Shown in pieces: positions 1-64,000 of a stretch of DNA of 64,000 bases. This DNA comes from Fervidicoccaceae archaeon (GTDB lineage: Archaea; Thermoproteota; Thermoprotei_A; Sulfolobales; Fervidicoccaceae). Numbering within the stretch: the first letter of the stretch is position 1; every line of letters begins with the position of its first letter. The DNA is taken from positions 124,001 through 188,000 of the forward strand of contig JAVYOA010000009.1 of assembly GCA_038734945.1 (NCBI GenBank). Reading direction: 5' to 3'. Made by a program: the position numbers and the translations under genes. The notes beneath the pieces are model-generated. The model made no database searches. It had not been told where the DNA came from and saw only the letters and a program-made list of their open reading frames with translations.

Positions 1-1
1 C

Positions 2-331
2 GTGAGGATAGTTAGGCTCATGTGCTCTGGTAGAGCAGATCCCCAATTCGTTCTAGAGGCAATAGCTAATGGGGCGGATGGGGTAATAGTTGCTGGGTGC
101 CATCCGCCCTCAGATTGTCACTATCAAGAAGGGAACTACAGAGCCTTTAGAAGATTCATGCTCCTCCGAAGGGTGCTGGAATCCATGGGTGTCGAGAAGG
201 AGAGATTCAGACTGGAGTGGATCTCAGCCTCGGAAGCGAGGAAGTGGGTAGAAGTAGTGAGGAGCATGACGGAGGATCTCAAGAGGCTTGGCCCGCTCAG
301 AAGGGACGAAGAGGGGATAAAGGTTGAATAA
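2..331 (+). CDS. mvhD: Hydrogenase iron-sulfur subunit, MvhD/FlpD family (5' end likely outside window)
   Basis: RLMCSGR, GADGVIVAGCHPPSDCHY, RLEWISASE motifs; overlaps the downstream hydrogenase small subunit. Confidence 0.9.
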   Translation: MRIVRLMCSGRADPQFVLEAIANGADGVIVAGCHPPSDCHYQEGNYRAFRRFMLLRRVLESMGVEKERFRLEWISASEARKWVEVVRSMTEDLKRLGPLRRDEEGIKVE

Positions 332-1343
332 ACTGAAAGTAGCATGGTATTGGTGTGCTTCATGCGGAGGCTGTGAAGAATCTTTCGTTGATCTCTCGGA
401 GGAGCTGGTGGAGTTCTTCGAATCAGCCGATCTCGTGTTTTGCCCCGTAGCAACAGATTTCAAAAAGGAAGATGTTGAGAGGCTGCCAGATGCTTCTGTT
501 GACGTTGCTCTAATAAATGGGGGAATAAGACTGAGCGAGCACGAAGAAATGGTTAAGCTATTGAGAAGAAAGTCCAAAATTGTAGTGGCATACGGAACAT
601 GTTCTAGCTGGGGAGGAATTCCAGGCCTCTCAAATTTGTACAATAAGGAAGAGATTTTAAGAGCAAAATACCTTGATCCGCCTTCCATCAACAATCCTAC
701 GCATGCAGTTCCTGCTGAGAGAACGAGGCTCACCAAGCTGGGAGCAAATCTGGAGCTTCCAGCCTTCCTAGACTCTCTCCTTCCTCTAAATGCTGTCATA
801 GATGTTGATTACTATATTCCAGGCTGCCCTCCTACACCTGAAGTCTTCAAGAATGCATTAAAGGCTCTAATAAGCGAAAAGCTGCCTCCAAAAGGAAGCA
901 TAATCGGTGCTTCAGACAAGTCGCTATGCGATGAATGTCCACTGAATTCAACCAAGCCTGAGAAGATCTTGCTGAAGGAGCTTAAAAGACCTCACGAAAC
1001 TATAGCGGATGCAAAGAAGTGCTTGCTTACCCAGGGCCTTCTCTGTCTTGGACCAGTTACAAGGGGAGGATGCGGAGCTCTATGCATTAAGGCCGCCATG
1101 CAGTGTACAGGATGCTTTGGTCCACTAGATGGAATAGCTGACTACGGAGGAAAGGCCATCTCATTCATAGGAACAATAATGGACTATTCCCCTGCTGAAG
1201 AAGAGGAGCTGGAGCGTGCTTACAGTAAAATAAAGGATTGGGTGGGAGTAGTGTACAAGTACACTCTACCTGCCTCAAAGCTGGGAGGGAGAGTGAGGAG
1301 AGAAAAGACAAAAAGGCAGGAGGAGGCCGAGATAGATGAGTAG
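324..1343 (+). CDS. mvhG: [NiFe]-hydrogenase small subunit, MvhG-like
   Basis: CASCGGCEES, YGTCSSWGGIPG, IPGCPP, CLGPVTRGGCGALC, CTGCFGP Fe-S motifs. Confidence 0.9.
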   Translation: MNKLKVAWYWCASCGGCEESFVDLSEELVEFFESADLVFCPVATDFKKEDVERLPDASVDVALINGGIRLSEHEEMVKLLRRKSKIVVAYGTCSSWGGIPGLSNLYNKEEILRAKYLDPPSINNPTHAVPAERTRLTKLGANLELPAFLDSLLPLNAVIDVDYYIPGCPPTPEVFKNALKALISEKLPPKGSIIGASDKSLCDECPLNSTKPEKILLKELKRPHETIADAKKCLLTQGLLCLGPVTRGGCGALCIKAAMQCTGCFGPLDGIADYGGKAISFIGTIMDYSPAEEEELERAYSKIKDWVGVVYKYTLPASKLGGRVRREKTKRQEEAEIDE

Positions 1344-2802
1344 CAGAAAGATTGTGATCGATCCCATAACTAGACTAGAAGGGCACGGAAAAATAGCCAT
1401 AATTCTCGATGATGAGGGAAACTGCTTGAGAGCATATTTTCAGGTGCCGGAGCTCAGGGGATTTGAAAAGTTCCTGCAGGGAAGGCATGCTGAGGATGCG
1501 CCAATCATAACCCCAAGGATATGCGGTGTTTGTCCAACAGCTCATCATACAGCATCAGTAAAGGCTCTAGATGATCTATATAAAGCCCCTCCCCCCTCTC
1601 CAGCCCTGAAGATAAGGGAGATGTTCTACAATCTATTTATGCTTGAGGATCACGCACTTCACTTCTACGTTCTTAGCGGACCGGACTTCATAGTGGGGCC
1701 AGATGCTCCTAGGGCTGAAAGGAACATAGTTGGAGTCATGAATAAGGTCGGCAAGGAACTCGTGCTGAGGATCATAACGATCAGAAAGAGAATAAGGAAG
1801 ATGATGGAGATTATAGGAGGAAGGACCATTCACCCAGTCTTCGGTATGCCTGGAGGAATTTCGAGACCACTAAGCATTGAACAGGTAAAAGAAATTAGAG
1901 CTCTAGCAGACGAAGCTCTCAGCCTCTCCCTCATCACTCTAGAAATGTTCAAAAAGATTGTTCTGGGAAACAAAAGCTATCTACAATTGATTGAGAGTGA
2001 AGCCTATACCCACAGAACCTACTATATGGGGATGGTTGATGGGAAAAACAGGGTGAATTTTTATGATGGGCTAATAAGGGTTATTGATCCCAAGGGAAGA
2101 GAGATAGCTAAATTCCACCCCAGCAAATATCTAGAGCATATTTCAGAGCGCGTTGAGCCTTGGACGTATGTCACATTCACCTATCTGCGAAAGGTTGGGT
2201 GGAAGGGATTTATTGATGGTGAGAACAGCGGCATATATAGTGTTGCCCCCCTAGCCAGGCTCAACGCTTCTGAGGGAATGGCAACTCCTATCGCTCAGGA
2301 GGCCTTTGAGGAAATGTACGAATCACTTGGCGGAAGGCCGGTGCATTATACCCTTGCAAATCATTGGGCAAGGGTAATAGAGATGATATATGCTGCCGAG
2401 AGAGTCAAGGAGCTATCAGAGGACCCCGAAATAGAGAGCAAGGATATCAGAAACACAAATTTTTCGGAGCCAAGTGTTGGAATTGGAGCTGTGGAGGCTC
2501 CTAGAGGGACACTCATACATCATTATGAAACAGATGAAAACGGAGTTATAAAAAGAGCCAACTTGCTTGTTGCTACGCAGCACAACGCAGCTAGAATATC
2601 TCTCTCAATTGACAAAGCGGCCAGAAGCTTAATTAGAAAAGGAGAAATAAGTGACGGCCTTCTCAATATGGTTGAAATGGCCTTCAGAGCATATGATCCA
2701 TGTCTAGCATGCGCTACTCATGAGTATGGAAGCATGCCGCTTTCCTTTTATTTATATGATCAGAGAGGAAATCTGAAGAAAATATTGCACCCGAATGGAT
2801 AG
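1336..2802 (+). CDS. mvhA: [NiFe]-hydrogenase large subunit, MvhA-like (group 3c)
   Basis: TRLEGH, RGFEKF, L1 RICGVCPTAH, L2 YDPCLACATH followed by a cleavable C-terminal extension. Confidence 0.92.
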   Translation: MSSRKIVIDPITRLEGHGKIAIILDDEGNCLRAYFQVPELRGFEKFLQGRHAEDAPIITPRICGVCPTAHHTASVKALDDLYKAPPPSPALKIREMFYNLFMLEDHALHFYVLSGPDFIVGPDAPRAERNIVGVMNKVGKELVLRIITIRKRIRKMMEIIGGRTIHPVFGMPGGISRPLSIEQVKEIRALADEALSLSLITLEMFKKIVLGNKSYLQLIESEAYTHRTYYMGMVDGKNRVNFYDGLIRVIDPKGREIAKFHPSKYLEHISERVEPWTYVTFTYLRKVGWKGFIDGENSGIYSVAPLARLNASEGMATPIAQEAFEEMYESLGGRPVHYTLANHWARVIEMIYAAERVKELSEDPEIESKDIRNTNFSEPSVGIGAVEAPRGTLIHHYETDENGVIKRANLLVATQHNAARISLSIDKAARSLIRKGEISDGLLNMVEMAFRAYDPCLACATHEYGSMPLSFYLYDQRGNLKKILHPNG

Positions 2803-2833
2803 AAGCTAAAAATTTCCAACGAGATTCTATATC

Positions 2834-4255
2834 TCAACCGCTTTTCCCTTTTTCAGATGGATGAGCTCTGCGACCTATTCTGCTGAGGCTGAATGGTATG
2901 GCCAGCGCCATCAGAATGGCTTGGACAATAAAGGAATGTCTTATGGCGGCTCCTAGCTCGCTCAGCTCCACATTTATCAAGGAATCTCCAGGATTATAGC
3001 CTCCCAGAATGATTAGGTGCGATGCCACATTATATGGAAGCACCTGCGTCATTGTCAAAATCGCCAAGTTTAAGCTGAGAACAAAGCCCACATTGAAGGA
3101 AACATTTCTAATTGATGATGCAACACCTCTCCTCTGCGGAGAAACAGCTGTCATAACGGAGCTTGTGTTGGGAGATACGAATAGGCCAGTTCCTACACCG
3201 AGAATTACCTCTGCTGCTACTATTGGAGCTATAGTCGAGAACCTTGAGAGCAGGAAGAGGGCAAACGCTCCTGAGGAGAGTCCAGCTATCGTCACGGGGG
3301 CATATCCTATTTTATCTGAGAGCCTACCTCCCACTAGCCCGAAGATAAGGAAGCTGACCTCATATGGTACTAGGAGCATTCCAGTATAACTTGGTGAATA
3401 TCCAAGAACGCTTTGCATGTATATGGCTAGCAATGTGAGCGATGCTCCAAAGCCTATGGAATATAGAAATTGAGCTATTATTCCTCCAGTGAACTGCCAT
3501 ATCCCAAAGAGCCTGAGATCTAGAGCAGGTGCCTCATGCTTGAGCTCAACTATCACGAAGAATGCCAGAGAAACTAGAGAGACAGTGAGAAGAAAAATTG
3601 AGGTATCCCTATAACCATATCCAAACATTGTAAGAGCTACTAGAGCGAGAGTCAGAGAGACGGTGAATAGAGCAAATCCCCATGTGTCCAGTTTTTTCCC
3701 CTCTTTTGGTACGTAGAATTCCTTTAACCTGTTTCTTGACCACAGCAGAATGACAATTCCCATTGGAACCTGAACAAGAAAGATCCACTGCCACCCGAGA
3801 GCATCTATTATGAAACCACTCAACGTCAAACCTAGAAGAGCACCCACACGCCATGCTACTTGGTTTACACCTAGCCAGGTTGCAAGCCTATGGGGGGGAA
3901 CATTATCTGTCAGGATAGTTATGGAGAGGCTCATCAATATGGCTCCACCAGTCCCCTGAACTACTCTAGCAATTATGAGCATCTTTGGAACAAAGCTAAG
4001 TCCAGATAACAGAGCTCCTGCTGTGAAGATCACTATTCCCAGCAAGAACAGCTTGACTCTACCATAGAGATCTGACAGCCTTCCTATTATTAATTGAAAA
4101 ACAGTGGATCCAAGCATGAATCCCTGTATTATCCAGACCATACTCCATATGTCAGCCTTGATATCTCCTGCAATTGTGGGAAGACCTACTACAGCCAGCC
4201 TCGCATTAAATCCTGTTAGAAAGCTTGCGAGAGTTGTGACGGAGAGGATCATCAA
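2834..4255 (-). CDS. MFS transporter (DHA2/EmrB-like)
   Basis: GRLSDLYGR motif A, ARVVQG, many hydrophobic helices. Confidence 0.85.
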   Translation of the reverse strand: MMILSVTTLASFLTGFNARLAVVGLPTIAGDIKADIWSMVWIIQGFMLGSTVFQLIIGRLSDLYGRVKLFLLGIVIFTAGALLSGLSFVPKMLIIARVVQGTGGAILMSLSITILTDNVPPHRLATWLGVNQVAWRVGALLGLTLSGFIIDALGWQWIFLVQVPMGIVILLWSRNRLKEFYVPKEGKKLDTWGFALFTVSLTLALVALTMFGYGYRDTSIFLLTVSLVSLAFFVIVELKHEAPALDLRLFGIWQFTGGIIAQFLYSIGFGASLTLLAIYMQSVLGYSPSYTGMLLVPYEVSFLIFGLVGGRLSDKIGYAPVTIAGLSSGAFALFLLSRFSTIAPIVAAEVILGVGTGLFVSPNTSSVMTAVSPQRRGVASSIRNVSFNVGFVLSLNLAILTMTQVLPYNVASHLIILGGYNPGDSLINVELSELGAAIRHSFIVQAILMALAIPFSLSRIGRRAHPSEKGKSG

Positions 4256-4526
4256 AATTCTTTTTTTATCTTCTTCCGTTCAATCTCCCCTCACGCACTA
4301 CTGCTCTTCATATCCTTATCATGAAGTGCAAGAAAAAGGTTCTAAACAAAATGCGCTTTTAAGATTTTTCATTTTTGCCGGATAAAAATGACCTTAGGAA
4401 AAAAGCTTAATCCTTTCTCAGCATTCTTGCATCTTCTTCCTTCCAATAAATTCTACTGGAGCCTTCAGACAACTTCTATAAACAGAGAATTCCCTTTCTC
4501 TGAATTTTCAAAAAATTAGAATAAAA

Positions 4527-4715
4527 CTACTTGAACTTATCAGAGTGGAGGACTCCCCCGCTTGCCCAGCTATCCTTTGGGACTTCATAGAAGATGATAG
4601 TAACAGCTTCTCTCGGTATGCCTTGTTCCTCTAGCACTTTCGTTATTCCCTCCGCTATTCTCCTCTTAGTATCTGCATCTCTTCCAGGCCATAACGTAAT
4701 CTGTACAATTGGCAT
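4527..4715 (-). CDS. 4-oxalocrotonate tautomerase family protein
   Basis: Starts MPIVQI (catalytic Pro1), GRD..K, EVPKDSWASGG; start moved to the ATG at 4715. Confidence 0.85.
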   Translation of the reverse strand: MPIVQITLWPGRDADTKRRIAEGITKVLEEQGIPREAVTIIFYEVPKDSWASGGVLHSDKFK

Positions 4716-4763
4716 GCTCATCTCCAATTCTCTTGGTGGAAAAATGCAAATAAGAACTTTTTC

Positions 4764-5744
4764 CTACCTTTTCAATGGAAAGTGGCAAGCAACTAGGTGT
4801 CCCCTTTCTATTTCCTCTAGCATTGGCTCCTCCTTCATGCAAATGGTTCCAGCAAAGGGGCATCTGTTGCTGAACCTGCATCCTTTTGGTGGATTACGGG
4901 GATCAGGCATCTCTCCCTTCAACTCAATAGTCTTCTCAACCCTTCTTTTGCTTATGCTTGGTACGGCTTCCAGCAGTGCTTTGGTGTATGGATGTGCCGG
5001 AGATGATATTATCTGTTCAATGCTCCCCATCTCCACTATCTTTCCAAGGTACATTATGGCAACCTTTTCCGATATCAGTTTAGCAATGGATATATCATGA
5101 GTTATAAACAACATTGAGAGACCATTCTCTTTCTTGAAGCTTTCCAGAAGAGATACTATGGATGCCTTTATTGACATATCAAGCATGGACACAGCCTCAT
5201 CTGCTACCAAGAATTTTGGCCTAGTTATCATGGCCCTGGCTATAGCAACCCTCTGTCTCTGACCTCCAGAGAGGTTGTGAGGGAGCCTCTGTGCCATCTC
5301 TCTTCCAGGGAAGAGGCCGACCCTCTCAAGCATTTCAATGGCAATATTCCTCGCTTCCTCTGGGTCTGCTAGCCCAGCTATGATGAGAGGCTCTGCAACT
5401 GCATCCCCTATCCTCATCCTCGGGTTGAGGCTGGCATAGGGATCCTGAAAAACTATTTGCATGTCCTTTCTCAACTTTCTCATCTCTTCCTCCTTCAACT
5501 TCACTATTTCTCTTCCTATGAACTTAATGCTTCCAGCAGTCGGCTCAATGAGCCTCAGAACTAGCCTTCCGGTCGTTGTTTTTCCCGATCCGCTTTCTCC
5601 TATCAGCGAGAGCACCTCATTTTTTTCGATTTTGAAGCTGACTCCATCCACTGCTTTCACGAAGCCTTTCGCCTTTCCAATGAGTGAGGAGAACTCGAAG
5701 TACTTCTTGAGATCTCTGACCTCCAATATTGGCTCGCTATCCAC
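4764..5744 (-). CDS. Oligopeptide/dipeptide ABC transporter ATPase (OppF/DppF)
   Basis: GESGSGKTT, LSGGQRQR, HPYT, C-terminal GCRFSNRCP..C..CH. Confidence 0.92.
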   Translation of the reverse strand: MDSEPILEVRDLKKYFEFSSLIGKAKGFVKAVDGVSFKIEKNEVLSLIGESGSGKTTTGRLVLRLIEPTAGSIKFIGREIVKLKEEEMRKLRKDMQIVFQDPYASLNPRMRIGDAVAEPLIIAGLADPEEARNIAIEMLERVGLFPGREMAQRLPHNLSGGQRQRVAIARAMITRPKFLVADEAVSMLDMSIKASIVSLLESFKKENGLSMLFITHDISIAKLISEKVAIMYLGKIVEMGSIEQIISSPAHPYTKALLEAVPSISKRRVEKTIELKGEMPDPRNPPKGCRFSNRCPFAGTICMKEEPMLEEIERGHLVACHFPLKR

Positions 5745-5750
5745 GGTTTA

Positions 5751-6704
5751 TCACTTCCTCACAGCATGAAGCCAACATGAGACCTCTCTTCCATCGTGCT
5801 TCAGGAGAGGGGGTACCTCTCTTGAACATATTTCCATCGCTTTTGGACATCTTGGATGGAATCTGCATCCAGGAGGAGGGGATCTCATATCTGGAGGATT
5901 TCCCTGTATCGGTATAACCTTCTTATCACTCCACAGATCAGGAATGCTATCCAAGAGACCTCTCGTATACGGATGAAGAGGATCTTCAACTATATCGTTT
6001 GTCTTTCCCAGCTCGGAAAGCTTGCCAGCATAGAGCACCATTATTTTGTCGCTCCAAACAGATGCGAGAGAGAAGTCGTGTGTTATGAACAATATCGATG
6101 TCCCCCTGTTCTTCATCTTCTGAAGCAATTCCATTATTCCCTCCTGGACTATTACATCTAGAGCAGTTGTGGGTTCATCAGCTATCAAGAGCTTTGGTTC
6201 TAGGGACATCGCCATTCCTATTATTATCCTTTGCCTCTGCCCACCTGAGAGCTGGTGAGGATAGCTTTGCAGAACGTGGGGAGGAAGATTAACACTTCTT
6301 ACAATCTCCTCCACTCTCCTCATAGCCTCTCTCTTACTTACGCTTTCATGCTCTAATACCACTTCTATCATCTGATCTCCTACCTTTCTTAGGGGATCAA
6401 GGCTCGTCATGGGATCCTGAAACACCATTGAAATTTCCTTTCCTCTTATTCCTCTCAGCTCCTCTTTGTCGAGCGAGAGAATGTCCTTTCCATTGAAAAG
6501 GATCTCTCCACCGGTTATCTTTCCAGGAGGTGGAACAGCTCTTATAATCGCATATGCCATTGTGCTTTTTCCCGATCCACTTTCCCCAACTACACTTAAC
6601 CATTCACCTTGTTCAATAGAGAATGAGACCCCCTCTATAGCCTTCAGCTTACCTCCAAGGGTAGAATATGTGACTTCGAGGTTCTTCACTTGCAGAAGTA
6701 CCAT
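5751..6704 (-). CDS. Oligopeptide/dipeptide ABC transporter ATPase (OppD/DppD)
   Basis: GESGSGKST, FQDPMTSLDP, LSGGQRQR, ADEPTTALD, GCRFHPRCP. Confidence 0.92.
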   Translation of the reverse strand: MVLLQVKNLEVTYSTLGGKLKAIEGVSFSIEQGEWLSVVGESGSGKSTMAYAIIRAVPPPGKITGGEILFNGKDILSLDKEELRGIRGKEISMVFQDPMTSLDPLRKVGDQMIEVVLEHESVSKREAMRRVEEIVRSVNLPPHVLQSYPHQLSGGQRQRIIIGMAMSLEPKLLIADEPTTALDVIVQEGIMELLQKMKNRGTSILFITHDFSLASVWSDKIMVLYAGKLSELGKTNDIVEDPLHPYTRGLLDSIPDLWSDKKVIPIQGNPPDMRSPPPGCRFHPRCPKAMEICSREVPPLLKHDGREVSCWLHAVRK

Positions 6705-6710
6705 GGCCCT

Positions 6711-7577
6711 TCACCTTCCTGCCGAAGCTAGGCTGAATCTCTCACCAAGTGCCTCTCCTATCAGAGCGAAACCAAGGGCTAGCAGCATTATCATAATGCC
6801 TGGAAAGAAGCTGATCCACCAGAATCCTATTGTGAAGTATCCCTGACCCGCCCTTAAGTCATATCCCCAATCTGGAGTTGGAGGAGTCACTGATAATCCC
6901 AGGTAGCTTAGGCCTGCCTCCGTTATTATCGCATCTGCTGCGCTAAGAGTGAAAACAACTAGAACTGTTGGAAGCAAGTTTGGGAAAATATGCCTCCTCA
7001 TTATATGCCATTTGCTGGCTCCCATGCTTCTGGCTGCCTCAACAAATAACTGCTCTCTTAAGCTCAGGGTTTGACCTCTGGTCATTCTGAAATACGTTGG
7101 TATGTAGACTACTGCCAAGCTAATAGCAGTGTTCAATGGGCTTGGACCAAGAACGGAAGCAATTGCTATAGCAAGTATCAGAGATGGAAAAGCATAAATG
7201 CTGTCCATAATCATGCTCAGTACTCTATCCGCCTTTCCTCCAATGAAGCCCGAGTATATTCCAACTGGAATTCCCACAGCCATTGAAATTAGTGTAGCAC
7301 TGAAAACAACCAATAATATGATTCTGGAGCCATATATTACCCTAGAAAGGACGTCTTGGCCGATCTGGTTAGTTCCCATTGGGTGTGAAGGAGAGGGAGG
7401 AAGAAGGATCTCCGATGTAGCTTTGGTTGGATCGTACGGAGAAATCAGAGGAGCTGCAGCAGCAATGAATAATGTAGCGAGAATGATCAGGAGACCTACC
7501 TTGAACATAACGCTCTTTGGTATTACCGCACCAAGCTTCTTTAGAGCTCTGCTCAGCCCTTCTGACCAGATCTCCAC
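6711..7577 (-). CDS. Peptide ABC transporter permease (OppC/DppC)
   Basis: HPMGTNQIGQD, FVEAARSMGAS EAA loop, LSYLGL. Confidence 0.9.
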   Translation of the reverse strand: MEIWSEGLSRALKKLGAVIPKSVMFKVGLLIILATLFIAAAAPLISPYDPTKATSEILLPPSPSHPMGTNQIGQDVLSRVIYGSRIILLVVFSATLISMAVGIPVGIYSGFIGGKADRVLSMIMDSIYAFPSLILAIAIASVLGPSPLNTAISLAVVYIPTYFRMTRGQTLSLREQLFVEAARSMGASKWHIMRRHIFPNLLPTVLVVFTLSAADAIITEAGLSYLGLSVTPPTPDWGYDLRAGQGYFTIGFWWISFFPGIMIMLLALGFALIGEALGERFSLASAGR

Positions 7578-7588
7578 TTTTGTTCACC

Positions 7589-8617
7589 TCAGTACCTTAT
7601 TCTGGGATCGAGGAGCGCATAGAGAGCATCAACTATGAGGCTGATCAATCCAACGATGAATGCGAAAAATATTATGGCAGCCTGTATGCTTGTATAATCT
7701 CTGTACTCCAACCTCTCCACGATGAACGTTCCCATTCCTGGCCAGCTGAAAGTGCTCTCAGTCAGCACCATCCCTCCAAGCAATATGGCAAACTGCAGGC
7801 CCATATAAGTGACAACAGGCAGGAAAGCGTTTTTCAAAGCATACCAATAAATCTTCCTTTCCCTTATTCCCCTGGAGTAATAGTTTCTAATGAAGTCTGA
7901 GCTCAGTACCTCAACCATGTTGTTTCTCAGCAGCCTTGTATAGGCTCCGCTGAGCACTATTCCAAGAGTTAAGCTGGGAAGTATCAAATGAAGGATCGAG
8001 CTCTTCAGCGCTGCCCAATTTCCTGTCAGAACGCTGTCTAGAACATAAAGCCCCGTTATAGTTCTTGGGGCCAGTCCAGGGTCTATCCTCTGAGCTATGG
8101 GAAGCCACTTGAGATACACACCAAATACGTACTGAAGAACCATTCCCAGCAGGGGAATGAATGTTACATAGGCTGCTATGCTGTAGAACTTCAATGCAGC
8201 GTCAGTTTTGGTACCTTTCCTTATAGCTGCCAATGTTCCAGTTCCAAGCCCTATCACAATGCTCACAATGAATCCTGAAATTGCGAGCTCTAGGGTTGCT
8301 GGGAATCTCTGGGCTATATATGTGGAAATTGGCACTCCACTTGGAAAGGTAATAGTTACGCCGAAATCTCCTCTCAGCACGTTAAAAAGATACTCAAAGT
8401 ACTGCACATATAGTGGCTTATCAAGTCCAGCCATCCTTCTGAGATTCTCAAGCTGATCTGGCGGTATGTTCTTTGTTCCCAAGACTGCTAAAATAGGATC
8501 TCCAGGTAGGATCCTGAGAATTATGAAGACAAGCGTGTAAAGTATTAATATGCTTGGAATTATGACAAGAGCTCTGATAATCAAATATCTTGCGAGCCCG
8601 CCCACAAGGACCACCAA
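7589..8617 (-). CDS. Peptide ABC transporter permease (OppB/DppB)
   Basis: LPGDP, GLDKPLYVQY, HLILP, FSWPGMG, LDPRIR. Confidence 0.9.
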   Translation of the reverse strand: MVVLVGGLARYLIIRALVIIPSILILYTLVFIILRILPGDPILAVLGTKNIPPDQLENLRRMAGLDKPLYVQYFEYLFNVLRGDFGVTITFPSGVPISTYIAQRFPATLELAISGFIVSIVIGLGTGTLAAIRKGTKTDAALKFYSIAAYVTFIPLLGMVLQYVFGVYLKWLPIAQRIDPGLAPRTITGLYVLDSVLTGNWAALKSSILHLILPSLTLGIVLSGAYTRLLRNNMVEVLSSDFIRNYYSRGIRERKIYWYALKNAFLPVVTYMGLQFAILLGGMVLTESTFSWPGMGTFIVERLEYRDYTSIQAAIIFFAFIVGLISLIVDALYALLDPRIRY

Positions 8618-8636
8618 AAAAATACTCTGAAAAAAA

Positions 8637-10283
8637 TTACTTTGTTTTCGTAATTGAGTTATACATCAATATCATTGTTGGGCTTGGGACTATTCCACTG
8701 ATTGAGCTGCTAGCAGCAATATATAGCTTTCCTTCGAACAGCGGCACGATTGGAACATCATGAGCAAGAAGGTTTTGAACTTGAGCATATATCTGATTCC
8801 TTGCTGCTTCATCCACAGTTACTTGGGCTTGCTCTAGTAGCTTGTCCATCTGAGGATTGGAGTACTGATTGCCAAGCCATTTGTTGTCCCCAGTGTGCAG
8901 GAATGGTGTTGTATAATCATCTGGATCCAAATAGTCTGGATACCATCCCAACAAATAGGCACCCATCTGGCCACTCCTTGCATTCTGCACGTATTGGCCC
9001 CACTCCGCGCTCTGCAAAGTTACAGCTATCATTCCCGTCGCCTCAAGCTCCTGCTTTATCAATGTTGCCACACTGGCTTCAGTATCGCCATAGTGCGTTG
9101 GAGTGTACCACAATGTTAGCTGTAGCTTGTTAGTTTCGCTATATCCAGCTTGTGAAAGAAGCTGTCTAGCAAGTGATAAGTTCCCATCACCGTAATATGT
9201 CAGGAAAACTGGCTTATATGCGGACATAGATGTTGGTATCAAGCTATATAGCGGTGTTCCTGCTCCCATTAGGGCCGTGCTTATTATTTGGGTTCTATTG
9301 ATGGCTGCAGCTATTGCCTGCCTTACCAAAAGGTTGTTCGTCGGACTCATGTTAACATTGAGAACAAGGTATCTTATGAACGTGCTTGGCACGCTTATTA
9401 CATTGATGCCGCTCTGCTTGCTCAGTGCAACAATATCAGCAGGAAGCAGAGTTCTCCAGGCTATATCTATCTCCCCTGATAGCAAAGCCATTCTCATAGT
9501 AGAAGCATCTTTGTAGAATCTTATGATGACTTTGCTGTTGTTGGGGGCTGGACCATAGTAATATGGATTGGGGACTAGATCCAGCTCCTGATCTCTGGTG
9601 AAGTTTGCTATTTTATATGGACCAGCTCCTCCCCACAGAGCATCGCTCACATACCTATCATTGGGATAATTCGGATTCACTGGGAAGTAGGGTGGAGTAG
9701 CCAGGACAGAAAGGAAATAGCTGCATGGTATCTTTAAGTGGAAAACGACAGTTAGATTGTCTGGTGCTTCCACATCTTTAACAAAGCTCGTTACAAGCCA
9801 GCTTGGGTCCCCGTTTATGTTTATTACTCTTTTTATACTCCTAACAACATCATTTGCTGTTAGGGGAGTTCCATCGGAGAACTTCAGGTTTGGTCTAAGC
9901 TTGAACGTCCATATTGTTCCATCTGAGCTGACGGTCCAGTTCTCAGCGAGACCTGGAACAATCTCTAGAGTTCCCGGCTTGTATTTGACAAGACCTTCCA
10001 TTGTATTGTAGAGTATTTCCCATGTGAAGAAATCATATGCATTCGCTGGATCCAGATCTGTTACCTTGTCCGTTACGCCTATTACTATTGCTGCCTTAGC
10101 TTGAGCTGTTGTTGTAGTCTGTGTGGTTGTTTGTGTTGTTGTTGGAGAAGTAGTTGTTGTAGTAGTTGTTGTGGGAGCTCCGCCTCCTCTTGTGGCTAGA
10201 TAGGCTCCAACAGCTACCACTGCCAGTATAACTACAACTATTCCAATTAGGGCTGCTGATGATATTCCCCTCTTTCGAGACAT
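8637..10283 (-). CDS. Peptide ABC transporter substrate-binding protein (family 5) with N-terminal membrane anchor and Thr-rich linker
   Basis: PGLAENWTVS.DG..WTFKLR...FSDGTP signature; poly-Thr tract. Confidence 0.9.
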   Translation of the reverse strand: MSRKRGISSAALIGIVVVILAVVAVGAYLATRGGGAPTTTTTTTTSPTTTQTTTQTTTTAQAKAAIVIGVTDKVTDLDPANAYDFFTWEILYNTMEGLVKYKPGTLEIVPGLAENWTVSSDGTIWTFKLRPNLKFSDGTPLTANDVVRSIKRVININGDPSWLVTSFVKDVEAPDNLTVVFHLKIPCSYFLSVLATPPYFPVNPNYPNDRYVSDALWGGAGPYKIANFTRDQELDLVPNPYYYGPAPNNSKVIIRFYKDASTMRMALLSGEIDIAWRTLLPADIVALSKQSGINVISVPSTFIRYLVLNVNMSPTNNLLVRQAIAAAINRTQIISTALMGAGTPLYSLIPTSMSAYKPVFLTYYGDGNLSLARQLLSQAGYSETNKLQLTLWYTPTHYGDTEASVATLIKQELEATGMIAVTLQSAEWGQYVQNARSGQMGAYLLGWYPDYLDPDDYTTPFLHTGDNKWLGNQYSNPQMDKLLEQAQVTVDEAARNQIYAQVQNLLAHDVPIVPLFEGKLYIAASSSISGIVPSPTMILMYNSITKTK

Positions 10284-10440
10284 TTTAATATAACTCCCTC
10301 CAAATATTCTCCTATTTTCGTGGGATTCATGTGGTTAAAGCTTTCAAAAGTTTTTATTTATAAACTTTTGTCTCTATTTTTTTATTAAATAATAGTAATC
10401 AGCTTGAAAAAAATAATTTTTAAAAGTACTTTTTTGAAAA

Positions 10441-10950
10441 TTATTCAATAATTTTTAGGAAGGCCTCCATCCATTGTGGAAGATCATCAGGTATTCTTGC
10501 AGTAACGACCTTTCCATGCACTACTGTTTTCTCATCGATCCACTCGGCTCCAGCAGCCCTCAGATCATCAGCAATTCCTGGATAGCTTGTTAGCTTCATC
10601 CCTCTAGCTCTTTCTGCTGTTATCAAAAGCTGTGGTCCATGACAGATGGCTGCTACAGGCTTTCCTGAATCAATAAAATGTCTCACTATTCTGATAGCAT
10701 CCTCCCTTGCTCTCACCCTTATTCTTTCCGGCCCCCTTCCTCCTGGTATAACAAGCGCATCAAATTTTGAAGGATCAACATCCTTCATGGATATCGCCTT
10801 CAACCTGTAACCGTTTTTCCCCTCAACTTCTCCGGAAGAAGGGGCAGCAATCGTAACATCATATCCCTTCTCCAGAAGCCTATAGTATGGATATAGAGCC
10901 TCTATATCCTCGAATTCAGGACCTACAATGATTAGGATTTTCTTCCCCAT
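10441..10950 (-). CDS. pfpI: PfpI/DJ-1 family protease/deglycase
   Basis: FEDIE, IPGGRGPE, AAICHGPQ; start at MGKK after a GGTGA RBS. Confidence 0.88.
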   Translation of the reverse strand: MGKKILIIVGPEFEDIEALYPYYRLLEKGYDVTIAAPSSGEVEGKNGYRLKAISMKDVDPSKFDALVIPGGRGPERIRVRAREDAIRIVRHFIDSGKPVAAICHGPQLLITAERARGMKLTSYPGIADDLRAAGAEWIDEKTVVHGKVVTARIPDDLPQWMEAFLKIIE

Positions 10951-11249
10951 TCTATTCACCAATTTATATTTCCAGCCGTTGAAGTAAAATTCATGATATA
11001 TGTATTTTGAGAGAGCTCTTAACAATAGTCAATCAAGCATTACCAGCACTCTTCAAATGCTATATCAAGCCGGATCTTCAATTCTAACTTCATGGAAAAA
11101 TGCAGCAGAGCATCCAAGATTGAACCGAGTATATATGCTAAGTATATGAACAATGCTCCCCGGTCTTAGCAAGTGGCCGAACCAACAAAAGAATAAAATC
11201 AAACGACTAAGTCTTCTGAAAAGTGCAAAGAAATGAGCTTTGAGCAAGC

Positions 11250-12386
11250 CTAAGCGCTCTCATTTTTCAACAAAAAATAGATCTTCTTCTTCCTTTTTCC
11301 ATCCATCTTATACATTGAAGCAACCATCCCCAGCCTCTCCAAAGAAACCAGAGACTTGTACACCCCCCTAAGTGTATATTTTCCCAATCTTTCCCATACC
11401 TCATAGGCAGTGCCCTCTTTAATTTCCCTTAGAACTTCAACAATCTCATCTGTTAGTTTAGATTTTCTTGCTCCTAATGGCTTCGGTCTATTGCTAGCAG
11501 CAGTTATTATTGCTATAGATTTTCTCTCCTTCCTCTCCCTAAGAGCAGCAAGGGATGCAGCAGAAATCAGCTTAGTCTTTATTCCAGCTTTTGCTAGCTC
11601 AATCATCTCGCCAAGCGCTTTCTCTCTGCTAACATTAACTACTCTTACATCATCTATATGCTTCAATATCTCTGGCTGCTGTCCTCCCTCAAGCTGAACA
11701 GCGACTACTTCTATGTTCGAATCCACGCCAGCTTGTCTTAGATCTTCCCTTCCCTTCCAGATCGAGAGAGCTAACAATCCTGTTTCCGCTGGGACAAAGA
11801 CTTTTCCCTCACGAAATCCTCTCTCCAATAACTCAAATGTTATTGTCTTTAGACCCTCTATGGTAAGGGGGTTAGCATAGCTTAGATATCCCCCAGAAAC
11901 ATTGAAAGTGATGTTTGCTCCCAATTCTGTTAACAGTAGAACCTCATCCGGATCCACCTGCTCTGGATCTCCTAAAATTACCTCAACATCAGCAATTCCC
12001 ATCAAGTAGCTCACGAGAGAGTATGTGAAATCTCTTGAGTAGCTTATCCTCACAGCCTTTCCTGGCTCGCTTGAGAGGATATAGCTCGAAATCATCGCAG
12101 AGGACCTATCAGCATAGCTACCAGTGGGATTTCTAGTTTCAAGCTTTACTCTGACATCACCTGCTTTTCTTATCGGAGTTATTCCTTCGCCAAGGCTTAT
12201 TTTGCGCACAAAATTAGGAAGCATCGAAGAATATCTCCATATGTTAGGAACGTTCTGTGCGACTCTCCATTTCAATTCCCTTATCCTCAGAATGGGAACT
12301 CCATCGCAGTTCTCACAGCTGAGATAGATCCCTTCTCGAGTTATTCCACAAGACAGGCACTCAGTCAGAATCGAACCCTGATCCAC
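11250..12386 (-). CDS. Threonine-synthase-like (PLP fold II) protein lacking the catalytic Lys, with C-terminal winged HTH
   Basis: N-terminal CxxC..CxxC, IWRY, SLGEGITP, NPTGSYADR (canonical NPTGSFKDR), EGLKTITFE; C-terminal TAYEVWERL..TLRGVYKSLVSLERLGMV..RKKKIY. Confidence 0.75.
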   Translation of the reverse strand: MDQGSILTECLSCGITREGIYLSCENCDGVPILRIRELKWRVAQNVPNIWRYSSMLPNFVRKISLGEGITPIRKAGDVRVKLETRNPTGSYADRSSAMISSYILSSEPGKAVRISYSRDFTYSLVSYLMGIADVEVILGDPEQVDPDEVLLLTELGANITFNVSGGYLSYANPLTIEGLKTITFELLERGFREGKVFVPAETGLLALSIWKGREDLRQAGVDSNIEVVAVQLEGGQQPEILKHIDDVRVVNVSREKALGEMIELAKAGIKTKLISAASLAALRERKERKSIAIITAASNRPKPLGARKSKLTDEIVEVLREIKEGTAYEVWERLGKYTLRGVYKSLVSLERLGMVASMYKMDGKRKKKIYFLLKNESA

Positions 12387-12393
12387 TACTAGT

Positions 12394-12987
12394 TCATCTC
12401 TTCCCCAAAGTTAAAATATACCTGTGAAGGCTGTAGTCTCCCGTTATTTCTGGATGAAAGGTCACAGCAATGACATTTTTCTGAATTGCGGCAACACCCG
12501 TTCTTCCATACGGGGGGAAGTCCAAATAAGATATTATCCTAGCTGAGCCCCAAGCTTGATCTATAGCTGGGGCCCTTATGAAAGCTGCCCTCACTTTCCC
12601 AACCCCTTCCACTTCTACAGATGTTTCAAACGACTCTCTCTGTCTACCGTAAAAATTGCGCACGACCGAAATGTCCATAACGCCGAGCAAAGGCTGCTTA
12701 ACTTCTCCCACTCTTCTGTCTGTGACCCTCTTGGCTAGCAAAATTGCTCCAGCACAGGTTCCCAGCACAGGCATTCCCTCTAATGCTAGTTCTCTAACTC
12801 TCTCCTCCAATCCTGCTCTTGACAGCAATTTACCAATAGAAGTAGACTCACCCCCGGGAATTATCAAGGCGTCAATTCCCTCCAAGTCCATAGGTTTCTT
12901 CACATAAACAGGTTCACCTCCAATTTCTCTGACAATTTCTGCATGTTCAAGGAAGTCTCCTTGGACAGCTATAATTCCAATCTTCAA
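12394..12987 (-). CDS. pdxT: PLP synthase glutaminase subunit
   Basis: QGDFLEH, IPGGESTS, GTCAG, RNFYGRQRESF, FHPE. Confidence 0.95.
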   Translation of the reverse strand: MKIGIIAVQGDFLEHAEIVREIGGEPVYVKKPMDLEGIDALIIPGGESTSIGKLLSRAGLEERVRELALEGMPVLGTCAGAILLAKRVTDRRVGEVKQPLLGVMDISVVRNFYGRQRESFETSVEVEGVGKVRAAFIRAPAIDQAWGSARIISYLDFPPYGRTGVAAIQKNVIAVTFHPEITGDYSLHRYILTLGKR

Positions 12988-12991
12988 TTTA

Positions 12992-14008
12992 TTACACCCC
13001 CCTAACCTGCATGAGCTCTTCAGGTCTCAGCTGCTTCAAGTCTATACCTTCCAAAGCTCCTCTCTCTGAGACCATTGATTGTGCTTCTGCTACTGCTTCA
13101 GGATCATCCCAATGAGTAGTTGCTATAACTATCGCTCTCGCTCTGTTTTCAGGATCCGCGCTCTTGAATATTCCAGAACCAACGAATATTCCATCTGCCC
13201 CCAGCCACATCATTAGGGCAGCATCTGCAGGAGTGGCTATTCCACCTGCAGCAAAATTAACTACTGGGAGCCTACCAAGCTTAGCAGTGAGAAGAGCGAG
13301 CTCATAGTTTACCTGGTTTTGCCTTGAATATGACAGAATCGCCTCAAAATCTCCTGCCTGGGCATATCCTCTAAGGATGGAGATATCTCTGTTAACCAGC
13401 TTTATGTGCTTCACGGCCTCCGCAACATTTCCTGTTCCCGGCTCACCTTTCGTTCTTATCATTGCTGCTCCTTCTTCAATTCTCCTGAGGGCTTCAGGAA
13501 GATTCCTAGCCCCATTCACAAACGGCGTCCTAAACTTCCATTTATCAATGTGGGCAGACTCATCTGCTGGTGTTAGAACTTCGCTCTCGTCAATTAGATC
13601 GACACCGAGCTCCTCCAATATTCTTGCTTCCCATTCATGAGCAATTCTGCACTTGGCTGAAACGGGAATCGTTATGCTGTCCATTACCCTCTTTATAATG
13701 GAAGCATCAGCGGTCCTCGCAACTCCTCCTGCCTTTCTGACATCGTAGGGAAGCTTATCGAGGACCATCACTCCAACTGCTCCTGCATCCTCAGCAATTT
13801 CAGCTTGTCTCTCATTTGTAACATCCATTATCACCCCACCCTTCAGCATGGACACAAATCCGTAGTTAACAAGCGGAGTGGAAATTCTTAATGGGAAGAG
13901 CTCCTTTCCCTCCTCTTTTATGAGATCTCTCTGTTCAAGAAGGGAATAGATGAGCTCCTTCAATCTATCCAAATAGACATACGAATCTATGAGTTTCAAT
14001 TCCCTCAC
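12992..14008 (-). CDS. pdxS: PLP synthase lyase subunit
   Basis: [56 protein letters not shown]. Confidence 0.96.
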
Positions 14009-14044
14009 TGATTAAGAGGTAAATTGAAGAAAATAAATATACTT

Positions 14045-14060
14045 AATTGAACGTTCAATT
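14045..14060. promoter_or_regulatory. Perfect 16-bp palindrome AATTGAACGTTCAATT, candidate operator upstream of pdxS
   Basis: Exact inverted repeat just upstream of a minus-strand TATA-like tract (about 14032-14041) in a divergent intergenic region. Confidence 0.45.
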
Positions 14061-14101
14061 TCTTCTGAGAAACTCTTTTATTCCTTGTTGCGTAAAAAGC
14101 A

Positions 14102-14479
14102 ATGGGGTATACTAGTTTGGACGGCTCCACGGTTATACAGTACATGGCATACATTATGGCTGCCATGTCTGTAGTCACTATAGCTTATGCAGTGGTCAAC
14201 TACAAGCAGCAGACTAAGGCGCTTAAGCTGTATGCCGAATATATAAGAATGACTCTCGATCTCCCAGAGGTCAAGAAGTTCACGGAAACTAGAAAGCGAC
14301 CCAAAATAGATGTCGGTGAAGATAGAGAGGGTAAGAAGGTCCTGGTAAGGTATTATGTGAGGGAAATGGACAGAGATCATCCCAGCGTTACCATTTCAAT
14401 AGATAAAGCTACCAAGAGAATTCTCAAAACAGAGGTAAAGGGAGAAAGCGAAGGGAAGAAAGGTGAGCAGAGAAAGTAG
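14102..14479 (+). CDS. Hypothetical protein with one N-terminal TM helix
   Basis: ORF overlapping the GTPase gene; hydrophobic residues about 11-31. Confidence 0.6.
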   Translation: MGYTSLDGSTVIQYMAYIMAAMSVVTIAYAVVNYKQQTKALKLYAEYIRMTLDLPEVKKFTETRKRPKIDVGEDREGKKVLVRYYVREMDRDHPSVTISIDKATKRILKTEVKGESEGKKGEQRK

Positions 14480-15536
14480 CACGAATAAGAACTTGCCTGC
14501 TGATGCAGAGCTCAGGAGGCTACATCTTTCCCCATACGAGGAAATATATGAGAAGATTTACAGGAGAATAGGGAAACTGATAGAGAAGCAGAAAAAAGGA
14601 GAAGCGAAGGACAGCATGGATGAGGCACTGGAAATAGTGAACACGACCTTTAACATAATTCACGAGAAGTTAAAATCATATGAAAAATTTTATAGAATAG
14701 TTTCAAAGAGAGATGACCTGAGGGCATACATCTCCATAGTTCTCGGTGAGCAGGCTCTAAATAGTATTGAGCGGGCTGCAAGGCTAGATGGCAAAGTAAG
14801 ACAGCTCTATTCTACTTTAAAGAATGAGCTTCTCTCTGGGGATAGGAGAAATCTTAGGAATAAGGCTCTAGAGATATCTTCTCGATTGATATCTATAGTT
14901 AGGAGGAACAGAAAGCTTCTCTCCGAGGTTCTCGAGATAAAGAAAGAAGCTCTCCTATTTCCAGATATCTCGAGCAAGGTAACTATTGTCATAGCAGGTG
15001 CTCCAAATTCAGGAAAGAGCACTCTTGCTTCGAGAATATCTAATGCAAGGACAGAGATAGCTGAATATCCATTTTCCACAAAGATAGCTGTACCAGGAAG
15101 GTTTCTCGCTGAGGACATCCTGGACATAGCAGTCCTTGATACTCCAGGAATAATACATGAGAGCCTCAGCGAAATGAGCCTTTTCGAGAGAAGGGCAGTA
15201 GCAGTTCTAAGAATGTCAAGAGGGATCCTACTATTTCTTATTGATCCAACGGACTCCGCAGCTTTATCTCTGGATGAGCAGATCAAGATTCTCTCCAGAT
15301 TTAGAGAAGAAGTAGCTGAGCTCATGGTGATTGTGAACAAGGTGGACGCAGTAAATGAAGAAAAGCTCTCCATCGTTAGAGATGAGATCAAAAAATATAT
15401 TGGAAATGAGAGCGTTTATTTTATAAGTGCGACAGAGAGAATTGGACTGGAGCCTCTGATAAAGGCTCTGCAGAACAGAGCTAGAGAGATAATGTTGAGA
15501 GGATTAGATAGGAGAGGTGCTGAATTTGGAAATTGA
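14463..15536 (+). CDS. NOG1-like GTPase
   Basis: GAPNSGKST, YPFST, DTPG, NKVD, ISA; helical N-terminus. Confidence 0.8.
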   Translation: MSRESSTNKNLPADAELRRLHLSPYEEIYEKIYRRIGKLIEKQKKGEAKDSMDEALEIVNTTFNIIHEKLKSYEKFYRIVSKRDDLRAYISIVLGEQALNSIERAARLDGKVRQLYSTLKNELLSGDRRNLRNKALEISSRLISIVRRNRKLLSEVLEIKKEALLFPDISSKVTIVIAGAPNSGKSTLASRISNARTEIAEYPFSTKIAVPGRFLAEDILDIAVLDTPGIIHESLSEMSLFERRAVAVLRMSRGILLFLIDPTDSAALSLDEQIKILSRFREEVAELMVIVNKVDAVNEEKLSIVRDEIKKYIGNESVYFISATERIGLEPLIKALQNRAREIMLRGLDRRGAEFGN

Positions 15537-15960
15537 TGAGAAAATGTTCTACGACTATGATTCATTGCTTCAAAGGCTATACCAGAAAGTTCCAAAGCCT
15601 GCAAGCAGTGGAGAGAGATTTGAGCTTCCTAAGTTCCAACTGCACTACGTTGGAAATCAGACAATTATCAGGAACTTTAAGGAGGTTGCAGATCTGCTCA
15701 GGAGAGAGCCAGAAATGCTCCAGAGATATTTGCTGAGAGAACTGGCCACGGCGGGAAACTATGATCCCAACAGCGGAATTTTGACGATAAACACAAAGAT
15801 AAGCTCTTCGACCCTAACCCAGATCCTTGAGAGGTTCGTTGCTAACTATCTCATATGCCCCACATGCGGTAGACCTGATACGAGAATATTGAGAAAAGGA
15901 AAAATGTGGACGCTCAAATGCGATGCTTGCGGAGCCGAGCAGCCAGTTAAGCCTTTCTGA
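15517..15960 (+). CDS. eif2b: Translation initiation factor aIF-2 beta
   Basis: ERFELP, TIIRNF, ELATAG, CPTCGRPDT..CDACGA zinc finger. Confidence 0.93.
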   Translation: MLNLEIDEKMFYDYDSLLQRLYQKVPKPASSGERFELPKFQLHYVGNQTIIRNFKEVADLLRREPEMLQRYLLRELATAGNYDPNSGILTINTKISSSTLTQILERFVANYLICPTCGRPDTRILRKGKMWTLKCDACGAEQPVKPF

Positions 15961-15978
15961 GCAGAGGAAGGCTGAATA

Positions 15979-16287
15979 ATGGAAGAGATCTTTTCGCTTA
16001 AGGTAATAAAGACTGAAGAGATGAAAACAGTTCTAGTATGCGATGCGGAACTCCTGGGAAAAAAATTCATAGATGGGAAAAAAATTCTTGATATTAATGA
16101 AGAATATTATGGCGGAGAAATGGTTGATGAAGAAGAAGCAATGCGGAGCATTCTTGATGCAGACTATATATCACTGATAGGAGAAAAATCGGTGAAACTT
16201 GGTATTAAGATGGGCTTAGTTCATCCTGAAGCTGTGCTGAAAGTGTCCGGCGTTCCATATGCAATATACATAAACACGTTAATTTAA
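15979..16287 (+). CDS. DUF424 family protein
   Basis: CDAELLGKKF, YYGGE, VSGVPYA; usual neighbour of aIF-2beta and NMD3. Confidence 0.85.
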   Translation: MEEIFSLKVIKTEEMKTVLVCDAELLGKKFIDGKKILDINEEYYGGEMVDEEEAMRSILDADYISLIGEKSVKLGIKMGLVHPEAVLKVSGVPYAIYINTLI

Positions 16288-16289
16288 GG

Positions 16290-17315
16290 TTGAACGAAAT
16301 GATCAGATGTCCCATATGTGGGAAGGAAAAAAGCGCACTGCTCCCCTTCATAGAAGGCATCTGCATATCATGCTACCTCGAAAAGAATCCAGTAGAGCCA
16401 ATTACGATCAAAATAAAAACATGCAAATCCTGCGGTGCAATTTTCTTGAAGGGGAAATGGGAGCCTGAAGGTGGGAGAAAGCTGAACAGCATCATTATAC
16501 GGGAAGCAGAGAAAATCCTGCGAAAGAAATTCGGGCCTTATGGCTTCGAGGTATTTGTATCTAGCACAGGAGATAGCTTCAAGGCACAGGTCTTTGGAAA
16601 AGAGGGGAGCTATTCTTTCCCTATAAAAGTTGAAATCGTGGAAGAGAAGAGCATATGTCCCCTCTGCTTGGCCAAGAGATCTGGTGTTTATGAAGCAAAG
16701 ATACAGGTCAGAAGCAATGAGGGAAAAATAGATAAGGCAGTTTTCAACGAAGTCATGAGAATCATCTCTTCACTTCCTCTCGAGCTGAGAGAGAACGTTG
16801 TCAGTATAGATGAGCTCAGGGAAGGCTTCGATATAAATCTCAAAGATAAAGCAAGCGCTAAGATTTTAGCAACTGCTATTTCAAACAAGCTCGGAGGAAA
16901 CATGAAGCTGACACACAAGCTTATATCTGAAAGAGGAGGAGAGAAGAGAACAAGATTGTCAATCTCGCTCAGAATTCCAATTTCAAGAAAAGGAGGCATC
17001 TTCGAGATCTATGGGGAGCCGGCAATCTTAATGCATAAAACGGGGGAGCCACTGAGGTTGTATTTGCTAAATAGGAAAAGAGAGATCAGGTTGAATAAAG
17101 TAGAGCAGTCCAATTTGAAGCCGTTCAGTGGAGCACTTCATGAAGTAACAGTTCAGGCGGTGCTCCCAGAGAGAGTGATCGTTCTTCTTGAAGACTTCTC
17201 CACCGATGAGATTCCAATATCCTCTATTCTCGGTAAGCTTGAAACAGGAGAGAAATGCATCCTCATAGAACACAAGAAAGGGAAATTCCTGGTAAAGAAA
17301 GAGCTAATTACATGA
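16290..17315 (+). CDS. NMD3 family protein
   Basis: CPICG..CISC..CKSCG..CPLC zinc motifs, YEAKIQVR. Confidence 0.85.
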   Translation: MNEMIRCPICGKEKSALLPFIEGICISCYLEKNPVEPITIKIKTCKSCGAIFLKGKWEPEGGRKLNSIIIREAEKILRKKFGPYGFEVFVSSTGDSFKAQVFGKEGSYSFPIKVEIVEEKSICPLCLAKRSGVYEAKIQVRSNEGKIDKAVFNEVMRIISSLPLELRENVVSIDELREGFDINLKDKASAKILATAISNKLGGNMKLTHKLISERGGEKRTRLSISLRIPISRKGGIFEIYGEPAILMHKTGEPLRLYLLNRKREIRLNKVEQSNLKPFSGALHEVTVQAVLPERVIVLLEDFSTDEIPISSILGKLETGEKCILIEHKKGKFLVKKELIT

Positions 17316-17500
17316 TATCCAGGTCTTCAAGAACCATCTATTAGCATACAGATTTCCTTAAGAATGTTGGAAGCCAAGAGTTTAAGAAATCATGAAGAAG
17401 ATTTCAGAGAGAAAAGATATCCAAGCTGTAAATCTTTATTACAGGCGGTTACCCATCCTTTCTAGAAGAAGAATCATTCTTGAAAAGAGAGTGTGATTGA

Positions 17501-17815
17501 ATGGTAAAGAAAGAGGAAGAGCAAGAAGGGGAAATGCCGCTTCCAGGAAATGACACAGTTATATGTGTCGTTGAGAAAATTCTAGGAGGAGACCATTTTG
17601 TTGCCAGATGTGCTGATGGAATAAGGAGAATGACCAGAATTCCTGGTAGGCTTAGAAGAAGAATGTGGATAAGGGAGGGAGATATAGTGCTTGTAGCACC
17701 CTGGGAAATGCAGGCAGATAAGAGGGGAGATCTTGTATACAAATATGCAAGCAGTGAAGTAAGGAAGCTTGCCCAAAAAAATCTAATTCCTCCCGATCTG
17801 TTGGAGGGTGTCTAG
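17501..17815 (+). CDS. eif1a: Translation initiation factor aIF-1A
   Basis: RIPGRLRRRMWIREGDIVLVAPW. Confidence 0.95.
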   Translation: MVKKEEEQEGEMPLPGNDTVICVVEKILGGDHFVARCADGIRRMTRIPGRLRRRMWIREGDIVLVAPWEMQADKRGDLVYKYASSEVRKLAQKNLIPPDLLEGV

Positions 17816-18668
17816 GTCTTTGGAAGAGGAAGACATGGAGAGGAGAATTGATAGAGAGCTTTACGATGAAGAAAAGCGAGAGAAGGATTATGATCTTCTA
17901 AAAACTGTTGAAGAGGTTTTTGACTCATTCACAATCAGATCTCTATACGAGCTGGCAAGAAAGGTCAATATAAGAAAAATAACTGGAGTTATAAGCTCAG
18001 GAAAGGAAGCTAGAATCTATAGAGGTATAGATAGAGAAGGTCAGGAGCTGGCAATAAAAATATACCTTACCTTTTCCGCTGAGTTCAAAAAAAGCATAAG
18101 CAAATACATAGTTGGAGACGAGAGATTTGAGAAAGCTAAGATAACAAGCACAAGGAAACTCATGTCTCTATGGGCAAAGAAGGAATATTCAAACCTGAAG
18201 AAGATGTTCTCCTCAGGAGTTAGAGTGCCGAAGCCAATTGCACAGAGGGACAACATTGTTGTGATGGAGTTCATAGGAAAGGACGGGAACAGAGCACCGC
18301 TTCTAAAAGAAATCGGCGGGAATCTGGAGGATCCTCAAAGGATATATGAGGAAATATTGGAAAATGTGAAGAAGATGGTTTGTAAAGGAGAGCTAGTTCA
18401 CGCTGATCTGAGCGAATATAACATAATGATATTCGAAGGAACCCCAGTAATAATCGATGTATCACAGTCAGTGTTGCTTTCTCATCCCAACGCTGAAGAA
18501 TTTCTGAAAAAGGATATAATGAACATTGACAGGTTCTTTAAGAGAACACATGGTATAAAACCTATTGGAGAGACCATCCTGGAGGAGGAACTGCTGGAAT
18601 GTCTGAAGAAAGAGAGAGAAGAGCTGTACCTTTCAAAATATTCGAACAGATCCCACCAGAGAGAATAG
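17808..18668 (+). CDS. rio1: RIO1 family Ser/Thr kinase
   Basis: ISSGKEARIY, AIKIY, LVHADLSEYNI, IIDVSQ. Confidence 0.93.
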   Translation: MSRSLEEEDMERRIDRELYDEEKREKDYDLLKTVEEVFDSFTIRSLYELARKVNIRKITGVISSGKEARIYRGIDREGQELAIKIYLTFSAEFKKSISKYIVGDERFEKAKITSTRKLMSLWAKKEYSNLKKMFSSGVRVPKPIAQRDNIVVMEFIGKDGNRAPLLKEIGGNLEDPQRIYEEILENVKKMVCKGELVHADLSEYNIMIFEGTPVIIDVSQSVLLSHPNAEEFLKKDIMNIDRFFKRTHGIKPIGETILEEELLECLKKEREELYLSKYSNRSHQRE

Positions 18669-19186
18669 GAGCATTGATAGGCTCGGGTGGAAGCATCAAG
18701 GAGAAGATAGAAGTATCCACGGGAACAATGATAACAATAGATAGCAATACTGGAACTGTTGTTATAGAGCCAGGTACCAAGAATCTTCCCCCCGACTCCT
18801 TACTCAAGGCCAGGGATATAGTTAGGGCAATATCCATCGGCTTTCCTCCTGAAAAGGCATTCCGCCTTTTGGAAGATGACCAGATTCTACTCCTCATAGA
18901 TCTCAGCATGATTATTGAGGGCGAGAATCATCTCAGAAGAATAAAGGCAAGAATTATAGGGGAAGAGGGAAAGGCGAGAAAAATTTTGGAGGAAACAACT
19001 GGGACAGATATAGTGATAGGGGAAAAGAGCATAGGAATAATTGGAGATTTCGAGCAGGTCAGAATCGCTGAGGAGGCCATCAGGATGCTAATTGATGGCA
19101 AGCCTCATGCTTCAGTATATTCATTTTTAGAGAGGGAAGCTAGAAGAATGAAGAGAAAGAAAATAACTGACTTGTGGAAGAGCTAA
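18599..19186 (+). CDS. KH-domain RNA-processing protein (Dim2/Pno1/Krr1-like)
   Basis: IGALIGSGG, RIKARIIGEEGK, GKPHASVY; follows rio1. Confidence 0.88.
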   Translation: MSEERERRAVPFKIFEQIPPERIGALIGSGGSIKEKIEVSTGTMITIDSNTGTVVIEPGTKNLPPDSLLKARDIVRAISIGFPPEKAFRLLEDDQILLLIDLSMIIEGENHLRRIKARIIGEEGKARKILEETTGTDIVIGEKSIGIIGDFEQVRIAEEAIRMLIDGKPHASVYSFLEREARRMKRKKITDLWKS

Positions 19187-19189
19187 AAG

Positions 19190-19261
19190 GAAGGCGATGA
19201 TGTTTGGTGACGGCACCGAAACTATAGAAAATGTGGTTGCAATGTGAATAGCTGAGCCTTC
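19190..19261 (+). ncRNA. Box C/D methylation guide sRNA
   Basis: Terminal stem GAAGGC/GCCTTC encloses C box ATGATGT (19197-19203), D' CCGA (19216-19219) and D box CTGA (19252-19255); C' is degenerate. Confidence 0.75.
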
Positions 19262-19275
19262 TCAGGTGAGAAGTA

Positions 19276-21108
19276 TTGAGAGTAGCAGTAATAGATCAAA
19301 CCCTATGTAGACCTGACAAATGTAGCTTGGAGTGCATAAGGTTTTGCCCTGTGAACAGGGGAAGAAGGGGAGTGAAGGCTATAGAGATGAGCACAGAGAC
19401 AGGAAAGCCGATAATATATGAAAGCACATGCATAGGATGCGGGATATGCGTAAAGAAATGCCCATTTTCAGCAATAAGTGTGGAGAACATTCCTGATGAG
19501 TTAGAAAAAAGGACTCTACATAGGTTCGGAAGGAATGGGTTTAAGCTTTTTGGCCTTCCAGTTCCAAAGGAAGGGGAGCTAATTGGCATTCTCGGAAAGA
19601 ACGGTACAGGCAAGACAACAAGCATTAGAATTTTGGCAGGGGAAATCATACCAAATTTCGGAAATCCTGACTCTAAACCTTCCCCGAAGGATGTTCTAGC
19701 GCGGCTTAGAGGAACAGAAATATATCAATATTTTTCTAAGCTCTATGATGGCAAGCTAAAAGTCGCTCATAAAATCCAGAACATCGAGATAGTTTCAAAA
19801 AGGCTGAAGGGAAAAGTCGGAGAACTTTTGGAAAGAGCCGATGAAAGAGGAGTATGGAAGGATCTGGCAAAGCAATTCAACTTATCTAGCATCCTGGATA
19901 GAGAAGTAGAGAAGCTCAGTGGAGGAGAACTCCAAAAACTCCTTATAACAGCAGTTCTTTCCAAGAAGGCCGATGTCTATATTTTCGACGAACCCAGCAG
20001 CTTTCTCGATGTAAGGGAGAGGATAAATGCTGCTAGGCTCATAAGAGAGATGATTCCCAAGGAGTCCTATGGTTTTGTTATAGAGCACGATCTGGCAATT
20101 TTGGACTACATTTCCGATTCTCTCGTCTTGATGTTCGGTGAGCCTGGAGTTTATGGAATTGTTTCCAAAGTATATTCTTCGAGATCAGGAATAAACAACT
20201 TTCTCGATGGATATCTGCCTGCTGAGAACATGAGAGTGAGAAAAGAATCAATTCGCTTCCATCTTTCCGATCGTCCTATACAGCTATCTCTAGCTACTGA
20301 AATTTATTTCAACTGGGGGCCTTTCTCCGTAGATCTCGGAAGCTTCAAGCTTGAAGCCGAAGGAGGAGAGATCAGGAGAGGAGAGGTAATAGGAATACTT
20401 GGTTCTAATGGAATAGGAAAGACTACATTTGTTGGAAAGATAGCACAGATGCTTGGTGAGAAATTGGGAGCAGAAGCAGGTGGGATAACCTTTAGCTATA
20501 AGCCCCAATACGTCAGTTCGGAAAGCTTCGAAAGAAGCACGGTGGCAGAGAATTTACTCCAAGCAAATGCCTCATCTATGACTCCAGACAGCTGGATATT
20601 TGAGGAAATCGTAAGGCCCTTTGGCCTCTATAAACTCAGAGACAGAGATGTTCATGAACTGAGTGGAGGGGAACTTCAAAAACTAGCTGTAGCTGTCACG
20701 CTGGCAAGAGAATCCCAAATATATCTGCTCGATGAGCCGAGTGCATATCTGGACGTTGAGGAGAGGCTGGCTGTAGCAAAAACCATAAGAAGACTAACTG
20801 AGGCAAGGGGTATAGCTGCCTTCGTAGTTGAGCACGATCTCTCTATTGTTGACTACATTTGCTCTAGAATTATTGTCTTTGATGGAAAACCTGGAATATA
20901 TGGGAAAGCAAATAAGCCAATGGGGCTCAGGGATGGAATGAATAAGTTTCTGAGAGATCTGCAGATAACATTCAGAAGAGATCCAGTCACGGGCAGGCCA
21001 AGGATAAATAAAGAAGGAAGCTACATGGATAGAGAACAGAAGAGAATTGGAGAATATTATTATCTTCCTGCGGAAGGAACAATTATTAGCAGGGAAGAAG
21101 AAGAATAA
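19276..21108 (+). CDS. ABCE1/RLI1 ribosome-recycling ATPase
   Basis: N-terminal 2x[4Fe-4S] (CRPDKC..CIRFCP, CIGCGICVKKCP), two NBDs with LSGGELQ, TFRRDP.TGRPRINK. Confidence 0.96.
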   Translation: MRVAVIDQTLCRPDKCSLECIRFCPVNRGRRGVKAIEMSTETGKPIIYESTCIGCGICVKKCPFSAISVENIPDELEKRTLHRFGRNGFKLFGLPVPKEGELIGILGKNGTGKTTSIRILAGEIIPNFGNPDSKPSPKDVLARLRGTEIYQYFSKLYDGKLKVAHKIQNIEIVSKRLKGKVGELLERADERGVWKDLAKQFNLSSILDREVEKLSGGELQKLLITAVLSKKADVYIFDEPSSFLDVRERINAARLIREMIPKESYGFVIEHDLAILDYISDSLVLMFGEPGVYGIVSKVYSSRSGINNFLDGYLPAENMRVRKESIRFHLSDRPIQLSLATEIYFNWGPFSVDLGSFKLEAEGGEIRRGEVIGILGSNGIGKTTFVGKIAQMLGEKLGAEAGGITFSYKPQYVSSESFERSTVAENLLQANASSMTPDSWIFEEIVRPFGLYKLRDRDVHELSGGELQKLAVAVTLARESQIYLLDEPSAYLDVEERLAVAKTIRRLTEARGIAAFVVEHDLSIVDYICSRIIVFDGKPGIYGKANKPMGLRDGMNKFLRDLQITFRRDPVTGRPRINKEGSYMDREQKRIGEYYYLPAEGTIISREEEE

Positions 21109-21110
21109 AA

Positions 21111-21439
21111 TGGGAGCCGGACACCGCTAGCGGCTGACGGGGTTCAAGCCCTGAGGAAACACCGTCCTCCCGGCGGCAGTGGGGCTCCTGAATGGAGCGG
21201 GGAGAGATTCCCCGGCAACGGAACAGAAACGAGACGGCTCCGAGATATATGAAGATGAGGCTCATAAGCGCAGCGGCGACGCTGCGGGGAGCCTATGAAT
21301 CTCGGATGACCGATGAAACGGCCGACCCCCACGGAGCAAGGAGCTCTGTCGATGAGCTGCCGCCTGAGACAGAGCTGATCCGCTTAGCCGAATGCCGCTG
21401 AAACTACAGAAGACGGGTTACAGCGGGATCCGGCTCCCA
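21111..21439 (+). ncRNA. rnpB: RNase P RNA
   Basis: P1 TGGGAGCCGGA/TCCGGCTCCCA; CR-I GAGGAAACACCGTC pairs with CR-V ACAGAAGACGGGTTA (P4); ACAGAAA, TGAAA and GGAGCAAG conserved segments. Confidence 0.93.
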
Positions 21440-21487
21440 AACATTCATTCTCGAATTGTTTGGCTTGGAAAAAGATATATAGGTCAG

Positions 21488-21515
21488 GTGTGAAAAAAAT
21501 AGAAAAAAGTAATAC
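21488..21515. promoter_or_regulatory. Candidate NikR operator GTGTGA-N16-TAATAC
   Basis: One mismatch per half-site from E. coli GTATGA-N16-TCATAC, exact 16-nt spacer; lies between TATA (about 21475-21481) and the cbiM/nikM start; nikR is in the same operon. Confidence 0.65.
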
Positions 21516-21529
21516 ATTGGCGGCTTATC

Positions 21530-22183
21530 ATGCATATACCCGATGGATATCTAAGTGTAGATGTTTGGGTTGCTTGCTATCTCATCTCCCTTCCAATTAT
21601 TGCTTACTCATATGTTAAGCTCAGGAAAAAGCTGAAGGAAAGCAGTTCTAGCATACCTATGTTCGGCGTACTGACAGCGACTGTTTTTGCTCTCCAGATG
21701 GTCAACTATCCGCTTGGCCCAGGAGGTACAACTGGGCACCTCATTGGAACACCTCTCCTCTCAATAATATTCGGTCCAGAAGCAGGCATAGTAGGCCTCT
21801 CTATAGTGCTCCTTATCCAAGCCCTACTATTTGGGGATGGAGGGATCACCACCTTTGGAGCAAATGCCCTAAATATGGCAATTATTGCCTCGCTTATCTC
21901 ATTTTATACATATATCCTGCTCAGGAAGTTCTTGAAGAAAGAAAGTGAAATAATTGTTTCTGGTGCTATTTCTGGATGGCTAGCAATAGTTGCAGCGGCT
22001 CTTGCATGCGGTCTTGAGCTCGGATTATCTCAGAGCACTTTCGGGTATAGTCTGCAAATTACCTTGCCAGTGATGGGCATTTCCCATGCTGTTCTTGGAA
22101 TTGTTGAGGGAGCAATTACTGGTTTTGGAGTCTATGCCTTCAGCAAATATAAGCCAGAAGTCTTTGTGAGGCGAGACTCATGA
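21530..22183 (+). CDS. cbiM: ECF Ni/Co transporter S component CbiM/NikM
   Basis: N-terminal MHIPDGYL, GTTGHLIG, QALLFGDGGITTFGAN. Confidence 0.93.
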   Translation: MHIPDGYLSVDVWVACYLISLPIIAYSYVKLRKKLKESSSSIPMFGVLTATVFALQMVNYPLGPGGTTGHLIGTPLLSIIFGPEAGIVGLSIVLLIQALLFGDGGITTFGANALNMAIIASLISFYTYILLRKFLKKESEIIVSGAISGWLAIVAAALACGLELGLSQSTFGYSLQITLPVMGISHAVLGIVEGAITGFGVYAFSKYKPEVFVRRDS

Positions 22184-22464
22184 GGAGAGATAGGCAAGTA
22201 CTAATCATCTTAGCCTTTGCTGCCATAATAACCGGATCCACCATGCTTTCCTTCTCATATGAGCCTCTAGACGTCGTTTCAGAGAGGCTGAACCTTGCAC
22301 AGGAAAGCCTCTTTCAATCCCTATTTCCCGACTACACTGTTCCAGGTCTACCTCAATGGCTTGGAGGTATAATAGCTGGAGCAATAGGAATGCTAACTGT
22401 CTTAATCATTACGCTCCTTCTGATGAGGGTAGGCAAGCATGGAGGTAGTAAAGAAGCTCAGTGA
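22180..22464 (+). CDS. PDGLE-type accessory subunit (NikN-like)
   Basis: Two TM helices flanking EPLDVVSERL..FPDYTVPG. Confidence 0.75.
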   Translation: MRRDRQVLIILAFAAIITGSTMLSFSYEPLDVVSERLNLAQESLFQSLFPDYTVPGLPQWLGGIIAGAIGMLTVLIITLLLMRVGKHGGSKEAQ

Positions 22465-23161
22465 GCTTATTGAGCTCATGTACCTCTGCGAAAGACCGAA
22501 GAGAAGAATATTCAGCGAGGTCGAGTCAGCTCTGCTTGCTATAGTTTCACCAGTTTTGGTTGTGCTCTCCAAAGGAGCAGCATTTCCTCTGTTGATAATT
22601 CTGCTTTCAATAGCTCTCTCTATCATGGTAGGAGAAAAGTTTCTCAGGTTCTTGAAGAGCACACTCTTCTTCATTCCTCTCTTCTCTCTGGCAATAGCAA
22701 TACCTAGAGCATTTCTCGAGCCATCATATGGTCTATCCGGGGCAGCCATATTCACATTGAGGGTCTGGGCCGCACTATCTATTCCCACACTCATAGCTAG
22801 AAGCTACGGGATTCCATACATTTCCATAGGACTTGCTTCATTAGGCCTTCCGAAAGACCTCGCCATGCTCATTTCAATATCTTCCATTGATATCATAACC
22901 TCGGCGAGAATAATCTGGAATTCAGCTCTTGCCTTAGCTTCAAGAGGGGCTCCAAAGCTTGGAATCAGAGAGCTGGGATACTTTGCTGGATATCAGCTAG
23001 TGAGAGGATATGAGAGAGGAGAAAGAGTTAACATGGCCTTCATCATGAGAGGAGGAGAGGAAACAGTGAGGAAATCTGTGCTTTCCATAAAATTCACTCT
23101 GTTAATGTTATTACTTCTTTTCTCTTTCATTGTTCTTGGTGTCATATTTCCTGTATTCTAA
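22439..23161 (+). CDS. cbiQ: ECF transporter T component CbiQ/NikQ
   Basis: Hydrophobic; ASRG and RGERV..A..MRG motifs; operon context. Confidence 0.8.
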   Translation: MEVVKKLSELIELMYLCERPKRRIFSEVESALLAIVSPVLVVLSKGAAFPLLIILLSIALSIMVGEKFLRFLKSTLFFIPLFSLAIAIPRAFLEPSYGLSGAAIFTLRVWAALSIPTLIARSYGIPYISIGLASLGLPKDLAMLISISSIDIITSARIIWNSALALASRGAPKLGIRELGYFAGYQLVRGYERGERVNMAFIMRGGEETVRKSVLSIKFTLLMLLLLFSFIVLGVIFPVF

Positions 23162-23180
23162 ACCAGAAGAGCTGAGAACC

Positions 23181-23858
23181 ATGGAGTTGATTGCAGAGCT
23201 GAGAGACATATACTATTCATATCCAGATGGAACAAGAGCCCTCAATGGAGTGTCACTTGAGATTAGAAATGGTTCTCGCCTCTGTTTAACAGGTCCGAAC
23301 GGCGCGGGGAAGAGCACACTGCTTTTCGTTCTAGCATCCTTGATTTTCCCCCAAGCAGGTGAGCTCAGAATCTTTGGAGAAAAAGTTGAAAGGAACAATG
23401 CAGGGAGCATCAGAAAAAAGATAGCCCTCCTCTTTCAAAATCCCGATGATATGCTTTTCAATCCAAGTGTTCTTGAGGAGGTAGCCTTTGGTTTGATAGC
23501 AAGAGGAATGGAGAGAGAGGAGGCCCTCAGCAGAGCGGAAACTGAGCTGAAGAGACTAGGAATTGATAATCTCAAAGATAGAATTCCCCACAGACTCAGT
23601 TTTGGCCAGAGAAGGCTTGTATCGCTGGCATCCGTTCTTGTTCTAGAACCAACCCTTCTTCTTCTTGATGAGCCAACCAGCAATCTCGATGAGAAAAACA
23701 AAGCAAAGATGATAGAACGAATAAATGGATTTTTGAGAGAGAAAAGGGAAGGCAATTGGGCAGTTGTTATAGCAACACAGGACAAAGAAATCACTGAGAT
23801 ATGCAATGAAAGAGCATATATGGAGGATGGAAAAATATTATATATTGAGGGTCATTGA
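23181..23858 (+). CDS. cbiO: ECF transporter ATPase CbiO/NikO
   Basis: YSYPDG, GPNGAGKST, FQNPDD, LSFGQ, LLDEPT; start set at MELIAE. Confidence 0.88.
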   Translation: MELIAELRDIYYSYPDGTRALNGVSLEIRNGSRLCLTGPNGAGKSTLLFVLASLIFPQAGELRIFGEKVERNNAGSIRKKIALLFQNPDDMLFNPSVLEEVAFGLIARGMEREEALSRAETELKRLGIDNLKDRIPHRLSFGQRRLVSLASVLVLEPTLLLLDEPTSNLDEKNKAKMIERINGFLREKREGNWAVVIATQDKEITEICNERAYMEDGKILYIEGH

Positions 23859-24262
23859 CTATGTCCCGCAGATTTTCAGTATCTTTCCCGGAAGGCTTGC
23901 TAGAGGAGCTCGAGAGAGTTTCTGAGTCTGAAGGAATAAGCAGGTCAGCAGCTCTTCAGAGGTCGGCTGAAATGTATATAGCCTCTAGGAAGTGGATGAC
24001 AGCTGAGGGAAAGATAGCAGGCGTTACTGTAATACACTACGATCATGAGGCAGGAGGGATAGAGGAGAAGCTCACAGACATCCAGCACGACTTCATGGAT
24101 GTAATAATTTCTGCCTTGCACATTCATTTGACGAAGAACGAGTGCATGCTCATCATAGCTGTGAGGGGGAATTCAAACAGAATAAGAGAATTCGTCGATG
24201 GCATCTCCAAGCTGCACGGGATCAAGAATTCACAGTTCTTCCCCGTTGCCCCACTTTCCTGA
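23855..24262 (+). CDS. nikR: Nickel-responsive regulator NikR
   Basis: RFSVSF ribbon-helix-helix, SRS, YDH, QHDF, HIHL....C. Confidence 0.9.
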   Translation: MTMSRRFSVSFPEGLLEELERVSESEGISRSAALQRSAEMYIASRKWMTAEGKIAGVTVIHYDHEAGGIEEKLTDIQHDFMDVIISALHIHLTKNECMLIIAVRGNSNRIREFVDGISKLHGIKNSQFFPVAPLS

Positions 24263-25103
24263 TATCCCAGAGATCCTCATATTCCAGCAAAATTTTCGGC
24301 AGAGCAGATTTTACCTCATAAAGGCACTCAAACAAGCAATTCCTAGAATCATTGTCAAGAAAAGACATGAAAGATATATTAGGATCTCCTCCCCCTCCTG
24401 CTTCCCAGTTTAATCTTCCAAACAAAAAGCTTTCTGCTTCAACAAGATCCTTACCCAAGAGCGGTGATTTTTTGAAACAGGGATGTTCTCTCCACAATCC
24501 TCTTAACTGCTCTCTAAGATAAGCAACATTTCCTCCTCTATCGCTTTTCTTTCCCCTTCTTAATATTCCCGTTGAAAAGAGAAATATCAATAGAAAGACT
24601 AGGTCGCTCATCTTGTTTTTCTCTGAGATGAAGTGCTGGACGGCGATGATTCTCTCAGCTGCCGATCCATTCTTCAACATCTTCTCTGCTATTTCCTCAA
24701 TGCTCCTTGAGGTAAGTGAAAAAAGCATAACTCTTCTGAAGGGTGTGGGAAGGAGAAGAGAGAGGAATGGCAAAATGCAAACCTTAGTTTCCGAAGGACA
24801 CTTCTGCTTTTGTATTATTTCCAGTATTGGAAGCAGCTTCACTTCTATTGCTCTTATCCCTCTCAAAAATGGTGAATGGACTTCAACTGGTTCTATGAGT
24901 CCCATCCACTGCAGGGTTCTCACCCACAGCATAGCTCTGGAGTACCCATACGAGCCCTCCAGCATTTTTAGAAAATCTTCAGTTGAGACAAGGAGCGAGG
25001 AGCTTAATCCCATGAAATCCCTGAAAGGAAGAATCTGCAGTGCAGGGGATCTAGGGAGCTTGCCGCCCCTAACTTCAGGTGAGCGCAACGGAGGAAGAAG
25101 CAA
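24222..25103 (-). CDS. Hypothetical protein
   Basis: 293-aa ORF directly after the MBL-fold gene; no recognised motif. Confidence 0.55.
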   Translation of the reverse strand: MLLPPLRSPEVRGGKLPRSPALQILPFRDFMGLSSSLLVSTEDFLKMLEGSYGYSRAMLWVRTLQWMGLIEPVEVHSPFLRGIRAIEVKLLPILEIIQKQKCPSETKVCILPFLSLLLPTPFRRVMLFSLTSRSIEEIAEKMLKNGSAAERIIAVQHFISEKNKMSDLVFLLIFLFSTGILRRGKKSDRGGNVAYLREQLRGLWREHPCFKKSPLLGKDLVEAESFLFGRLNWEAGGGGDPNISFMSFLDNDSRNCLFECLYEVKSALPKILLEYEDLWDIRKVGQRGRTVNS

Positions 25104-25104
25104 T

Positions 25105-26166
25105 TCAGTCCTCCTCTTTGGTTCCCTGCATTTTGGGCATAACAGCTGCCTCTAATCCTAACCTTCTCTTTACAGCCCTAGCGAAGGACTCAGCTATCTC
25201 AACTGATGTCCTATATCCATCAATTATTAGAGATTTAGGTCTTGCCTCCTCCACGTAATACATTGTATCCTCAAAGTCAGCATGGTCGCTCAGCGCTACT
25301 ATCCATTTCTCGCCTCTGCTGTTCTCATAGATTTTCTTGAGGGGAGAGAGGAAGAACCAGCCAGTGAGTGTGATCTCAGAATGATTGGGAAGCATAACTC
25401 TCCTTGAATTGCTGTGCATCATGTAAATAAACCAGCCATCCCTCAACAGCTCTTTTCCCTCAATCGAGTTCTCCGAGAAATAATTTCCAATCCTCATTCC
25501 AAATTTTTCTGCCATTTTTGTGAGCCCGTATACCTTCTCCGGCATTATGAAAGGAGCCTCAATTCCAAATTTTCTAAGTATGTGCATGGCCTCCTGCAGC
25601 TTTCCATGATAGCCCCTAACCACTAGGGGCCTTCCTTTCGATAAAAGATCCAGAACTAAATCGCTGAAAAGAAGATCTACTTCGTTCTTGAATGGCCTTA
25701 CCATGCTTTCACTCCCATATGTGGCATCGATGATTAGAGCATCGAGCTCGCTCATTATCTTAGTACCAGGAAATTTGAAGTCGCTCGTGTAGCCAACCCT
25801 CCTCCCATCAGATGTCTCAACGAGAATTTGCGCACTTCCCAGAACATGAGAGGATTTTACAAGCGTAAGCGCTTCATCGCCGAACCTAATAGTCCTACCA
25901 TAATCAACAGGAAGAAGCTTCTCATCATGAAGCGAATGTCCCATCAAGATAAGAGCCTCAATCGTTGGGGGAGTAGCAACTATATGGGAAGCGAACTTCT
26001 TGCTTTTAGAAAGGTTAAGCGCATGATCACTGTGGAAGTGAGATACAACTCTGATCGCCCTCCATGCGAAGGAGTCCACTTCAAACATTTTTCCGAGCAA
26101 TATTGCTCCGGTCTCGCTTACTTCGGCATCAGCAGTTGTCCTTAGTTCAACCAAAAGAGCTCCCAA
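25105..26166 (-). CDS. MBL-fold (beta-CASP-like) nuclease
   Basis: SHFHSDH, HVLGS, YTSDF, DATYG, LSDHAD. Confidence 0.85.
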   Translation of the reverse strand: MGALLVELRTTADAEVSETGAILLGKMFEVDSFAWRAIRVVSHFHSDHALNLSKSKKFASHIVATPPTIEALILMGHSLHDEKLLPVDYGRTIRFGDEALTLVKSSHVLGSAQILVETSDGRRVGYTSDFKFPGTKIMSELDALIIDATYGSESMVRPFKNEVDLLFSDLVLDLLSKGRPLVVRGYHGKLQEAMHILRKFGIEAPFIMPEKVYGLTKMAEKFGMRIGNYFSENSIEGKELLRDGWFIYMMHSNSRRVMLPNHSEITLTGWFFLSPLKKIYENSRGEKWIVALSDHADFEDTMYYVEEARPKSLIIDGYRTSVEIAESFARAVKRRLGLEAAVMPKMQGTKEED

Positions 26167-26277
26167 ACTTTTTCATTATCACTGAAACTTATAATCTTAT
26201 ACGCCCATTGATCTCTTGTTAACATTTTAGAACTTTCTACTTTGGAACACCTATTTTCAGCATTTCTGCATTTTTAC

Positions 26278-26318
26278 CAAACTGAAAGCCTCGTCCTTTA
26301 GGGCAAGGAGGAGGTCAG
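26278..26318 (+). mobile_element. Solo IS200/IS605 end hairpin (copy A, 41 bp)
   Basis: TTTAC|caaact GAAAGCCTCGTCCTTTAGGGCAAGGAGGAGGTCAG; homologous to copies at 42501 and 49554. Confidence 0.75.
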
Positions 26319-26331
26319 ATGGAGCATTTGC

Positions 26332-27069
26332 TTAGCTGATTTTATCCATTGGTATGAGAATCTTTTTGTCATCTACATATAGGGTCTTGAAAACCACTCT
26401 GTAAAGCTCCTGCAATAAGTTTTCATTCAAAATTTCATCGATTCTCATTGGTCCCAGAACAGCTTTCTTTCCCATCAAAATTCCATAATCACAAATAAGA
26501 GAAGCATCCCAGATATCGTGAAGGCTCAATACGATGAGCTTCCTAGCTTTCTCCTCTCTGAGAATCCTGTAGAGAGAGAACCTAGCTCCTATGTCAAGAT
26601 GGCCATTAGGCTCATCGAGGAAGAGGTATGGAGCATCTGAAGCTATGGATGATGCTAGCAGAATCTTCATTTTCTCACCAGTGCTAAACTGCTCAAACTC
26701 TCTCTCTAGATCCACATCTGATTCCAGTTCTCTGAGCAGGTTGGAAACCCTATCCAGAATTTCCCGCTTCCATTCTCCGTACAGCAGTCTCCTCTCATTA
26801 GCAGCTAGAAGAGAGAGAGCAGCATCTCCTCCACGCATTCCTGGAATGCTCGGAGGATCTGGAGGAACATATAGAGACTTTGCAGGGGGGTCTTTTTCTA
26901 CTGACCCAGAAAGGAGGGGGAGCGATCCTGATAGAGACTTCAAAATTGTGGTTTTTCCTGAGCCATTTGGTCCAAGAACACAGTAGATTCTACCACCCTT
27001 CAGCTGCATTTCCAAGTTTCTATAGATGGGAAAAGAATAGCCAATGCTTCCTTTCAGAGAAATCAGCAT
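26332..27069 (-). CDS. ABC ATPase (FecE/BtuD-like)
   Basis: GPNGSGKTT, FSTGEK, FLDEPN, SLHD. Confidence 0.85.
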   Translation of the reverse strand: MLISLKGSIGYSFPIYRNLEMQLKGGRIYCVLGPNGSGKTTILKSLSGSLPLLSGSVEKDPPAKSLYVPPDPPSIPGMRGGDAALSLLAANERRLLYGEWKREILDRVSNLLRELESDVDLEREFEQFSTGEKMKILLASSIASDAPYLFLDEPNGHLDIGARFSLYRILREEKARKLIVLSLHDIWDASLICDYGILMGKKAVLGPMRIDEILNENLLQELYRVVFKTLYVDDKKILIPMDKIS

Positions 27070-27077
27070 TTTTCAGA

Positions 27078-28082
27078 TCACCCTCTCATGCTCCTTACGA
27101 GGAGGAATAGGAAAAAAGGAGCTCCTAAAATGCTCATTGCAATCCCAACTGGAAGTTCCGAGGGCATGAAGGCAATTCTCGATGCTACATCAGCAGATAT
27201 GAGGAGGAGGGGTCCCAGCAAAAATGATAGAGTTGAAACAGCTCCTGGGTCCCCACCAACAATTATCCTCGAAACATGTGGGATTATTAGTCCAACAAAT
27301 CCAATCGGTCCAACAGCAAGAGTAACCAATGAAATGCTTATGCTGGAGACAACAATGCTCTCTTTCCTCACATTCCTCACGTTTATGCCAGAGGAGAGAG
27401 CAAGATCTTCTCCTATCATCAACTTTCTAAGGGCGCCGACTCTCAAATAGATATACGAAGCTATTATGACAAGGCTAACCAGGCTCAAAAGGACAGTTTT
27501 TTCATCGGAAAATTGAAGCGAACCGAGAACGAAGGCAATCCCACCTCTAGAAAGAGCCGGTTCCATGAGGAGTATTATATATGAAATCGAAGTCATCATG
27601 GTTGAGATCATTACTCCGGAGAGGGCTATGATGAGAATTCTGAACCCTCCTAGCTTGCTGATCCCATAGATGAGTCCGGCAGCAAACAATGAGAAGATAA
27701 AGGAGAGAGCAGGAGCTACATACATCCCAATTTCCATTGATACTATGTAGCCCAAAAGGGTTCCAAGCATTGCTCCAGATGAAATTCCAAGTATACTTGA
27801 GTCCACCAGCGGATTAACAAGTATAGTCTGCAGGATCAGACCATTGAGGGAGAGCACTGAAGCGGATAGAAAAGCCGTTATTGTTCTGTATATTCTAAGC
27901 TCAAAAATAGGATCAGTAGTTTTCCATCTACTTATTGGGAGAATTCCCGAAGATCCTACTAATATGCTCATGAATAAAACTGGGATCAGAAGGAAGAATG
28001 AAATTGCCAAAAAAATAAACAGCCTTCTTTTCTTATCCCTCAAATACTCAAAAAGGGATTTCTCCAATTGGTATACCCTCAC
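27078..28082 (-). CDS. FecCD/BtuC family permease
   Basis: NPLVDSSILGISSGA, GPIGFVGLIIPH, ELPVG, GAPFF. Confidence 0.9.
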   Translation of the reverse strand: MRVYQLEKSLFEYLRDKKRRLFIFLAISFFLLIPVLFMSILVGSSGILPISRWKTTDPIFELRIYRTITAFLSASVLSLNGLILQTILVNPLVDSSILGISSGAMLGTLLGYIVSMEIGMYVAPALSFIFSLFAAGLIYGISKLGGFRILIIALSGVMISTMMTSISYIILLMEPALSRGGIAFVLGSLQFSDEKTVLLSLVSLVIIASYIYLRVGALRKLMIGEDLALSSGINVRNVRKESIVVSSISISLVTLAVGPIGFVGLIIPHVSRIIVGGDPGAVSTLSFLLGPLLLISADVASRIAFMPSELPVGIAMSILGAPFFLFLLVRSMRG

Positions 28083-29284
28083 TTTGCCGAAGTCATATTG
28101 ATGACCATTTCAAGCGTTAAATCGTTAGGTACTGCAGTGACGTTGTATAAATCGGGATGGAGAATTAGAGATAGTGCTAGTTGAAGCTCAGCAATTCTGG
28201 GACCTGGCCTTGAGGCAATGTCATTAAGCTCTCCATGAAGCATATAAACTTTGCCATCCTTTACAGCTTTGATGCTTTCTCCCCCAGGCTGAGTTCTGGC
28301 CCAGCTCAGAAATTGGGAAGCATTGGAGAAGCCGCCAGCATATTCGGAGAGAACAATGACATCTGGATTTGCTTTGATGACCTCCTCCCAAGAAATCATG
28401 GGCCAGGCTTGCGATATATTTTCCAGAGCATTTCTTCCACCAGAAAGTCCTATAATGTCATTCCAAAAACTTCCTCCTCCAGCAGCAAAGATTGGATTGA
28501 TCCAAACAACATACATGATACTTGGCCTAGTAGTAGTTTTCGATGCAACTAAACTATATTGTCCCAAAATTCTCTGTTTCAATTCATTCACGAGATTGAG
28601 AGCATCTTGGAAGTGGTTGGTTATCTTGCCCAAAAGAAGTGTTGCTGAGAATATGTCATCAATGCTCTCTGTCCTGAGGGAAATTGAAGTGATGCCCATC
28701 TGAGATAGCTGATATATGAATTTATACTGGACTCCCGTGGTTCCTATGACTAAATCTGGCTTTAAGGAAATGACTTTTTCCAAACTTATGTCTGAGAATC
28801 CTCCTACCCTCTCTATTGTTCCATTCTTCACCAGATCACCTATAATTGGAGGATAGTTCGAGTAATCATCAACTCCAACAATATATGAACTAGCATTGAT
28901 TGCGAAGAGAATTTCCGTTATGCTTGGTGCTATTGAGACAATTCTTTGTGGTTGTTGTGTTATGAAAACTGTTCTGTTCAAAGCATCATAGACTTGAATT
29001 GGATATTTTAAGCTAGATACCTCGCTTGATAGTTGATCAATTTTCTGGGTGAGGCTCAGGTTCAGGCTCTGAATAGTAGAGCTCAAGCTCTGTATTGCTG
29101 ATACGGAATTGCTTGCCGATGAGAGCTGGGAGGATATATTGAAAAGCTGCTTTTCAAACGAGTCCAAGGCATTTCTTATGGAATTGCTTGAGGCATAAGA
29201 CTCGTAAGCAAGAAATACAGAGATTCCAGAGAGCAAGAGAGCCAGTATGAGTATGGAAACAATAATCTTGTTTTGCGTGTTCAA
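28079..29284 (-). CDS. Helical-backbone substrate-binding protein (BtuF/FhuD-like) with Ser-rich coiled-coil spacer
   Basis: PQRIVSIAPSITEILFA, VGVDDYSNYP, RPGPR. Confidence 0.85.
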   Translation of the reverse strand: MNTQNKIIVSILILALLLSGISVFLAYESYASSNSIRNALDSFEKQLFNISSQLSSASNSVSAIQSLSSTIQSLNLSLTQKIDQLSSEVSSLKYPIQVYDALNRTVFITQQPQRIVSIAPSITEILFAINASSYIVGVDDYSNYPPIIGDLVKNGTIERVGGFSDISLEKVISLKPDLVIGTTGVQYKFIYQLSQMGITSISLRTESIDDIFSATLLLGKITNHFQDALNLVNELKQRILGQYSLVASKTTTRPSIMYVVWINPIFAAGGGSFWNDIIGLSGGRNALENISQAWPMISWEEVIKANPDVIVLSEYAGGFSNASQFLSWARTQPGGESIKAVKDGKVYMLHGELNDIASRPGPRIAELQLALSLILHPDLYNVTAVPNDLTLEMVINMTSAK

Positions 29285-29408
29285 GCTTGATCCCTGGTTT
29301 CAATAACCATATACATATATTTAAATTTTTTTCCAAATACAAGAAAACCACAAGAATTTAGCCATCTTCAATTAAAACCTGGAAAAATTCCAGCAGTTAG
29401 CCTTTCTG

Positions 29409-30185
29409 TTAAACAGAAGGTGCTACAAAAGCCTTTCCATCTGTCCTTATCATTTTAACATGAATCCCGTAAACTTTCTCCAGAAGATCTTCGTTCAGCA
29501 TATCCTTTGGAGATCCATTGGCAACGATCTCCCCCATTGACATAACGATAGCTCTATCGGCAATTTCAATTGCCTCATTTGGATCATGTGTAGTGAAAAG
29601 TATTCCTTTACCTTCCGATGCTAATTCTTTCATCATCTTGAGAACAACAAGCTTGTTTCTGAAGTCCAAATATGCTGTTGGTTCATCGAGAACTATGAAT
29701 GGAGTTCCCTGTGCATAGGCTCTCGCAATACTGATCATCCTCCTTTCCCCTCCACTCAGCTGAGAGAAGTATCTATTTGATAGTCTCTCAAGACCAAACC
29801 TAGAGATAGCTTCCTCAGCAATTTCCTCATCTTCTCTTGAAGGCAGTTTAAGCGGGGAAACATGCGGCATTCTCCCCAGCAAGACATAGTCCTTTACCCT
29901 GAGGGGGACATTTCTCATTATTTCCTGTGGAACCCATGCTATCATCTTAGCTCTCTCTCTATCGCTGATCTCAAACACATTCTTTCCATTTATGAATACC
30001 CTGGGGGGAGAAGGTCTAATCACACCAAGCGCTATTTTTGTCAATGTTGTTTTCCCGGAGCCGTTCGGCCCCAAAAGGGCTAAAACCTCCCCTCCCCTCA
30101 AGGATAAGCTCACATTTCTAAGAGAGAAGCCCGTTTCCAAATATGTATAGCTAACATCGTTGATTTTCAGCTCAGCTCCAGCCAT
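29409..30185 (-). CDS. ABC ATPase (FecE-like)
   Basis: GPNGSGKTT, VPQE, LSGGE, LDEPTAYLD, THDPN. Confidence 0.9.
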   Translation of the reverse strand: MAGAELKINDVSYTYLETGFSLRNVSLSLRGGEVLALLGPNGSGKTTLTKIALGVIRPSPPRVFINGKNVFEISDRERAKMIAWVPQEIMRNVPLRVKDYVLLGRMPHVSPLKLPSREDEEIAEEAISRFGLERLSNRYFSQLSGGERRMISIARAYAQGTPFIVLDEPTAYLDFRNKLVVLKMMKELASEGKGILFTTHDPNEAIEIADRAIVMSMGEIVANGSPKDMLNEDLLEKVYGIHVKMIRTDGKAFVAPSV

Positions 30186-31191
30186 GATATATCCTCCTCT
30201 TGAGAAGATAGGCAAAGAAAGGAACCCCTACGAATGATGTGAGCACCTCAAGCGGGAGCTCACTAGGCAGTACAGCTCTCGATATTGTGTCAACTATAAG
30301 AAGGAAAGCGGATCCTATAACAGCGGATCCGGGTATTGTGAACTTGTTTGATTCTCCGAAAAGCATTCTCGATATATGTGGGATTACTAGACCTATCCAT
30401 CCAATTAGTCCGGCAACAACGGTGCTTGCTGCAGCGGGAAGCGTTGAAAGGACAATTATGATTGCCTTGTAAACTTCAACTCTTATTCCAAGAGCCTTTG
30501 CCTCCTCCTCTCCTACAACAAATGCGTCAAGCCTCCATCTCAGGAAATAGAGAAGAATGATTGATGGAACGGAAATAACTGTCAGAATCTCAACATCTCT
30601 CCAAGTCACAGAAGCCAAACCTCCCATGAGCCAATACGTTATTTGAGGAAGCTTAGACTCTGGATCAGCAACGAATTTTACTAGGCTTATAAGGCTCTTG
30701 AAAAGGCTCCCCACAATGATTCCCGAGAGAACCAGATCAACTATTCTCGTCCCTCCCCCTCTCCATGCTATTAAATATGAGGACCCAAGAGCAACAAGGC
30801 CTATGCCAAAAGCTATTGCCTGAACCAATGGTAGGGGAAAATCGAGAAGTATTCCAATTGAAGCTCCAAAGCCAGCTCCGGCCAATACACCCAAAATATC
30901 AGGGCTTACAAGCGGATTTCTGAAGAGTGCTTGAAATCCTGCTCCTGAAACAGATAGAGAGGCTCCAATCAGCAATGCGGCTAAAATTCTGGGTAGCCTT
31001 ATTTGAATGACAACGTTGTAGAGAGGACTCTGATTTGCCCCTCCGCCCAAGATTGAGCTTACAAGCACTCTCATGGACTGTACGGGAGCGAAGCCATAGC
31101 TTCCCATTCCAAGTGAAACTAGGAAAATAAAAAACAAAATTGCTGCAGCAATGGCAATTTTCTTGTTACCACCTAGCACTATTATATCCAC
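30172..31191 (-). CDS. FecCD family permease
   Basis: IRLPRI, FRNPLVSPDILG, YWLMGG, IGWIGLVIPH. Confidence 0.92.
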   Translation of the reverse strand: MDIIVLGGNKKIAIAAAILFFIFLVSLGMGSYGFAPVQSMRVLVSSILGGGANQSPLYNVVIQIRLPRILAALLIGASLSVSGAGFQALFRNPLVSPDILGVLAGAGFGASIGILLDFPLPLVQAIAFGIGLVALGSSYLIAWRGGGTRIVDLVLSGIIVGSLFKSLISLVKFVADPESKLPQITYWLMGGLASVTWRDVEILTVISVPSIILLYFLRWRLDAFVVGEEEAKALGIRVEVYKAIIIVLSTLPAAASTVVAGLIGWIGLVIPHISRMLFGESNKFTIPGSAVIGSAFLLIVDTISRAVLPSELPLEVLTSFVGVPFFAYLLKRRIYHGWS

Positions 31192-31204
31192 CTAACGCAG
31201 AATC

Positions 31205-32218
31205 CTATTTAATCTGAGAGATCTCGGTGGCATTCAGTCCATATATATTCGTATATAATTGCATTCTTAGCTCAGTTATATTCAGTCCAGCGGTCTCCTC
31301 CGGATGTATTATTTTTGCCAAGTAAGCAAGGAGAAGGACAAATCTAGGACTGGTTGGAGTGTACTCTCTGGGTACTTTGAAGACCATTCCGTTTTTCACA
31401 GCATTTACGCTTTGCAGCCTCGGATCATTCAAAATATCGCTCGCATTTTGAGATACTCTATAGCTTAGCACTATTATGTCTGGATTCATTTTAACCACAT
31501 CTTCATAATTTATGAATATGGTGCTCGTGTTGCTTGAGAGACCCTCACTCAAGCTGATCCCTCCTGCATAGCTTATGAGCTGATTTTCTATTCCCTGCGT
31601 AACTACTTGAATTCCATTTGTACCTATGCTTCTTATGAAGAGGACTCTTGGATGGGTTGTGGATTTTGATACCATTGACGATATGTTCATTACTGTGCTG
31701 TTGAGATAGGAGATAACATAATTCGCTCTTTGCTCCCTATTGAGAGCCTTCCCGATAATAGCTATAGTATTGTAGAGATCTTGTATGCTGTTTGTCCAGG
31801 GAACTCCGATAACTGTTAGATTGTGAGCTTCGTAGCTTTGGAGCTCCTGCTGACTTCTTATATATGTAATTATGAGATCTGGAGAGAGAGAAATTAGCTT
31901 TTCAAGATCCACGCCGTTTGTGTAGGTTAGCGGTGTGGCGTTTAGGATACTCGGTGGAAAGTTCATTGTATCAAGCCTACCCACAATCAATGATCCTGCT
32001 CCCAGGGAGTAGACGATCTCAGCTGACCCTTGATCTAGTACAACTAATCTAGTAACATTCAGCGGAACAGTAACATTCCTTCCCAAACCATCGGTCACAA
32101 CCACATACTTGCTCTGCTGAGATCCGCTTTGACTTGGATTATGCTGCATTAGCATGTATCCAGCAAATGCAGCAACTATAATTATAAGTACTATCCCTGC
32201 AGCCAGAGAACTTTTCAA
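31205..32218 (-). CDS. Helical-backbone substrate-binding protein (iron chelate/cobalamin family)
   Basis: TDGLGRNVTVP, EKLISLSPDL, AVKNGMV. Confidence 0.85.
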   Translation of the reverse strand: MKSSLAAGIVLIIIVAAFAGYMLMQHNPSQSGSQQSKYVVVTDGLGRNVTVPLNVTRLVVLDQGSAEIVYSLGAGSLIVGRLDTMNFPPSILNATPLTYTNGVDLEKLISLSPDLIITYIRSQQELQSYEAHNLTVIGVPWTNSIQDLYNTIAIIGKALNREQRANYVISYLNSTVMNISSMVSKSTTHPRVLFIRSIGTNGIQVVTQGIENQLISYAGGISLSEGLSSNTSTIFINYEDVVKMNPDIIVLSYRVSQNASDILNDPRLQSVNAVKNGMVFKVPREYTPTSPRFVLLLAYLAKIIHPEETAGLNITELRMQLYTNIYGLNATEISQIK

Positions 32219-32404
32219 TCAAATCACCAAATTGTGATATTAGATAGCATAATAAAAATTTTTTGTCCAGAATCTATTCCCATTCTTTTTCCCACAATTT
32301 ACAAAAATTATCACAATTTATCATTTAAAGTAAAAAATAAAAGAGTTGTTAGAGATAGCGTGAAAAGAAGCTGAAAATTTCATTTTCCGCTTGAGGGGAT
32401 TGGG

Positions 32405-34705
32405 TTGGTCTCTGCTGCAGTTTTGGGAGCTATAGGAGGAGGGCTTGGCTTTGCCTCAGCTATCTTTGTATACCTGGTTTTAACGAAGCAGGAAATGGGC
32501 AATGAGAGAATGATTGAGATTTGGAAAGCAATTAGAGAGGGTTCTTCTGCTTACATGAGGAGGCAAACCAAAACCATTCTACTATTCTCAGTATTCATAT
32601 CCGCAGTAGTTTTCCTAGCAGTTTACCTCGGATACAGGGCTAAGCTGCTTTCAGCATACCCGCAGCTGGAAGGCGAAGTTCTAAAGGAATCTGCTCTAGT
32701 GGGATTCTCGGTCTTTTTAGGCTCACTTTCCTCCATAATAGCGGCATTCTTCAGTATGGATGCCTCTACGAAAGCCAACGTGAGGACTGCAGCGGCAGCT
32801 ATCAAAAGCCCTCTGAATGCTTTAAAAATTTCTGTTCTTGGCGGATCCATTCTCGGTCTCTCTGTTCCTTCTCTCTCTCTTCTCGCAATATCTGCTTTGT
32901 ATATAGCATATTCGGCACTCTTCAATGCCTCCATCTATAACCCCCTATCAATTAGGTTTGTCCTCGATAGTCTTGTTGGATTTGCATTTGGTGCCAGCCT
33001 CTCAGCCCTTTTCGCACAGCTTGGAGGAGGCATCTATACTAAGGCCGCTGATATAGGGGCAGATATAGTGGGGAAAATAGAAGCCTCCATCCCAGAAGAC
33101 GATCCTAGAAATCCTGCTGTAATAGCTGACCAAGTTGGAGATAATGTAGGAGATTGTGCAGGAAGAGGAGCAGACATATTTGAAAGCGTCACAGCTGAAA
33201 CAATAGGAGCCATGATGATCGGGTGGGTGATTTTCTTCATCTTGACTAGTGCCGGGGTGAGCTACGAATACGCGTCAAGATTCATGTTTCTTCCACTTCT
33301 GATATCCCTTGTTGGAATAGTATCTACCCTTCCGGGACTACTTACAATAATTCTCCATCGAAAGTACAGGGAACCTATAGAGCCTCTGAGAAATGGAGTG
33401 ATCGTTTCATCGATAGTCGCGCTGATTCTTTTACCAATTCTCTACAAATATATTCTCCCGGATCTTTGGTTGAACCTATACATAGCCTCTATTGTAGGGA
33501 TAGCAACAGGAATAGTGATGGTTCTAGTAACCAATTATTATACTGGACTGAGGTCTAAGTCTGTTATAGAGATCGCAGAAAGCAGTCAAAGCGGTCCTGC
33601 ATTGACTTTTCTTTCAGGACTTAGCGTAGGCATGAGATCTACATTAATTCCCATCATAACCATATCCATTGCTATACTATCTTCCTTCTTCGCGCTATAT
33701 TCATCATCACTTCCCTTAGCACTCCAGGTGAGCATAGGAGGAGTAAACTTATCAAAGTTCATATATGGCATATACGGTAGTGCCATAGCAACAATGGGCA
33801 TGATCACTCTCGCTGGGATAATAATGACCTTGGATGGTTCAGGCCCTATAGCTGACAATGCTGGAGGAATAGCTGAGATGAGCGGGATGGAGGAAAGAGT
33901 TAGAAAAAGTCTTGAGCCTCTCGATGCTCTAGGGAATGTAACTAAAGCCCTCACTAAAGGCTATGCTATGGGCAGCGCAGCTTTAGCAGCACTTTTACTA
34001 TTCCAGGCTTTTGTACAGGACTATGTCGCTAGAGATCCCTCAGTTCTCACACAACTTCCAGCATTCTCTTCTTTGACCTTGAACATATCTGGCTTTGCTG
34101 AGGCACTGAAGAACTTCTTGGGAGGTCTTGTGATAACTAAGCCTGTAATACTGATATCAATCCTCATAGGCGCAATGCTGCCATACTTCTTCACATCAAT
34201 GGGTCTGAAAGCTGTTACGAGAGCAGCCTATATGATGGTCGAGGAAGTCAGAAGGCAGTTCAGAGAGAGACCAGGGATACTTGAAGGAAAAGAGAAACCA
34301 GACTATTACAGGGCAGTAGATATCAGCACTCAATATGCCATAAGGAACATGATTGCCCCTTCTCTCTCCATAATAATCACTCCTCTTATTCTCGGTACTC
34401 TCTTTGGAGGACAGGCTGTTGGTGCACTAGTTGTGGGAGCAACGGCTAGTTCAGTTGTGCTAGGAATAATGATGATGTGGGGTGGGGCTGCCTGGGACAA
34501 CGCAAAGAAGTATGTCGAGGAGGGTAACCTTGGAGGAAAGGGCTCTCCAGTTCATGCGGCCACAGTGGTTGGAGATACTGTCGGAGATCCTCTCAAAGAT
34601 ACCGTTGGACCCTCTCTGCATATATTGATAAAGTTGCTTAACACAATATCGCTGGTGTTCATTCCTCTCTACATGCTATACTTAATGCAGTCGATTTTTC
34701 CATAA
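32405..34705 (+). CDS. hppA: Membrane proton-pumping pyrophosphatase, probably K+-independent
   Basis: GGGIYTKAADIGADIVGKIE, DQVGDNVGD, GPIADNAGG, GDTVGDPLKD; GNVTKA (Lys variant). Confidence 0.93.
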   Translation: MVSAAVLGAIGGGLGFASAIFVYLVLTKQEMGNERMIEIWKAIREGSSAYMRRQTKTILLFSVFISAVVFLAVYLGYRAKLLSAYPQLEGEVLKESALVGFSVFLGSLSSIIAAFFSMDASTKANVRTAAAAIKSPLNALKISVLGGSILGLSVPSLSLLAISALYIAYSALFNASIYNPLSIRFVLDSLVGFAFGASLSALFAQLGGGIYTKAADIGADIVGKIEASIPEDDPRNPAVIADQVGDNVGDCAGRGADIFESVTAETIGAMMIGWVIFFILTSAGVSYEYASRFMFLPLLISLVGIVSTLPGLLTIILHRKYREPIEPLRNGVIVSSIVALILLPILYKYILPDLWLNLYIASIVGIATGIVMVLVTNYYTGLRSKSVIEIAESSQSGPALTFLSGLSVGMRSTLIPIITISIAILSSFFALYSSSLPLALQVSIGGVNLSKFIYGIYGSAIATMGMITLAGIIMTLDGSGPIADNAGGIAEMSGMEERVRKSLEPLDALGNVTKALTKGYAMGSAALAALLLFQAFVQDYVARDPSVLTQLPAFSSLTLNISGFAEALKNFLGGLVITKPVILISILIGAMLPYFFTSMGLKAVTRAAYMMVEEVRRQFRERPGILEGKEKPDYYRAVDISTQYAIRNMIAPSLSIIITPLILGTLFGGQAVGALVVGATASSVVLGIMMMWGGAAWDNAKKYVEEGNLGGKGSPVHAATVVGDTVGDPLKDTVGPSLHILIKLLNTISLVFIPLYMLYLMQSIFP

Positions 34706-34756
34706 AACCAAGAAATTTTTTAATATAAAACTCACTTCAAGGAATTTAGATGGGAA

Positions 34757-35413
34757 ATGAGGCAATTCCTTGCTCTGATCTTAATTTTTACAACTATAAC
34801 TACAATTCCAATCGAGGGTACATCTCAACAAGGCAACATAACTTACTACTATGCCCTGCTTATATACCCAGAAACAGGCAGCTTCTCAACAGGAAGCTCT
34901 CTAGCTAACATTACAGTTATCTTAAAGCAATCTCCATCACCACATGTTGAGCTCCAAGGGGCATTTCCTAGCATTCCTACTAGCGATCTCGTTTCCATAA
35001 TAGAGGCTCCTGACCCAAGTCATTTTGTTCTGACAACACAGGACGTTTCCCAACTAGTCAGGACAGGCAAGCTGATAAAAAATGAATGGAACCTCACATA
35101 TGCGGGGAGAAGTGCTTTCCAGCTATCCAATGGAGCATTTGTTGATGGAATTCAGGCAACTATTACTTTTAACTATGGTTCAAAAATCGCCATGTACGAT
35201 TCATCAAGCGGAGTGCTCGTATGGGAGAGCTTCTATGTATCAATATCTCCGACCAAAGGATACGCTCTATTTCTGGAACTGCTTCCCAGCAGCTCTATTC
35301 ACGGTGCTCCTCTACCAATTAACAATCTGAGAGTTGTCGAGATCATTTCGGCCATCATAGTAATAACGGCCTTCTACAGCCTTGCCAGCAGAAAAAGATA
35401 TAGGATTCTATGA
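34757..35413 (+). CDS. Hypothetical surface protein (signal peptide plus C-terminal TM anchor)
   Basis: Hydrophobic N-terminus; C-terminal TM helix followed by a basic tail. Confidence 0.65.
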   Translation: MRQFLALILIFTTITTIPIEGTSQQGNITYYYALLIYPETGSFSTGSSLANITVILKQSPSPHVELQGAFPSIPTSDLVSIIEAPDPSHFVLTTQDVSQLVRTGKLIKNEWNLTYAGRSAFQLSNGAFVDGIQATITFNYGSKIAMYDSSSGVLVWESFYVSISPTKGYALFLELLPSSSIHGAPLPINNLRVVEIISAIIVITAFYSLASRKRYRIL

Positions 35414-35543
35414 AATACTAAATGAAACAAACTCGCTCGGAGGAGTGACTTGATCCTTTACAGAAACAAGAGAAATTAATCCAAGGGAAGCGGAAAGGAA
35501 GGAAGCAGTTTTTTCCATTCTGGTAAACCTTCTAATTTTTGCC

Positions 35544-36344
35544 ATGAGATTAATTGCAGGTCTGATGATAAGGAGTAGCGCCCTAATAGCAGACTCTGTT
35601 CACGGCCTAAGCGATAGCATCACTTCAATAGGAGTCCTAGCATCATCAAAAATAGCTGCTAAGCCAGCAGATAGGGAACATCCATTTGGACACGGGAAAG
35701 CAGCAGATCTCGGATCCCTCTTAATAGGAGTGGTCCTTTTCATAATTGGTGGGCTCTTTTTCCTAAATGGAATTGATGCTCTTCTCAGTCCATCGCCACT
35801 GAATACTGATTTTTTTGTGGAAGCTATCGCAGTAACTCTGCTCACAGTCGCCATAAAGTACTACAACTACATGTATGCTAAAAACCTGGCTACTTTAGGC
35901 AAGTCCAACCTCTGCATGGCTGATGCTCTTCATCACAAATTGGATGCTCTAATAACTCTTGGTGCCTCAGTTGGAATAACAATAGAAGCCCTCACCGGCA
36001 TTTCCAGATTGGATGGTATCCTGACAATTATCATATCGGCTTTTGTTCTTTACGAGGGAGGAGAGCTGATAACCAAGATACTTGGTCCACTAATGGATAG
36101 AAATGTCGAGGATGTTGCCGAGAGAGTCAGAAGCTTAGCTCTCTCGGTCAACGGTGTTAGAGATGTTGTTGACGTAAAAGTCAGAGAATCTGGAGGAGAA
36201 TTCCTAATAGAGCTAGTCCTGAAAATGGATGGAGGGATACCCCTAACTGAAGCTCACGCAGTAACGGAAAAAGTCGAGATGGAAATAAGGGAAAAAATTC
36301 CCAGAGTGATCGAAGTTCATATACATGAAGAGCCCTCTGTTTGA
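35544..36344 (+). CDS. Cation diffusion facilitator (FieF-like); true start uncertain
   Basis: SSALIADSVHGLSD, KPADREHPFGHGK, ADALHH..D, HIHEEP. Confidence 0.88.
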   Translation: MRLIAGLMIRSSALIADSVHGLSDSITSIGVLASSKIAAKPADREHPFGHGKAADLGSLLIGVVLFIIGGLFFLNGIDALLSPSPLNTDFFVEAIAVTLLTVAIKYYNYMYAKNLATLGKSNLCMADALHHKLDALITLGASVGITIEALTGISRLDGILTIIISAFVLYEGGELITKILGPLMDRNVEDVAERVRSLALSVNGVRDVVDVKVRESGGEFLIELVLKMDGGIPLTEAHAVTEKVEMEIREKIPRVIEVHIHEEPSV

Positions 36345-36406
36345 AGGTCAGACCTGCGCGGGACTGTCATCGTCTAAGCTCCATCCTTTCGAGCAACATC
36401 ATCCCA
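36344..36406 (-). ncRNA. Box C/D methylation guide sRNA
   Basis: Minus strand ATGATGT(C)..CTTA(D')..ACGATGA(C')..CTGA(D); TTTATA about 25 nt upstream. Confidence 0.7.
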
Positions 36407-36455
36407 AACCTTTAAAATGATTACATAGAATATAAACACTGCTGGGTGAATAAAG

Positions 36456-37568
36456 TTGTCCTTTGGAAGCTTAGAAGAAAAATTTGCTACTCTTCTTGTC
36501 AATTACTGCATTGGAGTGAAGCCTGTATCTGAAATATCAATTTCATCGACTATAGCTGCTATGCCACTTATTACTGAGGTATATAAGAAGATAGTAGATG
36601 CAGGAGGTTACCCTAGAATAGTAATAACCAGCGAAGAACTAGTAGAGTATTTTTATAAAAAGGCCCCCATACAGCTTATTGAGTATCTCTCACCAATAGA
36701 TAAATTCATGGTGGAAAATATAAGCGGGATGATTAGAATAATTGCTCCAACACACACAAAACCCCTCTCTGGGGTGGATCCCGAGAGAATAAAAAAGGTA
36801 GCAACCACCAGTAAAGTGCTCAACGATATAATTTTTAAAAGGGATGCTCTTGGTACACTTAGATGGACAGTAACAGCCTATCCAACAAACGCGATGGCAC
36901 AGGAAGCGGGTTTTTCTCCCCTTGAGTGGAGGGACTTTGTATTCAGAGCAATGAAACTTTTCTCTGAGGATCCGATTGAGGAGTGGAAAAAGCAGGCAAG
37001 CTTACAGCAAAAAATAGCGGACTTCCTGAAAAAGGTTAAAGAACTGAGAGTTTTAGCGGAAGACACAGATCTCATTCTCAGATTTGACAACAGAATATGG
37101 GTAAACGATGATGGTAAGAACAATATGCCTGGAGGAGAAGTTTTCAGCTCCCCCATTGAAGATTCAGCAGATGGACAGATAACTTTCACATATCCTGCAA
37201 TATGGAAGGGAGTTGAAGTAAAGGGAGTTAGGCTAAAATTCAGAAAAGGGGAAGTTGTTGAGGCATCGGCTGAGAAGGGCGAGGAATTTCTCAATAAAAT
37301 GATAACTGCTGATGATGGGGCAAAAAGGCTTGGTGAATTCGCTTTTGGCCTGAACTATGACATAAAGAGCTTCACAAAGGAAATCCTGTTCGATGAGAAA
37401 ATAGGAGGGACAATCCATTTAGCGCTTGGTTCAGCGTATTTGCAAACTGGAGGGAAGAACATCTCATCAATTCACTGGGACATGATAAAGGATATGAGAA
37501 AGGGAAAGGTATTTGCTGATGGAGATCTAGTATATGAAAATGGACAGTTCATAAAAAGCATTATCTAG
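36456..37568 (+). CDS. Aminopeptidase, M29 (AmpS/AmpT) family
   Basis: NMPGGEVF, LGEFAFG, LFDEKIGGTIHLALG, SSIHWDMI. Confidence 0.92.
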   Translation: MSFGSLEEKFATLLVNYCIGVKPVSEISISSTIAAMPLITEVYKKIVDAGGYPRIVITSEELVEYFYKKAPIQLIEYLSPIDKFMVENISGMIRIIAPTHTKPLSGVDPERIKKVATTSKVLNDIIFKRDALGTLRWTVTAYPTNAMAQEAGFSPLEWRDFVFRAMKLFSEDPIEEWKKQASLQQKIADFLKKVKELRVLAEDTDLILRFDNRIWVNDDGKNNMPGGEVFSSPIEDSADGQITFTYPAIWKGVEVKGVRLKFRKGEVVEASAEKGEEFLNKMITADDGAKRLGEFAFGLNYDIKSFTKEILFDEKIGGTIHLALGSAYLQTGGKNISSIHWDMIKDMRKGKVFADGDLVYENGQFIKSII

Positions 37569-39063
37569 AGTATTTTTCCTCTATGTATTTTATATAATAC
37601 GAAGGATTGATATCCTCTCCCAATGATTTTACTAGCAGCTCTCTTGGAGCATATGTAGCTCCATACTTGTGTATTTTCTCTCTTAGCCATTCTCTAATAG
37701 CAGCGAAGTCCCTCTTTTCAATGATTTCATCCATTTTTCTGGTTTCATCCTCCATTTTTGCCTTTACTTGAGCTGCTATCACTGTGCCCAAGCTATAGGA
37801 TGGGAAATATCCAAAGGATCCCTGGCTCCAGTGGATGTCTTGAAGAAATCCTTCAGAGTATTTCCTTGGTCTTATTCCGAGAAGCTCATCCATGAGGTTA
37901 TTCCATAGTTCTGGAACCTCAGCTGTTTTCACCTCTCCAGCTATCAGCATCCGCTCTATGTTGAATCTCAAGGCTATGTGAAAATTGTAGGTAAGTTCAT
38001 CTGCATCCACCCTTATGAAGCTCGGCCTGACCAGATTAACATATCTATATATTTCTTCATCGTCGTAGGCTTTCAGCTCCGGAAGCTCCTCTCTCAGGAT
38101 CCCCCCTATAATAGAGGAAAACGCCCTGCTTCTTCCAACAATATTTTCCCAGAATCTGGATTGGCTCTCATGCACTCCCATGCTAACTCCAGTTCCAATA
38201 GGTGTGCCGGACAGAGCTTCATCAATTTGAAGCTCATACAATGCATGTCCATATTCATGTATAGTAGAGAGAATAGTCCTCCTTATGTCGTGTCCTTCAT
38301 ACCTGGTAGTTATCCTAACATCCTTTTGACCCATATTTATAGTAAATGGGTGCGGAGAAACATCAATTCTTGCTCTCCTGCGGGGGAAGCTCAGAACTTC
38401 CAGGACCCTTTCATTTACTTTCTTGGCTCTTTCTACATCATAGCGGTAGCTCTCTAGGTAATGACAGCGAGGAAAGTAGTCATCACCCATAACTTTTTCA
38501 AGAGCTCTCTTCAGATTTGGAATTATGGCATCAAACATCTCTTTTCCTTTTCTAGTAGTGAATCCTTCCTCGAAATAGTCAATGAGAGCATCGTATGGAT
38601 GTTCCTCGTACCCTAACTTTTCTGCCATTTCTCTCTCCAAGGAAACAATTCGGTCAAGATAGCTGAGGAACGGCTCAGCCTCGCTCCTCTCCCTGGAGAT
38701 GAGCCATGCTTCATGTGCTTTCGTTGTCACTTCTCTTAGCTCTGCTATAAGCTTCTCTGGAAGCTTCTTTGCTCTCTCAATTTCCCTATCAAGCACTCTC
38801 ACAACACCCTTTTCTTGATCCGTCAATCCTTCTCTGCCCTTCGCTTTCTCAACAAGATTCTGAAGGTCCGGAGAAAGCAAGAGCCTATGCTGAAGAACAG
38901 CGAGGTGTGAGTATGCTTTTCCTCTTTCCTCAATTCCCTCTGGTGGCATATATGTTTCCATGTCCCACTGTATCAATGATATGGCATAGTTTATACTCCA
39001 AATCGGCTTGTAGTTCTCAAGTATTTCTATTATTAACGGATCTGAGAAATACTTTTTCTCCAT
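37561..39063 (-). CDS. Thermostable carboxypeptidase, M32 family
   Basis: WDMETYMP, HPF, HEYGH, HESQSRFWEN, IRVDADE, QDIHW, GYFPSY. Confidence 0.95.
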   Translation of the reverse strand: MEKKYFSDPLIIEILENYKPIWSINYAISLIQWDMETYMPPEGIEERGKAYSHLAVLQHRLLLSPDLQNLVEKAKGREGLTDQEKGVVRVLDREIERAKKLPEKLIAELREVTTKAHEAWLISRERSEAEPFLSYLDRIVSLEREMAEKLGYEEHPYDALIDYFEEGFTTRKGKEMFDAIIPNLKRALEKVMGDDYFPRCHYLESYRYDVERAKKVNERVLEVLSFPRRRARIDVSPHPFTINMGQKDVRITTRYEGHDIRRTILSTIHEYGHALYELQIDEALSGTPIGTGVSMGVHESQSRFWENIVGRSRAFSSIIGGILREELPELKAYDDEEIYRYVNLVRPSFIRVDADELTYNFHIALRFNIERMLIAGEVKTAEVPELWNNLMDELLGIRPRKYSEGFLQDIHWSQGSFGYFPSYSLGTVIAAQVKAKMEDETRKMDEIIEKRDFAAIREWLREKIHKYGATYAPRELLVKSLGEDINPSYYIKYIEEKYSR

Positions 39064-39165
39064 TTTTTATGACCTCTCTCCAGTGTTAATAAGTAATAAA
39101 ATGAAATTAAATTTTCTAATAATAAGTTAATCCATATACAGCTAAATGATTTTTTGAAAATCGAG

Positions 39166-39906
39166 CTAGATAAAATTGAATTCTCTATCTAGATTTTCCG
39201 CATTTATCTTCTTGTATCTTTCCAAGCTTCCAACATCGTACCAAATGCCATCATAAACATAGGCATATACTCTCCTCTCCTTCTTCAAAATCAGAGGAAC
39301 CATATCACCCATTAGATCGAAGCTCTTTCCAAGCTCCTCTACAACATTACTGCTGAAAACTTCAGTTTCCATTAAAGCAACCCCTATTGTAGCATTTATA
39401 TCAAGTTCGGGCTTTTCAGTCATCTTTCTGACTCTTTTCTCTTCGTCAAGCTCTACGATCCCCACGGGCACAGAATATTTATTGGAAACCACTAGAGTAA
39501 GTTCTGAAGCATTTCTCTCGTGAAATGCAATCAAATCATTCAAATCAATTTTTGCCAATATGTCTCCATACCAGATAAGAGCTCTTTTTTTCACAAGTCC
39601 CTCGCTTATTGCTTTATAGATAGCTCCTCCTGTGTTCGTGTAGCCATCTGGATCATCAATTGAATACTTAATGTTAGCTCCAAATCTTTCTCCAGCATTG
39701 AAATAATTCTTAATATATCGCCACCTATGGTTTAGAAGCATAACTATGTCTCTGATTTCAAATCTGGTCAGCCATCTCACTATGAACTCAAGGACAGGCC
39801 TTTCCTCCATCCCTATTGGAATCATTGGTTTAGGGATGAGCTCCGTATAAGGATGAAATCTTGTCCCCTTTCCTCCAGCCAGGACTAAGGCAGTTATATC
39901 TTTCAT
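39166..39906 (-). CDS. Sugar-phosphate nucleotidyltransferase family protein
   Basis: VLAGGKGTRF.PYT..IPKPM, YGD, EKP, WYDVG. Confidence 0.88.
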   Translation of the reverse strand: MKDITALVLAGGKGTRFHPYTELIPKPMIPIGMEERPVLEFIVRWLTRFEIRDIVMLLNHRWRYIKNYFNAGERFGANIKYSIDDPDGYTNTGGAIYKAISEGLVKKRALIWYGDILAKIDLNDLIAFHERNASELTLVVSNKYSVPVGIVELDEEKRVRKMTEKPELDINATIGVALMETEVFSSNVVEELGKSFDLMGDMVPLILKKERRVYAYVYDGIWYDVGSLERYKKINAENLDREFNFI

Positions 39907-40037
39907 GCCTTTTCACAAGTCTAAAATTCTTAAATGTAAATATAAAAATTTTTAATAATAAAAATTACTGGATTGAAGTCTCTCGCTTCAACCCTAAATC
40001 AACCTGCAATAACTCTACTAAATATCTCGGAAATACC

Positions 40038-40742
40038 TCAGGTATAATTCTTTAAAATTGACACTGCTTTCCTCGCATTTTCCAGCATCCAATGATCGTT
40101 ATTGAAAAAAATGTAGATTTTTTCTGGAGAAAGATTGAGAGCGCTTTCTATGAGCTCTCTTAGCTCACTTTCGTCGTAGTCATAGAAGTACCAGGATTCT
40201 CTTCCATGGAGTCTTAGATACACACTCTTTCCACTTTTTACAATCCAGGTAATTTCTGGTGAATCAACTGAGACAAGAGTGATCCCCTCTTTCTTCCCCC
40301 ATTCTAAGATTTTTTCATTATAGCAGGTCTCATTTCTGAATTCCACAGCCATTCTCTCTCCCAACCTAGTTTGTTCTCTAAATCGAGACAGCTTCCTGAG
40401 AGCTTCCTCTTTGCATTGAAAATTTGGAGAAAGCTGGAAGAGATAGAAATCAATTTTATAATCCAATGGATTGAATATGCTTTTGAATTTCTCCCAAATC
40501 GGAAAGGAGCTTTCATTCATCTTCCTTAAGTGCGTTATTAGTCTGTGAACTTTTACTGCCCATCTGATTTCCTTACTTTTGGTAACCCATCCTTTTATTT
40601 GGTTGGGGAATGGAAATCTGTAGAAGCTTGAATTAAGCTCAATAGCATTCAGTCCTGAATTCTGCTCATACCACTCAAGGCTTTTCCCCAAATTCCAGTC
40701 GTATAACCAACCGCTCGTTCCAACGTAAGCCTTCACTTTCAT
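40038..40742 (-). CDS. DUF72 family protein
   Basis: VGTSGW, IELNSSFYR, AVEFRN, YLRLHGR, FFNN. Confidence 0.9.
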   Translation of the reverse strand: MKVKAYVGTSGWLYDWNLGKSLEWYEQNSGLNAIELNSSFYRFPFPNQIKGWVTKSKEIRWAVKVHRLITHLRKMNESSFPIWEKFKSIFNPLDYKIDFYLFQLSPNFQCKEEALRKLSRFREQTRLGERMAVEFRNETCYNEKILEWGKKEGITLVSVDSPEITWIVKSGKSVYLRLHGRESWYFYDYDESELRELIESALNLSPEKIYIFFNNDHWMLENARKAVSILKNYT

Positions 40743-40801
40743 TTACCAGACATTTTTTCTCTGCTTATCCTTAAATTAATTAAGTTAAGACAAGGGGGAT
40801 T

Positions 40802-41575
40802 CTAAGCGGTCTCTTCGTTCTTCTCCACAACCAACATTTTTGCTACTTCTGGCAGGATCTCCCCAGCCTTCCTTCTAACTACTAACTCAGCTTTCCCATC
40901 AATGGGTGTAGGGGAATCGTTTATGACCACTGCTTTTGCTCCAGTGCGAATTGCTTCTTGCGGTATCAAAGCTGCAGGATAGACAGCTAGACTTGTGCCT
41001 ATGATAATTAACAATGAGGAGCTTCTAGCCATAGATAAAGCGTCCAATAGTTCTTTTTCTGGAAGGGGTTCCCCAAAGTAAACAACAGCTGGCTTTAGTA
41101 TCGAACTACATCTAGGACATCTGGGAGCTTTCTCACTCTTTTTCACCTCTTCCACAAACTTCTTCAAATCTCCTCTGAAGCTGCATCTCAAGCATTGGAC
41201 CTCATCAAATCTACCGTGTAGCTCTATCACATTTCTACTCCCAGCCTTCTGATGAAGCCTATCGATATTTTGCGTGATAACTCCTTTAACTAAACCCCCA
41301 GCTTCCAACTTTGCTGCAGCATAATGAGCAGAGTTTGGAGAAGCTCTAGAAATTGGCACATAAACTTCCTCTAGATACTTTTTCCAGGAAAAATCAGGAT
41401 CTTCCTGGAAGAACTCAATGCTAAAGATCTCTGGAGAAATCCTTTTCCAAAGACCCTTTGGACCTCGGAAATCTGGGATCCCACTCTCTGTGCTTATTCC
41501 CGCTCCTGTAAAGAGGACAACATTTCCTCTCGAACTAGCAATAAGCTCAGCAACTTTCACGATTTCGCTTGACAA
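40802..41575 (-). CDS. cobB: Sir2-family NAD-dependent deacylase
   Basis: TGAGISTESGIPDFRG, ITQNID, ELHG, CxxC..CxxC, GTSLAVYPA; start placed at the TTG after a G-rich RBS. Confidence 0.92.
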   Translation of the reverse strand: MSSEIVKVAELIASSRGNVVLFTGAGISTESGIPDFRGPKGLWKRISPEIFSIEFFQEDPDFSWKKYLEEVYVPISRASPNSAHYAAAKLEAGGLVKGVITQNIDRLHQKAGSRNVIELHGRFDEVQCLRCSFRGDLKKFVEEVKKSEKAPRCPRCSSILKPAVVYFGEPLPEKELLDALSMARSSSLLIIIGTSLAVYPAALIPQEAIRTGAKAVVINDSPTPIDGKAELVVRRKAGEILPEVAKMLVVEKNEETA

Positions 41576-41650
41576 GGAACAAAATCCCCCAATTTCTTTT
41601 TTTAAGAAAACCAATGTATTAAATACATCAACGAATACAGTCATGTAGGG

Positions 41651-42442
41651 ATGGAAATGAGGGCTACGGCAACTTTGAATGAGATAAGGCTCAGCCGATT
41701 AAAGGCTGGAGAATCCGACATTCTCATAGTATACAGCGTAGAATCTAAAGAGTTCACGGCAACTGCTATAGAAAGGAATGGAATGGTTGATCTCGATCTG
41801 GAGTGCCCATGCTCACAGAAAAAAGAAGAATTGATCAATCACCTCTCAGAAGCTGCTATCGAGGTAGGCAGAATAAGCATTAAGGCAGGATACAATGGAG
41901 GAGAGGAGTGTCTCTCTTGCACGGTGGCAGCAATCTTGACTTCAGCTTATGCTCTAGCTAAAACCATTAATGTCATGGAAGACATCGAAGCTTCACAGGA
42001 AATGAGGGCTATTCTGGCTTCATCCCTTCTCGGAGGAATCAATATCTATTCCTTTGGGAGCAGAACACCTGCTCTTCTCAGGTATTTCTATCCATCCGAG
42101 TTCATCAAAGCAATTACCATCCAATCTCAGCAATATAGGAAAAATATGGTAGTTTCAAGGGATACAATCTTCAGTATAATTGAGGGCCTCTCCTTAATAT
42201 ATGCAGGAGAAAATGAGCAGGGCACAAAGATTCTCTTGAAGGCATCTAATTCGTTCTATTCTGGTTCAGAGCTACCCATAATTCCCCTAACAACTGGGGA
42301 TATAATTCTGCTACCCTCATCAACATCTTGCAGTTCATTCCTAATGAGTCTTGGGAGCAAGATTGCGGATTATCTTAAAGACAGAGGAAATATGGCGAGA
42401 ATTTCCAGGTTGGGAAGAGGAGCAACTGTTTTGATAGATTAA
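41651..42442 (+). CDS. Hypothetical protein, possibly a degenerate homoserine-kinase (GHMP) homolog
   Basis: RATAT start, ASSLLGGINI, C-terminal GRGATVL resemble ThrB; the GxGLGSSAA loop is absent. Confidence 0.4.
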   Translation: MEMRATATLNEIRLSRLKAGESDILIVYSVESKEFTATAIERNGMVDLDLECPCSQKKEELINHLSEAAIEVGRISIKAGYNGGEECLSCTVAAILTSAYALAKTINVMEDIEASQEMRAILASSLLGGINIYSFGSRTPALLRYFYPSEFIKAITIQSQQYRKNMVVSRDTIFSIIEGLSLIYAGENEQGTKILLKASNSFYSGSELPIIPLTTGDIILLPSSTSCSSFLMSLGSKIADYLKDRGNMARISRLGRGATVLID

Positions 42443-42500
42443 AGCACAATGTACAAATCACACTGCTCTGAGTTATAGCTTAAACAGTCTTAGGATTTAC

Positions 42501-42542
42501 CTCACCTGAAAGCCTCTTCCTTTAGAGCTAGGAGGAGGTCAG
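42501..42542 (+). mobile_element. Solo IS200/IS605 end hairpin (copy B, 42 bp, decayed)
   Basis: TTTAC|ctcacct GAAAGCCTCTTCCTTTAGAGCTAGGAGGAGGTCAG; supplies the polB2 stop codon. Confidence 0.7.
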
Positions 42543-44168
42543 GAAAGATAACTGCGGGCAAAGCCTCCTAGGATGATTGTTTGAGAGAAGGATGCTTATA
42601 ACTTTCTGCTCAATTCCTGGATGCACTTCTACCCCTTCTAGTTCTGGGCATCTAACACCCTTTATAACTAGTCTTCCCTCGTCAGTTATTCCGTAGTATC
42701 TATTCGGCGCACCGCTATGTGCAATATTATTAGTTCTTGGAATAACTAAGTATTTGTACAGGGCTTCAATTTTTAACTTCATACCAGTCTCAGCTTCTAT
42801 TTTCTTTCTCAGCATCTGAGCTTCCTGATAGTCTATTCTATCTCCGGATTTCCAGAGAAAGAGGCTATCTACAATGAAGTGTATCACTTTATAGCCCATT
42901 TCCGATGCTACACTCATGGCCATTCTCATTATCTCTCTGGAGATTGAAACAACACTCTCATATGCAAGGACGCTCCCAAACCTCGCATTGCGATAGCCCA
43001 GATACCCAAAGCTTGCGACCATTATCCACTTCAATGCCTTTTCTCTTTCAGAATCTATCCATTTTCCGGTTGCTTTCAGCAATTCCCTTCTCTCGACAAG
43101 CTTACTGAGCACCTGAGAAACAATGCCAACTCTATCTAGGCATACGCTGTGAAGCGAACCAAGGGGAATTGTCTTCTTGGAGCATCCTGGTCTCTCCACA
43201 GTTTCCGGAGATATGTTAAATTTCGCTATAATTGCTGGATATAAGCTTGAGAAATCCAGCTGAAGAGCATTTCTGTACAGGCCAGGCCTTGGCAGTCCCA
43301 CGAGCCCACCATTATCAGCTCTCAGTATTTCCTCAACACTTCTCCACCCTCCTACTCCCGATCTCACTTTTGGAATCAGCATCTTTCTTTGAAAAGCCTC
43401 CAAGGCCTCTATTTCGGTGAGTATCTGACCTATGCTTCTTCTCGCAGTATCTCTCAGGTTTGTAAAGGATATTCTCGATAGCTCAATTAGTCCTATGATA
43501 CTATCAACAGGATTTCTCCTTTCTTCGATGCATATAGGAGATCCAAGGCTTCTGCAATCTAAGCTTTTACTCTCAATAAGTGATATATGATGTTCCCTTC
43601 CAATGCTGGCTACATCCTCATTAAGGAGGCTTTTCCTGTTCATATTGATTCTTCTTTCAACAATTTCTCCTTCCTTCCTCAGCACTGAAGAGAAGAGCAC
43701 AATTTTCTCGCCAGTTTCCTTCACACGTAGAATTCTGAGCGACGGAATATCTAGCACTAGATCCCATGGATCTTTCCCTTCCCACTGAAGTAATGGTATG
43801 CCCTTTCTCATTAGCACCAGTGACTTTGCAGATGGCTGCACGTTTACTCTCTCTATCCCAAGATCTTCCAGCCTTTCGATAAGCTTTAAAAAGCTCTGAT
43901 AGCAGTCAACTTCAACTCTGACAACTTCTCCCGAGACTTCATACCAAGGAGGTAAAAACCACTCCTCTATAGCAACTTCTCTAACAAATGGAATCCTTTT
44001 AAGAGAATTCGCAACTTCTTCGCTTTTAAATCGATGCGGTATTAGGTAGAAGGGATAGCTGCTATTGATCTCTCTTTCGAGCAACTCACCTTCATTTGTA
44101 AGCTGAAGCAGTCTTATTTTTCCTCTCAAAAACTCAGCCTTTAGGTTCCATTTTTCCCCCAATTTCAT
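42528..44168 (-). CDS. polB2: Family B DNA polymerase, PolB2 (Dpo2) type
   Basis: LDFSSLYPAII, NISPET, KWIMVASFGYLG, altered motif C IVDSLF; no recognisable exonuclease motifs. Confidence 0.88.
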   Translation of the reverse strand: MKLGEKWNLKAEFLRGKIRLLQLTNEGELLEREINSSYPFYLIPHRFKSEEVANSLKRIPFVREVAIEEWFLPPWYEVSGEVVRVEVDCYQSFLKLIERLEDLGIERVNVQPSAKSLVLMRKGIPLLQWEGKDPWDLVLDIPSLRILRVKETGEKIVLFSSVLRKEGEIVERRINMNRKSLLNEDVASIGREHHISLIESKSLDCRSLGSPICIEERRNPVDSIIGLIELSRISFTNLRDTARRSIGQILTEIEALEAFQRKMLIPKVRSGVGGWRSVEEILRADNGGLVGLPRPGLYRNALQLDFSSLYPAIIAKFNISPETVERPGCSKKTIPLGSLHSVCLDRVGIVSQVLSKLVERRELLKATGKWIDSEREKALKWIMVASFGYLGYRNARFGSVLAYESVVSISREIMRMAMSVASEMGYKVIHFIVDSLFLWKSGDRIDYQEAQMLRKKIEAETGMKLKIEALYKYLVIPRTNNIAHSGAPNRYYGITDEGRLVIKGVRCPELEGVEVHPGIEQKVISILLSNNHPRRLCPQLSFLTSS

Positions 44169-44388
44169 CTATCCTCTTCAAGGCTCTTATCAATCCAGCT
44201 AACAGCACGGCATATTCTTTGTCATATGGAGGCACAGCCTTGAAAATAGGAGCAAGATCTATGTATCCATCGAGGATCTCCTCAAACGCCTTCTTTACTT
44301 CAGGGTCATGAGCATACTCCATCATTTTCTTCAATCTCTCTATTTCAACTTCTAGAGCCATTCTAGCAGAAGGTATTGTCCTTCCCAT
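44134..44388 (-). CDS. Small PolB2-associated protein (arCOG07300-like)
   Basis: MGRTIPSAR start; sits between the RadA-like gene and polB2. Confidence 0.75.
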   Translation of the reverse strand: MGRTIPSARMALEVEIERLKKMMEYAHDPEVKKAFEEILDGYIDLAPIFKAVPPYDKEYAVLLAGLIRALKRIDEIGGKMEPKG

Positions 44389-45056
44389 TCTCTCCTTACC
44401 TCGTTAAGCTCTCTTATAGCTCCTAGAGCTGAGGACTCTGGCCTAGAGGGGTGCTTAATTAAGATTGCTCTATAGCTTCTGCTCCCTCTTCTCTCAATCT
44501 TGACTAGTATGCTAGCTGAATGATGATGCATCTTTCCTCCTTCAGGAAGATACCTTCCAAATTTCGTTATTCGATTGAAGAGAACTATTCTCTTTCCTTT
44601 AGCTATAGCTTCTCTGAACGATGCTGTAAGGGGAGTCAGCTTCCAATATTCCCTAGGATATTTGGGAGAGTGGACATAGGGATCTATTATGACAATTGTG
44701 CCAAGTTTCAGCGATATAGCTTCTCTTATCATGCCTATGGCGTCTTCGAGCCTGAAGGCTCTCGAGATCAGGAGGCCATCTTCTGAGCATCCAAGCGCTC
44801 TAAGCATCATTCTCAACATATAGATATCATAGTTCATCGCTCTTTCCTGCACTATGCCTAGTGCAGCTCCACCGTTGCAATGAAAGTTTGCTGTTGCTAT
44901 ATAGGATGCCCGAAGGACTAGATCCAGTTCCTCCCCATAAATTTCAGCAATCGCTCCAGTTGGTATGCAACCTATGATCTGATCTATTGTAGGGATCCCC
45001 GTCTCAATGCAGCTATTTCTGGAGAGCTTATCGCATGTACTCATGTTCCTTTCCAA
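44352..45056 (-). CDS. Inactivated RadA/RecA-like protein of the PolB2 operon
   Basis: IETGIPTIDQIIG, AEIYG followed by a degenerate Walker A, SRAF, GGKMHHH, LIKHP. Confidence 0.75.
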   Translation of the reverse strand: MERNMSTCDKLSRNSCIETGIPTIDQIIGCIPTGAIAEIYGEELDLVLRASYIATANFHCNGGAALGIVQERAMNYDIYMLRMMLRALGCSEDGLLISRAFRLEDAIGMIREAISLKLGTIVIIDPYVHSPKYPREYWKLTPLTASFREAIAKGKRIVLFNRITKFGRYLPEGGKMHHHSASILVKIERRGSRSYRAILIKHPSRPESSALGAIRELNEVRREWEGQYLLLEWL

Positions 45057-45315
45057 GCCCCAGGAGCTTTAACTCGATATTTTCTTTCAGAATTTCTTGG
45101 TAGAAAAGCATAAATGAACGAACTGTAGAGAGAGGGAGGTGATCGAAAGTATTTAACAAAAGGAAGCTTGGCCTCCTTTCCTTTTCCTGCTAAAAAACGA
45201 ACCTTTCCCTTTGTCAGTTCATTCATATGTATTTTGCATTTCCGGTGCAAAAAAAAAGCAGGGACCTCTTGCTATGAATACATATAAGGAGCAAGCCCTC
45301 ATGCGAGGTAACTTT

Positions 45316-45990
45316 TTATTTAATGCTCTCTGTTAGGCCCTTGCTGAGAACTCTCAAGGATTCAACAATTTCATGTACTACTCCATGTTCAGCTCTGGAG
45401 ACAATTTCAACAGCATTAATTTGCTTATATGCTGAAATCTTGCGAATAGGGGCATAACTAGAATTAATTATTCCTGCTAGCAGTTCAACATCTGCAGCGC
45501 TCTCATAGAATAATTCAAATTTTCCTTGTTTTGTTTGAATGGAAGTTGTGTTCAGCCTATCCATTCGACTACCCAGATCTCTAGAGAGAGTTCTCAGCAA
45601 TCTGCTCTCGCTCTTTTTCACAGCATGAGCATCTCTCAAAATCTTTTTACCTGCCAATTCAATCATTATTGTTACCCTATCTTCATGCTTTAAGACTTTA
45701 GCTATTGGATAGTAGAAAAGGGAGTGCTTTGGAGTTGTAGTTAGTAGGACAAATGCCCTCCTTCCATCACCTAGCTTATATTTTGCTCTATATCCAACCA
45801 AATATCCTAGAAGCATATACTCTTTATCCTTTGGTCTGAACTCCCTTTCAAGTTCATCTGTGAAATCCTTCATGAACTTTAGAATTTTCTTCCTCATTTT
45901 AAAATACCAAAAAACGGAAGCAACTGAAATTATCATGAGAGCAGATAATCCAATAACCTCAAGTAAGAAAACAATTTCCAAGCTTATCAT
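45316..45990 (-). CDS. Hypothetical membrane-anchored protein in the cstA/ArsA cluster
   Basis: N-terminal TM helix; overlaps the ArsA-family stop codon. Confidence 0.65.
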   Translation of the reverse strand: MISLEIVFLLEVIGLSALMIISVASVFWYFKMRKKILKFMKDFTDELEREFRPKDKEYMLLGYLVGYRAKYKLGDGRRAFVLLTTTPKHSLFYYPIAKVLKHEDRVTIMIELAGKKILRDAHAVKKSESRLLRTLSRDLGSRMDRLNTTSIQTKQGKFELFYESAADVELLAGIINSSYAPIRKISAYKQINAVEIVSRAEHGVVHEIVESLRVLSKGLTESIK

Positions 45991-46946
45991 CCTCTTATAA
46001 CGATAAATGAGTCTTTCAGCTTCACAATATCTTCAAGCTTTGATGGATGTATCCCCAAATGGGGGATCATTATCGATTTAATGGGAATTGAGCTAAATTC
46101 TTCAATTATGTTGTTTTGCTCTTCAATCGTTCCAAGCTTTTCAGCTATGTCCTTCGGGAGCACTCTGTTCATTACTAGCAGCTTTGGCTGAACACTCAGC
46201 TCACTTTCCAGGAAATTCAAGATCTCCCTCAACTCGAACATTGGAAGCGATTCCGGATTTGTGACTACAACATAGGAGGTCCTAGAAGGATTGCTCAAAG
46301 CCTCCCTTACCTCTCGATACGTTTCTTTCATTTCATATAGTTTCTCAAGAGCTGGATCGTTAAGCTTTACTTCTCTACCAAGCGTCTTGGATATCACATA
46401 TCTCAAGGAAACTATTCTCTCTCTTATTTCAATTAATTTATCTAACCAGATCAAATACAACTTTGGAAGGGCGAGAGTTCTCAGCGAGATTCCAGTGGGT
46501 GGCGTATCAATGACTATATACTTGAATTCCATCTTTTTATACATCTCTGATAGTTGTCTCAGAAAAACTTCTTCCTCGACTCCAGGAGCGTGTTTCATCA
46601 CTTTGACTATATCCTCTATGTTTAATACTGAGAGGGAAGGGAAGAGTTCTGCCAAAAGGTCTGAATATTTTGAGGTCAGTTCCTTGGCAGAAGCCTCGAT
46701 GTCTAGCTGAGATGCAAATAAATTCTTAAAGACCTGAACAGCTTCCATTGTTTTCTGCAAATTGAGGTACTTCAATATATGCTTTGCCGGATCGAAGCTC
46801 ACAATCAGTGTTTTTCCATAGCTGCTAAGCTCATAAGCAATCATAATCGATACAGAAGTCTTTCCTACTCCTCCTTTACCAAGAACAACAACAACGTGGG
46901 GTTCTCCCTCGAGTGGACTCAGCAATTCAGCTATTTTACTCACCAT
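45987..46946 (-). CDS. ArsA/GET3 family ATPase
   Basis: GKGGVGKTS, SFDPAKH, PGVEE, IDTPPTG, VMNR. Confidence 0.88.
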   Translation of the reverse strand: MVSKIAELLSPLEGEPHVVVVLGKGGVGKTSVSIMIAYELSSYGKTLIVSFDPAKHILKYLNLQKTMEAVQVFKNLFASQLDIEASAKELTSKYSDLLAELFPSLSVLNIEDIVKVMKHAPGVEEEVFLRQLSEMYKKMEFKYIVIDTPPTGISLRTLALPKLYLIWLDKLIEIRERIVSLRYVISKTLGREVKLNDPALEKLYEMKETYREVREALSNPSRTSYVVVTNPESLPMFELREILNFLESELSVQPKLLVMNRVLPKDIAEKLGTIEEQNNIIEEFSSIPIKSIMIPHLGIHPSKLEDIVKLKDSFIVIRG

Positions 46947-47242
46947 TCACCACCGAGGGAGGACATGAGATCTCCTAAAACATCATCCCCTCTCACAGCT
47001 CTGGACTCAAGAACCTTTATTTCATCCTTGAGGGCTTCCAGAAGCTCCATGCTTAGAATGGGAGAGACTGTTTTTACCCCAACCAATGGACCCAGGACAA
47101 TTGTCACGAAAGTTGCTAGCATTTCACTATACTCTAATTGCAAAGCACTCACGCTATCCTCGAGAACAGCTCTGTTCATTCCCTTCATGAAGAGAACAAG
47201 TTCCCTCAACAATTGCTTCATTGATTTAATCAACTTTGGCAC
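46940..47242 (-). CDS. Small protein of the CstA-ArsA cluster
   Basis: GTG start at 47242; helical with one hydrophobic segment; conserved position between cstA and an ArsA-family ATPase (from recall). Confidence 0.6.
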   Translation of the reverse strand: MPKLIKSMKQLLRELVLFMKGMNRAVLEDSVSALQLEYSEMLATFVTIVLGPLVGVKTVSPILSMELLEALKDEIKVLESRAVRGDDVLGDLMSSLGGEW

Positions 47243-48303
47243 CAGAGAGTCTCCAAGTTTGTTAATATATATTAAAAAAATTAGCTTTTTGCCCTCCTTA
47301 ATCCGTTTATGAAGAGGGCTATTAACAATATGTCCAGAATGACAGAGATTATCACTATTGTTCCTGCTCCAGCTTGATATAATGCTGGCAATCCAGGTAG
47401 CACTGCTAAGAGCCACCAGATTAGAGCAGTTGTCACTGTAACCCACAGGAACAGAGCTGGGATTATCAAAAGCAGCGATGTTTTCCCCTCACCTTCAATA
47501 TGGCATATGCCCATAGAGACGTTGTGAGAAGAGCAATGGCAGCTAGGAGCTGATTTGTCCCCGAAAATGCCGGCCATATTATATTATAGGCATAGACCGT
47601 CATAGTTCTTGTGGTTCCTGGTATGGTGACAACCATTTTAGGATATGCTAGGATTGCTCCTATTATGACAGGTAGAGCTGATGCAAACCATCTATTTGTT
47701 ATTATCTTGTGAGCTTTCTGGTTTCTTGGCTTGAGCCAATCAAAGAATTCCACCCATGCAAATCTGGCCAGCCTGTCTGCAGCATCCAGGGTTGTCATAA
47801 CGAAACCCGTTAGAGCCCAAGCGGCGAACGTTTTGAAGCCCAGGAAAGTTGAAGCAAAAACACCTGACCCAAAAATTCTCGACCAGGCTGTTGCTTGTTC
47901 CAACCCGTAACCCACTAAGAATCTGTCAATGGCTCCAAGAGAAGTTATTATTGGAGTAGCAGTTGTGTTTATTCCAATACTCTGGAGAGTGCTTTCTACG
48001 GGAAGCCCAGTCATTGAGCCAAGCTGAGCGAAATTCCATGCTAGAGCTATGGGCGTAATTACAGCCAATGAAGATACTGCTCCCTCAGTTAGCATTCCTC
48101 CATATCCAACAAGGAGTGCATCCAGCTCGTTGGAGAGCTGCTTGGATGTTGTACCAGAGCCAACTACTGAGTGGAAACCAGATAGGGCACCACATGCGAT
48201 GACAAGAGGGACGGTTGGCCAGAAATATGCAATTAGGGCGCTTCCGGTTGGAGTACCGGGAATTGCACCTATTACTGTACCTGGGCTGTTTTCTTTTTGA
48301 TAT

Positions 48304-48519
48304 TCATTTGGGTTGTTTATGCGCTTTGTAGCTGTTCATGATTTCCGTCTTGAATGTATTGAGGTACGCTGATGCTGTGTGCCTGTCCAAGCCACGCTTC
48401 TTCATCACGACGCTGTGCATGGGTGAGCTTGTGATTCCTCGGGGATCGACTAGAACTGGTTTTAACCCGTACTTCAGGCTCATGACTACCGTGTGATTTA
48501 GTAGTACTCCTCGGGCAAA
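48304..48519 (-). pseudogene. tnpB: C-terminal remnant of a TnpB-related protein
   Basis: FARGVLL..VMSLKYG..VLVDPRGITSS..H..VMKKRGLDRHTASAY resembles the C-terminus of crenarchaeal IS607-associated TnpB-like proteins (recognised from memory). Confidence 0.7.
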
Positions 48520-48579
48520 CCACCACCATTGTAAACTACTGCAGAAAAGCTTAAAATTTTTACGTAAATAATAGTATTG

Positions 48580-48785
48580 AAGTAAGGATGAACTCGATGA
48601 GCATGGCGAGGAGGACACCTCGTGCACTCTGCTTCGCTGCAGGGAGCTGGGTGAACCGCGGGCAACTGCTGGAGACAAGCTCCCGTAGGCGGGGCTGGGG
48701 AAGAACAAGCCGTTGAGAGGTGGACGGCTGAGAGGCTTAACATAAAAGAGCATAGAAGCCAATGAACAACCATCCACCAAGAAAC
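48580..48785 (+). ncRNA. Putative structured RNA inside the IS element
   Basis: Hairpin 48606-48623; 17-bp stem 48631-48648/48678-48695 enclosing a GCAA tetraloop hairpin (48658-48669); hairpin 48708-48729; several G-U pairs favour the + strand; TATA-like tract at 48550-48556. Confidence 0.6.
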
Positions 48786-49553
48786 GGCAGCAAATCCAGT
48801 ATATACAGGTCCTGTTAGAAGTAGGTCAGGTATTATCAAGGCTGCGAGGATAGCTAGCCCAGCAAATACCCACAGCAAATATGCATTCAGATAGTCTCTT
48901 GGTTGTAACAGATACCAGACTGGAAGAGCAGCTGCCAGCATGGAATATAGCGTAAGAACAACTATCCATGCCTCATATGTTAGATAGAGTGGTGTTCTCA
49001 TTGAATAGAAGAATGCTATGACGAGAATAATCAAAGCTATACCTGTTGCTAGCTTAACGCTCAGCCCTGTTCTGTAGACTAGAATTCCAAACAATAGAGC
49101 GAGCGGCATGAATATGATTGCTATTGTGGCTGCTGTAGGTGTGCTGACAAAAGTAGATGAGGCCACGCTCAAAAAGGCAGCAAGGACGAGCACGAGAGCA
49201 AACCAAACATAGGTTAGGAAAATATACTTGGCTTTTCTCCCCATAATGTTTTCACTCACGCTCATCACAGATAATCCGCCATGCCTAACGCTTGCCATGA
49301 TTGCCATATAGTCATGAACAGCTCCAATCAAGATGTTGCCTGCGAGAACCCATAGAAGCGGGAGACCCCAGCCCCATACCATTGCGATTGCTGGACCTGT
49401 AATGGGCCCTGCTCCTGCTATTGCTGCGAAGTGATGTCCATAGAGTACATACTTGTTCGCTGGAGCATAATCTATTCCATCGAATTTTTCATAGGCTGGT
49501 GTGAGCCTATCTGGGCTCGCCTTCACAACTCTTTTCTCAAGAATTTTTTTTAC

Positions 49554-49594
49554 AATCCCGAAAGCCTCGCCCCTTAGGGCGGGGAGGAGGTCAG
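49554..49594 (+). mobile_element. Solo IS200/IS605 end hairpin (copy C, 41 bp, most intact)
   Basis: TTTAC|aatccc GAAAGCCTCGCCCCTTAGGGCGGGGAGGAGGTCAG inside the 5' end of cstA. Confidence 0.8.
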
Positions 49595-49784
49595 CGCGCC
49601 AATAGCTTCCTTTATTTTCATTGATATCCACCTTTTAAGATGGATATATGTATTTGTGATTTTAAACGATCATATTTAAATTTTTTAAAAAATTAAAAAT
49701 GAAAGATATAGAGACTAGCAAGTTCCAGCAAGTTCTACATAACAGAAAAGCCACAAATAGATGTTAAAACAATGAAATTATAAG

Positions 49785-50750
49785 TTATATCATTAAAATT
49801 CTGAGCAGATACCATATATATCCCAATATACCGAGAGGTGCTGTTACACCGAAATATCCGAACCAGATAGCAACGGATTCAATAGGAGAAACAATAAGAG
49901 CAATTTCGATAGCAGCAGTTGAGGCACGATCGAGGGTATACGCTCCTAGAGCCATGGCAAGTCCTGGATAGAAAGTTCCATAGAGTGCCTTCTCACCCAC
50001 AATCGCGCTTATTCCCTCATCGTCTCTGTTTTTTATTATAAAGAGCAATCCAACAATGGACTCAGGTACAACAGTAGCTAATGGAACGATTAAGACTGAG
50101 AGGGCAGTTTCACTCAATTGAACGATTTTTCCCAGCTGCACTATGCCTCCAATCATCATTTCTCCTCCAAAATAGAGGACAAAAACTGAGGTAACTATCT
50201 GCAGGAGGGGCATTCTCAGTTTTAAGAGAGGTTCCTCCTTCAGCGATGTTTTTCCTCTCATCATAAAATATGAATAGATGAAGTATATTGCTATCAATCC
50301 AATTCCATAAATCCTCCCATAAATTCCATGAGTTTCTGGATGAAGAAACAATATAGGGATGAGAGGAATCGTAAAAGCAATTAGAGGAACTGCTACAAAC
50401 CTGTGAACTCTTATGGTCCTAGTTGTCCTTCTCCTCAGATAATAAGCAGCTATAGCTACAGCTACCACAGTTGGATAAATAATTGTGCTCGCCATAAATG
50501 GCTGGGCAACTATGGTCCCCCAAGCAACATTTTTCTCACCTCTTAACAAAGCTAATGAGAAAATAGCCATTTCAGGCGCGGAAGTGAAAATCGGAGCGAG
50601 AATCATTGCTATGCTGGCACTTGATCTGTTTATTTTCCATGAAAGCCAATCTACCAACTCCTCTATTAGAATCCCAGAAAAAACTACTAGCCCTATGCCC
50701 AGAAAAATCTCAAGAAAAGCTTCAAGCAGGGTCATCGCCTTCAACTCCAT
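49785..50750 (-). CDS. Na+/Ca2+ exchanger (CaCA) family protein
   Basis: Two alpha repeats, PIFTSAPE and PLATVVPE; hydrophobic. Confidence 0.8.
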   Translation of the reverse strand: MELKAMTLLEAFLEIFLGIGLVVFSGILIEELVDWLSWKINRSSASIAMILAPIFTSAPEMAIFSLALLRGEKNVAWGTIVAQPFMASTIIYPTVVAVAIAAYYLRRRTTRTIRVHRFVAVPLIAFTIPLIPILFLHPETHGIYGRIYGIGLIAIYFIYSYFMMRGKTSLKEEPLLKLRMPLLQIVTSVFVLYFGGEMMIGGIVQLGKIVQLSETALSVLIVPLATVVPESIVGLLFIIKNRDDEGISAIVGEKALYGTFYPGLAMALGAYTLDRASTAAIEIALIVSPIESVAIWFGYFGVTAPLGILGYIWYLLRILMI

Positions 50751-52873
50751 CCATGGAAAATCGATTTAAACTCCTCAACTGAGAAGGAACCTCTTTTGAA
50801 AACAAAAAACGGGAGGAAGATCCTCCTTCTAAATCTCTTAATGGATTCCCAGATAGTGTAGCTGAATACTACTACTCCGACTTCTCCCTCGGTTTTTCTC
50901 AGTTCTTCGAGCTTAGCAAGTATTTCCTTTCTATTTCTTGGATCAACAACCGTTACAGAAACCTCCTTATCTGGGAAAATTTCTTTCAATCTGTCAGCTA
51001 TGTTTGTTTCGTTCTCACTAGCAAGCACTATTAGGCTCTTCGCTTTATTGTAGGAAACGAATGGATATTCTGTATTGACAAGAATTAGATCGCAACCAGA
51101 AATGGGCACTCCTGAAATACCGCCCGAGGGGAGAGTTAGTCTTGTAACAACTCTTCTCTCATCTTCAACGTCAGCAATCAAGAGGTCAATTTTCTCCTGC
51201 TCAGTTGATGCCAGAAGAGCATCAGGTATTGAATGCGTAACCCTTATAATGAACCTGCTAGGTATTCCTATATCGTTTAAGTGATCTGTTATATCCTTAA
51301 GCGGTTTAGCATCCCTCTCCATTAGCTTCGTTCCAAAGACGAGGGGGGTTTGTTCAGGCATCTTTATCAGATGAAGAATATTTATTTCACCGTTCTTTTC
51401 CTTAGCTATCTGCGCCGCTATCTGTATTATTCCCATTTTCCTCGTTGCAGGATGAAGAACCATTATTCTATAATCTCTTCTGAGAAGGCTTCCATGTCCC
51501 ATTATCAATGGAAGTTCGTGCTCGACTTCATATTTGAAAATAAAACCTTTGTATAGGAAAATGCCTAATGCTACAAGCCCCAGTGTTATTAGAGTTGCTA
51601 TCGGGCTCAAAACTAGGGCAGCAAAGAAGAAAAAAAGCTTCACTAATAGTCCTGCAAGAGGTATGAATGGGAAAAACGGCGTTTTGAAACCGTAGTTCAG
51701 CTTGTTTTGGTACATGAGCCTTAGCTTTATGCCAGAGTAATTCACAATGATAAAAAGCAAATTGAAGAGTATTCCTACGATAAAAGCTGAGATAACAACA
51801 TCCATGAAGAAGGACATCACTGACATAGCTATGGAGGAAAAAAGGATAGCGTTGGCAGGAGTTCTATGTTTCTCATGTATTTCAGCGAAGAACTTCGGGA
51901 ATTCTCCAGCTCTTGCCATTGCTAGTAGGACTCTCGATGAGGAAAACATAGTAGAGTTTATAGAAGAGAGGACAGTCGCTAAACCCCCAAATGCTATTAT
52001 TGGGGCACCAAAGCTGAAAAGTAAGGAGGCTGCCTGCATAACTGTTCTATCGCTGTGCTTGAGCGAAAAAGGATAAGCATTTTTCCCAAGGATACCCAAA
52101 GTGGCTATTGTTACAAGCAGATAGAGAAATGTAGCAAAAAGTAGGGTAAGCAGAATAGCTCTTGGAAGGCTCTTGAGAGGTGACTTTGCCTCTTCTGCTG
52201 TTTGAGCCAGTATCTCATATCCTTCAAAAGCAATGACCACTGTTATCATGGCAATGAATATAGATGGAATATTTGTAAACCGAATACTATCAAAAATCGC
52301 TGAGCTCAGGTCCCCCGTAGCTATTCCTCTGTAGGTTCCGAGAATTCCGTATGTGAGAATGATTGCTGTAAAAAACAATCCAATTGATACTGAGAACCAC
52401 CCAACTCTAGAAGTTCCACTATAATTCAAATAGGAAAATACAAATATCAATAGTATGGAAACCAATCGTTCAAACAAATATGGATTTAGAGCTAACGGTA
52501 TGCCCATACTCTGGAGAAATTGAGCGAGCATAACAGCGAAGGATAAAGCATAAAACGTTCCAGCCATTGTATGCGCCAACCAATTTATCCATCCAGCAAA
52601 GAAGGGAATAGGCCTGGGAGTTGTAAGCTTTGCCCAAAGATAACCTCCTCCTACTTCTGGGATAGCAGAAGTTATTTCAGTATAAACGAGGGCCGTAAGA
52701 AGAGCAATTAAGGAACTGAAGCACAAAGTTAGAATTGCTCCAAGCGTGCCGCTCATGGCTATTGTGGGACCTATAAGCACTACTATTGATCCTCCTATAA
52801 TAGCGCCCAGACCAATAAAGAATGTGTGCAGGAAGCCCAAAGAGCGAAGCAATCTGTATCGTTTCTTTGACAA
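50741..52873 (-). CDS. APC-family amino acid permease with C-terminal USP-like domain
   Basis: GAIIGGS, PEVGGGY, AFEGYE..AEE, SRVLLAMARAG; soluble C-terminal third. Confidence 0.87.
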   Translation of the reverse strand: MSKKRYRLLRSLGFLHTFFIGLGAIIGGSIVVLIGPTIAMSGTLGAILTLCFSSLIALLTALVYTEITSAIPEVGGGYLWAKLTTPRPIPFFAGWINWLAHTMAGTFYALSFAVMLAQFLQSMGIPLALNPYLFERLVSILLIFVFSYLNYSGTSRVGWFSVSIGLFFTAIILTYGILGTYRGIATGDLSSAIFDSIRFTNIPSIFIAMITVVIAFEGYEILAQTAEEAKSPLKSLPRAILLTLLFATFLYLLVTIATLGILGKNAYPFSLKHSDRTVMQAASLLFSFGAPIIAFGGLATVLSSINSTMFSSSRVLLAMARAGEFPKFFAEIHEKHRTPANAILFSSIAMSVMSFFMDVVISAFIVGILFNLLFIIVNYSGIKLRLMYQNKLNYGFKTPFFPFIPLAGLLVKLFFFFAALVLSPIATLITLGLVALGIFLYKGFIFKYEVEHELPLIMGHGSLLRRDYRIMVLHPATRKMGIIQIAAQIAKEKNGEINILHLIKMPEQTPLVFGTKLMERDAKPLKDITDHLNDIGIPSRFIIRVTHSIPDALLASTEQEKIDLLIADVEDERRVVTRLTLPSGGISGVPISGCDLILVNTEYPFVSYNKAKSLIVLASENETNIADRLKEIFPDKEVSVTVVDPRNRKEILAKLEELRKTEGEVGVVVFSYTIWESIKRFRRRIFLPFFVFKRGSFSVEEFKSIFHGWS

Positions 52874-53138
52874 CTGTCTTGTTCACCTCAATTAGATAAC
52901 CACAACTTTATTTTTCTCATTTCTTCAACTTCGACAAACTAACAATTTTAGTTATTTAACATGGACAGCTAAATAACCTTTTCATTTTTTTCTTAAGAAT
53001 AAAGTTCTTTTTTCTACTGAAACGAATTAATTTCAATTATAATTCATATCATTAAAATATTTGTTGTACTGATATATTAAAAGAAGAAAGTTATAAATAT
53101 CGGTTTATACTTTTTTATTATGTAGAAAGTGATGAAAT

Positions 53139-54407
53139 ATGTCAACATATCTTCAATGGATGTCACAGGTTCTCAGAGAGGCAATATCTATAGCAAACCT
53201 TCCATCAGAGCTTCACGACTTAATATTCAAACCAGAAAGAGTAATTTCGGTTAAGATACCTGTAAAGATGGATAGTGGAAAAATTGTTGTTTTCGAGGGA
53301 TATAGAGTTCAGCACAACAGCGTCTTGGGCCCATACAAAGGAGGCATAAGATTTCATCCGGAGGTGACGCTGGAAACAGACATGGCATTGGCCTTGGGAA
53401 TGACCCTGAAGAACAGCTTAGCTAATATACCGTACGGAGGTGGAAAGGGAGCAGTAAAGGTCGATCCTACAAAGTTAAGCCAAAGAGAGCTCGAGGAGCT
53501 CAGCAGGGGTTATGTAAGGGCTCTTCACCCCTTCATTGGTCCCGAAATAGATATACCAGCCCCAGATGTCAATACAAATCCTCAGGTAATGGCTTGGATG
53601 GTGGACGAATATAGCAAAATAACGGGTAGAAACGTACCGGGAGTCTTCACCGGCAAACCTCCAGAGCTTTGGGGCAACCAGGCAAGAATATATTCAACGG
53701 GCTTTGGAGTCGCTGTTATAGCTAAATCAGCCATGGACGAGATGATGGGAGGAATTGAGGGTAAAAAAGTCGCCGTTCACGGTTTTGGAAACGTTGGAAG
53801 TTATGCCGCCTATTGGCTAGCAAAGGAGGGTGCCAAAGTTGTAGCAATTTCAAATATATATGGAAGCGTATATGATCCGCAAGGTATAGATATAGAACTA
53901 GCAATGAGCAGACCGGAAGTTCTGAGAGATGTGAGATATTACCCAAGAGGGGAAAAGTTCAATGATACAGATGTCCCTCTCTATGCTGATGCTGACATTC
54001 TAGTGCCTGCCTCGCTGGAGAACGTAATAACTCCGGAAAAGGTTCCAAGGATTAAAGCAAGGCTGATTGTTGAGGGAGCCAATGGACCAACTATGCCAGA
54101 GGCAGAGAAACTCCTATATTCACGAAAGGACTTTCTAGCAGTGATCCCAGATATACTTGCTAATTCTGGTGGAGTGATAGCTTCCTATCTGGAATGGGTG
54201 CAGAATCTTAGCTGGTTAAACTGGAGCGAAGAAGAAACAAGAGAAAGGCTTAGAGCAATAATGCTCGACAATTTCAAGAGAGTTATGAACGCATGGAAAA
54301 GGTTCAGAGAAAGCAATCCAGACAAACTGGTAACAATGAGAGATGCTTCGTTTGCTCTATCTGTTGAAAGGCTGTATAAAGTGATGAAGCTTAGGGGTCA
54401 TATTTAA
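53139..54407 (+). CDS. gdhA: Glutamate dehydrogenase (Glu/Leu/Phe/Val family)
   Basis: GYRVQH, GPYKGGIRFHP, YGGGKG, DIPAPDV, GFGNVG, EGANGP, PDILANSGGV. Confidence 0.95.
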   Translation: MSTYLQWMSQVLREAISIANLPSELHDLIFKPERVISVKIPVKMDSGKIVVFEGYRVQHNSVLGPYKGGIRFHPEVTLETDMALALGMTLKNSLANIPYGGGKGAVKVDPTKLSQRELEELSRGYVRALHPFIGPEIDIPAPDVNTNPQVMAWMVDEYSKITGRNVPGVFTGKPPELWGNQARIYSTGFGVAVIAKSAMDEMMGGIEGKKVAVHGFGNVGSYAAYWLAKEGAKVVAISNIYGSVYDPQGIDIELAMSRPEVLRDVRYYPRGEKFNDTDVPLYADADILVPASLENVITPEKVPRIKARLIVEGANGPTMPEAEKLLYSRKDFLAVIPDILANSGGVIASYLEWVQNLSWLNWSEEETRERLRAIMLDNFKRVMNAWKRFRESNPDKLVTMRDASFALSVERLYKVMKLRGHI

Positions 54408-54462
54408 TACTGAATAAGCTGAGATTTTCTCTTGAAAACTAAGATAGACCGAATCCTCTTTT

Positions 54463-54497
54463 TCTGTTTTAAAGCGATTTAAAACGGAGCCTTTTTT
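54463..54497 (+). terminator. Hairpin plus T tract downstream of gdhA
   Basis: TCTGTTTTAAA-GCGA-TTTAAAACGGA followed by GCCTTTTTT. Confidence 0.45.
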
Positions 54498-54625
54498 ATA
54501 AAAAGAGAAGTTCAGATAAGAATTGAGAAGTTATTCGGAGTGGTTGCCAGTCCACGAACTTTTATATACTTTCTTGGTTATGCTCTATATCTATGAGCAG
54601 TTTGACAATGAATTGGTGATCTGAG

Positions 54626-55831
54626 ATGAGAACAGAGACTGGGCTATTACTTGCTATTATTTTGGCTATCCAACTTCTCGCTTTGCCCATAGTGACTTTA
54701 GCAGCTCCTGCAGTGCCTTCGGAAGTAACCTTTTATGAATTTGGTCAAAGCACATGCCCCCATTGCACTGCACTTCTCAATCTCTTCGCTCAGAATTTTC
54801 CCAACAATACATACTTTTGCGATATAGCGACTAGTCAGTCCTGCTTAGTAAGATTTTACTCTTGGACCAACTTTTCCGGCTTTCCCCTCAGCGTTCCTCA
54901 AACATTTGTTATATACAACAATACTTATATTCTCGGCATAGTTCTCGGAGAAGTTGAAAATGTGACATTTTGGAGCAACATAGCAAATTCCAAGCCAAGT
55001 GAAACCCAATTCCCAGTTTACATCGGGGATACGCTTTGGGGGTATATAAATGGCTCTTCCGTTGCTCAGAAGTTTATCATCGATACGTTTCTGTATCCTG
55101 CTCACTCAGTGACTACCACGCAACCTCCCTCAAGCACAACAGCCCAAACAGGAGAAGGCATCAGCTATAGAAGCTTTCTAGCGACACTTGCTTCTCTTGC
55201 TGTCACTGATGCTGTAAATATCTGTGTGATATCAATCTATACACTTCTACTGATAACTATAGCTACAAGGAAATCCAAGACGAAGGCAGCTCTATCAGGA
55301 CTCATGTTTACCCTTGGAGTTTTCTTTGGTTATATTTTGCTAGGACTTGGGCTGCTCAAGGTGATTTCCTCCTTTGGAGGAGTACCATCACAAATAATGA
55401 GATATATTCTCATTGCATACGGCTTCCTTCTCTTGGCAACTTCAATATATTCTCAGATTAGAAAAATGAAATGCAAAGTGTGCAGGGAGGAAGAAGGATT
55501 TCTTGGAAAATTGTTTTCAGTTGGAAGATGGGCAGAGAAATCTCCAGCTCTTCACTTCATATTTGGTCTAATTCTCTCAATTGCTCTTATTCCATGTTCT
55601 GCAGGCCCATATGTGGTATTTCTTGCCATGCTTTCCAGCATATCAGGAGTGGCTAAGCTACTCTACCTTTTAGCATATGTAATGATTTTTGTCGCTCCTC
55701 TGTTTATTTTCCTTGAAATCGTTGTGCTAACGATGAGAGCAATACCTCAGGAAAAAGTTTCTCTCGTTCGTAACATAGTTGCTCTAATAGCAGGGATCCT
55801 TCTAATTATAGTTGCTCTTGGACTCATTTAA
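54626..55831 (+). CDS. Thioredoxin-like (CPHC) domain fused to a CcdA/DsbD-type membrane domain
   Basis: Signal peptide, TCPHC, DAVNIC, LIPCSAGPY. Confidence 0.8.
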   Translation: MRTETGLLLAIILAIQLLALPIVTLAAPAVPSEVTFYEFGQSTCPHCTALLNLFAQNFPNNTYFCDIATSQSCLVRFYSWTNFSGFPLSVPQTFVIYNNTYILGIVLGEVENVTFWSNIANSKPSETQFPVYIGDTLWGYINGSSVAQKFIIDTFLYPAHSVTTTQPPSSTTAQTGEGISYRSFLATLASLAVTDAVNICVISIYTLLLITIATRKSKTKAALSGLMFTLGVFFGYILLGLGLLKVISSFGGVPSQIMRYILIAYGFLLLATSIYSQIRKMKCKVCREEEGFLGKLFSVGRWAEKSPALHFIFGLILSIALIPCSAGPYVVFLAMLSSISGVAKLLYLLAYVMIFVAPLFIFLEIVVLTMRAIPQEKVSLVRNIVALIAGILLIIVALGLI

Positions 55832-55852
55832 ACACTCGAGAGGAGGTAGAGA

Positions 55853-56869
55853 ATGGAAATCAACCTCAAATTGAACGAGTCCCCTTTTCCTCCTTCGCCT
55901 CTGTCAATTCAAATGGCTATGAACTATATCAGCAGCTCAAACAGATATGAAATAGAGGAGCTGAGAGAAAATCTTATTGAAGAGCTAGCAAAGTACAGCG
56001 GCGTAGATAAAGAAATGATAGAAATTTTTCCTGGTTCATCCTATCAGCTACTTCTTTCACTTATCTATGCTAAGGTCAACACATTACAATTCATTGCACC
56101 TTTTCCCACTTTTCATGTTATGTATGATTTGGCTGAGGTCTACAAGGTTGATATGAAGGATGTGGAACTCGAGGGAGAAAACTATACATTGCCGGTGGAG
56201 AGACTAATAGAGAATTCGAAGGGTTCAATCGTATACATATCCAATCCAAATAATCCAACATCCAACATTCTTTTGGAGGATGAAGGGATTGTAAGGAAGC
56301 TGAGCAAGTACGCAAAACTTCTAATACTTGATGAAGCGTATTATGAGTTCTCTAGATTGACTTTTTCTCAATTGGCTTACGAATTAGAAAACATCATGAT
56401 CGTTAGAACACTCTCAAAAGCCTTCAGCATTGCTGGTGCCAGAATAGGATATACTATTTCTAATAAGCATGTTAAGGAAACGATAAACAGCATGAGAGTA
56501 GGATATGAAGTCCCCATTGTCTCACAGGCAATGGCACTTGGAGCCCTGAGGGACTTGGAGTATATGAGGAAAAACGTTGACTCGATAATTTCAACTAGAG
56601 ACTTTATCAGAGAAAAGCTCTTGGAGAGGGGGATTTGGTCTCCAAAGAGCTATACCAACTTTTTGCTTATTGACTTGCCCTTTGAATGCAGCACTGTGGA
56701 AAGAGAACTGAAGAGAAGCGGAATAGAAGTTCTATGTCTATCAGATGTAAAGAAATTCAGAGCAAAGTTCTCAAAAAAGATGAGAGTCACGGTAGGAAGC
56801 AGAGAAGAAATGGAAATATTTCTAGAAAAAATAACTGAGATTACTTCAAACAGGAACGGAAGGCTGTGA
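55853..56869 (+). CDS. HisC-family PLP aminotransferase (class I/II)
   Basis: LNESPF, SNPNNPT, LDEAYYEF, RTLSKAFSIAGARIGY. Confidence 0.88.
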   Translation: MEINLKLNESPFPPSPLSIQMAMNYISSSNRYEIEELRENLIEELAKYSGVDKEMIEIFPGSSYQLLLSLIYAKVNTLQFIAPFPTFHVMYDLAEVYKVDMKDVELEGENYTLPVERLIENSKGSIVYISNPNNPTSNILLEDEGIVRKLSKYAKLLILDEAYYEFSRLTFSQLAYELENIMIVRTLSKAFSIAGARIGYTISNKHVKETINSMRVGYEVPIVSQAMALGALRDLEYMRKNVDSIISTRDFIREKLLERGIWSPKSYTNFLLIDLPFECSTVERELKRSGIEVLCLSDVKKFRAKFSKKMRVTVGSREEMEIFLEKITEITSNRNGRL

Positions 56870-57403
56870 TGGCATCTGTGGAGAGCTCTTTGGAGGACTT
56901 AAGGAGAAGAAAGCAATTACAGTCAGGATCAGTGCTACGAATATTATCAACAATCCAATAAAGATTATGAGAAGAATAGCACCAATAAAATATAGCTTTC
57001 CAGCAGTCGAAAACATGGAGTTCCCAGTTTTTGTTGCTACTAATTCAAAGCTTCTCCTCAAAAATATGCTCGATACAATTGAGACTATCCAGAAAATGAT
57101 CAGCAGTGCGAGTATGCTGAGTATAATTGCCAGCTTTCCTATGAACATAGCTTGAAAAAAAGATGCCAATCCTATTATTGAGCCAATTATTAAACCTACA
57201 ATTGAAACGACTAGGAAATATAAAAAGTTGTTGAATATTGCTGGTTCCCTCACTTCATCGGAAATATATTTAATTGCGATGGCCATCATTATTAGACCTA
57301 CGATGGAGAACAATGAGAACTTTCCAAGAGCCCCCATTCCCCCCAGGAGAAACAGAAGAGACCCAATACCACCAATTATTTTAGCATCTTCAATTTTGCC
57401 CAT
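56846..57403 (-). CDS. DUF996 family membrane protein
   Basis: AKIIGGIGS start, F.TAG.LYFIGAIL. Confidence 0.8.
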   Translation of the reverse strand: MGKIEDAKIIGGIGSLLFLLGGMGALGKFSLFSIVGLIMMAIAIKYISDEVREPAIFNNFLYFLVVSIVGLIIGSIIGLASFFQAMFIGKLAIILSILALLIIFWIVSIVSSIFLRRSFELVATKTGNSMFSTAGKLYFIGAILLIIFIGLLIIFVALILTVIAFFSLSPPKSSPQMPSQPSVPV

Positions 57404-57513
57404 ATACTTTACCCAACAAATTAATTATATTCAAATAAATATTATCTTTGCGCTTTTGTTCTCTTTGTTGAAAAGAAAAAACTTATTGGCATTGCCCGGA
57501 ATCAGTAATAGCT

Positions 57514-57813
57514 TTACTGCTTTCTTCCGAGCTTTAGGGTTATCTCTATTGTACTGACTCTGCTAGTTCTATCCTGGCCCTGGACTACTTGGCTGCCGAT
57601 CTTTATGTCCTTGACTTCCACTTTTTCAGCCAGCAGCTTGTTTCTTATTATTTCGACCGCATCCACAGCCTTGCTTATAGCCCTTCCTCTTGCCTTCACT
57701 ACGACCTCATCAACTCCTTGGTTGAGGAGGGCCAGGACGGCCATCACGTAGTTCATTACAGGTTTCTTTCCAACAAGGATGACATTACTCGGGGTTGGAC
57801 CTTGTGCTGCCAT
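57514..57813 (-). CDS. albA: Chromatin protein Alba
   Basis: [30 protein letters not shown]. Confidence 0.96.
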
Positions 57814-57986
57814 TTTTGTTCTCACCACAGTTTTTCGTTTTATCCAGTATAAGGAGATAAAACACGGTATTTAAAACTTCCTTCCCTTTCAGCGCTGCTA
57901 TGTATTAAGAAAATTACCTCGATCTTTTCCTTTAAAACGTTGCTCTTCTTTGAAAAGAGAAGCGATAGGATCGGAGAAAACTGACG

Positions 57987-60900
57987 TTGGGTGCTGAAGT
58001 TTTGGTTAAGGCTGTATATGCAAATTCATGTCCAAATTGTGGTGGCCCCATTTCATCAGTTAGACTTGCTATGGGACTGCCATGCTCTTCTTGCCTTCCA
58101 AGTATTGGGGAGGAAGAAGCGAAACATATATCCTTTCTTACTCCTGGAGAAAGATTCAAGCTTATTTCGAAGAAGATCTCGAGTACAGCGGAAGGAAGCT
58201 ATTCAATGCTTGCTGAACTCCATGAGGAGCTTGATCGCTTTGAAAGATTCTTCAAAAGGTGTGTTGGAAAAGAATTCTGGAGCCTTCAGAGAACTTGGGC
58301 ATACAGGATACTATCAGGAGACAGCTTTGCTATAACAGCACCCACTGGAGTAGGAAAAACCACCCTCCTACTTGTATACTCACTTTATGAAGCTTCCGAG
58401 GGAACAAGAGTCCTCATTTTGGTTCCAACAGAATCCTTGCTGAGGCAGTCACTTGAGAGGCTCCATACATTTTCAAGAACATTGGGCGCAGAGCTCAGAA
58501 TATTGGGTTATCTGAGTAAAGCTTCCAAGAGAGAAAAAGAAGAAAATATCAGGAAAATTGAAAGTGGAGACTTTGACATATTGATCACAACCACTAGCTT
58601 CCTTTCAAGAAAGTTCAACATACTTAAGAACAAACTTTTTGGTCTCATAGTGGTAGATGATGCAGATTCTCTACTCAAAGATTCTCTCAATGTAAACAGG
58701 GTTCTTGAACTCTCAGGTTTCAAGAGCGAGGAAATTGAAGCAGCGATGAGAGCAATAAAGCTTCGGAATGAGCTATATTTCCTCAAAGCAGCGGGAAGAG
58801 GCAGTGAGAAAATTGAGCAGATGGAGAGAGAGCTCGAGGAGCTCGAAATTCTCATTGCTAGGGCCAAAGGAGAAAGAGCTAGAGGGCAACTCCTAATATC
58901 CAGTGCTACTGGAAGACAATCAGGAATTAGACCTAAACTCTTCAAAGAGCTCCTAGGTTTTGAAATAGGAGGAATTCATGCCTATATGAGAAATGTGATT
59001 GATAGCTACGAGATCCAAGCAAGTAAAGAGAGCATGAAAAAGAGAATTCTGGATCTTGTTAGGGCTCTTGGGAGCGGAGGGCTAATTTTCATATCAAAGG
59101 ATGCAGGAACTTCTGAGGCCAAAGAATTAGCAAACTACCTCTTATCTAATGGAATAAAGGCTGATCTAGCGATTGCTGGAAAAAGCTCCATAGAAAAGCT
59201 AAGGAAGGGAGACGTCGACATACTTATTGGCATCTCGAGCTACTATGGAGTAGCTGTTAGAGGAGTGGATATTCCCGATAAAATCAAGTATGCTATATTT
59301 GTTGGAGTCCCTAAGAATAGAGTTCCACTGCGAAGCTCCCTGATTAGCCCAAGGAGGCTCCTTCAGGTTATCGCCTATTTATCAGACATAGATTCATCTA
59401 TAAAGGAATCATATATCAGTCTAGCACAGAGGCTTGCTAAGCTGACACCATCAGAAATAAATGTCCTAAGAATATCCCTCATGAATGGAAGCATAGATGC
59501 TTTAGGAGGATGGCTAAAGGAAATCGCTGAAGAAATAATGAAGGGAATTGAGAGTGTTGAGAAAGTCCTGAAAAACGTTATGAAAGTGGGAGATTACTTG
59601 AGCGTGGGAACTGCAATTATATTCAGAGAGAGCAGTGATGATTTTTACATGATAAATCCTGATCCCCTTACTTATATTCAGGCTAGTGGAAGAACCAGCA
59701 GATTTCTCGATGAAAAGATGACGTTGGGACTCAGCATAATACTAGAATCCGATATCAGGGTTCTAGAGGCTTTTCAGAGAAAAATGTCAATATTCTCCAG
59801 GTCCTTTGTCTTATCTCCTTTGAGCAAGCTTGACCTGGAAAAAATAAAAGAGCTTCTCGAGGAATCGAGAAAAGGAGGAAAAGGGATAAAGAGCTTTAGA
59901 CCGGCTAAATCTCTGCTCATGATAGTAGAATCACCCAACAAGGCAAGAACTATTGCCTGGTATTTCGGCAGACCATCAAGAAGAAAATTTGGAAGAATTA
60001 CTGCCTACGAAGTTCCAATAATCGATGAAGAAACCCTTGACACTTATCTGGTGACAATAGTAGCAACGAAGGGACATGTTTTCGATCTTCCAGTAAACGA
60101 TGGAATTGGGGCTTACGGAGTTATAGTGAAAGATGCAGATTTCGTTCCTGTCTATGCTCCAATAACCTTTTGCCTTTCCTGCAAAAAATCATTCTCCAGC
60201 ATTGAGCTGTCATGTCCTTATTGTGGAGAAAAGAACAAGTTAGTAAGATCGACTGAGATCATACAAGTATTGAGAAAGCTTTCCCTTGAAGCGGAGGAGG
60301 TGGTGATAGCAACAGATCCAGATGTCGAGGGTGAAAAAATAGCCTGGGACGTTTATCTGATGCTTAAGCCCTTCTCCAAGAAAATAAGCAGAGCTGAGTT
60401 TCATGAGATAACCCCGGATGCTATATTGAGATCTCTTAGGAATCTCAGAGAAGTAAATATCAGTAGAGTTTCTGCTCAGATAATGAGAAGGATAACCGAT
60501 AGGTGGATAGGCTTCCCCCTTTCTTCAATTTTAAAAGAAAAATATGGAAAGCCATGGCTGGGAGCAGGGAGAGTGCAGACCCCAGTACTTGGGTGGACAA
60601 TAAGCAGATATGCTGAGTGGAAAAGAGATAGGGGGTTCTTCATTAGAGCTAAAGGAGAAGCTGGTATAGAAGTTTCCTTCTTTAGAAAGAATAAAGAAGA
60701 AGCGGAAAATTTAGCAGCACTCATTGAAAGAAATGGGTATCTCGAAATAATTTCATGTGATAAAAAAACAGAGCAGATAAACCCCTTGCCTCCCTACACA
60801 ACTGATTCTCTCCTCTTCGATGCCAGCAGATCATTGGGATTGAGCTCAACAACGGCAATGAAGATACTACAGGATCTCTTCGAGGCAGGCCTAATTACTT

Positions 60901-61754
60901 ATCACAGAACGGACAGCACTCATATTTCTAATAAAGGCATATCAGTAGCAAAGGAATATTTCGAGAAAGTTCTAAAGAAGCCGGAACTATTTTACCCCAG
61001 AACTTGGGGAGAGGAGGGAGCACATGAGGCCATAAGGCCAACTAGACCCCTTGGAATCGATGATCTGAGAAAGGGGATACTGGATGGAACCCTTAAAATA
61101 CCAATAAACCTGACAAAAGCCCATCTAGAACTTTACGATTTAATCTTCAAAAGATTCATAGCCAGTCAAGCAAGAGCATCTATTGTCGAAAAAATCATAA
61201 TGAAAATAGCATCACCAAATGGAGATTATGATGAGAAGGAAATCTTACTTAGAGAAATATCCGAGGGATTCGCATCCATAATTGCTCTGCCGTTCTCTCC
61301 AGAAGCCATAAAAATATCCTCGCTTGGAAGATTAAAAATTTTCGAGAAAGGGGTTTCTATATATAAATCTTCTCTAACTCCGCTTCATTCCGAAGGAACT
61401 CTCGTTAAAATGATGAAGGAAAGGAGATTAGGCAGGCCAAGCACTTATGCCAAAATCATAGACAGCCTCAGAAGACATGGCTACATCGTGATTTCCAAGA
61501 AAAGAAGCTTTGTCATACCAACCTCAATTGGAATCGAAGTTCACACATTCTTGACTGAGAGTTTCCCAGATCTCATTATGGAAGAAGCAACAAAAAAGCT
61601 TGAAGAGAGAATGGATTCTATAGAAAGTGGACAGAGTACCTATGAAGATGTTCTAAAAGAGCTGTACAACAAATTGAACTCAATAGGAGTTCTGGATAGA
61701 AAATCTATCTCGACTTCATTGTCGAGAGGATTCGTTGAAGAGGCTCTGGCCTAA
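57987..61754 (+). CDS. rgy: Reverse gyrase
   Basis: N-terminal CPNC..CSSC, APTGVGKTT, DDAD, QASGRTSR, VESPNKAR, DPDVEGE, GRVQTP, ITYHRTDS, GRPSTY. Confidence 0.97.
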   Translation: MGAEVLVKAVYANSCPNCGGPISSVRLAMGLPCSSCLPSIGEEEAKHISFLTPGERFKLISKKISSTAEGSYSMLAELHEELDRFERFFKRCVGKEFWSLQRTWAYRILSGDSFAITAPTGVGKTTLLLVYSLYEASEGTRVLILVPTESLLRQSLERLHTFSRTLGAELRILGYLSKASKREKEENIRKIESGDFDILITTTSFLSRKFNILKNKLFGLIVVDDADSLLKDSLNVNRVLELSGFKSEEIEAAMRAIKLRNELYFLKAAGRGSEKIEQMERELEELEILIARAKGERARGQLLISSATGRQSGIRPKLFKELLGFEIGGIHAYMRNVIDSYEIQASKESMKKRILDLVRALGSGGLIFISKDAGTSEAKELANYLLSNGIKADLAIAGKSSIEKLRKGDVDILIGISSYYGVAVRGVDIPDKIKYAIFVGVPKNRVPLRSSLISPRRLLQVIAYLSDIDSSIKESYISLAQRLAKLTPSEINVLRISLMNGSIDALGGWLKEIAEEIMKGIESVEKVLKNVMKVGDYLSVGTAIIFRESSDDFYMINPDPLTYIQASGRTSRFLDEKMTLGLSIILESDIRVLEAFQRKMSIFSRSFVLSPLSKLDLEKIKELLEESRKGGKGIKSFRPAKSLLMIVESPNKARTIAWYFGRPSRRKFGRITAYEVPIIDEETLDTYLVTIVATKGHVFDLPVNDGIGAYGVIVKDADFVPVYAPITFCLSCKKSFSSIELSCPYCGEKNKLVRSTEIIQVLRKLSLEAEEVVIATDPDVEGEKIAWDVYLMLKPFSKKISRAEFHEITPDAILRSLRNLREVNISRVSAQIMRRITDRWIGFPLSSILKEKYGKPWLGAGRVQTPVLGWTISRYAEWKRDRGFFIRAKGEAGIEVSFFRKNKEEAENLAALIERNGYLEIISCDKKTEQINPLPPYTTDSLLFDASRSLGLSSTTAMKILQDLFEAGLITYHRTDSTHISNKGISVAKEYFEKVLKKPELFYPRTWGEEGAHEAIRPTRPLGIDDLRKGILDGTLKIPINLTKAHLELYDLIFKRFIASQARASIVEKIIMKIASPNGDYDEKEILLREISEGFASIIALPFSPEAIKISSLGRLKIFEKGVSIYKSSLTPLHSEGTLVKMMKERRLGRPSTYAKIIDSLRRHGYIVISKKRSFVIPTSIGIEVHTFLTESFPDLIMEEATKKLEERMDSIESGQSTYEDVLKELYNKLNSIGVLDRKSISTSLSRGFVEEALA

Positions 61755-61758
61755 TCTC

Positions 61759-62028
61759 TCAGATTTTTACCCTTATTTCAATGTAGGGAAGAATTCGTCT
61801 CCCTACTTTCTCCGATCCTATGCTTACTTTCACAAGCTTGAGAGAATCCCCCATCCTCATCTTCATCTCATTGTAAACATCTATTGCCTTCTCGATGAAA
61901 TCCCCCCTTCCTTTAATTACAACAACCTCCCTCTCCCCAAGCCCTCTGAGTGAGACAATTGCCCTCAGCGCATATTCGCTCACATCACCAGAGCTGACGA
62001 TGATGAGATCTCCAACTTTTTCCCCCAC
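61759..62028 (-). CDS. Second Alba paralog (Alba2-like)
   Basis: IKGRGDFIEKAID, VSIGSE, YIEI. Confidence 0.75.
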   Translation of the reverse strand: MGEKVGDLIIVSSGDVSEYALRAIVSLRGLGEREVVVIKGRGDFIEKAIDVYNEMKMRMGDSLKLVKVSIGSEKVGRRILPYIEIRVKI

Positions 62029-62093
62029 TCACATTACACCTCGTTCTTTATACTGCACGCATGAGATTATTAAGGATAATATCTTTTCAGCAG

Positions 62094-63425
62094 CTATCCA
62101 TATAAATACACGAGAATGGAGTAGATTCCCAGCACGACAGCTGGGGGAATTGAGCACAATATCACAATTTCAACATCTTCTTTTTTCCTGGATGAAACTA
62201 ACGCATAAATTATTTTGTTCGCAATAGCTGCTGATATGGAGAGAAGCGATCCTGTGCTGATTATTCTCATGTCAACAGTGTTGCCCAATGATAGAAGGGA
62301 GAGGACTGTTGCCAAAGCATTGACAAGACCCCCCATGAATGATGTTATAAATATAGCATAGCTACCGAAAAACATTGCCACCAGCTTCACTACTATGAGT
62401 ATAAACACGTATAATGAGACTCCAACCAGGGCAAGCTTCATATTGAGGGGGCTTGTTATTTTCATTTCTCTATCACTACCATTTCCATCTCTCAGTCTGC
62501 GTGAAATGAAATACGCTAGTGAGAAAAGAATTGCTAGACTAAGCATAACTCCAATTAGGACAACTGAGGCAAACCGCACATAGTCCTTTGGTCCTAGAAA
62601 CGCAAGGGCGCTTACAAGAACTGTTATTCCAACTCTTATTATCATGGCAGCATTATCTACAGCCACAACTGGCACAAGTATTTTTTCTGTCAAATTCATT
62701 TTTAGCAAGTTCATCAATGTCGCTTCACTGTTTATTAGACCTCCTAGGAAGGAGACAATGGGAAGAGACTTTGAGCCAATGATTTTGTACGTCATATAGC
62801 TCAAATAAGAAATGGCAAGCACTAAAGCAAAGAATATGTACAGACCCTTGAGACTTAGACCCCAAATAACATAGTTAGTACCAAATGCTAGGGGTCCAAG
62901 TATGAACACTATAAATCCAAGTTCAAGTCCGGCCGATAAATCCTCATAGCTCAATTTCTCTACCGAAGCTGTTACAGCTTTCTTTATAGCAAGAATGCCG
63001 GCAATTAGGAAAGTCAAGCTCATGGAAATAATATAGAACCCATAGCCTGTTAGAAATCCAACAACGAAAGTCAATATGAAGACAAAGTAGCTCGTCAAGC
63101 CAGTCATTCCGGATACAAACATTCTATAGCGTATGTAGAAAGCGAGAACCAGCCCAATGAATACCAGACTGAGAGCAGAGAGAAAGAGACCTGAGTATTG
63201 AGAGACCTGAATCTTTCCACTGAGTACGAGAGCAATTACTGTTCCAAGCAAGCTCATTAGTCCATATGTCCTCACGCCTGGGATTTCTTCTCCAACTTTT
63301 TCCTTTTCAATATGTTCTAGCCTAACTTTATACCTCTCCAGGCCAAGTAGACCCCCTTCCAGAAATGAAATCAGAAGAGTTATTATCACATCGATATCAG
63401 TCTCGGTGACTTGGAAGGAAATCAA
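62094..63425 (-). CDS. MgtC/SapB-DUF4010 membrane protein
   Basis: GLLGLER, PGVRTYGL, GLTS, GGLINSEAT, ANK. Confidence 0.82.
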   Translation of the reverse strand: MISFQVTETDIDVIITLLISFLEGGLLGLERYKVRLEHIEKEKVGEEIPGVRTYGLMSLLGTVIALVLSGKIQVSQYSGLFLSALSLVFIGLVLAFYIRYRMFVSGMTGLTSYFVFILTFVVGFLTGYGFYIISMSLTFLIAGILAIKKAVTASVEKLSYEDLSAGLELGFIVFILGPLAFGTNYVIWGLSLKGLYIFFALVLAISYLSYMTYKIIGSKSLPIVSFLGGLINSEATLMNLLKMNLTEKILVPVVAVDNAAMIIRVGITVLVSALAFLGPKDYVRFASVVLIGVMLSLAILFSLAYFISRRLRDGNGSDREMKITSPLNMKLALVGVSLYVFILIVVKLVAMFFGSYAIFITSFMGGLVNALATVLSLLSLGNTVDMRIISTGSLLSISAAIANKIIYALVSSRKKEDVEIVILCSIPPAVVLGIYSILVYLYG

Positions 63426-63432
63426 TTCTTAT

Positions 63433-63495
63433 CCCTCAGCTGGGATTCTTGGACTCATCCGCATATTGCGTCATAGATAGGGCAATCATCATTTT
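63433..63495 (-). ncRNA. Box C/D methylation guide sRNA
   Basis: Minus strand ATGATGA(C)-ttgccctatct-ATGA(D')..GGATGA(C')-gtccaagaatcccag-CTGA(D); TTATAA about 30 nt upstream. Confidence 0.8.
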
Positions 63496-63543
63496 AAAGC
63501 TTCTCTACTAACTAAATAGAATTATAAGTTTTACTAAATATAT

Positions 63544-64000
63544 TTAGCTTTCTTTAGAAGAGGCTTCGCTTAGCTTTCTGACTTCTCTCTCGATTTCTGG
63601 AAGCAGTCTAAGAAGAGTGGAAAGGGGGAAAACGAAGAAGCTCTCTGGAATGGAGAGAGTTTGGTGGAACTTATTATTTGTATTTAAATGCATCTTCTTC
63701 TCGATTCTGAATGGAAGAACTCTGATCTTAATCTCTTTCTCAGACCTCTTCGCAACAAAAAAGGAAAAAATATTATCAGTCTCTATAAATGCTCCGGTTT
63801 GCAGTTTTCCAGCCTCCTTCCCCCAGCACTTTATATCTATTAATGAGTAGCCCTCGAGCGTGTTCTGAAGAATTTTGCCTAAAAGCTCCTCTACCCTCTC
63901 GCATTGTACATTGAATCTCACGCTTAGCAGCTTATCATCATGATAAAAATTTAAACCAGCTTCGGATAGCTTCTCTATGATCAGGGAATGAGAGAGAAAG
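63544..64000 (-). CDS. Hypothetical protein, partial (frame is open to the window end)
   Basis: No stop codon upstream of the listed GTG at 63921. Confidence 0.5.
   Translation of the reverse strand, partial: FLSHSLIIEKLSEAGLNFYHDDKLLSVRFNVQCERVEELLGKILQNTLEGYSLIDIKCWGKEAGKLQTGAFIETDNIFSFFVAKRSEKEIKIRVLPFRIEKKMHLNTNNKFHQTLSIPESFFVFPLSTLLRLLPEIEREVRKLSEASSKES

What the first reader, a model, noticed from the sequence alone, without database searches (positions are those of the whole stretch)
11250..14060. Candidate vitamin B6-sensing regulator: Lys-less threonine-synthase fold fused to a winged HTH in the pdxST operon
Seen: the third gene of pdxS-pdxT-X (gaps under 10 nt) has ThrC landmarks, but the Schiff-base Lys is Ala (NPTGSYADR, codon GCT), the substrate loop and Gly-rich phosphate loop are degenerate (SYSRDF, VPAETG), and about 65 C-terminal residues look like a winged helix. 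Established: bacteria regulate pdxST with PdxR, a GntR wHTH fused to a fold-type I PLP domain. Inference: this may be a convergent archaeal version built on fold type II, binding a B6 vitamer or amino acid non-covalently.
Basis: partly seen in the sequence, partly recalled or inferred. Interest (0 to 1): 0.72.

Follow-up and report, generated by a model that had tools for sequence, protein, structure and literature searches.

The report
Candidate archaeal vitamin B6 gene regulator
The gene behind the vitamin B6 synthesis genes encodes a dead copy of threonine synthase fused to a DNA-binding domain, and it is very probably an undescribed archaeal switch for B6 synthesis and uptake genes, acting at a conserved palindrome in front of them.

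Summary
Gene X (11250-12386, minus strand) follows pdxS and pdxT with gaps of 4 and 7 nt. It has a threonine-synthase fold with Ala in place of the Schiff-base Lys, degenerate substrate and phosphate loops, and a C-terminal winged helix.

New here: a perfect 16-bp palindrome, AATTGAACGTTCAATT (14045-14060), lies 37-52 nt upstream of pdxS, next to a TATA-like box.
- The core TTGAACGTTCAA, with at most 2 mismatches, sits at the same place in 37 of 37 pdxS-linked relatives.
- In a 301-genome sample of the phylum it is upstream of pdxS in 16 of 16 genomes with X and in 0 of 64 without X. The 16 include genomes where X is unlinked to pdxS.
- Other promoter-placed copies precede transporters of four types: ECF, MFS, APC and ABC.
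- Where Arg340 of the recognition helix is Gln or Leu, the operator is TTAAACGTTTAA, at pdxS and at an orthologous permease.

X is therefore very probably the transcription factor of a B6 regulon. Three points remain inferred: that a B6 vitamer is the ligand, the sign of control, and dimerisation. Six literature searches found no description. Earlier agents in this scan reached the same reading in other genomes.

The parts
11250..12386 (-). Gene X, 378 aa: N-terminal zinc ribbon, Lys-less threonine-synthase-like domain and C-terminal winged helix. Proposed transcription factor of the B6 regulon.
   Evidence: ORF. Pfam PALP 64.5 bits; NF004170 115 bits against a cut-off of 421. AF2 model pLDDT 90.5. 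Family of 42 proteins at E <= 1.3e-44.
12306..12359 (-). Zinc-ribbon motif CxxC...CxxC (residues 10-27)
   Evidence: C10, C13, C24 and C27 are invariant in alignment A3, which includes true threonine synthases.
11487..12245 (-). Degenerate fold-type II (threonine-synthase-like) domain, residues about 48-300; presumed ligand sensor
   Evidence: Foldseek best hits are threonine synthases. Alignment A3 shows loss of Lys, of the STGNT loop and of the GNGGN loop, plus two deletions; T295 is invariant.
12111..12113 (-). Codon GCT (Ala92) at the position of the PLP Schiff-base lysine
   Evidence: 0 of 37 family members have Lys here.
11265..11465 (-). Winged helix-turn-helix domain (residues 308-374); recognition helix 339-351
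   Evidence: DSSP H-H-H-E-E. Foldseek matches to Stf76, YodB, PadR, Phr, MecI and Fur at TM 0.65-0.85. Sub-threshold Pfam matches to PadR in 13 of 40 and TrmB in 12 of 40 members.
11367..11369 (-). Codon of Arg340, at the start of the recognition helix; it covaries with the operator
   Evidence: Arg in 13 of 13 genomes whose operator centre is GAACGTTC. Gln or Leu in 4 of 4 genomes with TTAAACGTTTAA.
14045..14060 (.). Operator: perfect 16-bp palindrome AATTGAACGTTCAATT (core 14047-14058), 37-52 nt upstream of the pdxS start codon
   Evidence: It is the only perfect core in the 1.34-Mb genome. Conserved in 37 of 37 linked loci. Present in 16 of 16 genomes with X and 0 of 64 without X.
14032..14041 (-). 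TATA-like box tatatttatt, 24-33 nt upstream of the pdxS GTG; the 6 nt between it and the operator core are where a BRE would lie
   Evidence: Sequence. Aligned sites show TAA then TTA(A/T) at fixed spacing 3' of the core. No transcript start was measured.
12992..14008 (-). pdxS, PLP synthase lyase subunit; first gene of the operon
   Evidence: NF003215 452 bits, cut-off 395
12394..12987 (-). pdxT, PLP synthase glutaminase subunit
   Evidence: TIGR03800 183.4 bits, cut-off 105.55

Best explanation
X is a one-component transcription factor. Its winged helix, probably as a dimer held by the threonine-synthase-like domain, binds the palindrome TTGAACGTTCAA that abuts the BRE/TATA region of the pdxS-pdxT-X promoter. 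In this genome it probably also binds a one-mismatch copy in front of an MFS transporter at G000:C9:46772-48097, outside the window.

The catalytically dead fold-type II domain serves as the sensor. The most likely effector is PLP or another B6 vitamer held without a Schiff base. B6 synthesis, B6 uptake and X itself would then be tuned to B6 supply.

Because the operator sits directly against the promoter elements, I favour repression with B6 as co-repressor (about 55%) over activation by the ligand-free form, as with PdxR (about 35%).

Shown: the fold, the loss of catalytic residues, the operator, its restriction to genomes with X, the regulon content, and the operator/recognition-helix covariation. 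Inferred: physical DNA binding, dimerisation, ligand identity and sign of control.
For: 1. Domain anatomy.

2. Operator at pdxS. At most 2 mismatches at -39 to -56 in 37 of 37 pdxS-linked loci that had enough upstream sequence (19 perfect, 12 with one mismatch, 6 with two). Control windows at -490 to -401 gave 0 of 35.

3. Phyletic match in 301 sampled genomes of the phylum. X is present in 31 (at least 192 bits for each fragment of the split gene in G078; next best hit 153 bits). pdxS is present in 141. The operator is upstream of pdxS in 16 of 16 genomes with X and in 0 of 64 fetched genomes without X, where the best match has at least 3 mismatches at scattered positions. In 7 of the 16, X is not adjacent to pdxS (G051, G139, G107, G115, G059, G160, G208).

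4. Regulon content. Promoter-placed copies precede four kinds of transporter:
- ECF S-components: G003, G238, G126, L059, L062.
- An APC permease: G051, G139, G131, G107, G220, G198.
- MFS transporters: own genome, G198, L005, L006 (Pfam-confirmed; in L007 the gene between motif and X was not scanned).
- ABC binding proteins: G062, G078.
Several of these genomes showed no pdxS with my query.

5. Covariation. Arg340 goes with GAACGTTC in 13 of 13 genomes; Gln or Leu goes with TTAAACGTTTAA in 4 of 4. In G115 the variant operator is at pdxS and also 46 nt upstream of a permease. That permease is 61% identical to the G051 permease, which carries the standard operator.

6. X is not the organism's threonine synthase. 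A canonical ThrC with Lys and all motifs lies elsewhere in the genome.
Against: - No experiment: DNA binding, ligand binding and regulation are all inferred.
- The phosphate loop is degenerate and carries a Glu (PAETG), and the conserved Glu of the E-x-x-S-A motif is Lys. A phosphorylated ligand such as PLP is therefore not obviously accommodated.
- The covariation rests on one lineage, so on one or two evolutionary events.
- The genomes compared are related, so the counts overstate independence.
- In 34 of 35 loci where X is unlinked to pdxST, no operator precedes X.
- Two promoter-placed sites precede genes with no obvious link to B6: a radical SAM gene in G054, and a tRNA methyltransferase / CoA-transferase pair in G224.
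- The C-terminal domain of X itself is below the Pfam PadR cut-off (18.6 against 27 bits).
Confidence: 0.78

Rival explanations
1. X is a transcription factor at this operator, but its effector is not a B6 vitamer. It could be an amino acid or phospho-amino acid related to the ancestral threonine-synthase substrate, or a PLP-amino acid adduct.
For: The phosphate-binding loop and the Schiff-base Lys are lost, an acidic residue sits in the former phosphate loop, and two active-site segments are deleted. The pocket is therefore remodelled well beyond what is needed to stop catalysis. The co-regulated APC permeases resemble amino-acid permeases at family level only, all below NCBIfam cut-offs.
Against: The only biosynthetic target found is pdxST. 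The other targets are transporters of the kinds typical of vitamin regulons, including ECF S-components. X persists with transporter targets in genomes where pdxS was not found with my query. That pattern fits control of uptake of the pathway's product. T295, at the position of the Thr of the ThrC T-G-x-G-L-K motif, is invariant. From memory, and not from any call, that residue faces the cofactor ring.
Confidence: 0.17
2. The palindrome is bound by a different, unidentified regulator. X is only a regulon member with another role, for example a PLP carrier or storage protein, or an accessory of PLP synthase. Its winged helix would then mediate protein contacts.
For: No binding data exist. X is co-transcribed with pdxST in 42 of 80 loci, as an accessory protein might be. 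When unlinked, X usually has no operator of its own.
Against: The operator is found at pdxS only in genomes with X, including those where X is unlinked. X is the only gene with a DNA-binding fold that recurs beside the operator. A change at the start of its recognition helix coincides with a symmetric change of both operator half-sites at two promoters. In the pdxS-less genomes examined, the operator sits at a transporter promoter: G003, G062, G238 and G078, G198, with X present.
Confidence: 0.06
3. X is still an enzyme, a threonine-synthase-like catalyst that works without the lysine, and the C-terminal domain is incidental.
For: The fold is retained and several family-wide residues are invariant, including K81, E83, N86, D93, R94 and K180.
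Against: The Lys is absent in 37 of 37 members. The substrate loop and phosphate loop are lost and about 56 residues of the catalytic domain are deleted. Scores are far below every threonine-synthase cut-off. A canonical ThrC exists in the same genome.
Confidence: 0.02

Closest known systems
PdxR and other MocR-type regulators of Bacteria (GntR winged helix plus a fold-type I aminotransferase-like domain)
   Same: A PLP-enzyme-derived sensor domain fused to a winged helix, encoded beside pdxST and controlling it. In other bacteria its regulons also include B6 transporters. Sources: abstracts of PMC5320631 and PMC10450172 in search listings, and passages of PMC9997740.
   Different: X uses fold type II (threonine-synthase-like), not fold type I. 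Its winged helix is C-terminal and PadR-like, not N-terminal and GntR-type. The Schiff-base Lys is lost. From memory, MocR proteins keep theirs. X is archaeal, and its operator is a single 12-16 bp palindrome at the BRE/TATA region. There is no sequence relationship: this is convergence.
NF004170 (PRK05638) proteins of Archaea, named 'threonine synthase' by NCBI: 424-468 aa
   Same: Nearest relatives by sequence. They share the zinc ribbon, the threonine-synthase-like domain and the C-terminal winged helix. They also lack the Lys: of the seven fetched (P0109-P0121), Arg in 4, and Ile, Thr and Tyr in one each. In three loci their gene is followed by an ECF S-component and ATPase (L213, L214, L218).
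   Different: They keep the S-x-G-N substrate loop, the G-S-G phosphate loop, the T-G-x-G-L-K motif and both segments deleted in X. Their winged helix passes the Pfam PadR cut-off in five of these seven. Their recognition helix has Gln where X has Arg340. X scores only 115 bits against a cut-off of 421. Their targets were not analysed here.
RbkR, the riboflavin regulator of Archaea (and ThiR, recalled from memory)
   Same: An archaeal vitamin regulon controlled by an enzyme-type domain fused to a winged helix, found by comparative genomics of operators at biosynthesis and transporter genes. Source: abstract of PMC5397151 in the listing.
   Different: A different enzyme fold (riboflavin kinase), which is still active in RbkR, and a different vitamin. 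That paper does not mention pyridoxal, pdx or threonine synthase (0 occurrences).
Threonine synthase (ThrC), fold-type II PLP enzyme
   Same: Overall fold, N-terminal zinc ribbon, and the motifs GEG.TP, K.E..NPTGS..DR and EG.KT.
   Different: No Schiff-base Lys, no substrate or phosphate loops, two deletions, and an added DNA-binding domain. The genome has a separate canonical ThrC.

Membership tests
Threonine synthase (EC 4.2.3.1; TIGR00260 and the NF00xxxx equivalogs) | Schiff-base lysine in N-P-T-G-S-F-K-D-R | tested here: not met
   Ala92, codon GCT at 12111-12113. 0 of 37 family members have Lys.
Threonine synthase (EC 4.2.3.1; TIGR00260 and the NF00xxxx equivalogs) | Substrate loop S-T-G-N-T and phosphate loop G-N-x-G-N | tested here: not met
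   SYSRDF and PAETGL at the aligned positions. The own-genome ThrC has ASTGNT and PVGNGGN.
Threonine synthase (EC 4.2.3.1; TIGR00260 and the NF00xxxx equivalogs) | Score above the curated family cut-off | tested here: not met
   TIGR00260 19 against 167.1. NF004170 115.4 against 421. NF005035 77.8 against 301. NF006205 60.7 against 358.
Threonine synthase (EC 4.2.3.1; TIGR00260 and the NF00xxxx equivalogs) | Fold-type II (tryptophan-synthase-beta-like) fold | tested here: met
   Foldseek E about 1e-13 to 2c2g, 6nmx, 2zsj, 1uim and 2d1f. Pfam PALP 64.5 against 35.
MocR/PdxR subfamily of GntR regulators | N-terminal GntR-type winged helix plus C-terminal fold-type I aminotransferase-like domain | tested here: not met
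   No GntR or Aminotran_1_2 match. The domain order is reversed and the fold is type II.
MocR/PdxR subfamily of GntR regulators | Controls pdxST and B6 transport genes through operators in their promoters (works like, not member of) | tested here: inconclusive
   Operator distribution, regulon content and covariation support it. No binding or expression data.
PadR-like winged-helix regulators (PF03551) | Sequence match above the Pfam gathering score | tested here: not met
   12.3 bits for whole X and 18.6 bits for the domain alone, against 27. 13 of 40 family members match at E <= 0.01, best E 0.00015; their bit scores were not listed. Long relatives pass, for example P0114 at 45.8 bits.
PadR-like winged-helix regulators (PF03551) | Winged-helix fold H-H-H-strand-strand resembling solved PadR proteins | tested here: met
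   Foldseek matches to 5x11, 9qbd, 5zi8, 3hhh and 8ioi at TM 0.70-0.80, among other winged-helix regulators.
NF004170 (PRK05638) ThrC-like plus winged-helix proteins | Full-length match above the cut-off of 421 bits | tested here: not met
   115.4 bits, with the best stretch covering only residues 10-159. In the genome sample, X-family hits score at least 192 bits against the X profile and all other hits at most 153 bits.

The most novel reading that the evidence does not exclude
X is the first vitamin B6 regulator of Archaea. It is a threonine-synthase pseudoenzyme that has become a non-covalent B6 sensor wired to a winged helix, convergent with bacterial PdxR but built on the other PLP fold.

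It would read its operator with a simple code: Arg340 with G in TTGAAC, Gln with A in TTAAAC.

By extension, the larger NF004170 group that databases name 'threonine synthase' would also be Lys-less regulators of vitamin uptake rather than enzymes.
Probability: 0.6. Interest if true: 0.82.

Novelty: new variant of a known kind. Interest (0 to 1): 0.76.

Why it matters
In the papers I could search, no regulator of vitamin B6 metabolism is described for Archaea. A recent survey of PLP synthesis and salvage lists only the bacterial PdxR-type regulators (PMC9997740, passages).

If the reading holds, it gives four things.
1. A testable operator and regulon for many thermophilic Thermoproteota.
2. 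Candidate B6 transporters of four unrelated types. That survey names B6 transporters as a gap.
3. A clear case of an enzyme fold turned into a sensor, convergent with MocR regulators.
4. Grounds to correct annotations: this family and its longer relatives are named pyridoxal-phosphate dependent enzyme or threonine synthase.

The paired operator and recognition-helix variants also offer a compact system for studying protein-DNA recognition at high temperature.

Tried and rejected
1. Dimer prediction. The complex-prediction job (two copies of X with alignment A1) was never accepted because the queue was full. No result exists, and dimerisation stays an inference from the palindrome and from threonine synthases being dimers (the latter from memory).

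2. Expression. No RNA holder was listed. Three hot-spring metatranscriptome runs of the same study were laid on 10300-14600 and gave 0 reads each. This is no test.

3. One-mismatch genome scans on their own are uninformative. In five genomes with X the counts equalled those of the control pattern. Only promoter-placed sites were followed up.

4. A weight-matrix scan of the own genome (three of its 37 training sites were mis-extracted) added one high-scoring site at C4:189. It lies inside an open reading frame and was rejected. C2:352542 lies between convergent genes. Sites at C2:65750, C2:67647 and C9:487224 lie inside genes. C5:2946 lies between genes but is not promoter-placed.

5. Autoregulation of unlinked X. 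An operator within 160 nt upstream was found in only 1 of 35 loci (L001). There a longer reading frame puts it about 45 nt before a possible GTG start.

6. Substrate of the transporters. NCBIfam gave only sub-threshold, non-specific matches.

7. Sequence-only PDB searches were weak: with whole X the best E was 0.025, and with the C-terminal profile Fur gave 0.014 and PadR 0.15. Fold searches were needed.

8. Literature. Searches gave no paper on such a protein. Term look-ups in PMC5397151, PMC2872624 and PMC11237513 gave nothing relevant. Subscription journals and supplements were not seen.
Full report
**What is in the sequence.**
On the minus strand the window carries three genes: pdxS (12992-14008), pdxT (12394-12987) and a 378-aa gene, X (11250-12386). 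The gaps between them are 4 and 7 nt. PdxS and PdxT pass their NCBIfam equivalog cut-offs: 452 against 395 bits, and 183.4 against 105.55 bits. X matches Pfam PALP at 64.5 bits against a cut-off of 35. It is far below every threonine-synthase model: TIGR00260 gives 19 against 167.1, and the best, NF004170, gives 115.4 against 421.

NPTGSYADR of X aligns with NPTGSFKDR of solved threonine synthases. The codon at 12111-12113 is GCT.

I aligned X with this genome's own canonical ThrC, a Pyrococcus ThrC and other relatives. That alignment shows five things.
- The lysine is Ala.
- The A-S-T-G-N-T substrate loop reads S-Y-S-R-D-F.
- The P-V-G-N-G-G-N phosphate loop reads P-A-E-T-G-L.
- The Glu of the E-x-x-S-A motif is Lys.
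- Two segments of about 20 and 36 residues are missing.

The AlphaFold model built on a 37-sequence alignment is confident (pLDDT 90.5). Its best structural matches are threonine synthases at Foldseek E about 1e-13.

The last 70 residues form three helices and a beta hairpin. Folded alone (pLDDT 89.4), this domain matches winged-helix regulators at TM 0.65-0.85: Stf76, YodB, several PadR proteins, Phr, MecI and Fur. Sequence evidence for the winged helix is sub-threshold but consistent. PadR matches 13 of 40 members and TrmB 12 of 40; a profile search of the PDB gave Fur at E 0.014 and PadR at 0.15.

**X is not the cell's threonine synthase.**
The genome (1.34 Mb, 9 contigs) holds a canonical ThrC on contig C2. 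It has the Lys and all motifs and is 47.6% identical to a Pyrococcus ThrC. A second, 345-aa ThrC-like gene also keeps the Lys.

**The family.**
A word-indexed search gave 42 proteins at E <= 1.3e-44 covering most of X, then a gap to 8.4e-20. An exhaustive search gave 36 representatives at E <= 1e-30. I aligned 37 of the 42. I left out two that are identical to the window and four short ones. None of the 37 has Lys at the Schiff-base position: Ala 24, Ser 6, Met 5, Thr 1, Val 1. The motif T-A-Y-E-I-W...Y-T-L-R-G-V-Y-K-A-L of the winged helix is the best-conserved part.

In species-representative genomes, 224 stretches encode a relative. The best 80 come from Fervidicoccaceae, Desulfurococcaceae, Pyrodictiaceae, Ignisphaera, Acidilobaceae, Caldisphaera, Vulcanisaeta, Thermoproteus, Methanomethylicales and Conexivisphaera-like lineages.

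The next relatives are proteins of 424-468 aa. They are related to NCBIfam NF004170 'threonine synthase', and two of them pass its cut-off. They also lack the Lys (Arg in four of the seven fetched; Ile, Thr and Tyr in one each). They carry a C-terminal winged helix that passes Pfam PadR in five of the seven. They keep the loops and segments that X has lost.

**Linkage.**
pdxS and pdxT lie beside X in 42 of 80 loci: 35 as pdxS-pdxT-X and 7 as X-pdxS-pdxT. One further locus has only a pdxT-like match. In several of the remaining loci the contig ends close to X, so 42 is a lower bound.

**The operator.**
In the 93-nt region upstream of pdxS lies a perfect 16-bp palindrome, AATTGAACGTTCAATT (14045-14060). 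It sits 37-52 nt before the GTG start and is followed by AAG and a TATA-like tatatttatt. The 12-bp core occurs once in the window with up to one mismatch; 0.15 such matches are expected by chance, and 13 of 100 shuffles reached one. It occurs once as a perfect copy in the whole genome.

Of the 42 linked loci, 37 hold the pdxS start and at least 90 nt upstream. I dropped five: four where pdxS is cut and one with too little upstream sequence. All 37 have the core with at most two mismatches at -39 to -56: 19 perfect, 12 with one mismatch, 6 with two. Control windows 400 nt further upstream gave 0 of 35 with two or fewer mismatches. The aligned sites also share TAA and then TTA(A/T) at fixed spacing 3' of the core. 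The operator therefore sits in constant register with the presumed BRE and TATA box.

**Does the operator go with X?**
I sampled 301 genomes of the phylum.
- The X profile gives two clearly separated score classes. Hits of at least 192 bits occur in 31 genomes (full length in all but G078, where the gene is split over two contigs, and G099, where the match stops at profile position 320). All other hits are at most 153 bits and are partial.
- A perfect core occurs in 14 of the 31 genomes with X and in 27 of the 270 without. A control palindrome (the core read backwards) occurs in 1 of 31 and in about 30 of 270, counted by eye.
- pdxS was found in 141 genomes, 17 of them with X.

I then fetched the region upstream of pdxS for the 16 genomes with X other than the window's own. 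I also fetched it for 64 of the 124 genomes without X, taken mostly from the top of the PdxS similarity ranking. All 16 genomes with X have the palindrome with at most 2 mismatches at -32 to -52. None of the 64 without X does: the best match has 3 mismatches in 13, 4 in 26 and 5 in 25, at scattered positions.

The 16 include seven genomes in which X and pdxS are far apart or on different contigs. The 64 include a genome of the window's own family (G295). They also include a sister genus (g36) of a carrier genus (g55) in the same family. These genomes are related to one another, so the counts are not independent trials. The separation is nonetheless complete.

**Regulon.**
In the own genome, one of the six one-mismatch sites is promoter-placed. 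ATTGAACATTCAAT followed by aaatattttata lies about 50 nt upstream of a 441-aa MFS transporter at C9:46772-48097, outside the window.

Elsewhere, promoter-placed copies precede the following.
- An MFS transporter followed by X: L005 and L006; in L007 the same motif-to-X spacing but the intervening gene was not scanned.
- ECF S-components of family PF07155 with their ATPases: L059 and L062 directly behind X, and G003, G238 and G126.
- An APC-type permease with a DUF998 gene: G051, G139, G131, G107 and G220; also G198.
- ABC binding proteins: G062 and G078.
- A second MFS transporter in G198.

Two sites have no evident link to B6: a radical SAM gene in G054, and a tRNA methyltransferase / CoA-transferase pair in G224.

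With my PdxS query, no pdxS was found in 14 of the 31 genomes with X. Among them are G003, G062, G238, G198, G078 and G054. There the operator stands at transporters. This is what one expects of a vitamin regulon in auxotrophs.

**Covariation.**
Four genomes of one family have TTAAACGTTTAA upstream of pdxS. This is a symmetric G-to-A and C-to-T change in both half-sites. Their X proteins have Gln (three) or Leu (one) at the position of Arg340, the second residue of the recognition helix. All 13 genomes whose operator centre is GAACGTTC have Arg.

One of the four, G115, has three perfect copies of the variant and none of its control.
- One copy is at pdxS.
- One is inside a gene.
- One, followed by a TATA-like box, lies 46 nt upstream of a 474-aa permease.

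That permease is 61% identical to the G051 permease, which carries the standard operator 33 nt upstream. It belongs to the same orthologous group as the G198 permease, which is 51% identical to the G051 one.

Two promoters thus changed in step with the recognition helix. Arg pairing with G and Gln with A is the textbook preference; that is recalled, not tested here. It is one lineage, so one or two events, but it ties the operator to X rather than to some other factor.

**Mechanism proposed.**
X binds the palindrome through two winged helices. The dead enzyme domain senses supply, and the output is control of pdxST-X and of uptake genes. The operator core ends 6 nt before the TATA-like element, where a BRE would lie. 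Bound X should therefore collide with TFB and TBP. On that basis I favour repression with a B6 vitamer as co-repressor, at about 55%.

Archaeal activators also bind just upstream of the BRE, and PdxR is an activator whose action PLP reduces. Both statements are recalled, apart from the abstracts listed. I put activation by ligand-free X at about 35%.

The ligand is the weakest step. The invariant T295 and the kept N-P-T-G-S and D-R residues suggest that a remnant of the cofactor site survives. The phosphate loop, however, is degenerate and acidic. A non-phosphorylated vitamer, or another metabolite, cannot be excluded.

**Comparison with what is known.**
Functionally X resembles bacterial PdxR of the MocR subfamily, but it shares neither the fold of the sensor, nor the type or position of the winged helix, nor the kept lysine. 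It is not a member of that family. It fails the defining features of threonine synthase and the cut-offs of NF004170 and of Pfam PadR (see the membership table). The archaeal riboflavin regulator RbkR shows the same logic for another vitamin (abstract).

Six full-text searches and term look-ups in four papers found no description of a threonine-synthase-like regulator or of any archaeal B6 regulator. Most subscription journals are not in that library, and I read no supplements.

Notes from this scan show that earlier agents reached the same reading for orthologues in at least six other genomes, and a similar one for the Lys-to-Arg relatives in two more. That is agreement between AI analyses, not independent evidence. 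Everything claimed above I derived from this window and my own calls.

**Verdict.**
X is a new family of one-component regulator of a kind already known in principle. Bench proof of DNA binding and ligand binding is still missing.

Noticed in passing
window 14102-14479 (+): A 125-aa ORF with one hydrophobic segment and no Pfam family starts 42 nt from the other side of the palindrome. The operator therefore lies in a divergent 93-nt intergenic region and could affect this gene too, if the gene is real.
   Followed up: partly
window 10441-11025 (-): A DJ-1/PfpI family deglycase/protease gene (TIGR01382 177 bits, cut-off 139) lies 224 nt downstream of X on the same strand. It is not linked to X in the other loci.
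   Followed up: partly
P0116, P0118 (relatives); loci L213, L214, L218: Proteins that pass NCBI's 'threonine synthase' equivalog NF004170 (427 and 423 bits against 421) have Arg in place of the catalytic Lys and a PadR-type winged helix. This looks like a systematic misnaming. In three loci of this group the gene is followed by an ECF S-component and ATPase.
   Followed up: partly
G000:C2:200068-201105 (L208:119-1156:+): The genome has a second, short (345 aa) threonine-synthase-like gene that keeps the Lys (NPSGSFKDRG), beside the canonical ThrC at L207:33-1217:-. Its role is unknown.
   Followed up: no
L021, L026, L040 (Caldisphaera/Acidilobus-type loci): Where X is not beside pdxST in these lineages, it is followed on the same strand by a ThermoDBP-related gene (PF10015) in three scanned loci (L021, L026, L040). 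No operator lies within 5 kb.
   Followed up: no
G051:C1:344152-345240 and G188:C60:9452-10573: The X homologues of two genomes carry one in-frame TAG. This could be a sequencing error, a recent pseudogene or read-through. G051 still has perfect operators at pdxS and at the permease.
   Followed up: no
G235 (L218 and L181): One genome carries both X, with pdxST and a perfect operator, and a long NF004170-type paralogue beside an ECF transporter. The two relatives may therefore divide the control of synthesis and uptake between them.
   Followed up: no

Follow-up and report, generated by a model that had tools for sequence, protein, structure and literature searches.

Single-hairpin repeats in a hot-spring archaeon as probable terminal-only remnants of an IS200/IS605 family

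The analysed window, 64,000 nt of contig JAVYOA010000009.1 from a Fervidicoccaceae archaeon, contains three 41–42-nt hairpin repeats (hereafter solos), all on the + strand and each located immediately 3' of a TTAC, as had been claimed in the original prediction. This TTAC is the target or left cleavage tetranucleotide and belongs to the flank, outside the element; a TTAC of the same kind also stands 5' of full-length left ends. Copy 1 (26278–26318, 41 nt; TTAC at 26274–26277) is partly decayed and consists of the linker CAAACT followed by GAAAG, with the guide AAAG at 26285–26288, the hairpin CCTCGTCC-TTTA-GGGCAAGG (26289–26308) and the right-end tail AGGAGGTCAG (26309–26318). Copy 2 (42501–42542, 42 nt; TTAC at 42497–42500) is the most decayed of the three: the linker CTCACCT and GAAAG (42508–42512) are followed by the decayed hairpin CCTCTTCC-TTTA-GAGCTAGG (42513–42532) and the same tail (42533–42542). 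It provides the last four codons and the stop of a DNA_pol_B ORF on the - strand (42528–44168), and it is spanned, unaltered, by contigs of runs X1, X4, and X5. Copy 3 (49554–49594, 41 nt; TTAC at 49550–49553) lies within the 5' end of a cstA-like gene and has an intact hairpin, CCTCGCCC-CTTA-GGGCGGGG (49565–49584), preceded by the linker AATCCC and GAAAG (49560–49564, guide AAAG at 49561–49564) and followed by the tail at 49585–49594, whose last four letters (49591–49594) are the right cleavage tetranucleotide TCAG.

Searching the window with a 35-nt IUPAC pattern and up to three mismatches retrieved exactly these three sites, and none in 100 shuffles; repeat search also grouped the three copies as one family (81–83% identity over 48 nt). 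At gathering thresholds, no Rfam family matched any of the three solos, and RNase P was the only match elsewhere in the window. Folding as single-stranded DNA agreed with the different degrees of decay attributed to the copies: in copy 3 the 8-bp canonical hairpin formed (-8.2 kcal/mol), in copy 1 only part of it was retained, and in copy 2 the canonical stem was gone (z -1.1; 28 of 200 shuffles folded equally well).

The genome to which the window belongs (G000, 1.34 Mb), that of a Desulfurococcaceae-like archaeon, contains two full-length tnpA+tnpB elements, one at 417578–419400 of contig C2 and the other on contig C6. Both tnpA products matched PF01797 (132.9 bits for the C2 copy and 127.4 bits for the C6 copy; cut-off 23) and both elements showed a tnpB match; in the C2 copy, the one scanned for tnpB Pfam domains, PF01385 (84.9 bits) and PF07282 (43.6 bits) were found. 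These elements have the Y1 HUH TnpA, the TnpB, and the hairpins at both ends by which IS200/IS605 elements are recognized. The right-end region matched Rfam HgcC at 33.6 bits, below the gathering score of 50. Three two-hairpin non-autonomous elements of approximately 200–230 nt are also present in G000. Elements of the parent family are about 1.8 kb long, carry tnpA and tnpB or tnpB alone, insert 3' of TTAC, and contain at each end a subterminal hairpin of about 20 nt, the two being near-identical and in direct orientation. Ends were parsed from the two G000 elements and from full-length loci of other Desulfurococcaceae MAGs and genomes. The 17 left ends that were parsed all have the order TTAC, linker, AAAG, hairpin, and AT(G/A), and the 20 right ends all have the order guide, hairpin, and AGGAGGTCA plus one further nucleotide (one with AGGAAGTCAG); in the two G000 elements the right end is GAAC, hairpin, and AGGAGGTCAG. 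The exact run common to both ends of an element was 4–10 nt in 10 of 15 full-length loci and 12–21 nt in the other five.

In IS608, the left cleavage site TTAC goes with the left guide AAAG and the right cleavage site TCAA with the right guide GAAT; guides are 4 nt long, lie 5' of the hairpin foot and form pairs such as A+16:T-3 and A+17:T-4 (PMC3201880; PMC5934647). The IS608 facts used in the original prediction agree with these sources, and from them it had been reasoned that a right end terminating in TCAG would need a GANC guide. Such a guide is present in the full-length right ends, since GAAC is paired with TCAG in 17 of the 20. One of the others has GAAA with TCAT, both partners being changed and the g4:c4 pair kept; the remaining two guides, GAGT and AAAC, are exceptions to the rule. 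The solos carry no GANC-type guide, as had also been noticed. Their 5' half (TTAC, linker, and AAAG) matches full-length left ends and their tail matches full-length right ends, so that the assignment of the two halves held; in no full-length element is the solo sequence simply one of the two ends. By this comparison of letters, the solos are exact chimeras of the left half of one end and the right half of the other. The hairpin of copy 3, CCTCGCCCCTTAGGGCGGGG, matches letter for letter that at the left end of the C2 element, whose two ends have in common an exact 12-nt run, TTAGGGCGGGGA; an exchange within this run would generate the sequence of copy 3. Likewise, the linker CAAACT and left arm CCTCGTCC of copy 1 are those of the left end of the C6 element. 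The hairpin is followed by AG in the solos vs AT in all 17 left ends.

Copies were counted with an nhmmer profile of 11 seed sequences, which replaced fuzzy regular-expression counts that came out too low. The arrangement of a left head and a right tail around a single hairpin was found in 10 clear copies in G000 and in 17 clear copies, plus about five more judged by eye, in G004, a complete related genome of 1,319,206 bp. TTAC stands at the fixed distance in nine of the 10 clear G000 solos (TTAA in the tenth) and in 15 of the 17 clear G004 solos, the other two having 1-nt variants of TTAC. In G004, tblastn with TnpA and TnpB gave no matches, and PF01797 was likewise not detected; since this genome nevertheless has about 22 solos, solos outlast the transposase. 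Among 31 related genomes, PF01797 was detected in three and a 36-nt hairpin-plus-right-tail pattern in nine; this pattern matches solos and also the right ends of longer elements, and some of the matches listed for G013, G021, and G023 have a right-end (GAAC-type) head. G006 contains at least 12 near-perfect solos, several with the loop variant TTCA in common. In eight of the 17 clear G004 solos GAAAC replaces GAAAG, which could reflect an exchange at another point or self-copying of a solo subfamily. Within G000, the 48 nt of copy 3 are identical (48/48) to C2:236222–236269, at an unrelated locus, and the AATCCC linker of these two copies occurs in no full-length copy of the assembly, the nearest being AATCTC.

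The shared + orientation of the three window copies had been tentatively ascribed to a lagging-strand bias. The orientation itself stood, and solos of G000 are clustered by orientation within contigs (C2, 6/6 -; C1, 3/3 -, including a tandem pair; C9, 6/7 +). The lagging-strand explanation could not be shown: neither GC skew nor the local gene-strand majority defines replichores, and in G004 10 + and 12 - solos are interspersed (12 runs by hand count vs about 11.9 expected).

The limits of the solos were seen at locus L034, where a 39-nt solo interrupts one tnpB gene relative to four of four paralogous tnpB genes that provide empty sites. The insertion is bounded exactly by TTAC and TCAG, the indel that had been anticipated, and has no target duplication, indicating that the termini of the solo are the element's own termini. 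Searching metagenomes with a 34-nt pattern of left head plus hairpin yielded 80 loci at 66 sites: 31 with a left end only, 27 with a solo only, six of other kinds, and two with both states. These two are among 11 sites represented by at least two contigs, and they were matched on the left flank only. At one, L116 has the solo, and L136 and L160 have a left end that leads into a tnpB-like ORF (left-flank identity 97/100 and 122/126); at the other, L154 and L178 have the solo and L126 the left end (146/148 and 21/22). For the long state, the sequence seen comprised the left flank and the element's first 630 nt, and the same-site assignment is thus that of one flank. Since both sites carry a solo and a tnpB-element left end next to the same left flank, solos appear to arise in place, which supports, on the left-flank side, the predicted collapse between the two end hairpins. 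At the copy 3 site, a minor 408-nt contig of run X1 (depth 5.8, the main form being at about 20) connects 49550 with 49595 and is a candidate solo-free allele from a co-occurring strain; the joint is placed by its two sides and not by the letters between them, the shorter side has only 30 letters, and the contig then departs from the window sequence. Loci of G001 and G002, from the same genus, follow the order of the window only rightward of about 49760; nothing aligned across copy 3, and they are uninformative on an empty site. A degenerate cstA codon pattern designed for alleles of the copy 3 site retrieved no stretches from metagenomes. Loose ends of read contigs at 49547–49594 correspond to other family copies in the community and are uninformative on this locus, and the uncovered parts of the stretch in X5 and X6 do not count as absence.

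We consider that the three repeats are, with a probability of about 0.7, terminal-only remnants of an IS200/IS605 family of Desulfurococcaceae-like archaea, formed by interior deletion between the end hairpins. Such a deletion, by replication slippage, template switching or short-homology recombination, would remove the entire core together with one copy of the hairpin and leave TTAC, then the left linker and left guide AAAG, a single hairpin, and the right-end tail. By the IS608 rule, the product would keep the guide that reads TTAC (AAAG) and lose the one that reads TCAG (GAAC), its hairpin would be followed by AG in place of the AT of the left end, and it would present one hairpin to a TnpA dimer that is expected to require two. 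Having lost the GAAC guide, the AT, and the second hairpin, a solo should be a dead and slowly decaying footprint and not a working transposon. Some features speak against deletion: the runs shared by the two ends are short in many loci, so that simple repeat-mediated deletion may be inefficient as a source of many copies; the identical pair formed by copy 3 and C2:236222 would have arisen with no full-length copy bearing its linker; the minor X1 contig appears to lack copy 3, and a recent gain of identical solos would be equally expected from a mobile solo; and the GAAAC common to eight G004 solos has the two possible readings given above.

That solos are instead working minimal transposons seems unlikely, though it comes second in probability after deletion. 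Solos would then be 39–41-nt single-hairpin PATEs moved by TnpA in trans, excised at TTAC and TCAG and pasted 3' of a new TTAC, and most copies would descend from solos and not from separate long insertions. The identical 48-nt copies at unrelated loci of a tnpA-bearing genome, the candidate solo-free allele in X1 (with the limits of its joint given above) and the near-perfect G006 copies sharing a loop are consistent with such mobility, and so is the AAAC guide in G004, which by the IS608 rule pairs with TTAC and with TCAG alike, at two positions out of three. In Haloquadratum, moreover, six strain-specific insertions were all of the 52-bp form, which was suggested to be possibly mobilized (PMC3119063). 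On the other side, the guide that goes with TCAG in full-length elements is missing, and the AG of the solos replaces a dinucleotide whose IS608 counterpart, A+42/T+43, is described as required for the synaptic complex to be stable (PMC5934647). The IS608 transpososome contains two hairpins (PMC3201880), the many G004 solos coexist with no detected transposase, and two sites occur in long and solo states, as judged from the left flank. It is rather doubtful that a solo is still transposable with one hairpin, both cleavage sites, TnpA in trans, and perhaps AAAC as a compromise guide; if it were, it would be the smallest known mobile DNA, and Y1 transposition would be possible on one hairpin.

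Co-option of the hairpins by the host, as REP-like regulators, as transcript-end or mRNA-stability hairpins or through a Shine-Dalgarno-like GGAGGAGGT, and their maintenance by selection, is very improbable. The tail does contain GGAGG, and all 22 solos of G004 and 11 of the 12 of G000 fall outside ORFs of at least 100 aa, but an intergenic position is expected for any insertion under purifying selection against gene disruption. The solos are oriented both ways relative to neighboring genes and decay freely, stems included, as in copy 2, and no RAYT-type gene was seen. Finally, only three of 35 positions distinguish a solo from the C2 right end, as would be expected if solos were ordinary right ends truncated at the 5' side with an upstream TTAC by chance. 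Full-length right ends, however, have GAAC 5' of the hairpin and no TTAC (20/20), and the left-end head of the solos, with TTAC, linker, and AAAG, rules this reading out.

The deletion phenomenon is already published for the salt-loving Haloquadratum, and remnants of this kind are here described from hot-spring archaea; our literature search found no description of this element family in Desulfurococcaceae or relatives. Annotation of insertion sequences based on transposase genes misses solo footprints, and the IS200/IS605 history of G004, with about 22 solos and no detected tnpA or tnpB, would be invisible without them. Core deletion from hairpin to hairpin now appears in two distant archaeal lineages, and this supports the view that it is a general means of losing IS200/IS605/TnpB elements from genomes. 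With the left guide kept and the right guide lost, solos are also natural substrates for defining the minimum requirements of TnpA.

The closest known counterparts are the terminal-only PATEs of Haloquadratum walsbyi (Dyall-Smith et al., 2011; PMC3119063), where two near-terminal palindromes of IS605-type parents form direct repeats of 22 and 19 bp that mediated core deletions in HqIRS46 and ISHwa23, leaving 52-bp elements; where it treats the 52-bp form, that paper leaves its mobility undecided. As there, the solos would have lost the core and one repeat copy, leaving a few tens of bp with fused termini and one palindrome. In Haloquadratum, long and short states occur at one site in different genomes, and the two metagenome sites matched here on the left flank may be a parallel. 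With terminal-only PATEs the solos share non-coding length, an IS605-type palindrome, no inverted terminal repeats, and no target duplication. Unlike those elements, they come from hot-spring Desulfurococcaceae-like archaea of another phylum and habitat, measure 39–42 nt with an unrelated hairpin sequence, have tnpA+tnpB elements among their parents, and retain a readable guide and cleavage logic, with G_L kept and G_R lost. Ordinary PATEs and other non-autonomous IS200/IS605 derivatives, such as a 271-nt PATE-like element of Halanaerobium (PMC7290912), are likewise non-coding, with IS605-type ends and neither inverted terminal repeats nor target duplication (Meers et al., 2023, preprint; PMC7290912). 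However, ordinary PATEs have a palindrome near each terminus and usually keep the omega-RNA region, whereas in solos a single hairpin remains, and of the omega-RNA scaffold nothing but the last stem. With IS608 of Helicobacter pylori the family shares insertion 3' of TTAC, the left guide AAAG 5' of the hairpin foot, a right cleavage site ending 10 nt 3' of the hairpin, the AT after the left hairpin, and the pairing rule between guide and cleavage site; it differs in its right end (TCAG with GAAC vs TCAA with GAAT), in the distance of TTAC from the hairpin foot (9–12 vs 19 nt), and in its archaeal host. Solo LTRs are a functional parallel, resulting from recombination between terminal direct repeats that removes the body and leaves a one-repeat footprint, and they too outnumber intact copies, but they belong to an unrelated element class, the repeat there being an LTR of hundreds of bp and not a 20-nt hairpin, and the product one intact terminal unit and not a left/right chimera. 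REP/BIME sequences with their RAYT (TnpA_REP) are similarly short, dispersed, mainly intergenic hairpins related to IS200/IS605 ends; no domesticated TnpA_REP gene was found here, the PF01797 matches being the two IS-borne tnpA genes in G000 and none in G004, and, unlike REP/BIME, each solo carries both IS termini and its copies decay.

The three solos of the window (single-hairpin remnants of an IS200/IS605 element) were confirmed by direct reading as same-strand copies at 26278-26318, 42501-42542 and 49554-49594, all on the + strand. They share one layout: TTAC directly 5' of the solo, a linker of 6-7 nt, GAAAG, a 20-nt hairpin and AGGAGGTCAG. A degenerate 35-nt pattern with three or fewer mismatches found three solo sites in the window versus none in 100 shuffles, and a repeat search of the window placed the three in one family. 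Folding as single-stranded DNA gave the canonical 8-bp stem in copy 3, a partial one in copy 1 and its loss in copy 2; the proposed decay series is therefore real. Positions 42528-42542 of copy 2 also close a DNA_pol_B-domain ORF (42528-44168, - strand, 546 aa), providing its four final codons (L T S S) and its TAG stop.

Left ends were parsed from 15 full-length loci of other genomes and the two of the genome containing the window, G000 (n = 17), and right ends from 18 in other genomes and the same two (n = 20). All 17 left ends read TTAC, linker, AAAG, hairpin and AT(G/A), and all 20 right ends a 4-nt guide, hairpin and AGGAGGTCA plus N. Right guide and terminus were GAAC and TCAG in 17/20, with one case each of GAAA and TCAT, GAGT and TCAG, and AAAC and TCAG, the last being the element on contig C2 of G000. 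The passages on IS608 guides in two papers (PMC3201880, PMC5934647) equate these with the four nucleotides 5' of the hairpin foot, assign left guide AAAG to left cleavage site TTAC and right guide GAAT to right cleavage site TCAA, pair A+16 with T-3 and A+17 with T-4, and give A+42 and T+43, which follow the left hairpin on its 3' side, as triplet-forming and essential. Under this pairing rule, AAAG of the archaeal family reads TT-C and GAAC reads TC-G; at the single GAAA/TCAT locus, guide and cleavage site have changed together. TCAG had been expected to need a GANC guide missing from the solos; the predicted guide therefore exists, as GAAC, and is confined to full-length right ends. Solos combine the left head (TTAC, linker, AAAG) with the right tail, and at the sequence level the parsed ends show the chimera of left and right halves put forward in the original prediction, distinct from any ordinary end.

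The limits of the solo were given by locus L034 of another MAG, where one lies in reverse orientation inside a tnpB gene. In an alignment with four tnpB paralogues, this solo appears as 39 extra nt, cleanly inserted between ...TCATTTGA(A) and GTAA. On the solo's own strand, TTAC is followed by 39 nt whose last bases are TCAG, and no duplication is present. This is the anticipated indel bounded by TTAC and TCAG, and, judged by this alignment, the boundaries of the solo are the exact termini of the element. The same tnpB contains a further insertion of about 282 nt (L034:1024-1307), and that of locus L030, also from another MAG (tnpB match 1501-3038), one of about 245 nt, judged from the lengthened match; of these two only the latter has hairpin ends, in reverse orientation, so it is taken as a nested PATE-like insertion (PATE, non-coding IS605-type element).

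Metagenome contigs were scanned for the 34-nt left head and hairpin, which gave at least 123 stretches, and among the matches listed 80 loci were retrieved. Beyond the hairpin, 39 of these match a left end, 35 a solo and six neither. When sites were defined by clustering 40 nt upstream, the matches listed fell into 66 sites: 31 with left ends only, 27 with solos only, six other and two with both, so that 2/11 sites seen more than once among these matches were dimorphic. At one, L116 (solo) faces L136 and L160 (left end), with left flanks identical at 97/100 and 122/126 positions; at the other, L154 and L178 (solo) face L126 (left end), at 146/148 and 21/22. The contigs of L126 and L154 bear the same sample prefix. 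The long state at both sites enters a TnpB-like reading frame without tnpA, and the long states are thus tnpB-only elements. Long and solo states therefore occur on the same left flank, the side on which they were compared, which supports the view of the solos as collapse scars.

The window corresponds to C9:124001-188000 of G000 (1.34 Mb, nine contigs), and an archaeal RNase P RNA at window 21119-21431 identifies the host as an archaeon. Among named records in which this element occurs, Desulfurococcaceae/Sulfolobales MAGs and Thermogladius are the closest. G000 has two full-length elements with tnpA and tnpB (C2:417578-419400 and C6:192-about 2020) and one additional tnpB fragment; Pfam confirmed Y1_Tnp, OrfB_IS605 and TNB domains in the C2 copy. 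The hairpin of copy 3 is that of the left end of the C2 element, whose two ends have the exact run TTAGGGCGGGGA in common, and a deletion across TTAGGGCGGGGA would yield the sequence of copy 3, one linker base aside (AATCCC vs AATCTC). The linker CAAACT and arm CCTCGTCC of copy 1 are those of the left end of the C6 element. Also present in G000 are three PATE-like elements with two hairpins and no coding sequence (about 200-230 nt), at C2:220503-220710 (-), C9:324480-324704 (+) and C2:307500-307700 (-), each with a left end, an omega-RNA-like right part with terminus TCAG, and a left hairpin different from the right one. The right-end region of the C2 element (L009:266-407, - strand; tnpB 3' end, right end and 13 nt of flank) matched the whole Rfam HgcC model (RF00062) at 33.6 bits (gathering 50; E 3e-5), which would fit an omega-RNA region; a solo keeps only the last stem and tail of that omega-RNA-like region.

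An nhmmer profile (E <= 0.05) gave 18 matches in G000, with 10 clear solos and two more by eye, besides two full-length left ends, two full-length right ends and PATE ends. The complete related genome G004 (1,319,206 bp) gave 37 matches, with 17 clear solos and about five more by eye, besides four right-end-type and two to three left-end-type (PATE-like) ends. No TnpA or TnpB match (tblastn) and no PF01797 match was found in the whole of G004; solos thus persist without a transposase. Among 31 related genomes, in which negatives other than G004 are subject to MAG incompleteness, PF01797 occurred in three (one broken) and a 36-nt hairpin plus right-tail pattern in nine; this pattern matches solos and right ends of longer elements alike, and some of the matches listed for G013, G021 and G023 carry the GAAC-type head of a right end. 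A crude ORF model places 22/22 solos of G004 and 11/12 of G000 in intergenic DNA. The 22 solos of G004 lie outside a stretch from about 316 kb to 789 kb (36% of the genome). A GAAAC instead of GAAAG precedes the hairpin in 8/17 clear solos of G004, and GAAAC is also seen at one PATE-like left end of this genome (867663-867698). In a tandem pair of G000 (C1:84279-84364, - strand), the second solo begins 3 nt after the TCAG of the first, as would be expected if the second insertion used the TTAC kept left of the earlier copy. The three window solos share one strand, and orientation is clustered in G000 contigs (6/6, 3/3 and 6/7 on one strand); solo strands are interspersed in complete G004. GC skew and gene-strand data defined no replichores, and the possible lagging-strand bias put forward for the shared strand found neither support nor contradiction in these orientations.

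Copy 3 lies about nine codons after the candidate ATG of a cstA-like gene (PF02554; window 47466-49631, - strand), which is disrupted twice, by copy 3 and by a 501-nt segment (48285-48785). Without the 41 nt of copy 3, the gene would keep an in-frame start ATG...MKIKEAIGAVKKILEK; it does not have the N-terminal transmembrane stretch found in five orthologues of other genera. Precisely 48285-48785 is missing from a contig of sequencing run X4 (record 15, depth 7.3), and once these bases are removed the reading frame stays open over 528 aa. This segment is single-copy in G000 and absent from G004, its 158-aa ORF had no Pfam match, and the depth of parts of it is very high in both run X4 and run X5. 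Synteny of the window with two same-genus genomes (loci L002 and L003) breaks off immediately to the right of copy 3, at 49595-49785. From the Na/Ca-exchanger gene onwards the window is collinear with both at about 68% identity, and to the left it gave no alignment to either, which suggests a rearrangement breakpoint beside copy 3.

Slippage, template switching or short-homology repair at the hairpin repeat may have deleted the core of the element; the two ends share an exact run of 12-21 nt in 5/15 loci and of 4-10 nt in 10/15. We infer that the solos are immobile, because the right guide is missing, the hairpin is followed by AG and not AT, and a dimer that binds two hairpins is given only one. 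Against this, solos may still move: copy 3 and C2:236222 are identical copies at two loci, the AAAC guide is common to the eight G004 solos, and several solos of genome G006 have a loop variant in common. A minor 408-nt contig of run X1 (depth 5.8 vs about 20) joins 49550 to 49595 and hints at a possible solo-free allele of copy 3, the letters at the joint not being given and the shorter side having 30 letters before the contig departs from the window sequence. The observation is real and the interpretation of the solos as remnants is right.

In the literature searched, no description of solo collapse in Desulfurococcaceae or relatives was found. For Haloquadratum walsbyi, Dyall-Smith et al. 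2011 (PMC3119063) describe the PATE HqIRS46, whose two near-terminal palindromes form a 22-bp direct repeat, and four cases with the complete element in one strain and a 52-bp terminal-only version (fused termini and one palindrome) in the other. They also report the same collapse across a 19-bp repeat in the tnpB-only ISHwa23 (1500 bp), and six strain-specific insertions, all of the 52-bp form, so that mobilisation may be possible. These terminal-only PATEs represent the same phenomenon as the solos and raise the same question of mobility. The kind of remnant is thus already known, whereas the lineage and the form, shorter than the 52-bp one, are new.

Follow-up and report, generated by a model that had tools for sequence, protein, structure and literature searches.

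A deleted TnpB element in an archaeal cstA gene and its divergent structured RNA, a candidate guide RNA of the clade

Introduction

Why should a structured RNA within a transposon remnant point away from the tnpB gene with which it travels? In one published account (excerpt of PMC10278001), the guide of TnpB is cut out of the tnpB transcript at its 3′ end, so that guide supply is tied to nuclease expression and to the transposon end. In the window considered here, a stretch of 64,000 nucleotides from a Fervidicoccaceae archaeon, a reading of the sequence alone (hereafter the sequence-only reading) had proposed a structured RNA pointing away from tnpB in a 501-bp insert in cstA. This arrangement proved to be the native layout of a family of elements, the RNA lying upstream of and on the opposite strand to the nuclease gene in 24 of 30 protein loci, and it is not a by-product of deletion. 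The remaining six loci gave no RNA match; at least one of them is cut by a contig end, and the others may be diverged.

An internally deleted element in cstA

The two cstA reading frames (Table 1) are separated by exactly 501 nt (48285-48785), and the cstA of the closest ortholog (L070) has equal length across the junction, where orthologs are continuous, which bears out the clean 501-bp insert of the sequence-only reading. Frames and ortholog length likewise leave no target duplication in cstA, and the insert boundary carries a one-G ambiguity. An intein or other in-frame insert is ruled out, since the cstA frame runs into a stop inside the insert. The insert is a single copy in its own genome; it inactivates cstA and, taken by itself, is a dead insertion of an ordinary kind.

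Positions 48285-48505 align with the last 233 bp of the full-length L047 element, comprising 19 nt of end sequence and the last ~70 codons of a 372-aa ORF, while 48505-48788 align with the promoter and RNA of the same element; ~1006 bp are absent between the two blocks. By this alignment, the insert is a ~1.5-kb TnpB element after an internal loss of ~1 kb, in agreement with the earlier claim of a deleted TnpB element, and the tnpB stop codon (48304-48306) lies 19 nt from the element end, as had also been read. That 19-nt end is found again in L047, L048, L044-L046 and the miniature copies. The remnant ORF alone gave no Pfam match, its identity coming through the full-length relatives; it was found by a six-frame search of its own genome with the L004 protein (E 2.1e-13). 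The deletion junction (48505/48506) cuts the small upstream ORF; the tnpB-stop end, ~66 TnpB codons and the promoter tract remain, and the structured RNA gene is whole. A full-length ~1.5-kb element entered cstA at ...CCTGG^GGC..., and the loss of ~1 kb came later.

Table 1. Coordinates of the features in and around the insert (positions in the window)
Feature	Position	Strand	Remarks
cstA, C-terminal part	47466..48284	-	272 codons; Pfam CstA E 3.7e-41, profile positions 287-535
Insert: TnpB element of ~1.5 kb in a non-autonomous, internally deleted copy	48285..48785		501 bp
Element end adjoining tnpB stop	48285..48303		starts GCTGTTTTC; host TGG just before
TnpB-like gene remnant	48304..48505	-	~last 66 codons and stop, including DRH (RuvC-III) motif
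Small upstream ORF, first codons	48506..48518	-	TTG start 48518-48516; compared with 48-aa ORFs of L044-L048
AT-rich promoter tract (A-rich stretch, TATA-like box)	48542..48564		putative promoter
Structured RNA gene, ~200 nt	48584..48788	+	covariance model R1 203 bits, E 2.4e-56
GNRA tetraloop (GCAA) capping central helix	48662..48665	+	window fold
cstA, N-terminal part	48786..49631	-	282 codons; Pfam CstA E 1.9e-67, profile positions 21-281
Host DNA, putative source of a 3′ guide	48789..48810	+	conservation among copies ends here

The TnpB-like protein and its clade

The fold was tested on the full-length relative L047, the window keeping only about the last 66 codons of the gene. On its predicted model (AF2 pLDDT 91.2), L047 has the TnpB/Cas12f fold, with Cas12f, Cas12k, TnpB (8h1j/8exa/8iaz) and Fanzor2 as top Foldseek matches at probability 1.0. 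Profile comparison with the PDB returned Cas12/TnpB at E 4e-6 to 3e-3, NCBIfam TnpB models scored under their own cut-offs, and Pfam gave nothing significant on the full-length proteins. The precomputed family of the homologs is PF27229.

Across 30 sequences, D211 and E275 are invariant and D342 and H344 near-invariant. The D-E-D triad is thus not kept: its third position is His344, with the motif DRH in place of DRD in RuvC-III, and the C4 zinc finger between RuvC-II and RuvC-III is absent, no CxxC occurring in any of the 30 aligned sequences. By these features the protein sequences match the RIIIr-4 (RHH/MazE-TnpB) clade as described in the text portion of Altae-Tran et al. 2023 (PMC10691335), which is likewise archaeal, has Asp replaced by His in RuvC-III, and lacks the C4 zinc finger. 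In that clade, the small gene immediately before tnpB is described as AbrB/MazE or RHH. In the present family, a small ORF of 48-54 aa is conserved and overlaps the start of the nuclease gene; it gave no significant Pfam or PDB sequence match and a faint MazE match in the protein atlas (rank 28, score 0.81).

In that portion of the source, the RIIIr-4 group is called non-mobile, proposed as a toxin-antitoxin pair, and its guide is sought in a long 3′ untranslated region. In the elements described here, by contrast, only 19 nt separate the stop from the end of the element, the conserved RNA lies divergently on the upstream side, and the copies are mobile or recently so. Since the matching clade has been called immobile and its guide presumed to be 3′, what is new is that RIIIr-4-like elements have a divergent RNA and are mobile, and literature searches returned no description of a divergent RNA for the RIIIr-4 / RHH-MazE-TnpB clade.

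Layout of intact relatives

Intact elements run from the 19-nt end through the TnpB-like gene (355-372 aa), the 48-54-aa upstream ORF and a TATA promoter to the RNA. One central TATA tract parts two divergent units, of which the leftward one consists of the small ORF and the TnpB-like gene whose start it overlaps, and the rightward one is the GC-rich RNA of ~200 nt, encoded on the strand opposite to tnpB and with its last helix closing at the element boundary, where it ends. The TnpB-like protein is present in 115 of 325 genomes of the order and the RNA in 49 of 151 genomes. A genome may hold many copies, whose ends are defined and whose flanks are unrelated, and some of them split PaREP1-like genes; in other genomes, RNA-bearing miniature copies of ~260-330 bp are multicopy.

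In all subfamilies seen, the TATA box precedes the conserved start of the RNA by ~25-35 nt. In many relatives the tract centred on it is palindromic, L004 having a perfect palindrome around TTATAA, and the 48-54-aa protein probably binds this palindromic promoter. The AT-rich tract of the window, read earlier as a TATA box in both directions, does correspond to the palindromic tract of its relatives, but its own box is degenerate compared with that of L047. In the proposed mechanism, the RNA would be transcribed from its own promoter and not cut from the tnpB mRNA.

A conserved RNA read on the + strand

The RNA segment (48584-48788) has a GC content of 0.57, compared with 0.43 for the whole window. 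Folding of the single sequence gave -74.8 kcal/mol (MFE, z -3.6) on the + strand and -69.4 kcal/mol (z -3.6) on the - strand; since the two strands fold nearly equally well, it was dropped as a strand test, and the strand follows from comparative data. Among 12 sequences, 19 of 46 pairs are compensatory, all 12 fold better on the + strand, and alifold gave -59.4 (+) vs. -42.2 (-). In an alignment of 63 sequences, which was fitted to the covariance model and is hence biased toward the structure, 44 of the 46 pairs changed on both sides, 90.7% of cells are paired, and covariation reached 0.468, against a maximum of 0.104 with slid partners and with none of 500 shuffles as high. Seven helices covary over ~200 nt. 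On the + strand, 345 of 2515 cells are G-U/U-G and 94 A-C/C-A, and one U-G pair is preserved in 53 of 57 sequences. The tetraloop appears in relatives as GCAA, GCGA, GUAA or GUGA.

These comparisons confirm the + strand folding that had been argued from G-U pairs, and extend the structure to 63 homologous copies. Conservation among copies stops after GAGAAAC-GG-Y, at the element boundary, and the RNA segment does end, as proposed, at the edge opposite the tnpB stop. A conventional omega-RNA overlapping the tnpB 3′ end, which would have spoken against the sequence-only reading, was dropped as a candidate: no conserved structure was seen there (SCI 0.10, vs. 0.59 for the RNA region).

The last three bases of the window RNA (48786-48788, GGC) are derived from cstA, yet pair with the RNA's GCC, and in three of four tested junctions the three flank nucleotides of the closing helix are host-derived. 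Known omega-RNAs do not have such a closing helix, and the host-derived bases may just as well mean that the end is recognized in its DNA form.

An Rfam search over 47800-49300, with E up to 10, returned only two chance-level matches, Sso133 not among them. In the Sulfolobaceae version of the RNA (relative L188), however, Rfam RF02814 (Sso133, Sulfolobus sRNA133) scores 91.2 bits on the RNA-sense strand vs. 29 on the other, with a gathering score of 44; its 73-nt model covers the central helices, about a third of the RNA. A literature search for the source of Sso133 found no archaeal RNA paper.

Element ends and movement

Of 42 copies, 39 have G at -1 of the left flank and 38 have it at -2, in keeping with the G-rich 5′ flank noted before, and the right junction has GG in 66-67 of 68 copies. 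The TGGG motif, invoked in the sequence-only reading as TAM of an IS607 TnpB, is in print in the excerpt of PMC10690162 as target and TAM of an IS607-family IStron, and resembles the G-rich flank found here.

The suggested link to IS607 stands in part. In another genome (G042), L141, an IS607 with a serine TnpA, has similar end motifs, starting GG/GCTGTTTTG and ending GACAAAC/GG (junctions marked by slashes), and the ends of L143 resemble those of L141; the ends of L139, L142 and the IS607 of the window's own genome do not. The RNA model also matches weakly (E 0.046), exactly at the 3′ end of the canonical IS607 tnpB L142. On the other side, the element carries no TnpA: no serine-recombinase gene was found in L044-L048, whose ORF lists hold only the small ORF and tnpB. 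Moreover, a single shared GG core fits one of four split-gene junctions (L044, against its intact ortholog L210), whereas the cstA, L093 and L126 junctions misfit the one-GG rule and appear to need four G, so that the simple IS607 junction is retained for one split gene and set aside for three. An IS200/IS605-type end after GG or GGY is permitted by the cstA frames but opposed by the homolog lengths of L093 and L126, and was rejected.

No Y1 TnpA was found in the elements, and Pfam Y1_Tnp was not found in two of the five copy-rich genomes, those with 16 and 11 RNA copies. Resolvase genes occur elsewhere in all five. A search for an empty site in sister species found none, their flanks being 66-74% identical with alignments that end before the junctions. 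Movement of the element probably depends on an enzyme supplied in trans, perhaps a serine transposase of the IS607 type.

A guide RNA or another function

Taken together, we infer, by analogy with known TnpB systems, that the RNA is the omega/guide RNA of this TnpB-like clade, and we consider it fairly probable that the locus is a deleted TnpB element with a divergent, self-promoted RNA of that function. The transcript would run on into flanking DNA to gain a 3′ guide, and the TAM would be the G-rich flank on the left (D-G-G, or TGGG when read over the junction); the geometry of TAM, scaffold and guide would then be as usual, with only the protein genes turned round. With the canonical TnpB/omega-RNA systems of IS200/IS605 and IS607 (for example, ISDra2 and the Clostridium botulinum IStron), the family has in common the TnpB/Cas12f fold, GG at both junctions, and an RNA whose 3′ end is the transposon end with variable flank beyond. 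In the canonical systems, however, the RNA follows or overlaps tnpB, whereas here it forms a unit of its own, placed on the opposite strand and headed by a separate TATA box; the missing zinc finger, the His as third catalytic residue, the element without TnpA and the flank bases in the closing helix are further differences. A bolder version, which we put forward tentatively and with somewhat more doubt than belief, is that RIIIr-4 TnpBs are two-part RNA-guided enzymes with a separate divergent guide gene at the transposon end, in whose RNA the final helix takes in the three leading bases of the target flank, and that insertion splits a GGGG-type TAM, so that only the vacated site could be cut.

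Alternatively, the conserved structure may be real without being a guide: it could be right-end DNA recognized by a transposase, or a regulatory (antisense or antitoxin-like) RNA, with the TnpB-like protein using no RNA or another one. The closing helix, pairing with three flank bases, recalls recognition of an end or cleavage site by pairing, and miniature copies retain exactly the RNA end, as expected of a cis sequence needed for movement; the replaced catalytic Asp and the published toxin-antitoxin proposal (PMC10691335, in its text portion) also fit. We nevertheless regard this alternative as unlikely, though deserving of serious attention, since seven covarying helices over ~200 nt go far beyond what a transposase end site needs, the preserved G-U pairs are strand-specific, and a TATA box belonging to the RNA stands at the appropriate distance from it. 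Rfam, moreover, catalogues an sRNA from the same strand, and all TnpB/Cas12 relatives with a solved complex among the Foldseek matches are RNA-guided.

The toxin-antitoxin proposal may also be taken on its own, as an immobile pair of TnpB toxin and MazE-like antitoxin, in which case the insert would be what is left of a chromosomal module after decay, and no transposon. It is in print (same portion of PMC10691335), and the small ORF, which overlaps the start of the nuclease gene, has its faint MazE match; the piece, however, sits within cstA with clean boundaries, other copies interrupt PaREP1-like genes, and the many copies per genome have defined ends and unrelated flanks, which makes this reading very improbable, although the two proteins could stand in a toxin-antitoxin-like relation within a mobile element. 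Reading the RNA on the - strand would make it a long 5′ leader ahead of the small-ORF/tnpB operon, its 5′ guide drawn from the flank in the manner of IscB. This reading would suit the position of the RNA upstream of the genes, the - strand fold of the window (z -3.6) and an SCI similar on both strands in seven sequences, but is scarcely credible, since the TATA box between RNA and ORFs would require the transcript to start outside the element, the 345 G-U cells would become A-C/C-A, all 12 sequences and the alifold consensus fold worse there, and Sso133 scores far lower on that strand.

Relation to known systems and implications

Under the guide reading, the closest precedents differ in layout. 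IscB/IsrB omega-RNA genes also lie upstream of the nuclease gene, but the IscB RNA is co-oriented with a 5′ guide (text portion of PMC10691335), whereas in the present elements the RNA has the opposite orientation and its variable flank is 3′. The RNA-257 paralogs of Sulfolobus solfataricus are promoter-bearing stand-alone RNAs from the IS607-family element ISC1904 that are transcribed and survive without the genes; their origin is the distal part of the coding region of a canonical orfB, and they are described as relics whose promoter was gained by mutation (excerpt of PMC3674436), whereas the separate promoter is the normal state of the present family.

A promoter of the RNA's own, together with turned-round protein genes, would loosen the ties of guide supply to nuclease expression and to the transposon end and, if true, would show how a transposon guide can become a free-standing guide gene and, further on, an RNA-only miniature element. 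The published picture of the clade would then be corrected on RNA position and element mobility, and a catalogued Sulfolobus sRNA would gain a function; the bolder version, if true, would overturn the immobile toxin-antitoxin and 3′ guide reading of RIIIr-4. The proteins are candidate small thermostable nucleases with a His-containing active site and, again if the bolder version is true, would offer a hyperthermophilic editor of ~360 aa that lacks a zinc finger and whose guide cassette is already separate.

Status of the window copy

The sequence-only reading had further suggested that the window RNA might serve a TnpB in trans. This was not upheld: the 99.95%-complete genome holds no intact partner protein, only the remnant. 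Use by resident TnpBs was likewise rejected, as the RNA model gave no significant match near the genome's own four canonical TnpB genes, and the unlike ends of its IS607 bear on the same point. Given the lack of an intact partner in its own genome, the window copy is most likely an orphan relic, which at most would yield an antisense RNA against the 5′ half of the interrupted cstA.

Origin of the Insert in cstA

The cstA gene is split into two minus-strand frames separated by 501 nt, and is uninterrupted at this point in five orthologs. Relative to the closest of these (L070, 66% identity), it has equal length over the junction once exactly 48285-48785 is taken out, the N part ending in ...GFAA and the C part starting with PGTVIG... 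The insert is single-copy in its own genome (1.34 Mb, 99.95% complete), and its DNA matches 14 of 61 related genomes, chiefly in the GC-rich right half. A 158-codon ORF spanning almost all of the insert, including the RNA segment, has no Pfam match and has most likely arisen by chance in this GC-rich sequence.

Features at the cstA insertion site
Feature	Position	Strand	Remark
cstA N part	48786-49631	-	Pfam CstA, profile positions 21-281
cstA C part	47466-48284	-	Pfam CstA, profile positions 287-535
Junction sites	48283-48288 and 48780-48788		
First L047-aligned block	48285-48505		Final 233 bp of full-length element
Second L047-aligned block	48505-48788		Putative promoter and RNA
158-codon ORF	48304-48780	-	

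The sequence-only reading took the insert for a deleted TnpB element, and the full-length copies found in relatives bear this out. In one of them, L004, the C-terminal end of a 365-codon minus-strand ORF resembles the remnant in the window, and against the closest, L047, the insert aligns in two blocks that overlap by 1 nt where they meet, approximately 1006 bp of the element being absent between them. The window copy keeps the 19-nt end sequence, the 3' end of the nuclease gene (~66 codons), the first codons of a small upstream ORF, the AT-rich tract and the entire RNA segment. The simplest history is that one full-length element inserted into cstA and then underwent an internal deletion, which would have left an orphan RNA gene.

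A supply of guide RNA to a TnpB in trans, as formerly suggested, is not borne out in this genome, where the L004 protein as query finds the remnant only (E 2.1e-13) and no intact family protein, and where the RNA covariance model has no match at the four canonical TnpB loci. Neither protein (L004 query) nor RNA (covariance model) was found in any of the seven other genomes of the same taxonomic family. The single IS607-type element of the genome (G000:C2, ~342100-343700; L208, L031) comprises a 162-codon serine recombinase frame and a 410-codon canonical TnpB frame, with ends unlike those of the cstA insert; three more full-size canonical TnpB frames are present besides.

The TnpB-Like Protein and Its Small Companion

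Among 325 genomes of the order, 115 gave a match to the L004 protein. Its ORF has no Pfam match and matches NCBIfam TnpB models below threshold; among the matches listed, PF27229.1 is the precomputed Pfam family on all homologs (P0001-P0120). In a profile of 30 sequences, D211 and E275 are invariant, D342 and H344 (motif DRH) are near-invariant, and the CxxC pair between RuvC-II and RuvC-III is absent. For the L047 protein, AlphaFold gives a model (pLDDT 91.2) whose best solved neighbours are Cas12f, Cas12k, TnpB (8h1j, 8exa, 8iaz) and Fanzor2, and the sequence profile detects Cas12X, Cas12f and TnpB-like chains (E 4e-6 to 3e-3). The family is small, with 232 clusters at E <=1e-3 among 1.84 billion representatives. 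Upstream of the protein gene, an ORF of 48-54 aa is conserved in relatives; sequence searches gave it no fold assignment, and its only lead in a protein atlas, a faint one, is MazE.

The features of the protein agree with the text description of the published archaeal clade RIIIr-4 and its 'RHH/MazE-TnpB' group, in which the RuvC-III Asp is replaced by His, the zinc finger is lacking and a small DNA-binding gene lies upstream (Altae-Tran et al., 2023; PMC10691335). For this clade, no mention of a divergently placed RNA turned up in the literature covered.

Conservation and Strand of the Structured RNA

Twelve RNA copies align across ~205 nt (MAFFT), with conservation ending past GAGAAAC-GG-Y, and of the 46 pairs that RNAalifold predicts, 19 show compensatory changes. 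Of 151 genomes of the order searched with the covariance model, 49 contain the RNA, some in up to 16 copies, and RNA copies often far outnumber the protein copies scored with the L004 query. Among 63 model-aligned copies, 90.7% of cells form pairs, 44 of the 46 pairs change on both sides, and the covariation score is 0.468, compared with no more than 0.104 for slid partners and with 0/500 shuffles reaching it; this alignment, being fitted to the model, favours the structure, and the independent 12-copy alignment agrees in direction. In L004 (1720-1789), the 3' hairpin sequence is wholly different while the stem-loop and closing AACGGT are unchanged, and MAFFT misaligned it there. A miniature copy (L128, 169-373) has a swapped 3'-hairpin loop, at which the model scores on both strands.

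Folded alone, the window RNA is about equally good on either strand. The plus strand folds better in 12/12 copies (consensus energy -59.4 vs. -42.2), G-U/U-G cells on it number 345 against 94 A-C/C-A, and one U-G pair is retained in 53/57 sequences. In addition, the Rfam model Sso133 (Sulfolobus sRNA133) scores 91.2 bits over the central helices in the Sulfolobaceae form of the RNA on the RNA-sense strand, and 29 bits on the opposite one. Comparative sequence data thus decide for the plus strand, as the G-U pairs had indicated at first reading.

Layout of the Element

Among 30 loci that encode the protein, 24 carry the RNA on the opposite strand, ~200 nt upstream of the protein genes; the other six (L051, L057, L058, L060, L061, L065) have no RNA match, and a contig end cuts at least L051. 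In the tnpB 3' region, where a conventional omega-RNA would overlap, no conserved structure was found (SCI 0.10, vs. 0.59 for the RNA region in the same seven loci). The architecture previously described as inverted is therefore the normal state of the family: the RNA occupies the same place relative to the transposon ends as usual omega-RNAs, at one end and reading outward, and it is the protein genes that are turned round. A TATA box with A-rich arms separates the two units; the tract, a perfect palindrome in L004 and the Sulfolobaceae copies and degenerate in the window, may act as a two-way promoter.

Mobility, Ends and Junctions

Most of the RNA copies in G068 and G175 reside in ~260-330-bp elements consisting of left end, TATA box and RNA, with unrelated flanks. 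Sulfolobaceae genomes carry several ~1.5-kb copies with sharp ends. Genes split by copies are cstA in the window and PaREP1-like genes elsewhere. These multicopy elements and split genes contradict the published label 'non-mobile'. Three of the four split genes are PaREP1-like (L093, G193:C77; L126, G068:C126; L044, G221:C15), and in two of them the insertion falls on adjacent Trp and Gly codons (TGG GGT), in agreement with the target motif. Copy-rich genomes contain resolvase genes in 5/5 and Y1 transposase in 3/5 cases, and an IS607 with serine TnpA in G042 has a similar kind of ends.

The G-rich left flank first noted at cstA recurs among copies: it ends G-G (39/42 and 38/42 copies), preceded by G, T or A. 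At the right end, GAAAC is followed by G (66/68), G (67/68) and T57/C8/A3, with no preference beyond. IS607 elements are described as inserting at GG without duplication (PMC6188088), and TGGG, named at first reading as an IS607 TAM, is in print as target and TAM of an IS607-family IStron (PMC10690162). Reading frames of the four split genes were compared with those of intact homologs. Full-length L044, against its ortholog L210, fits a classical single shared GG (three G), whereas cstA, L093 and L126 require that the host retain GG on the left and GGY on the right, so that the vacated site (TGG^GGY) would contain four G. Judged from sequence, no single cut-and-join rule covers all four junctions.

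The last RNA helix pairs RCCGUU with AACGGY, and in cstA, L093 and L126 three host bases complete it. The RNA alignment (A4, columns 221-223 with 358-360) shows covariation between an internal RCC and the base triplet right after GAAAC. Distant subfamilies have CCC-type terminal sequences with GGG partners, true ends having been checked for the Sulfolobaceae group only, which ends ...GACCCC before a Y and has a left flank without GG.

Predicted Function and Precedents

We infer that the RNA would serve as the guide of the TnpB-like protein, which has His in its predicted active site, given the constant RNA-protein linkage, the TnpB/Cas12f fold, the position of the RNA at an element end with variable 3' flank, the G-rich motif at the opposite end, and a weak match of the RNA model (E 0.046) at a canonical IS607 tnpB 3' end (L142). 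The same match may point to a relationship between the stand-alone RNA and the omega-RNAs of ordinary IS607 elements; it covers L142 2620-2797, with a like 5' start and terminal ACGG. The nearest precedent for a stand-alone, promoter-bearing RNA is the RNA-257 family of Sulfolobus solfataricus, described as solo relics of ISC1904, each with a promoter (PMC3674436).
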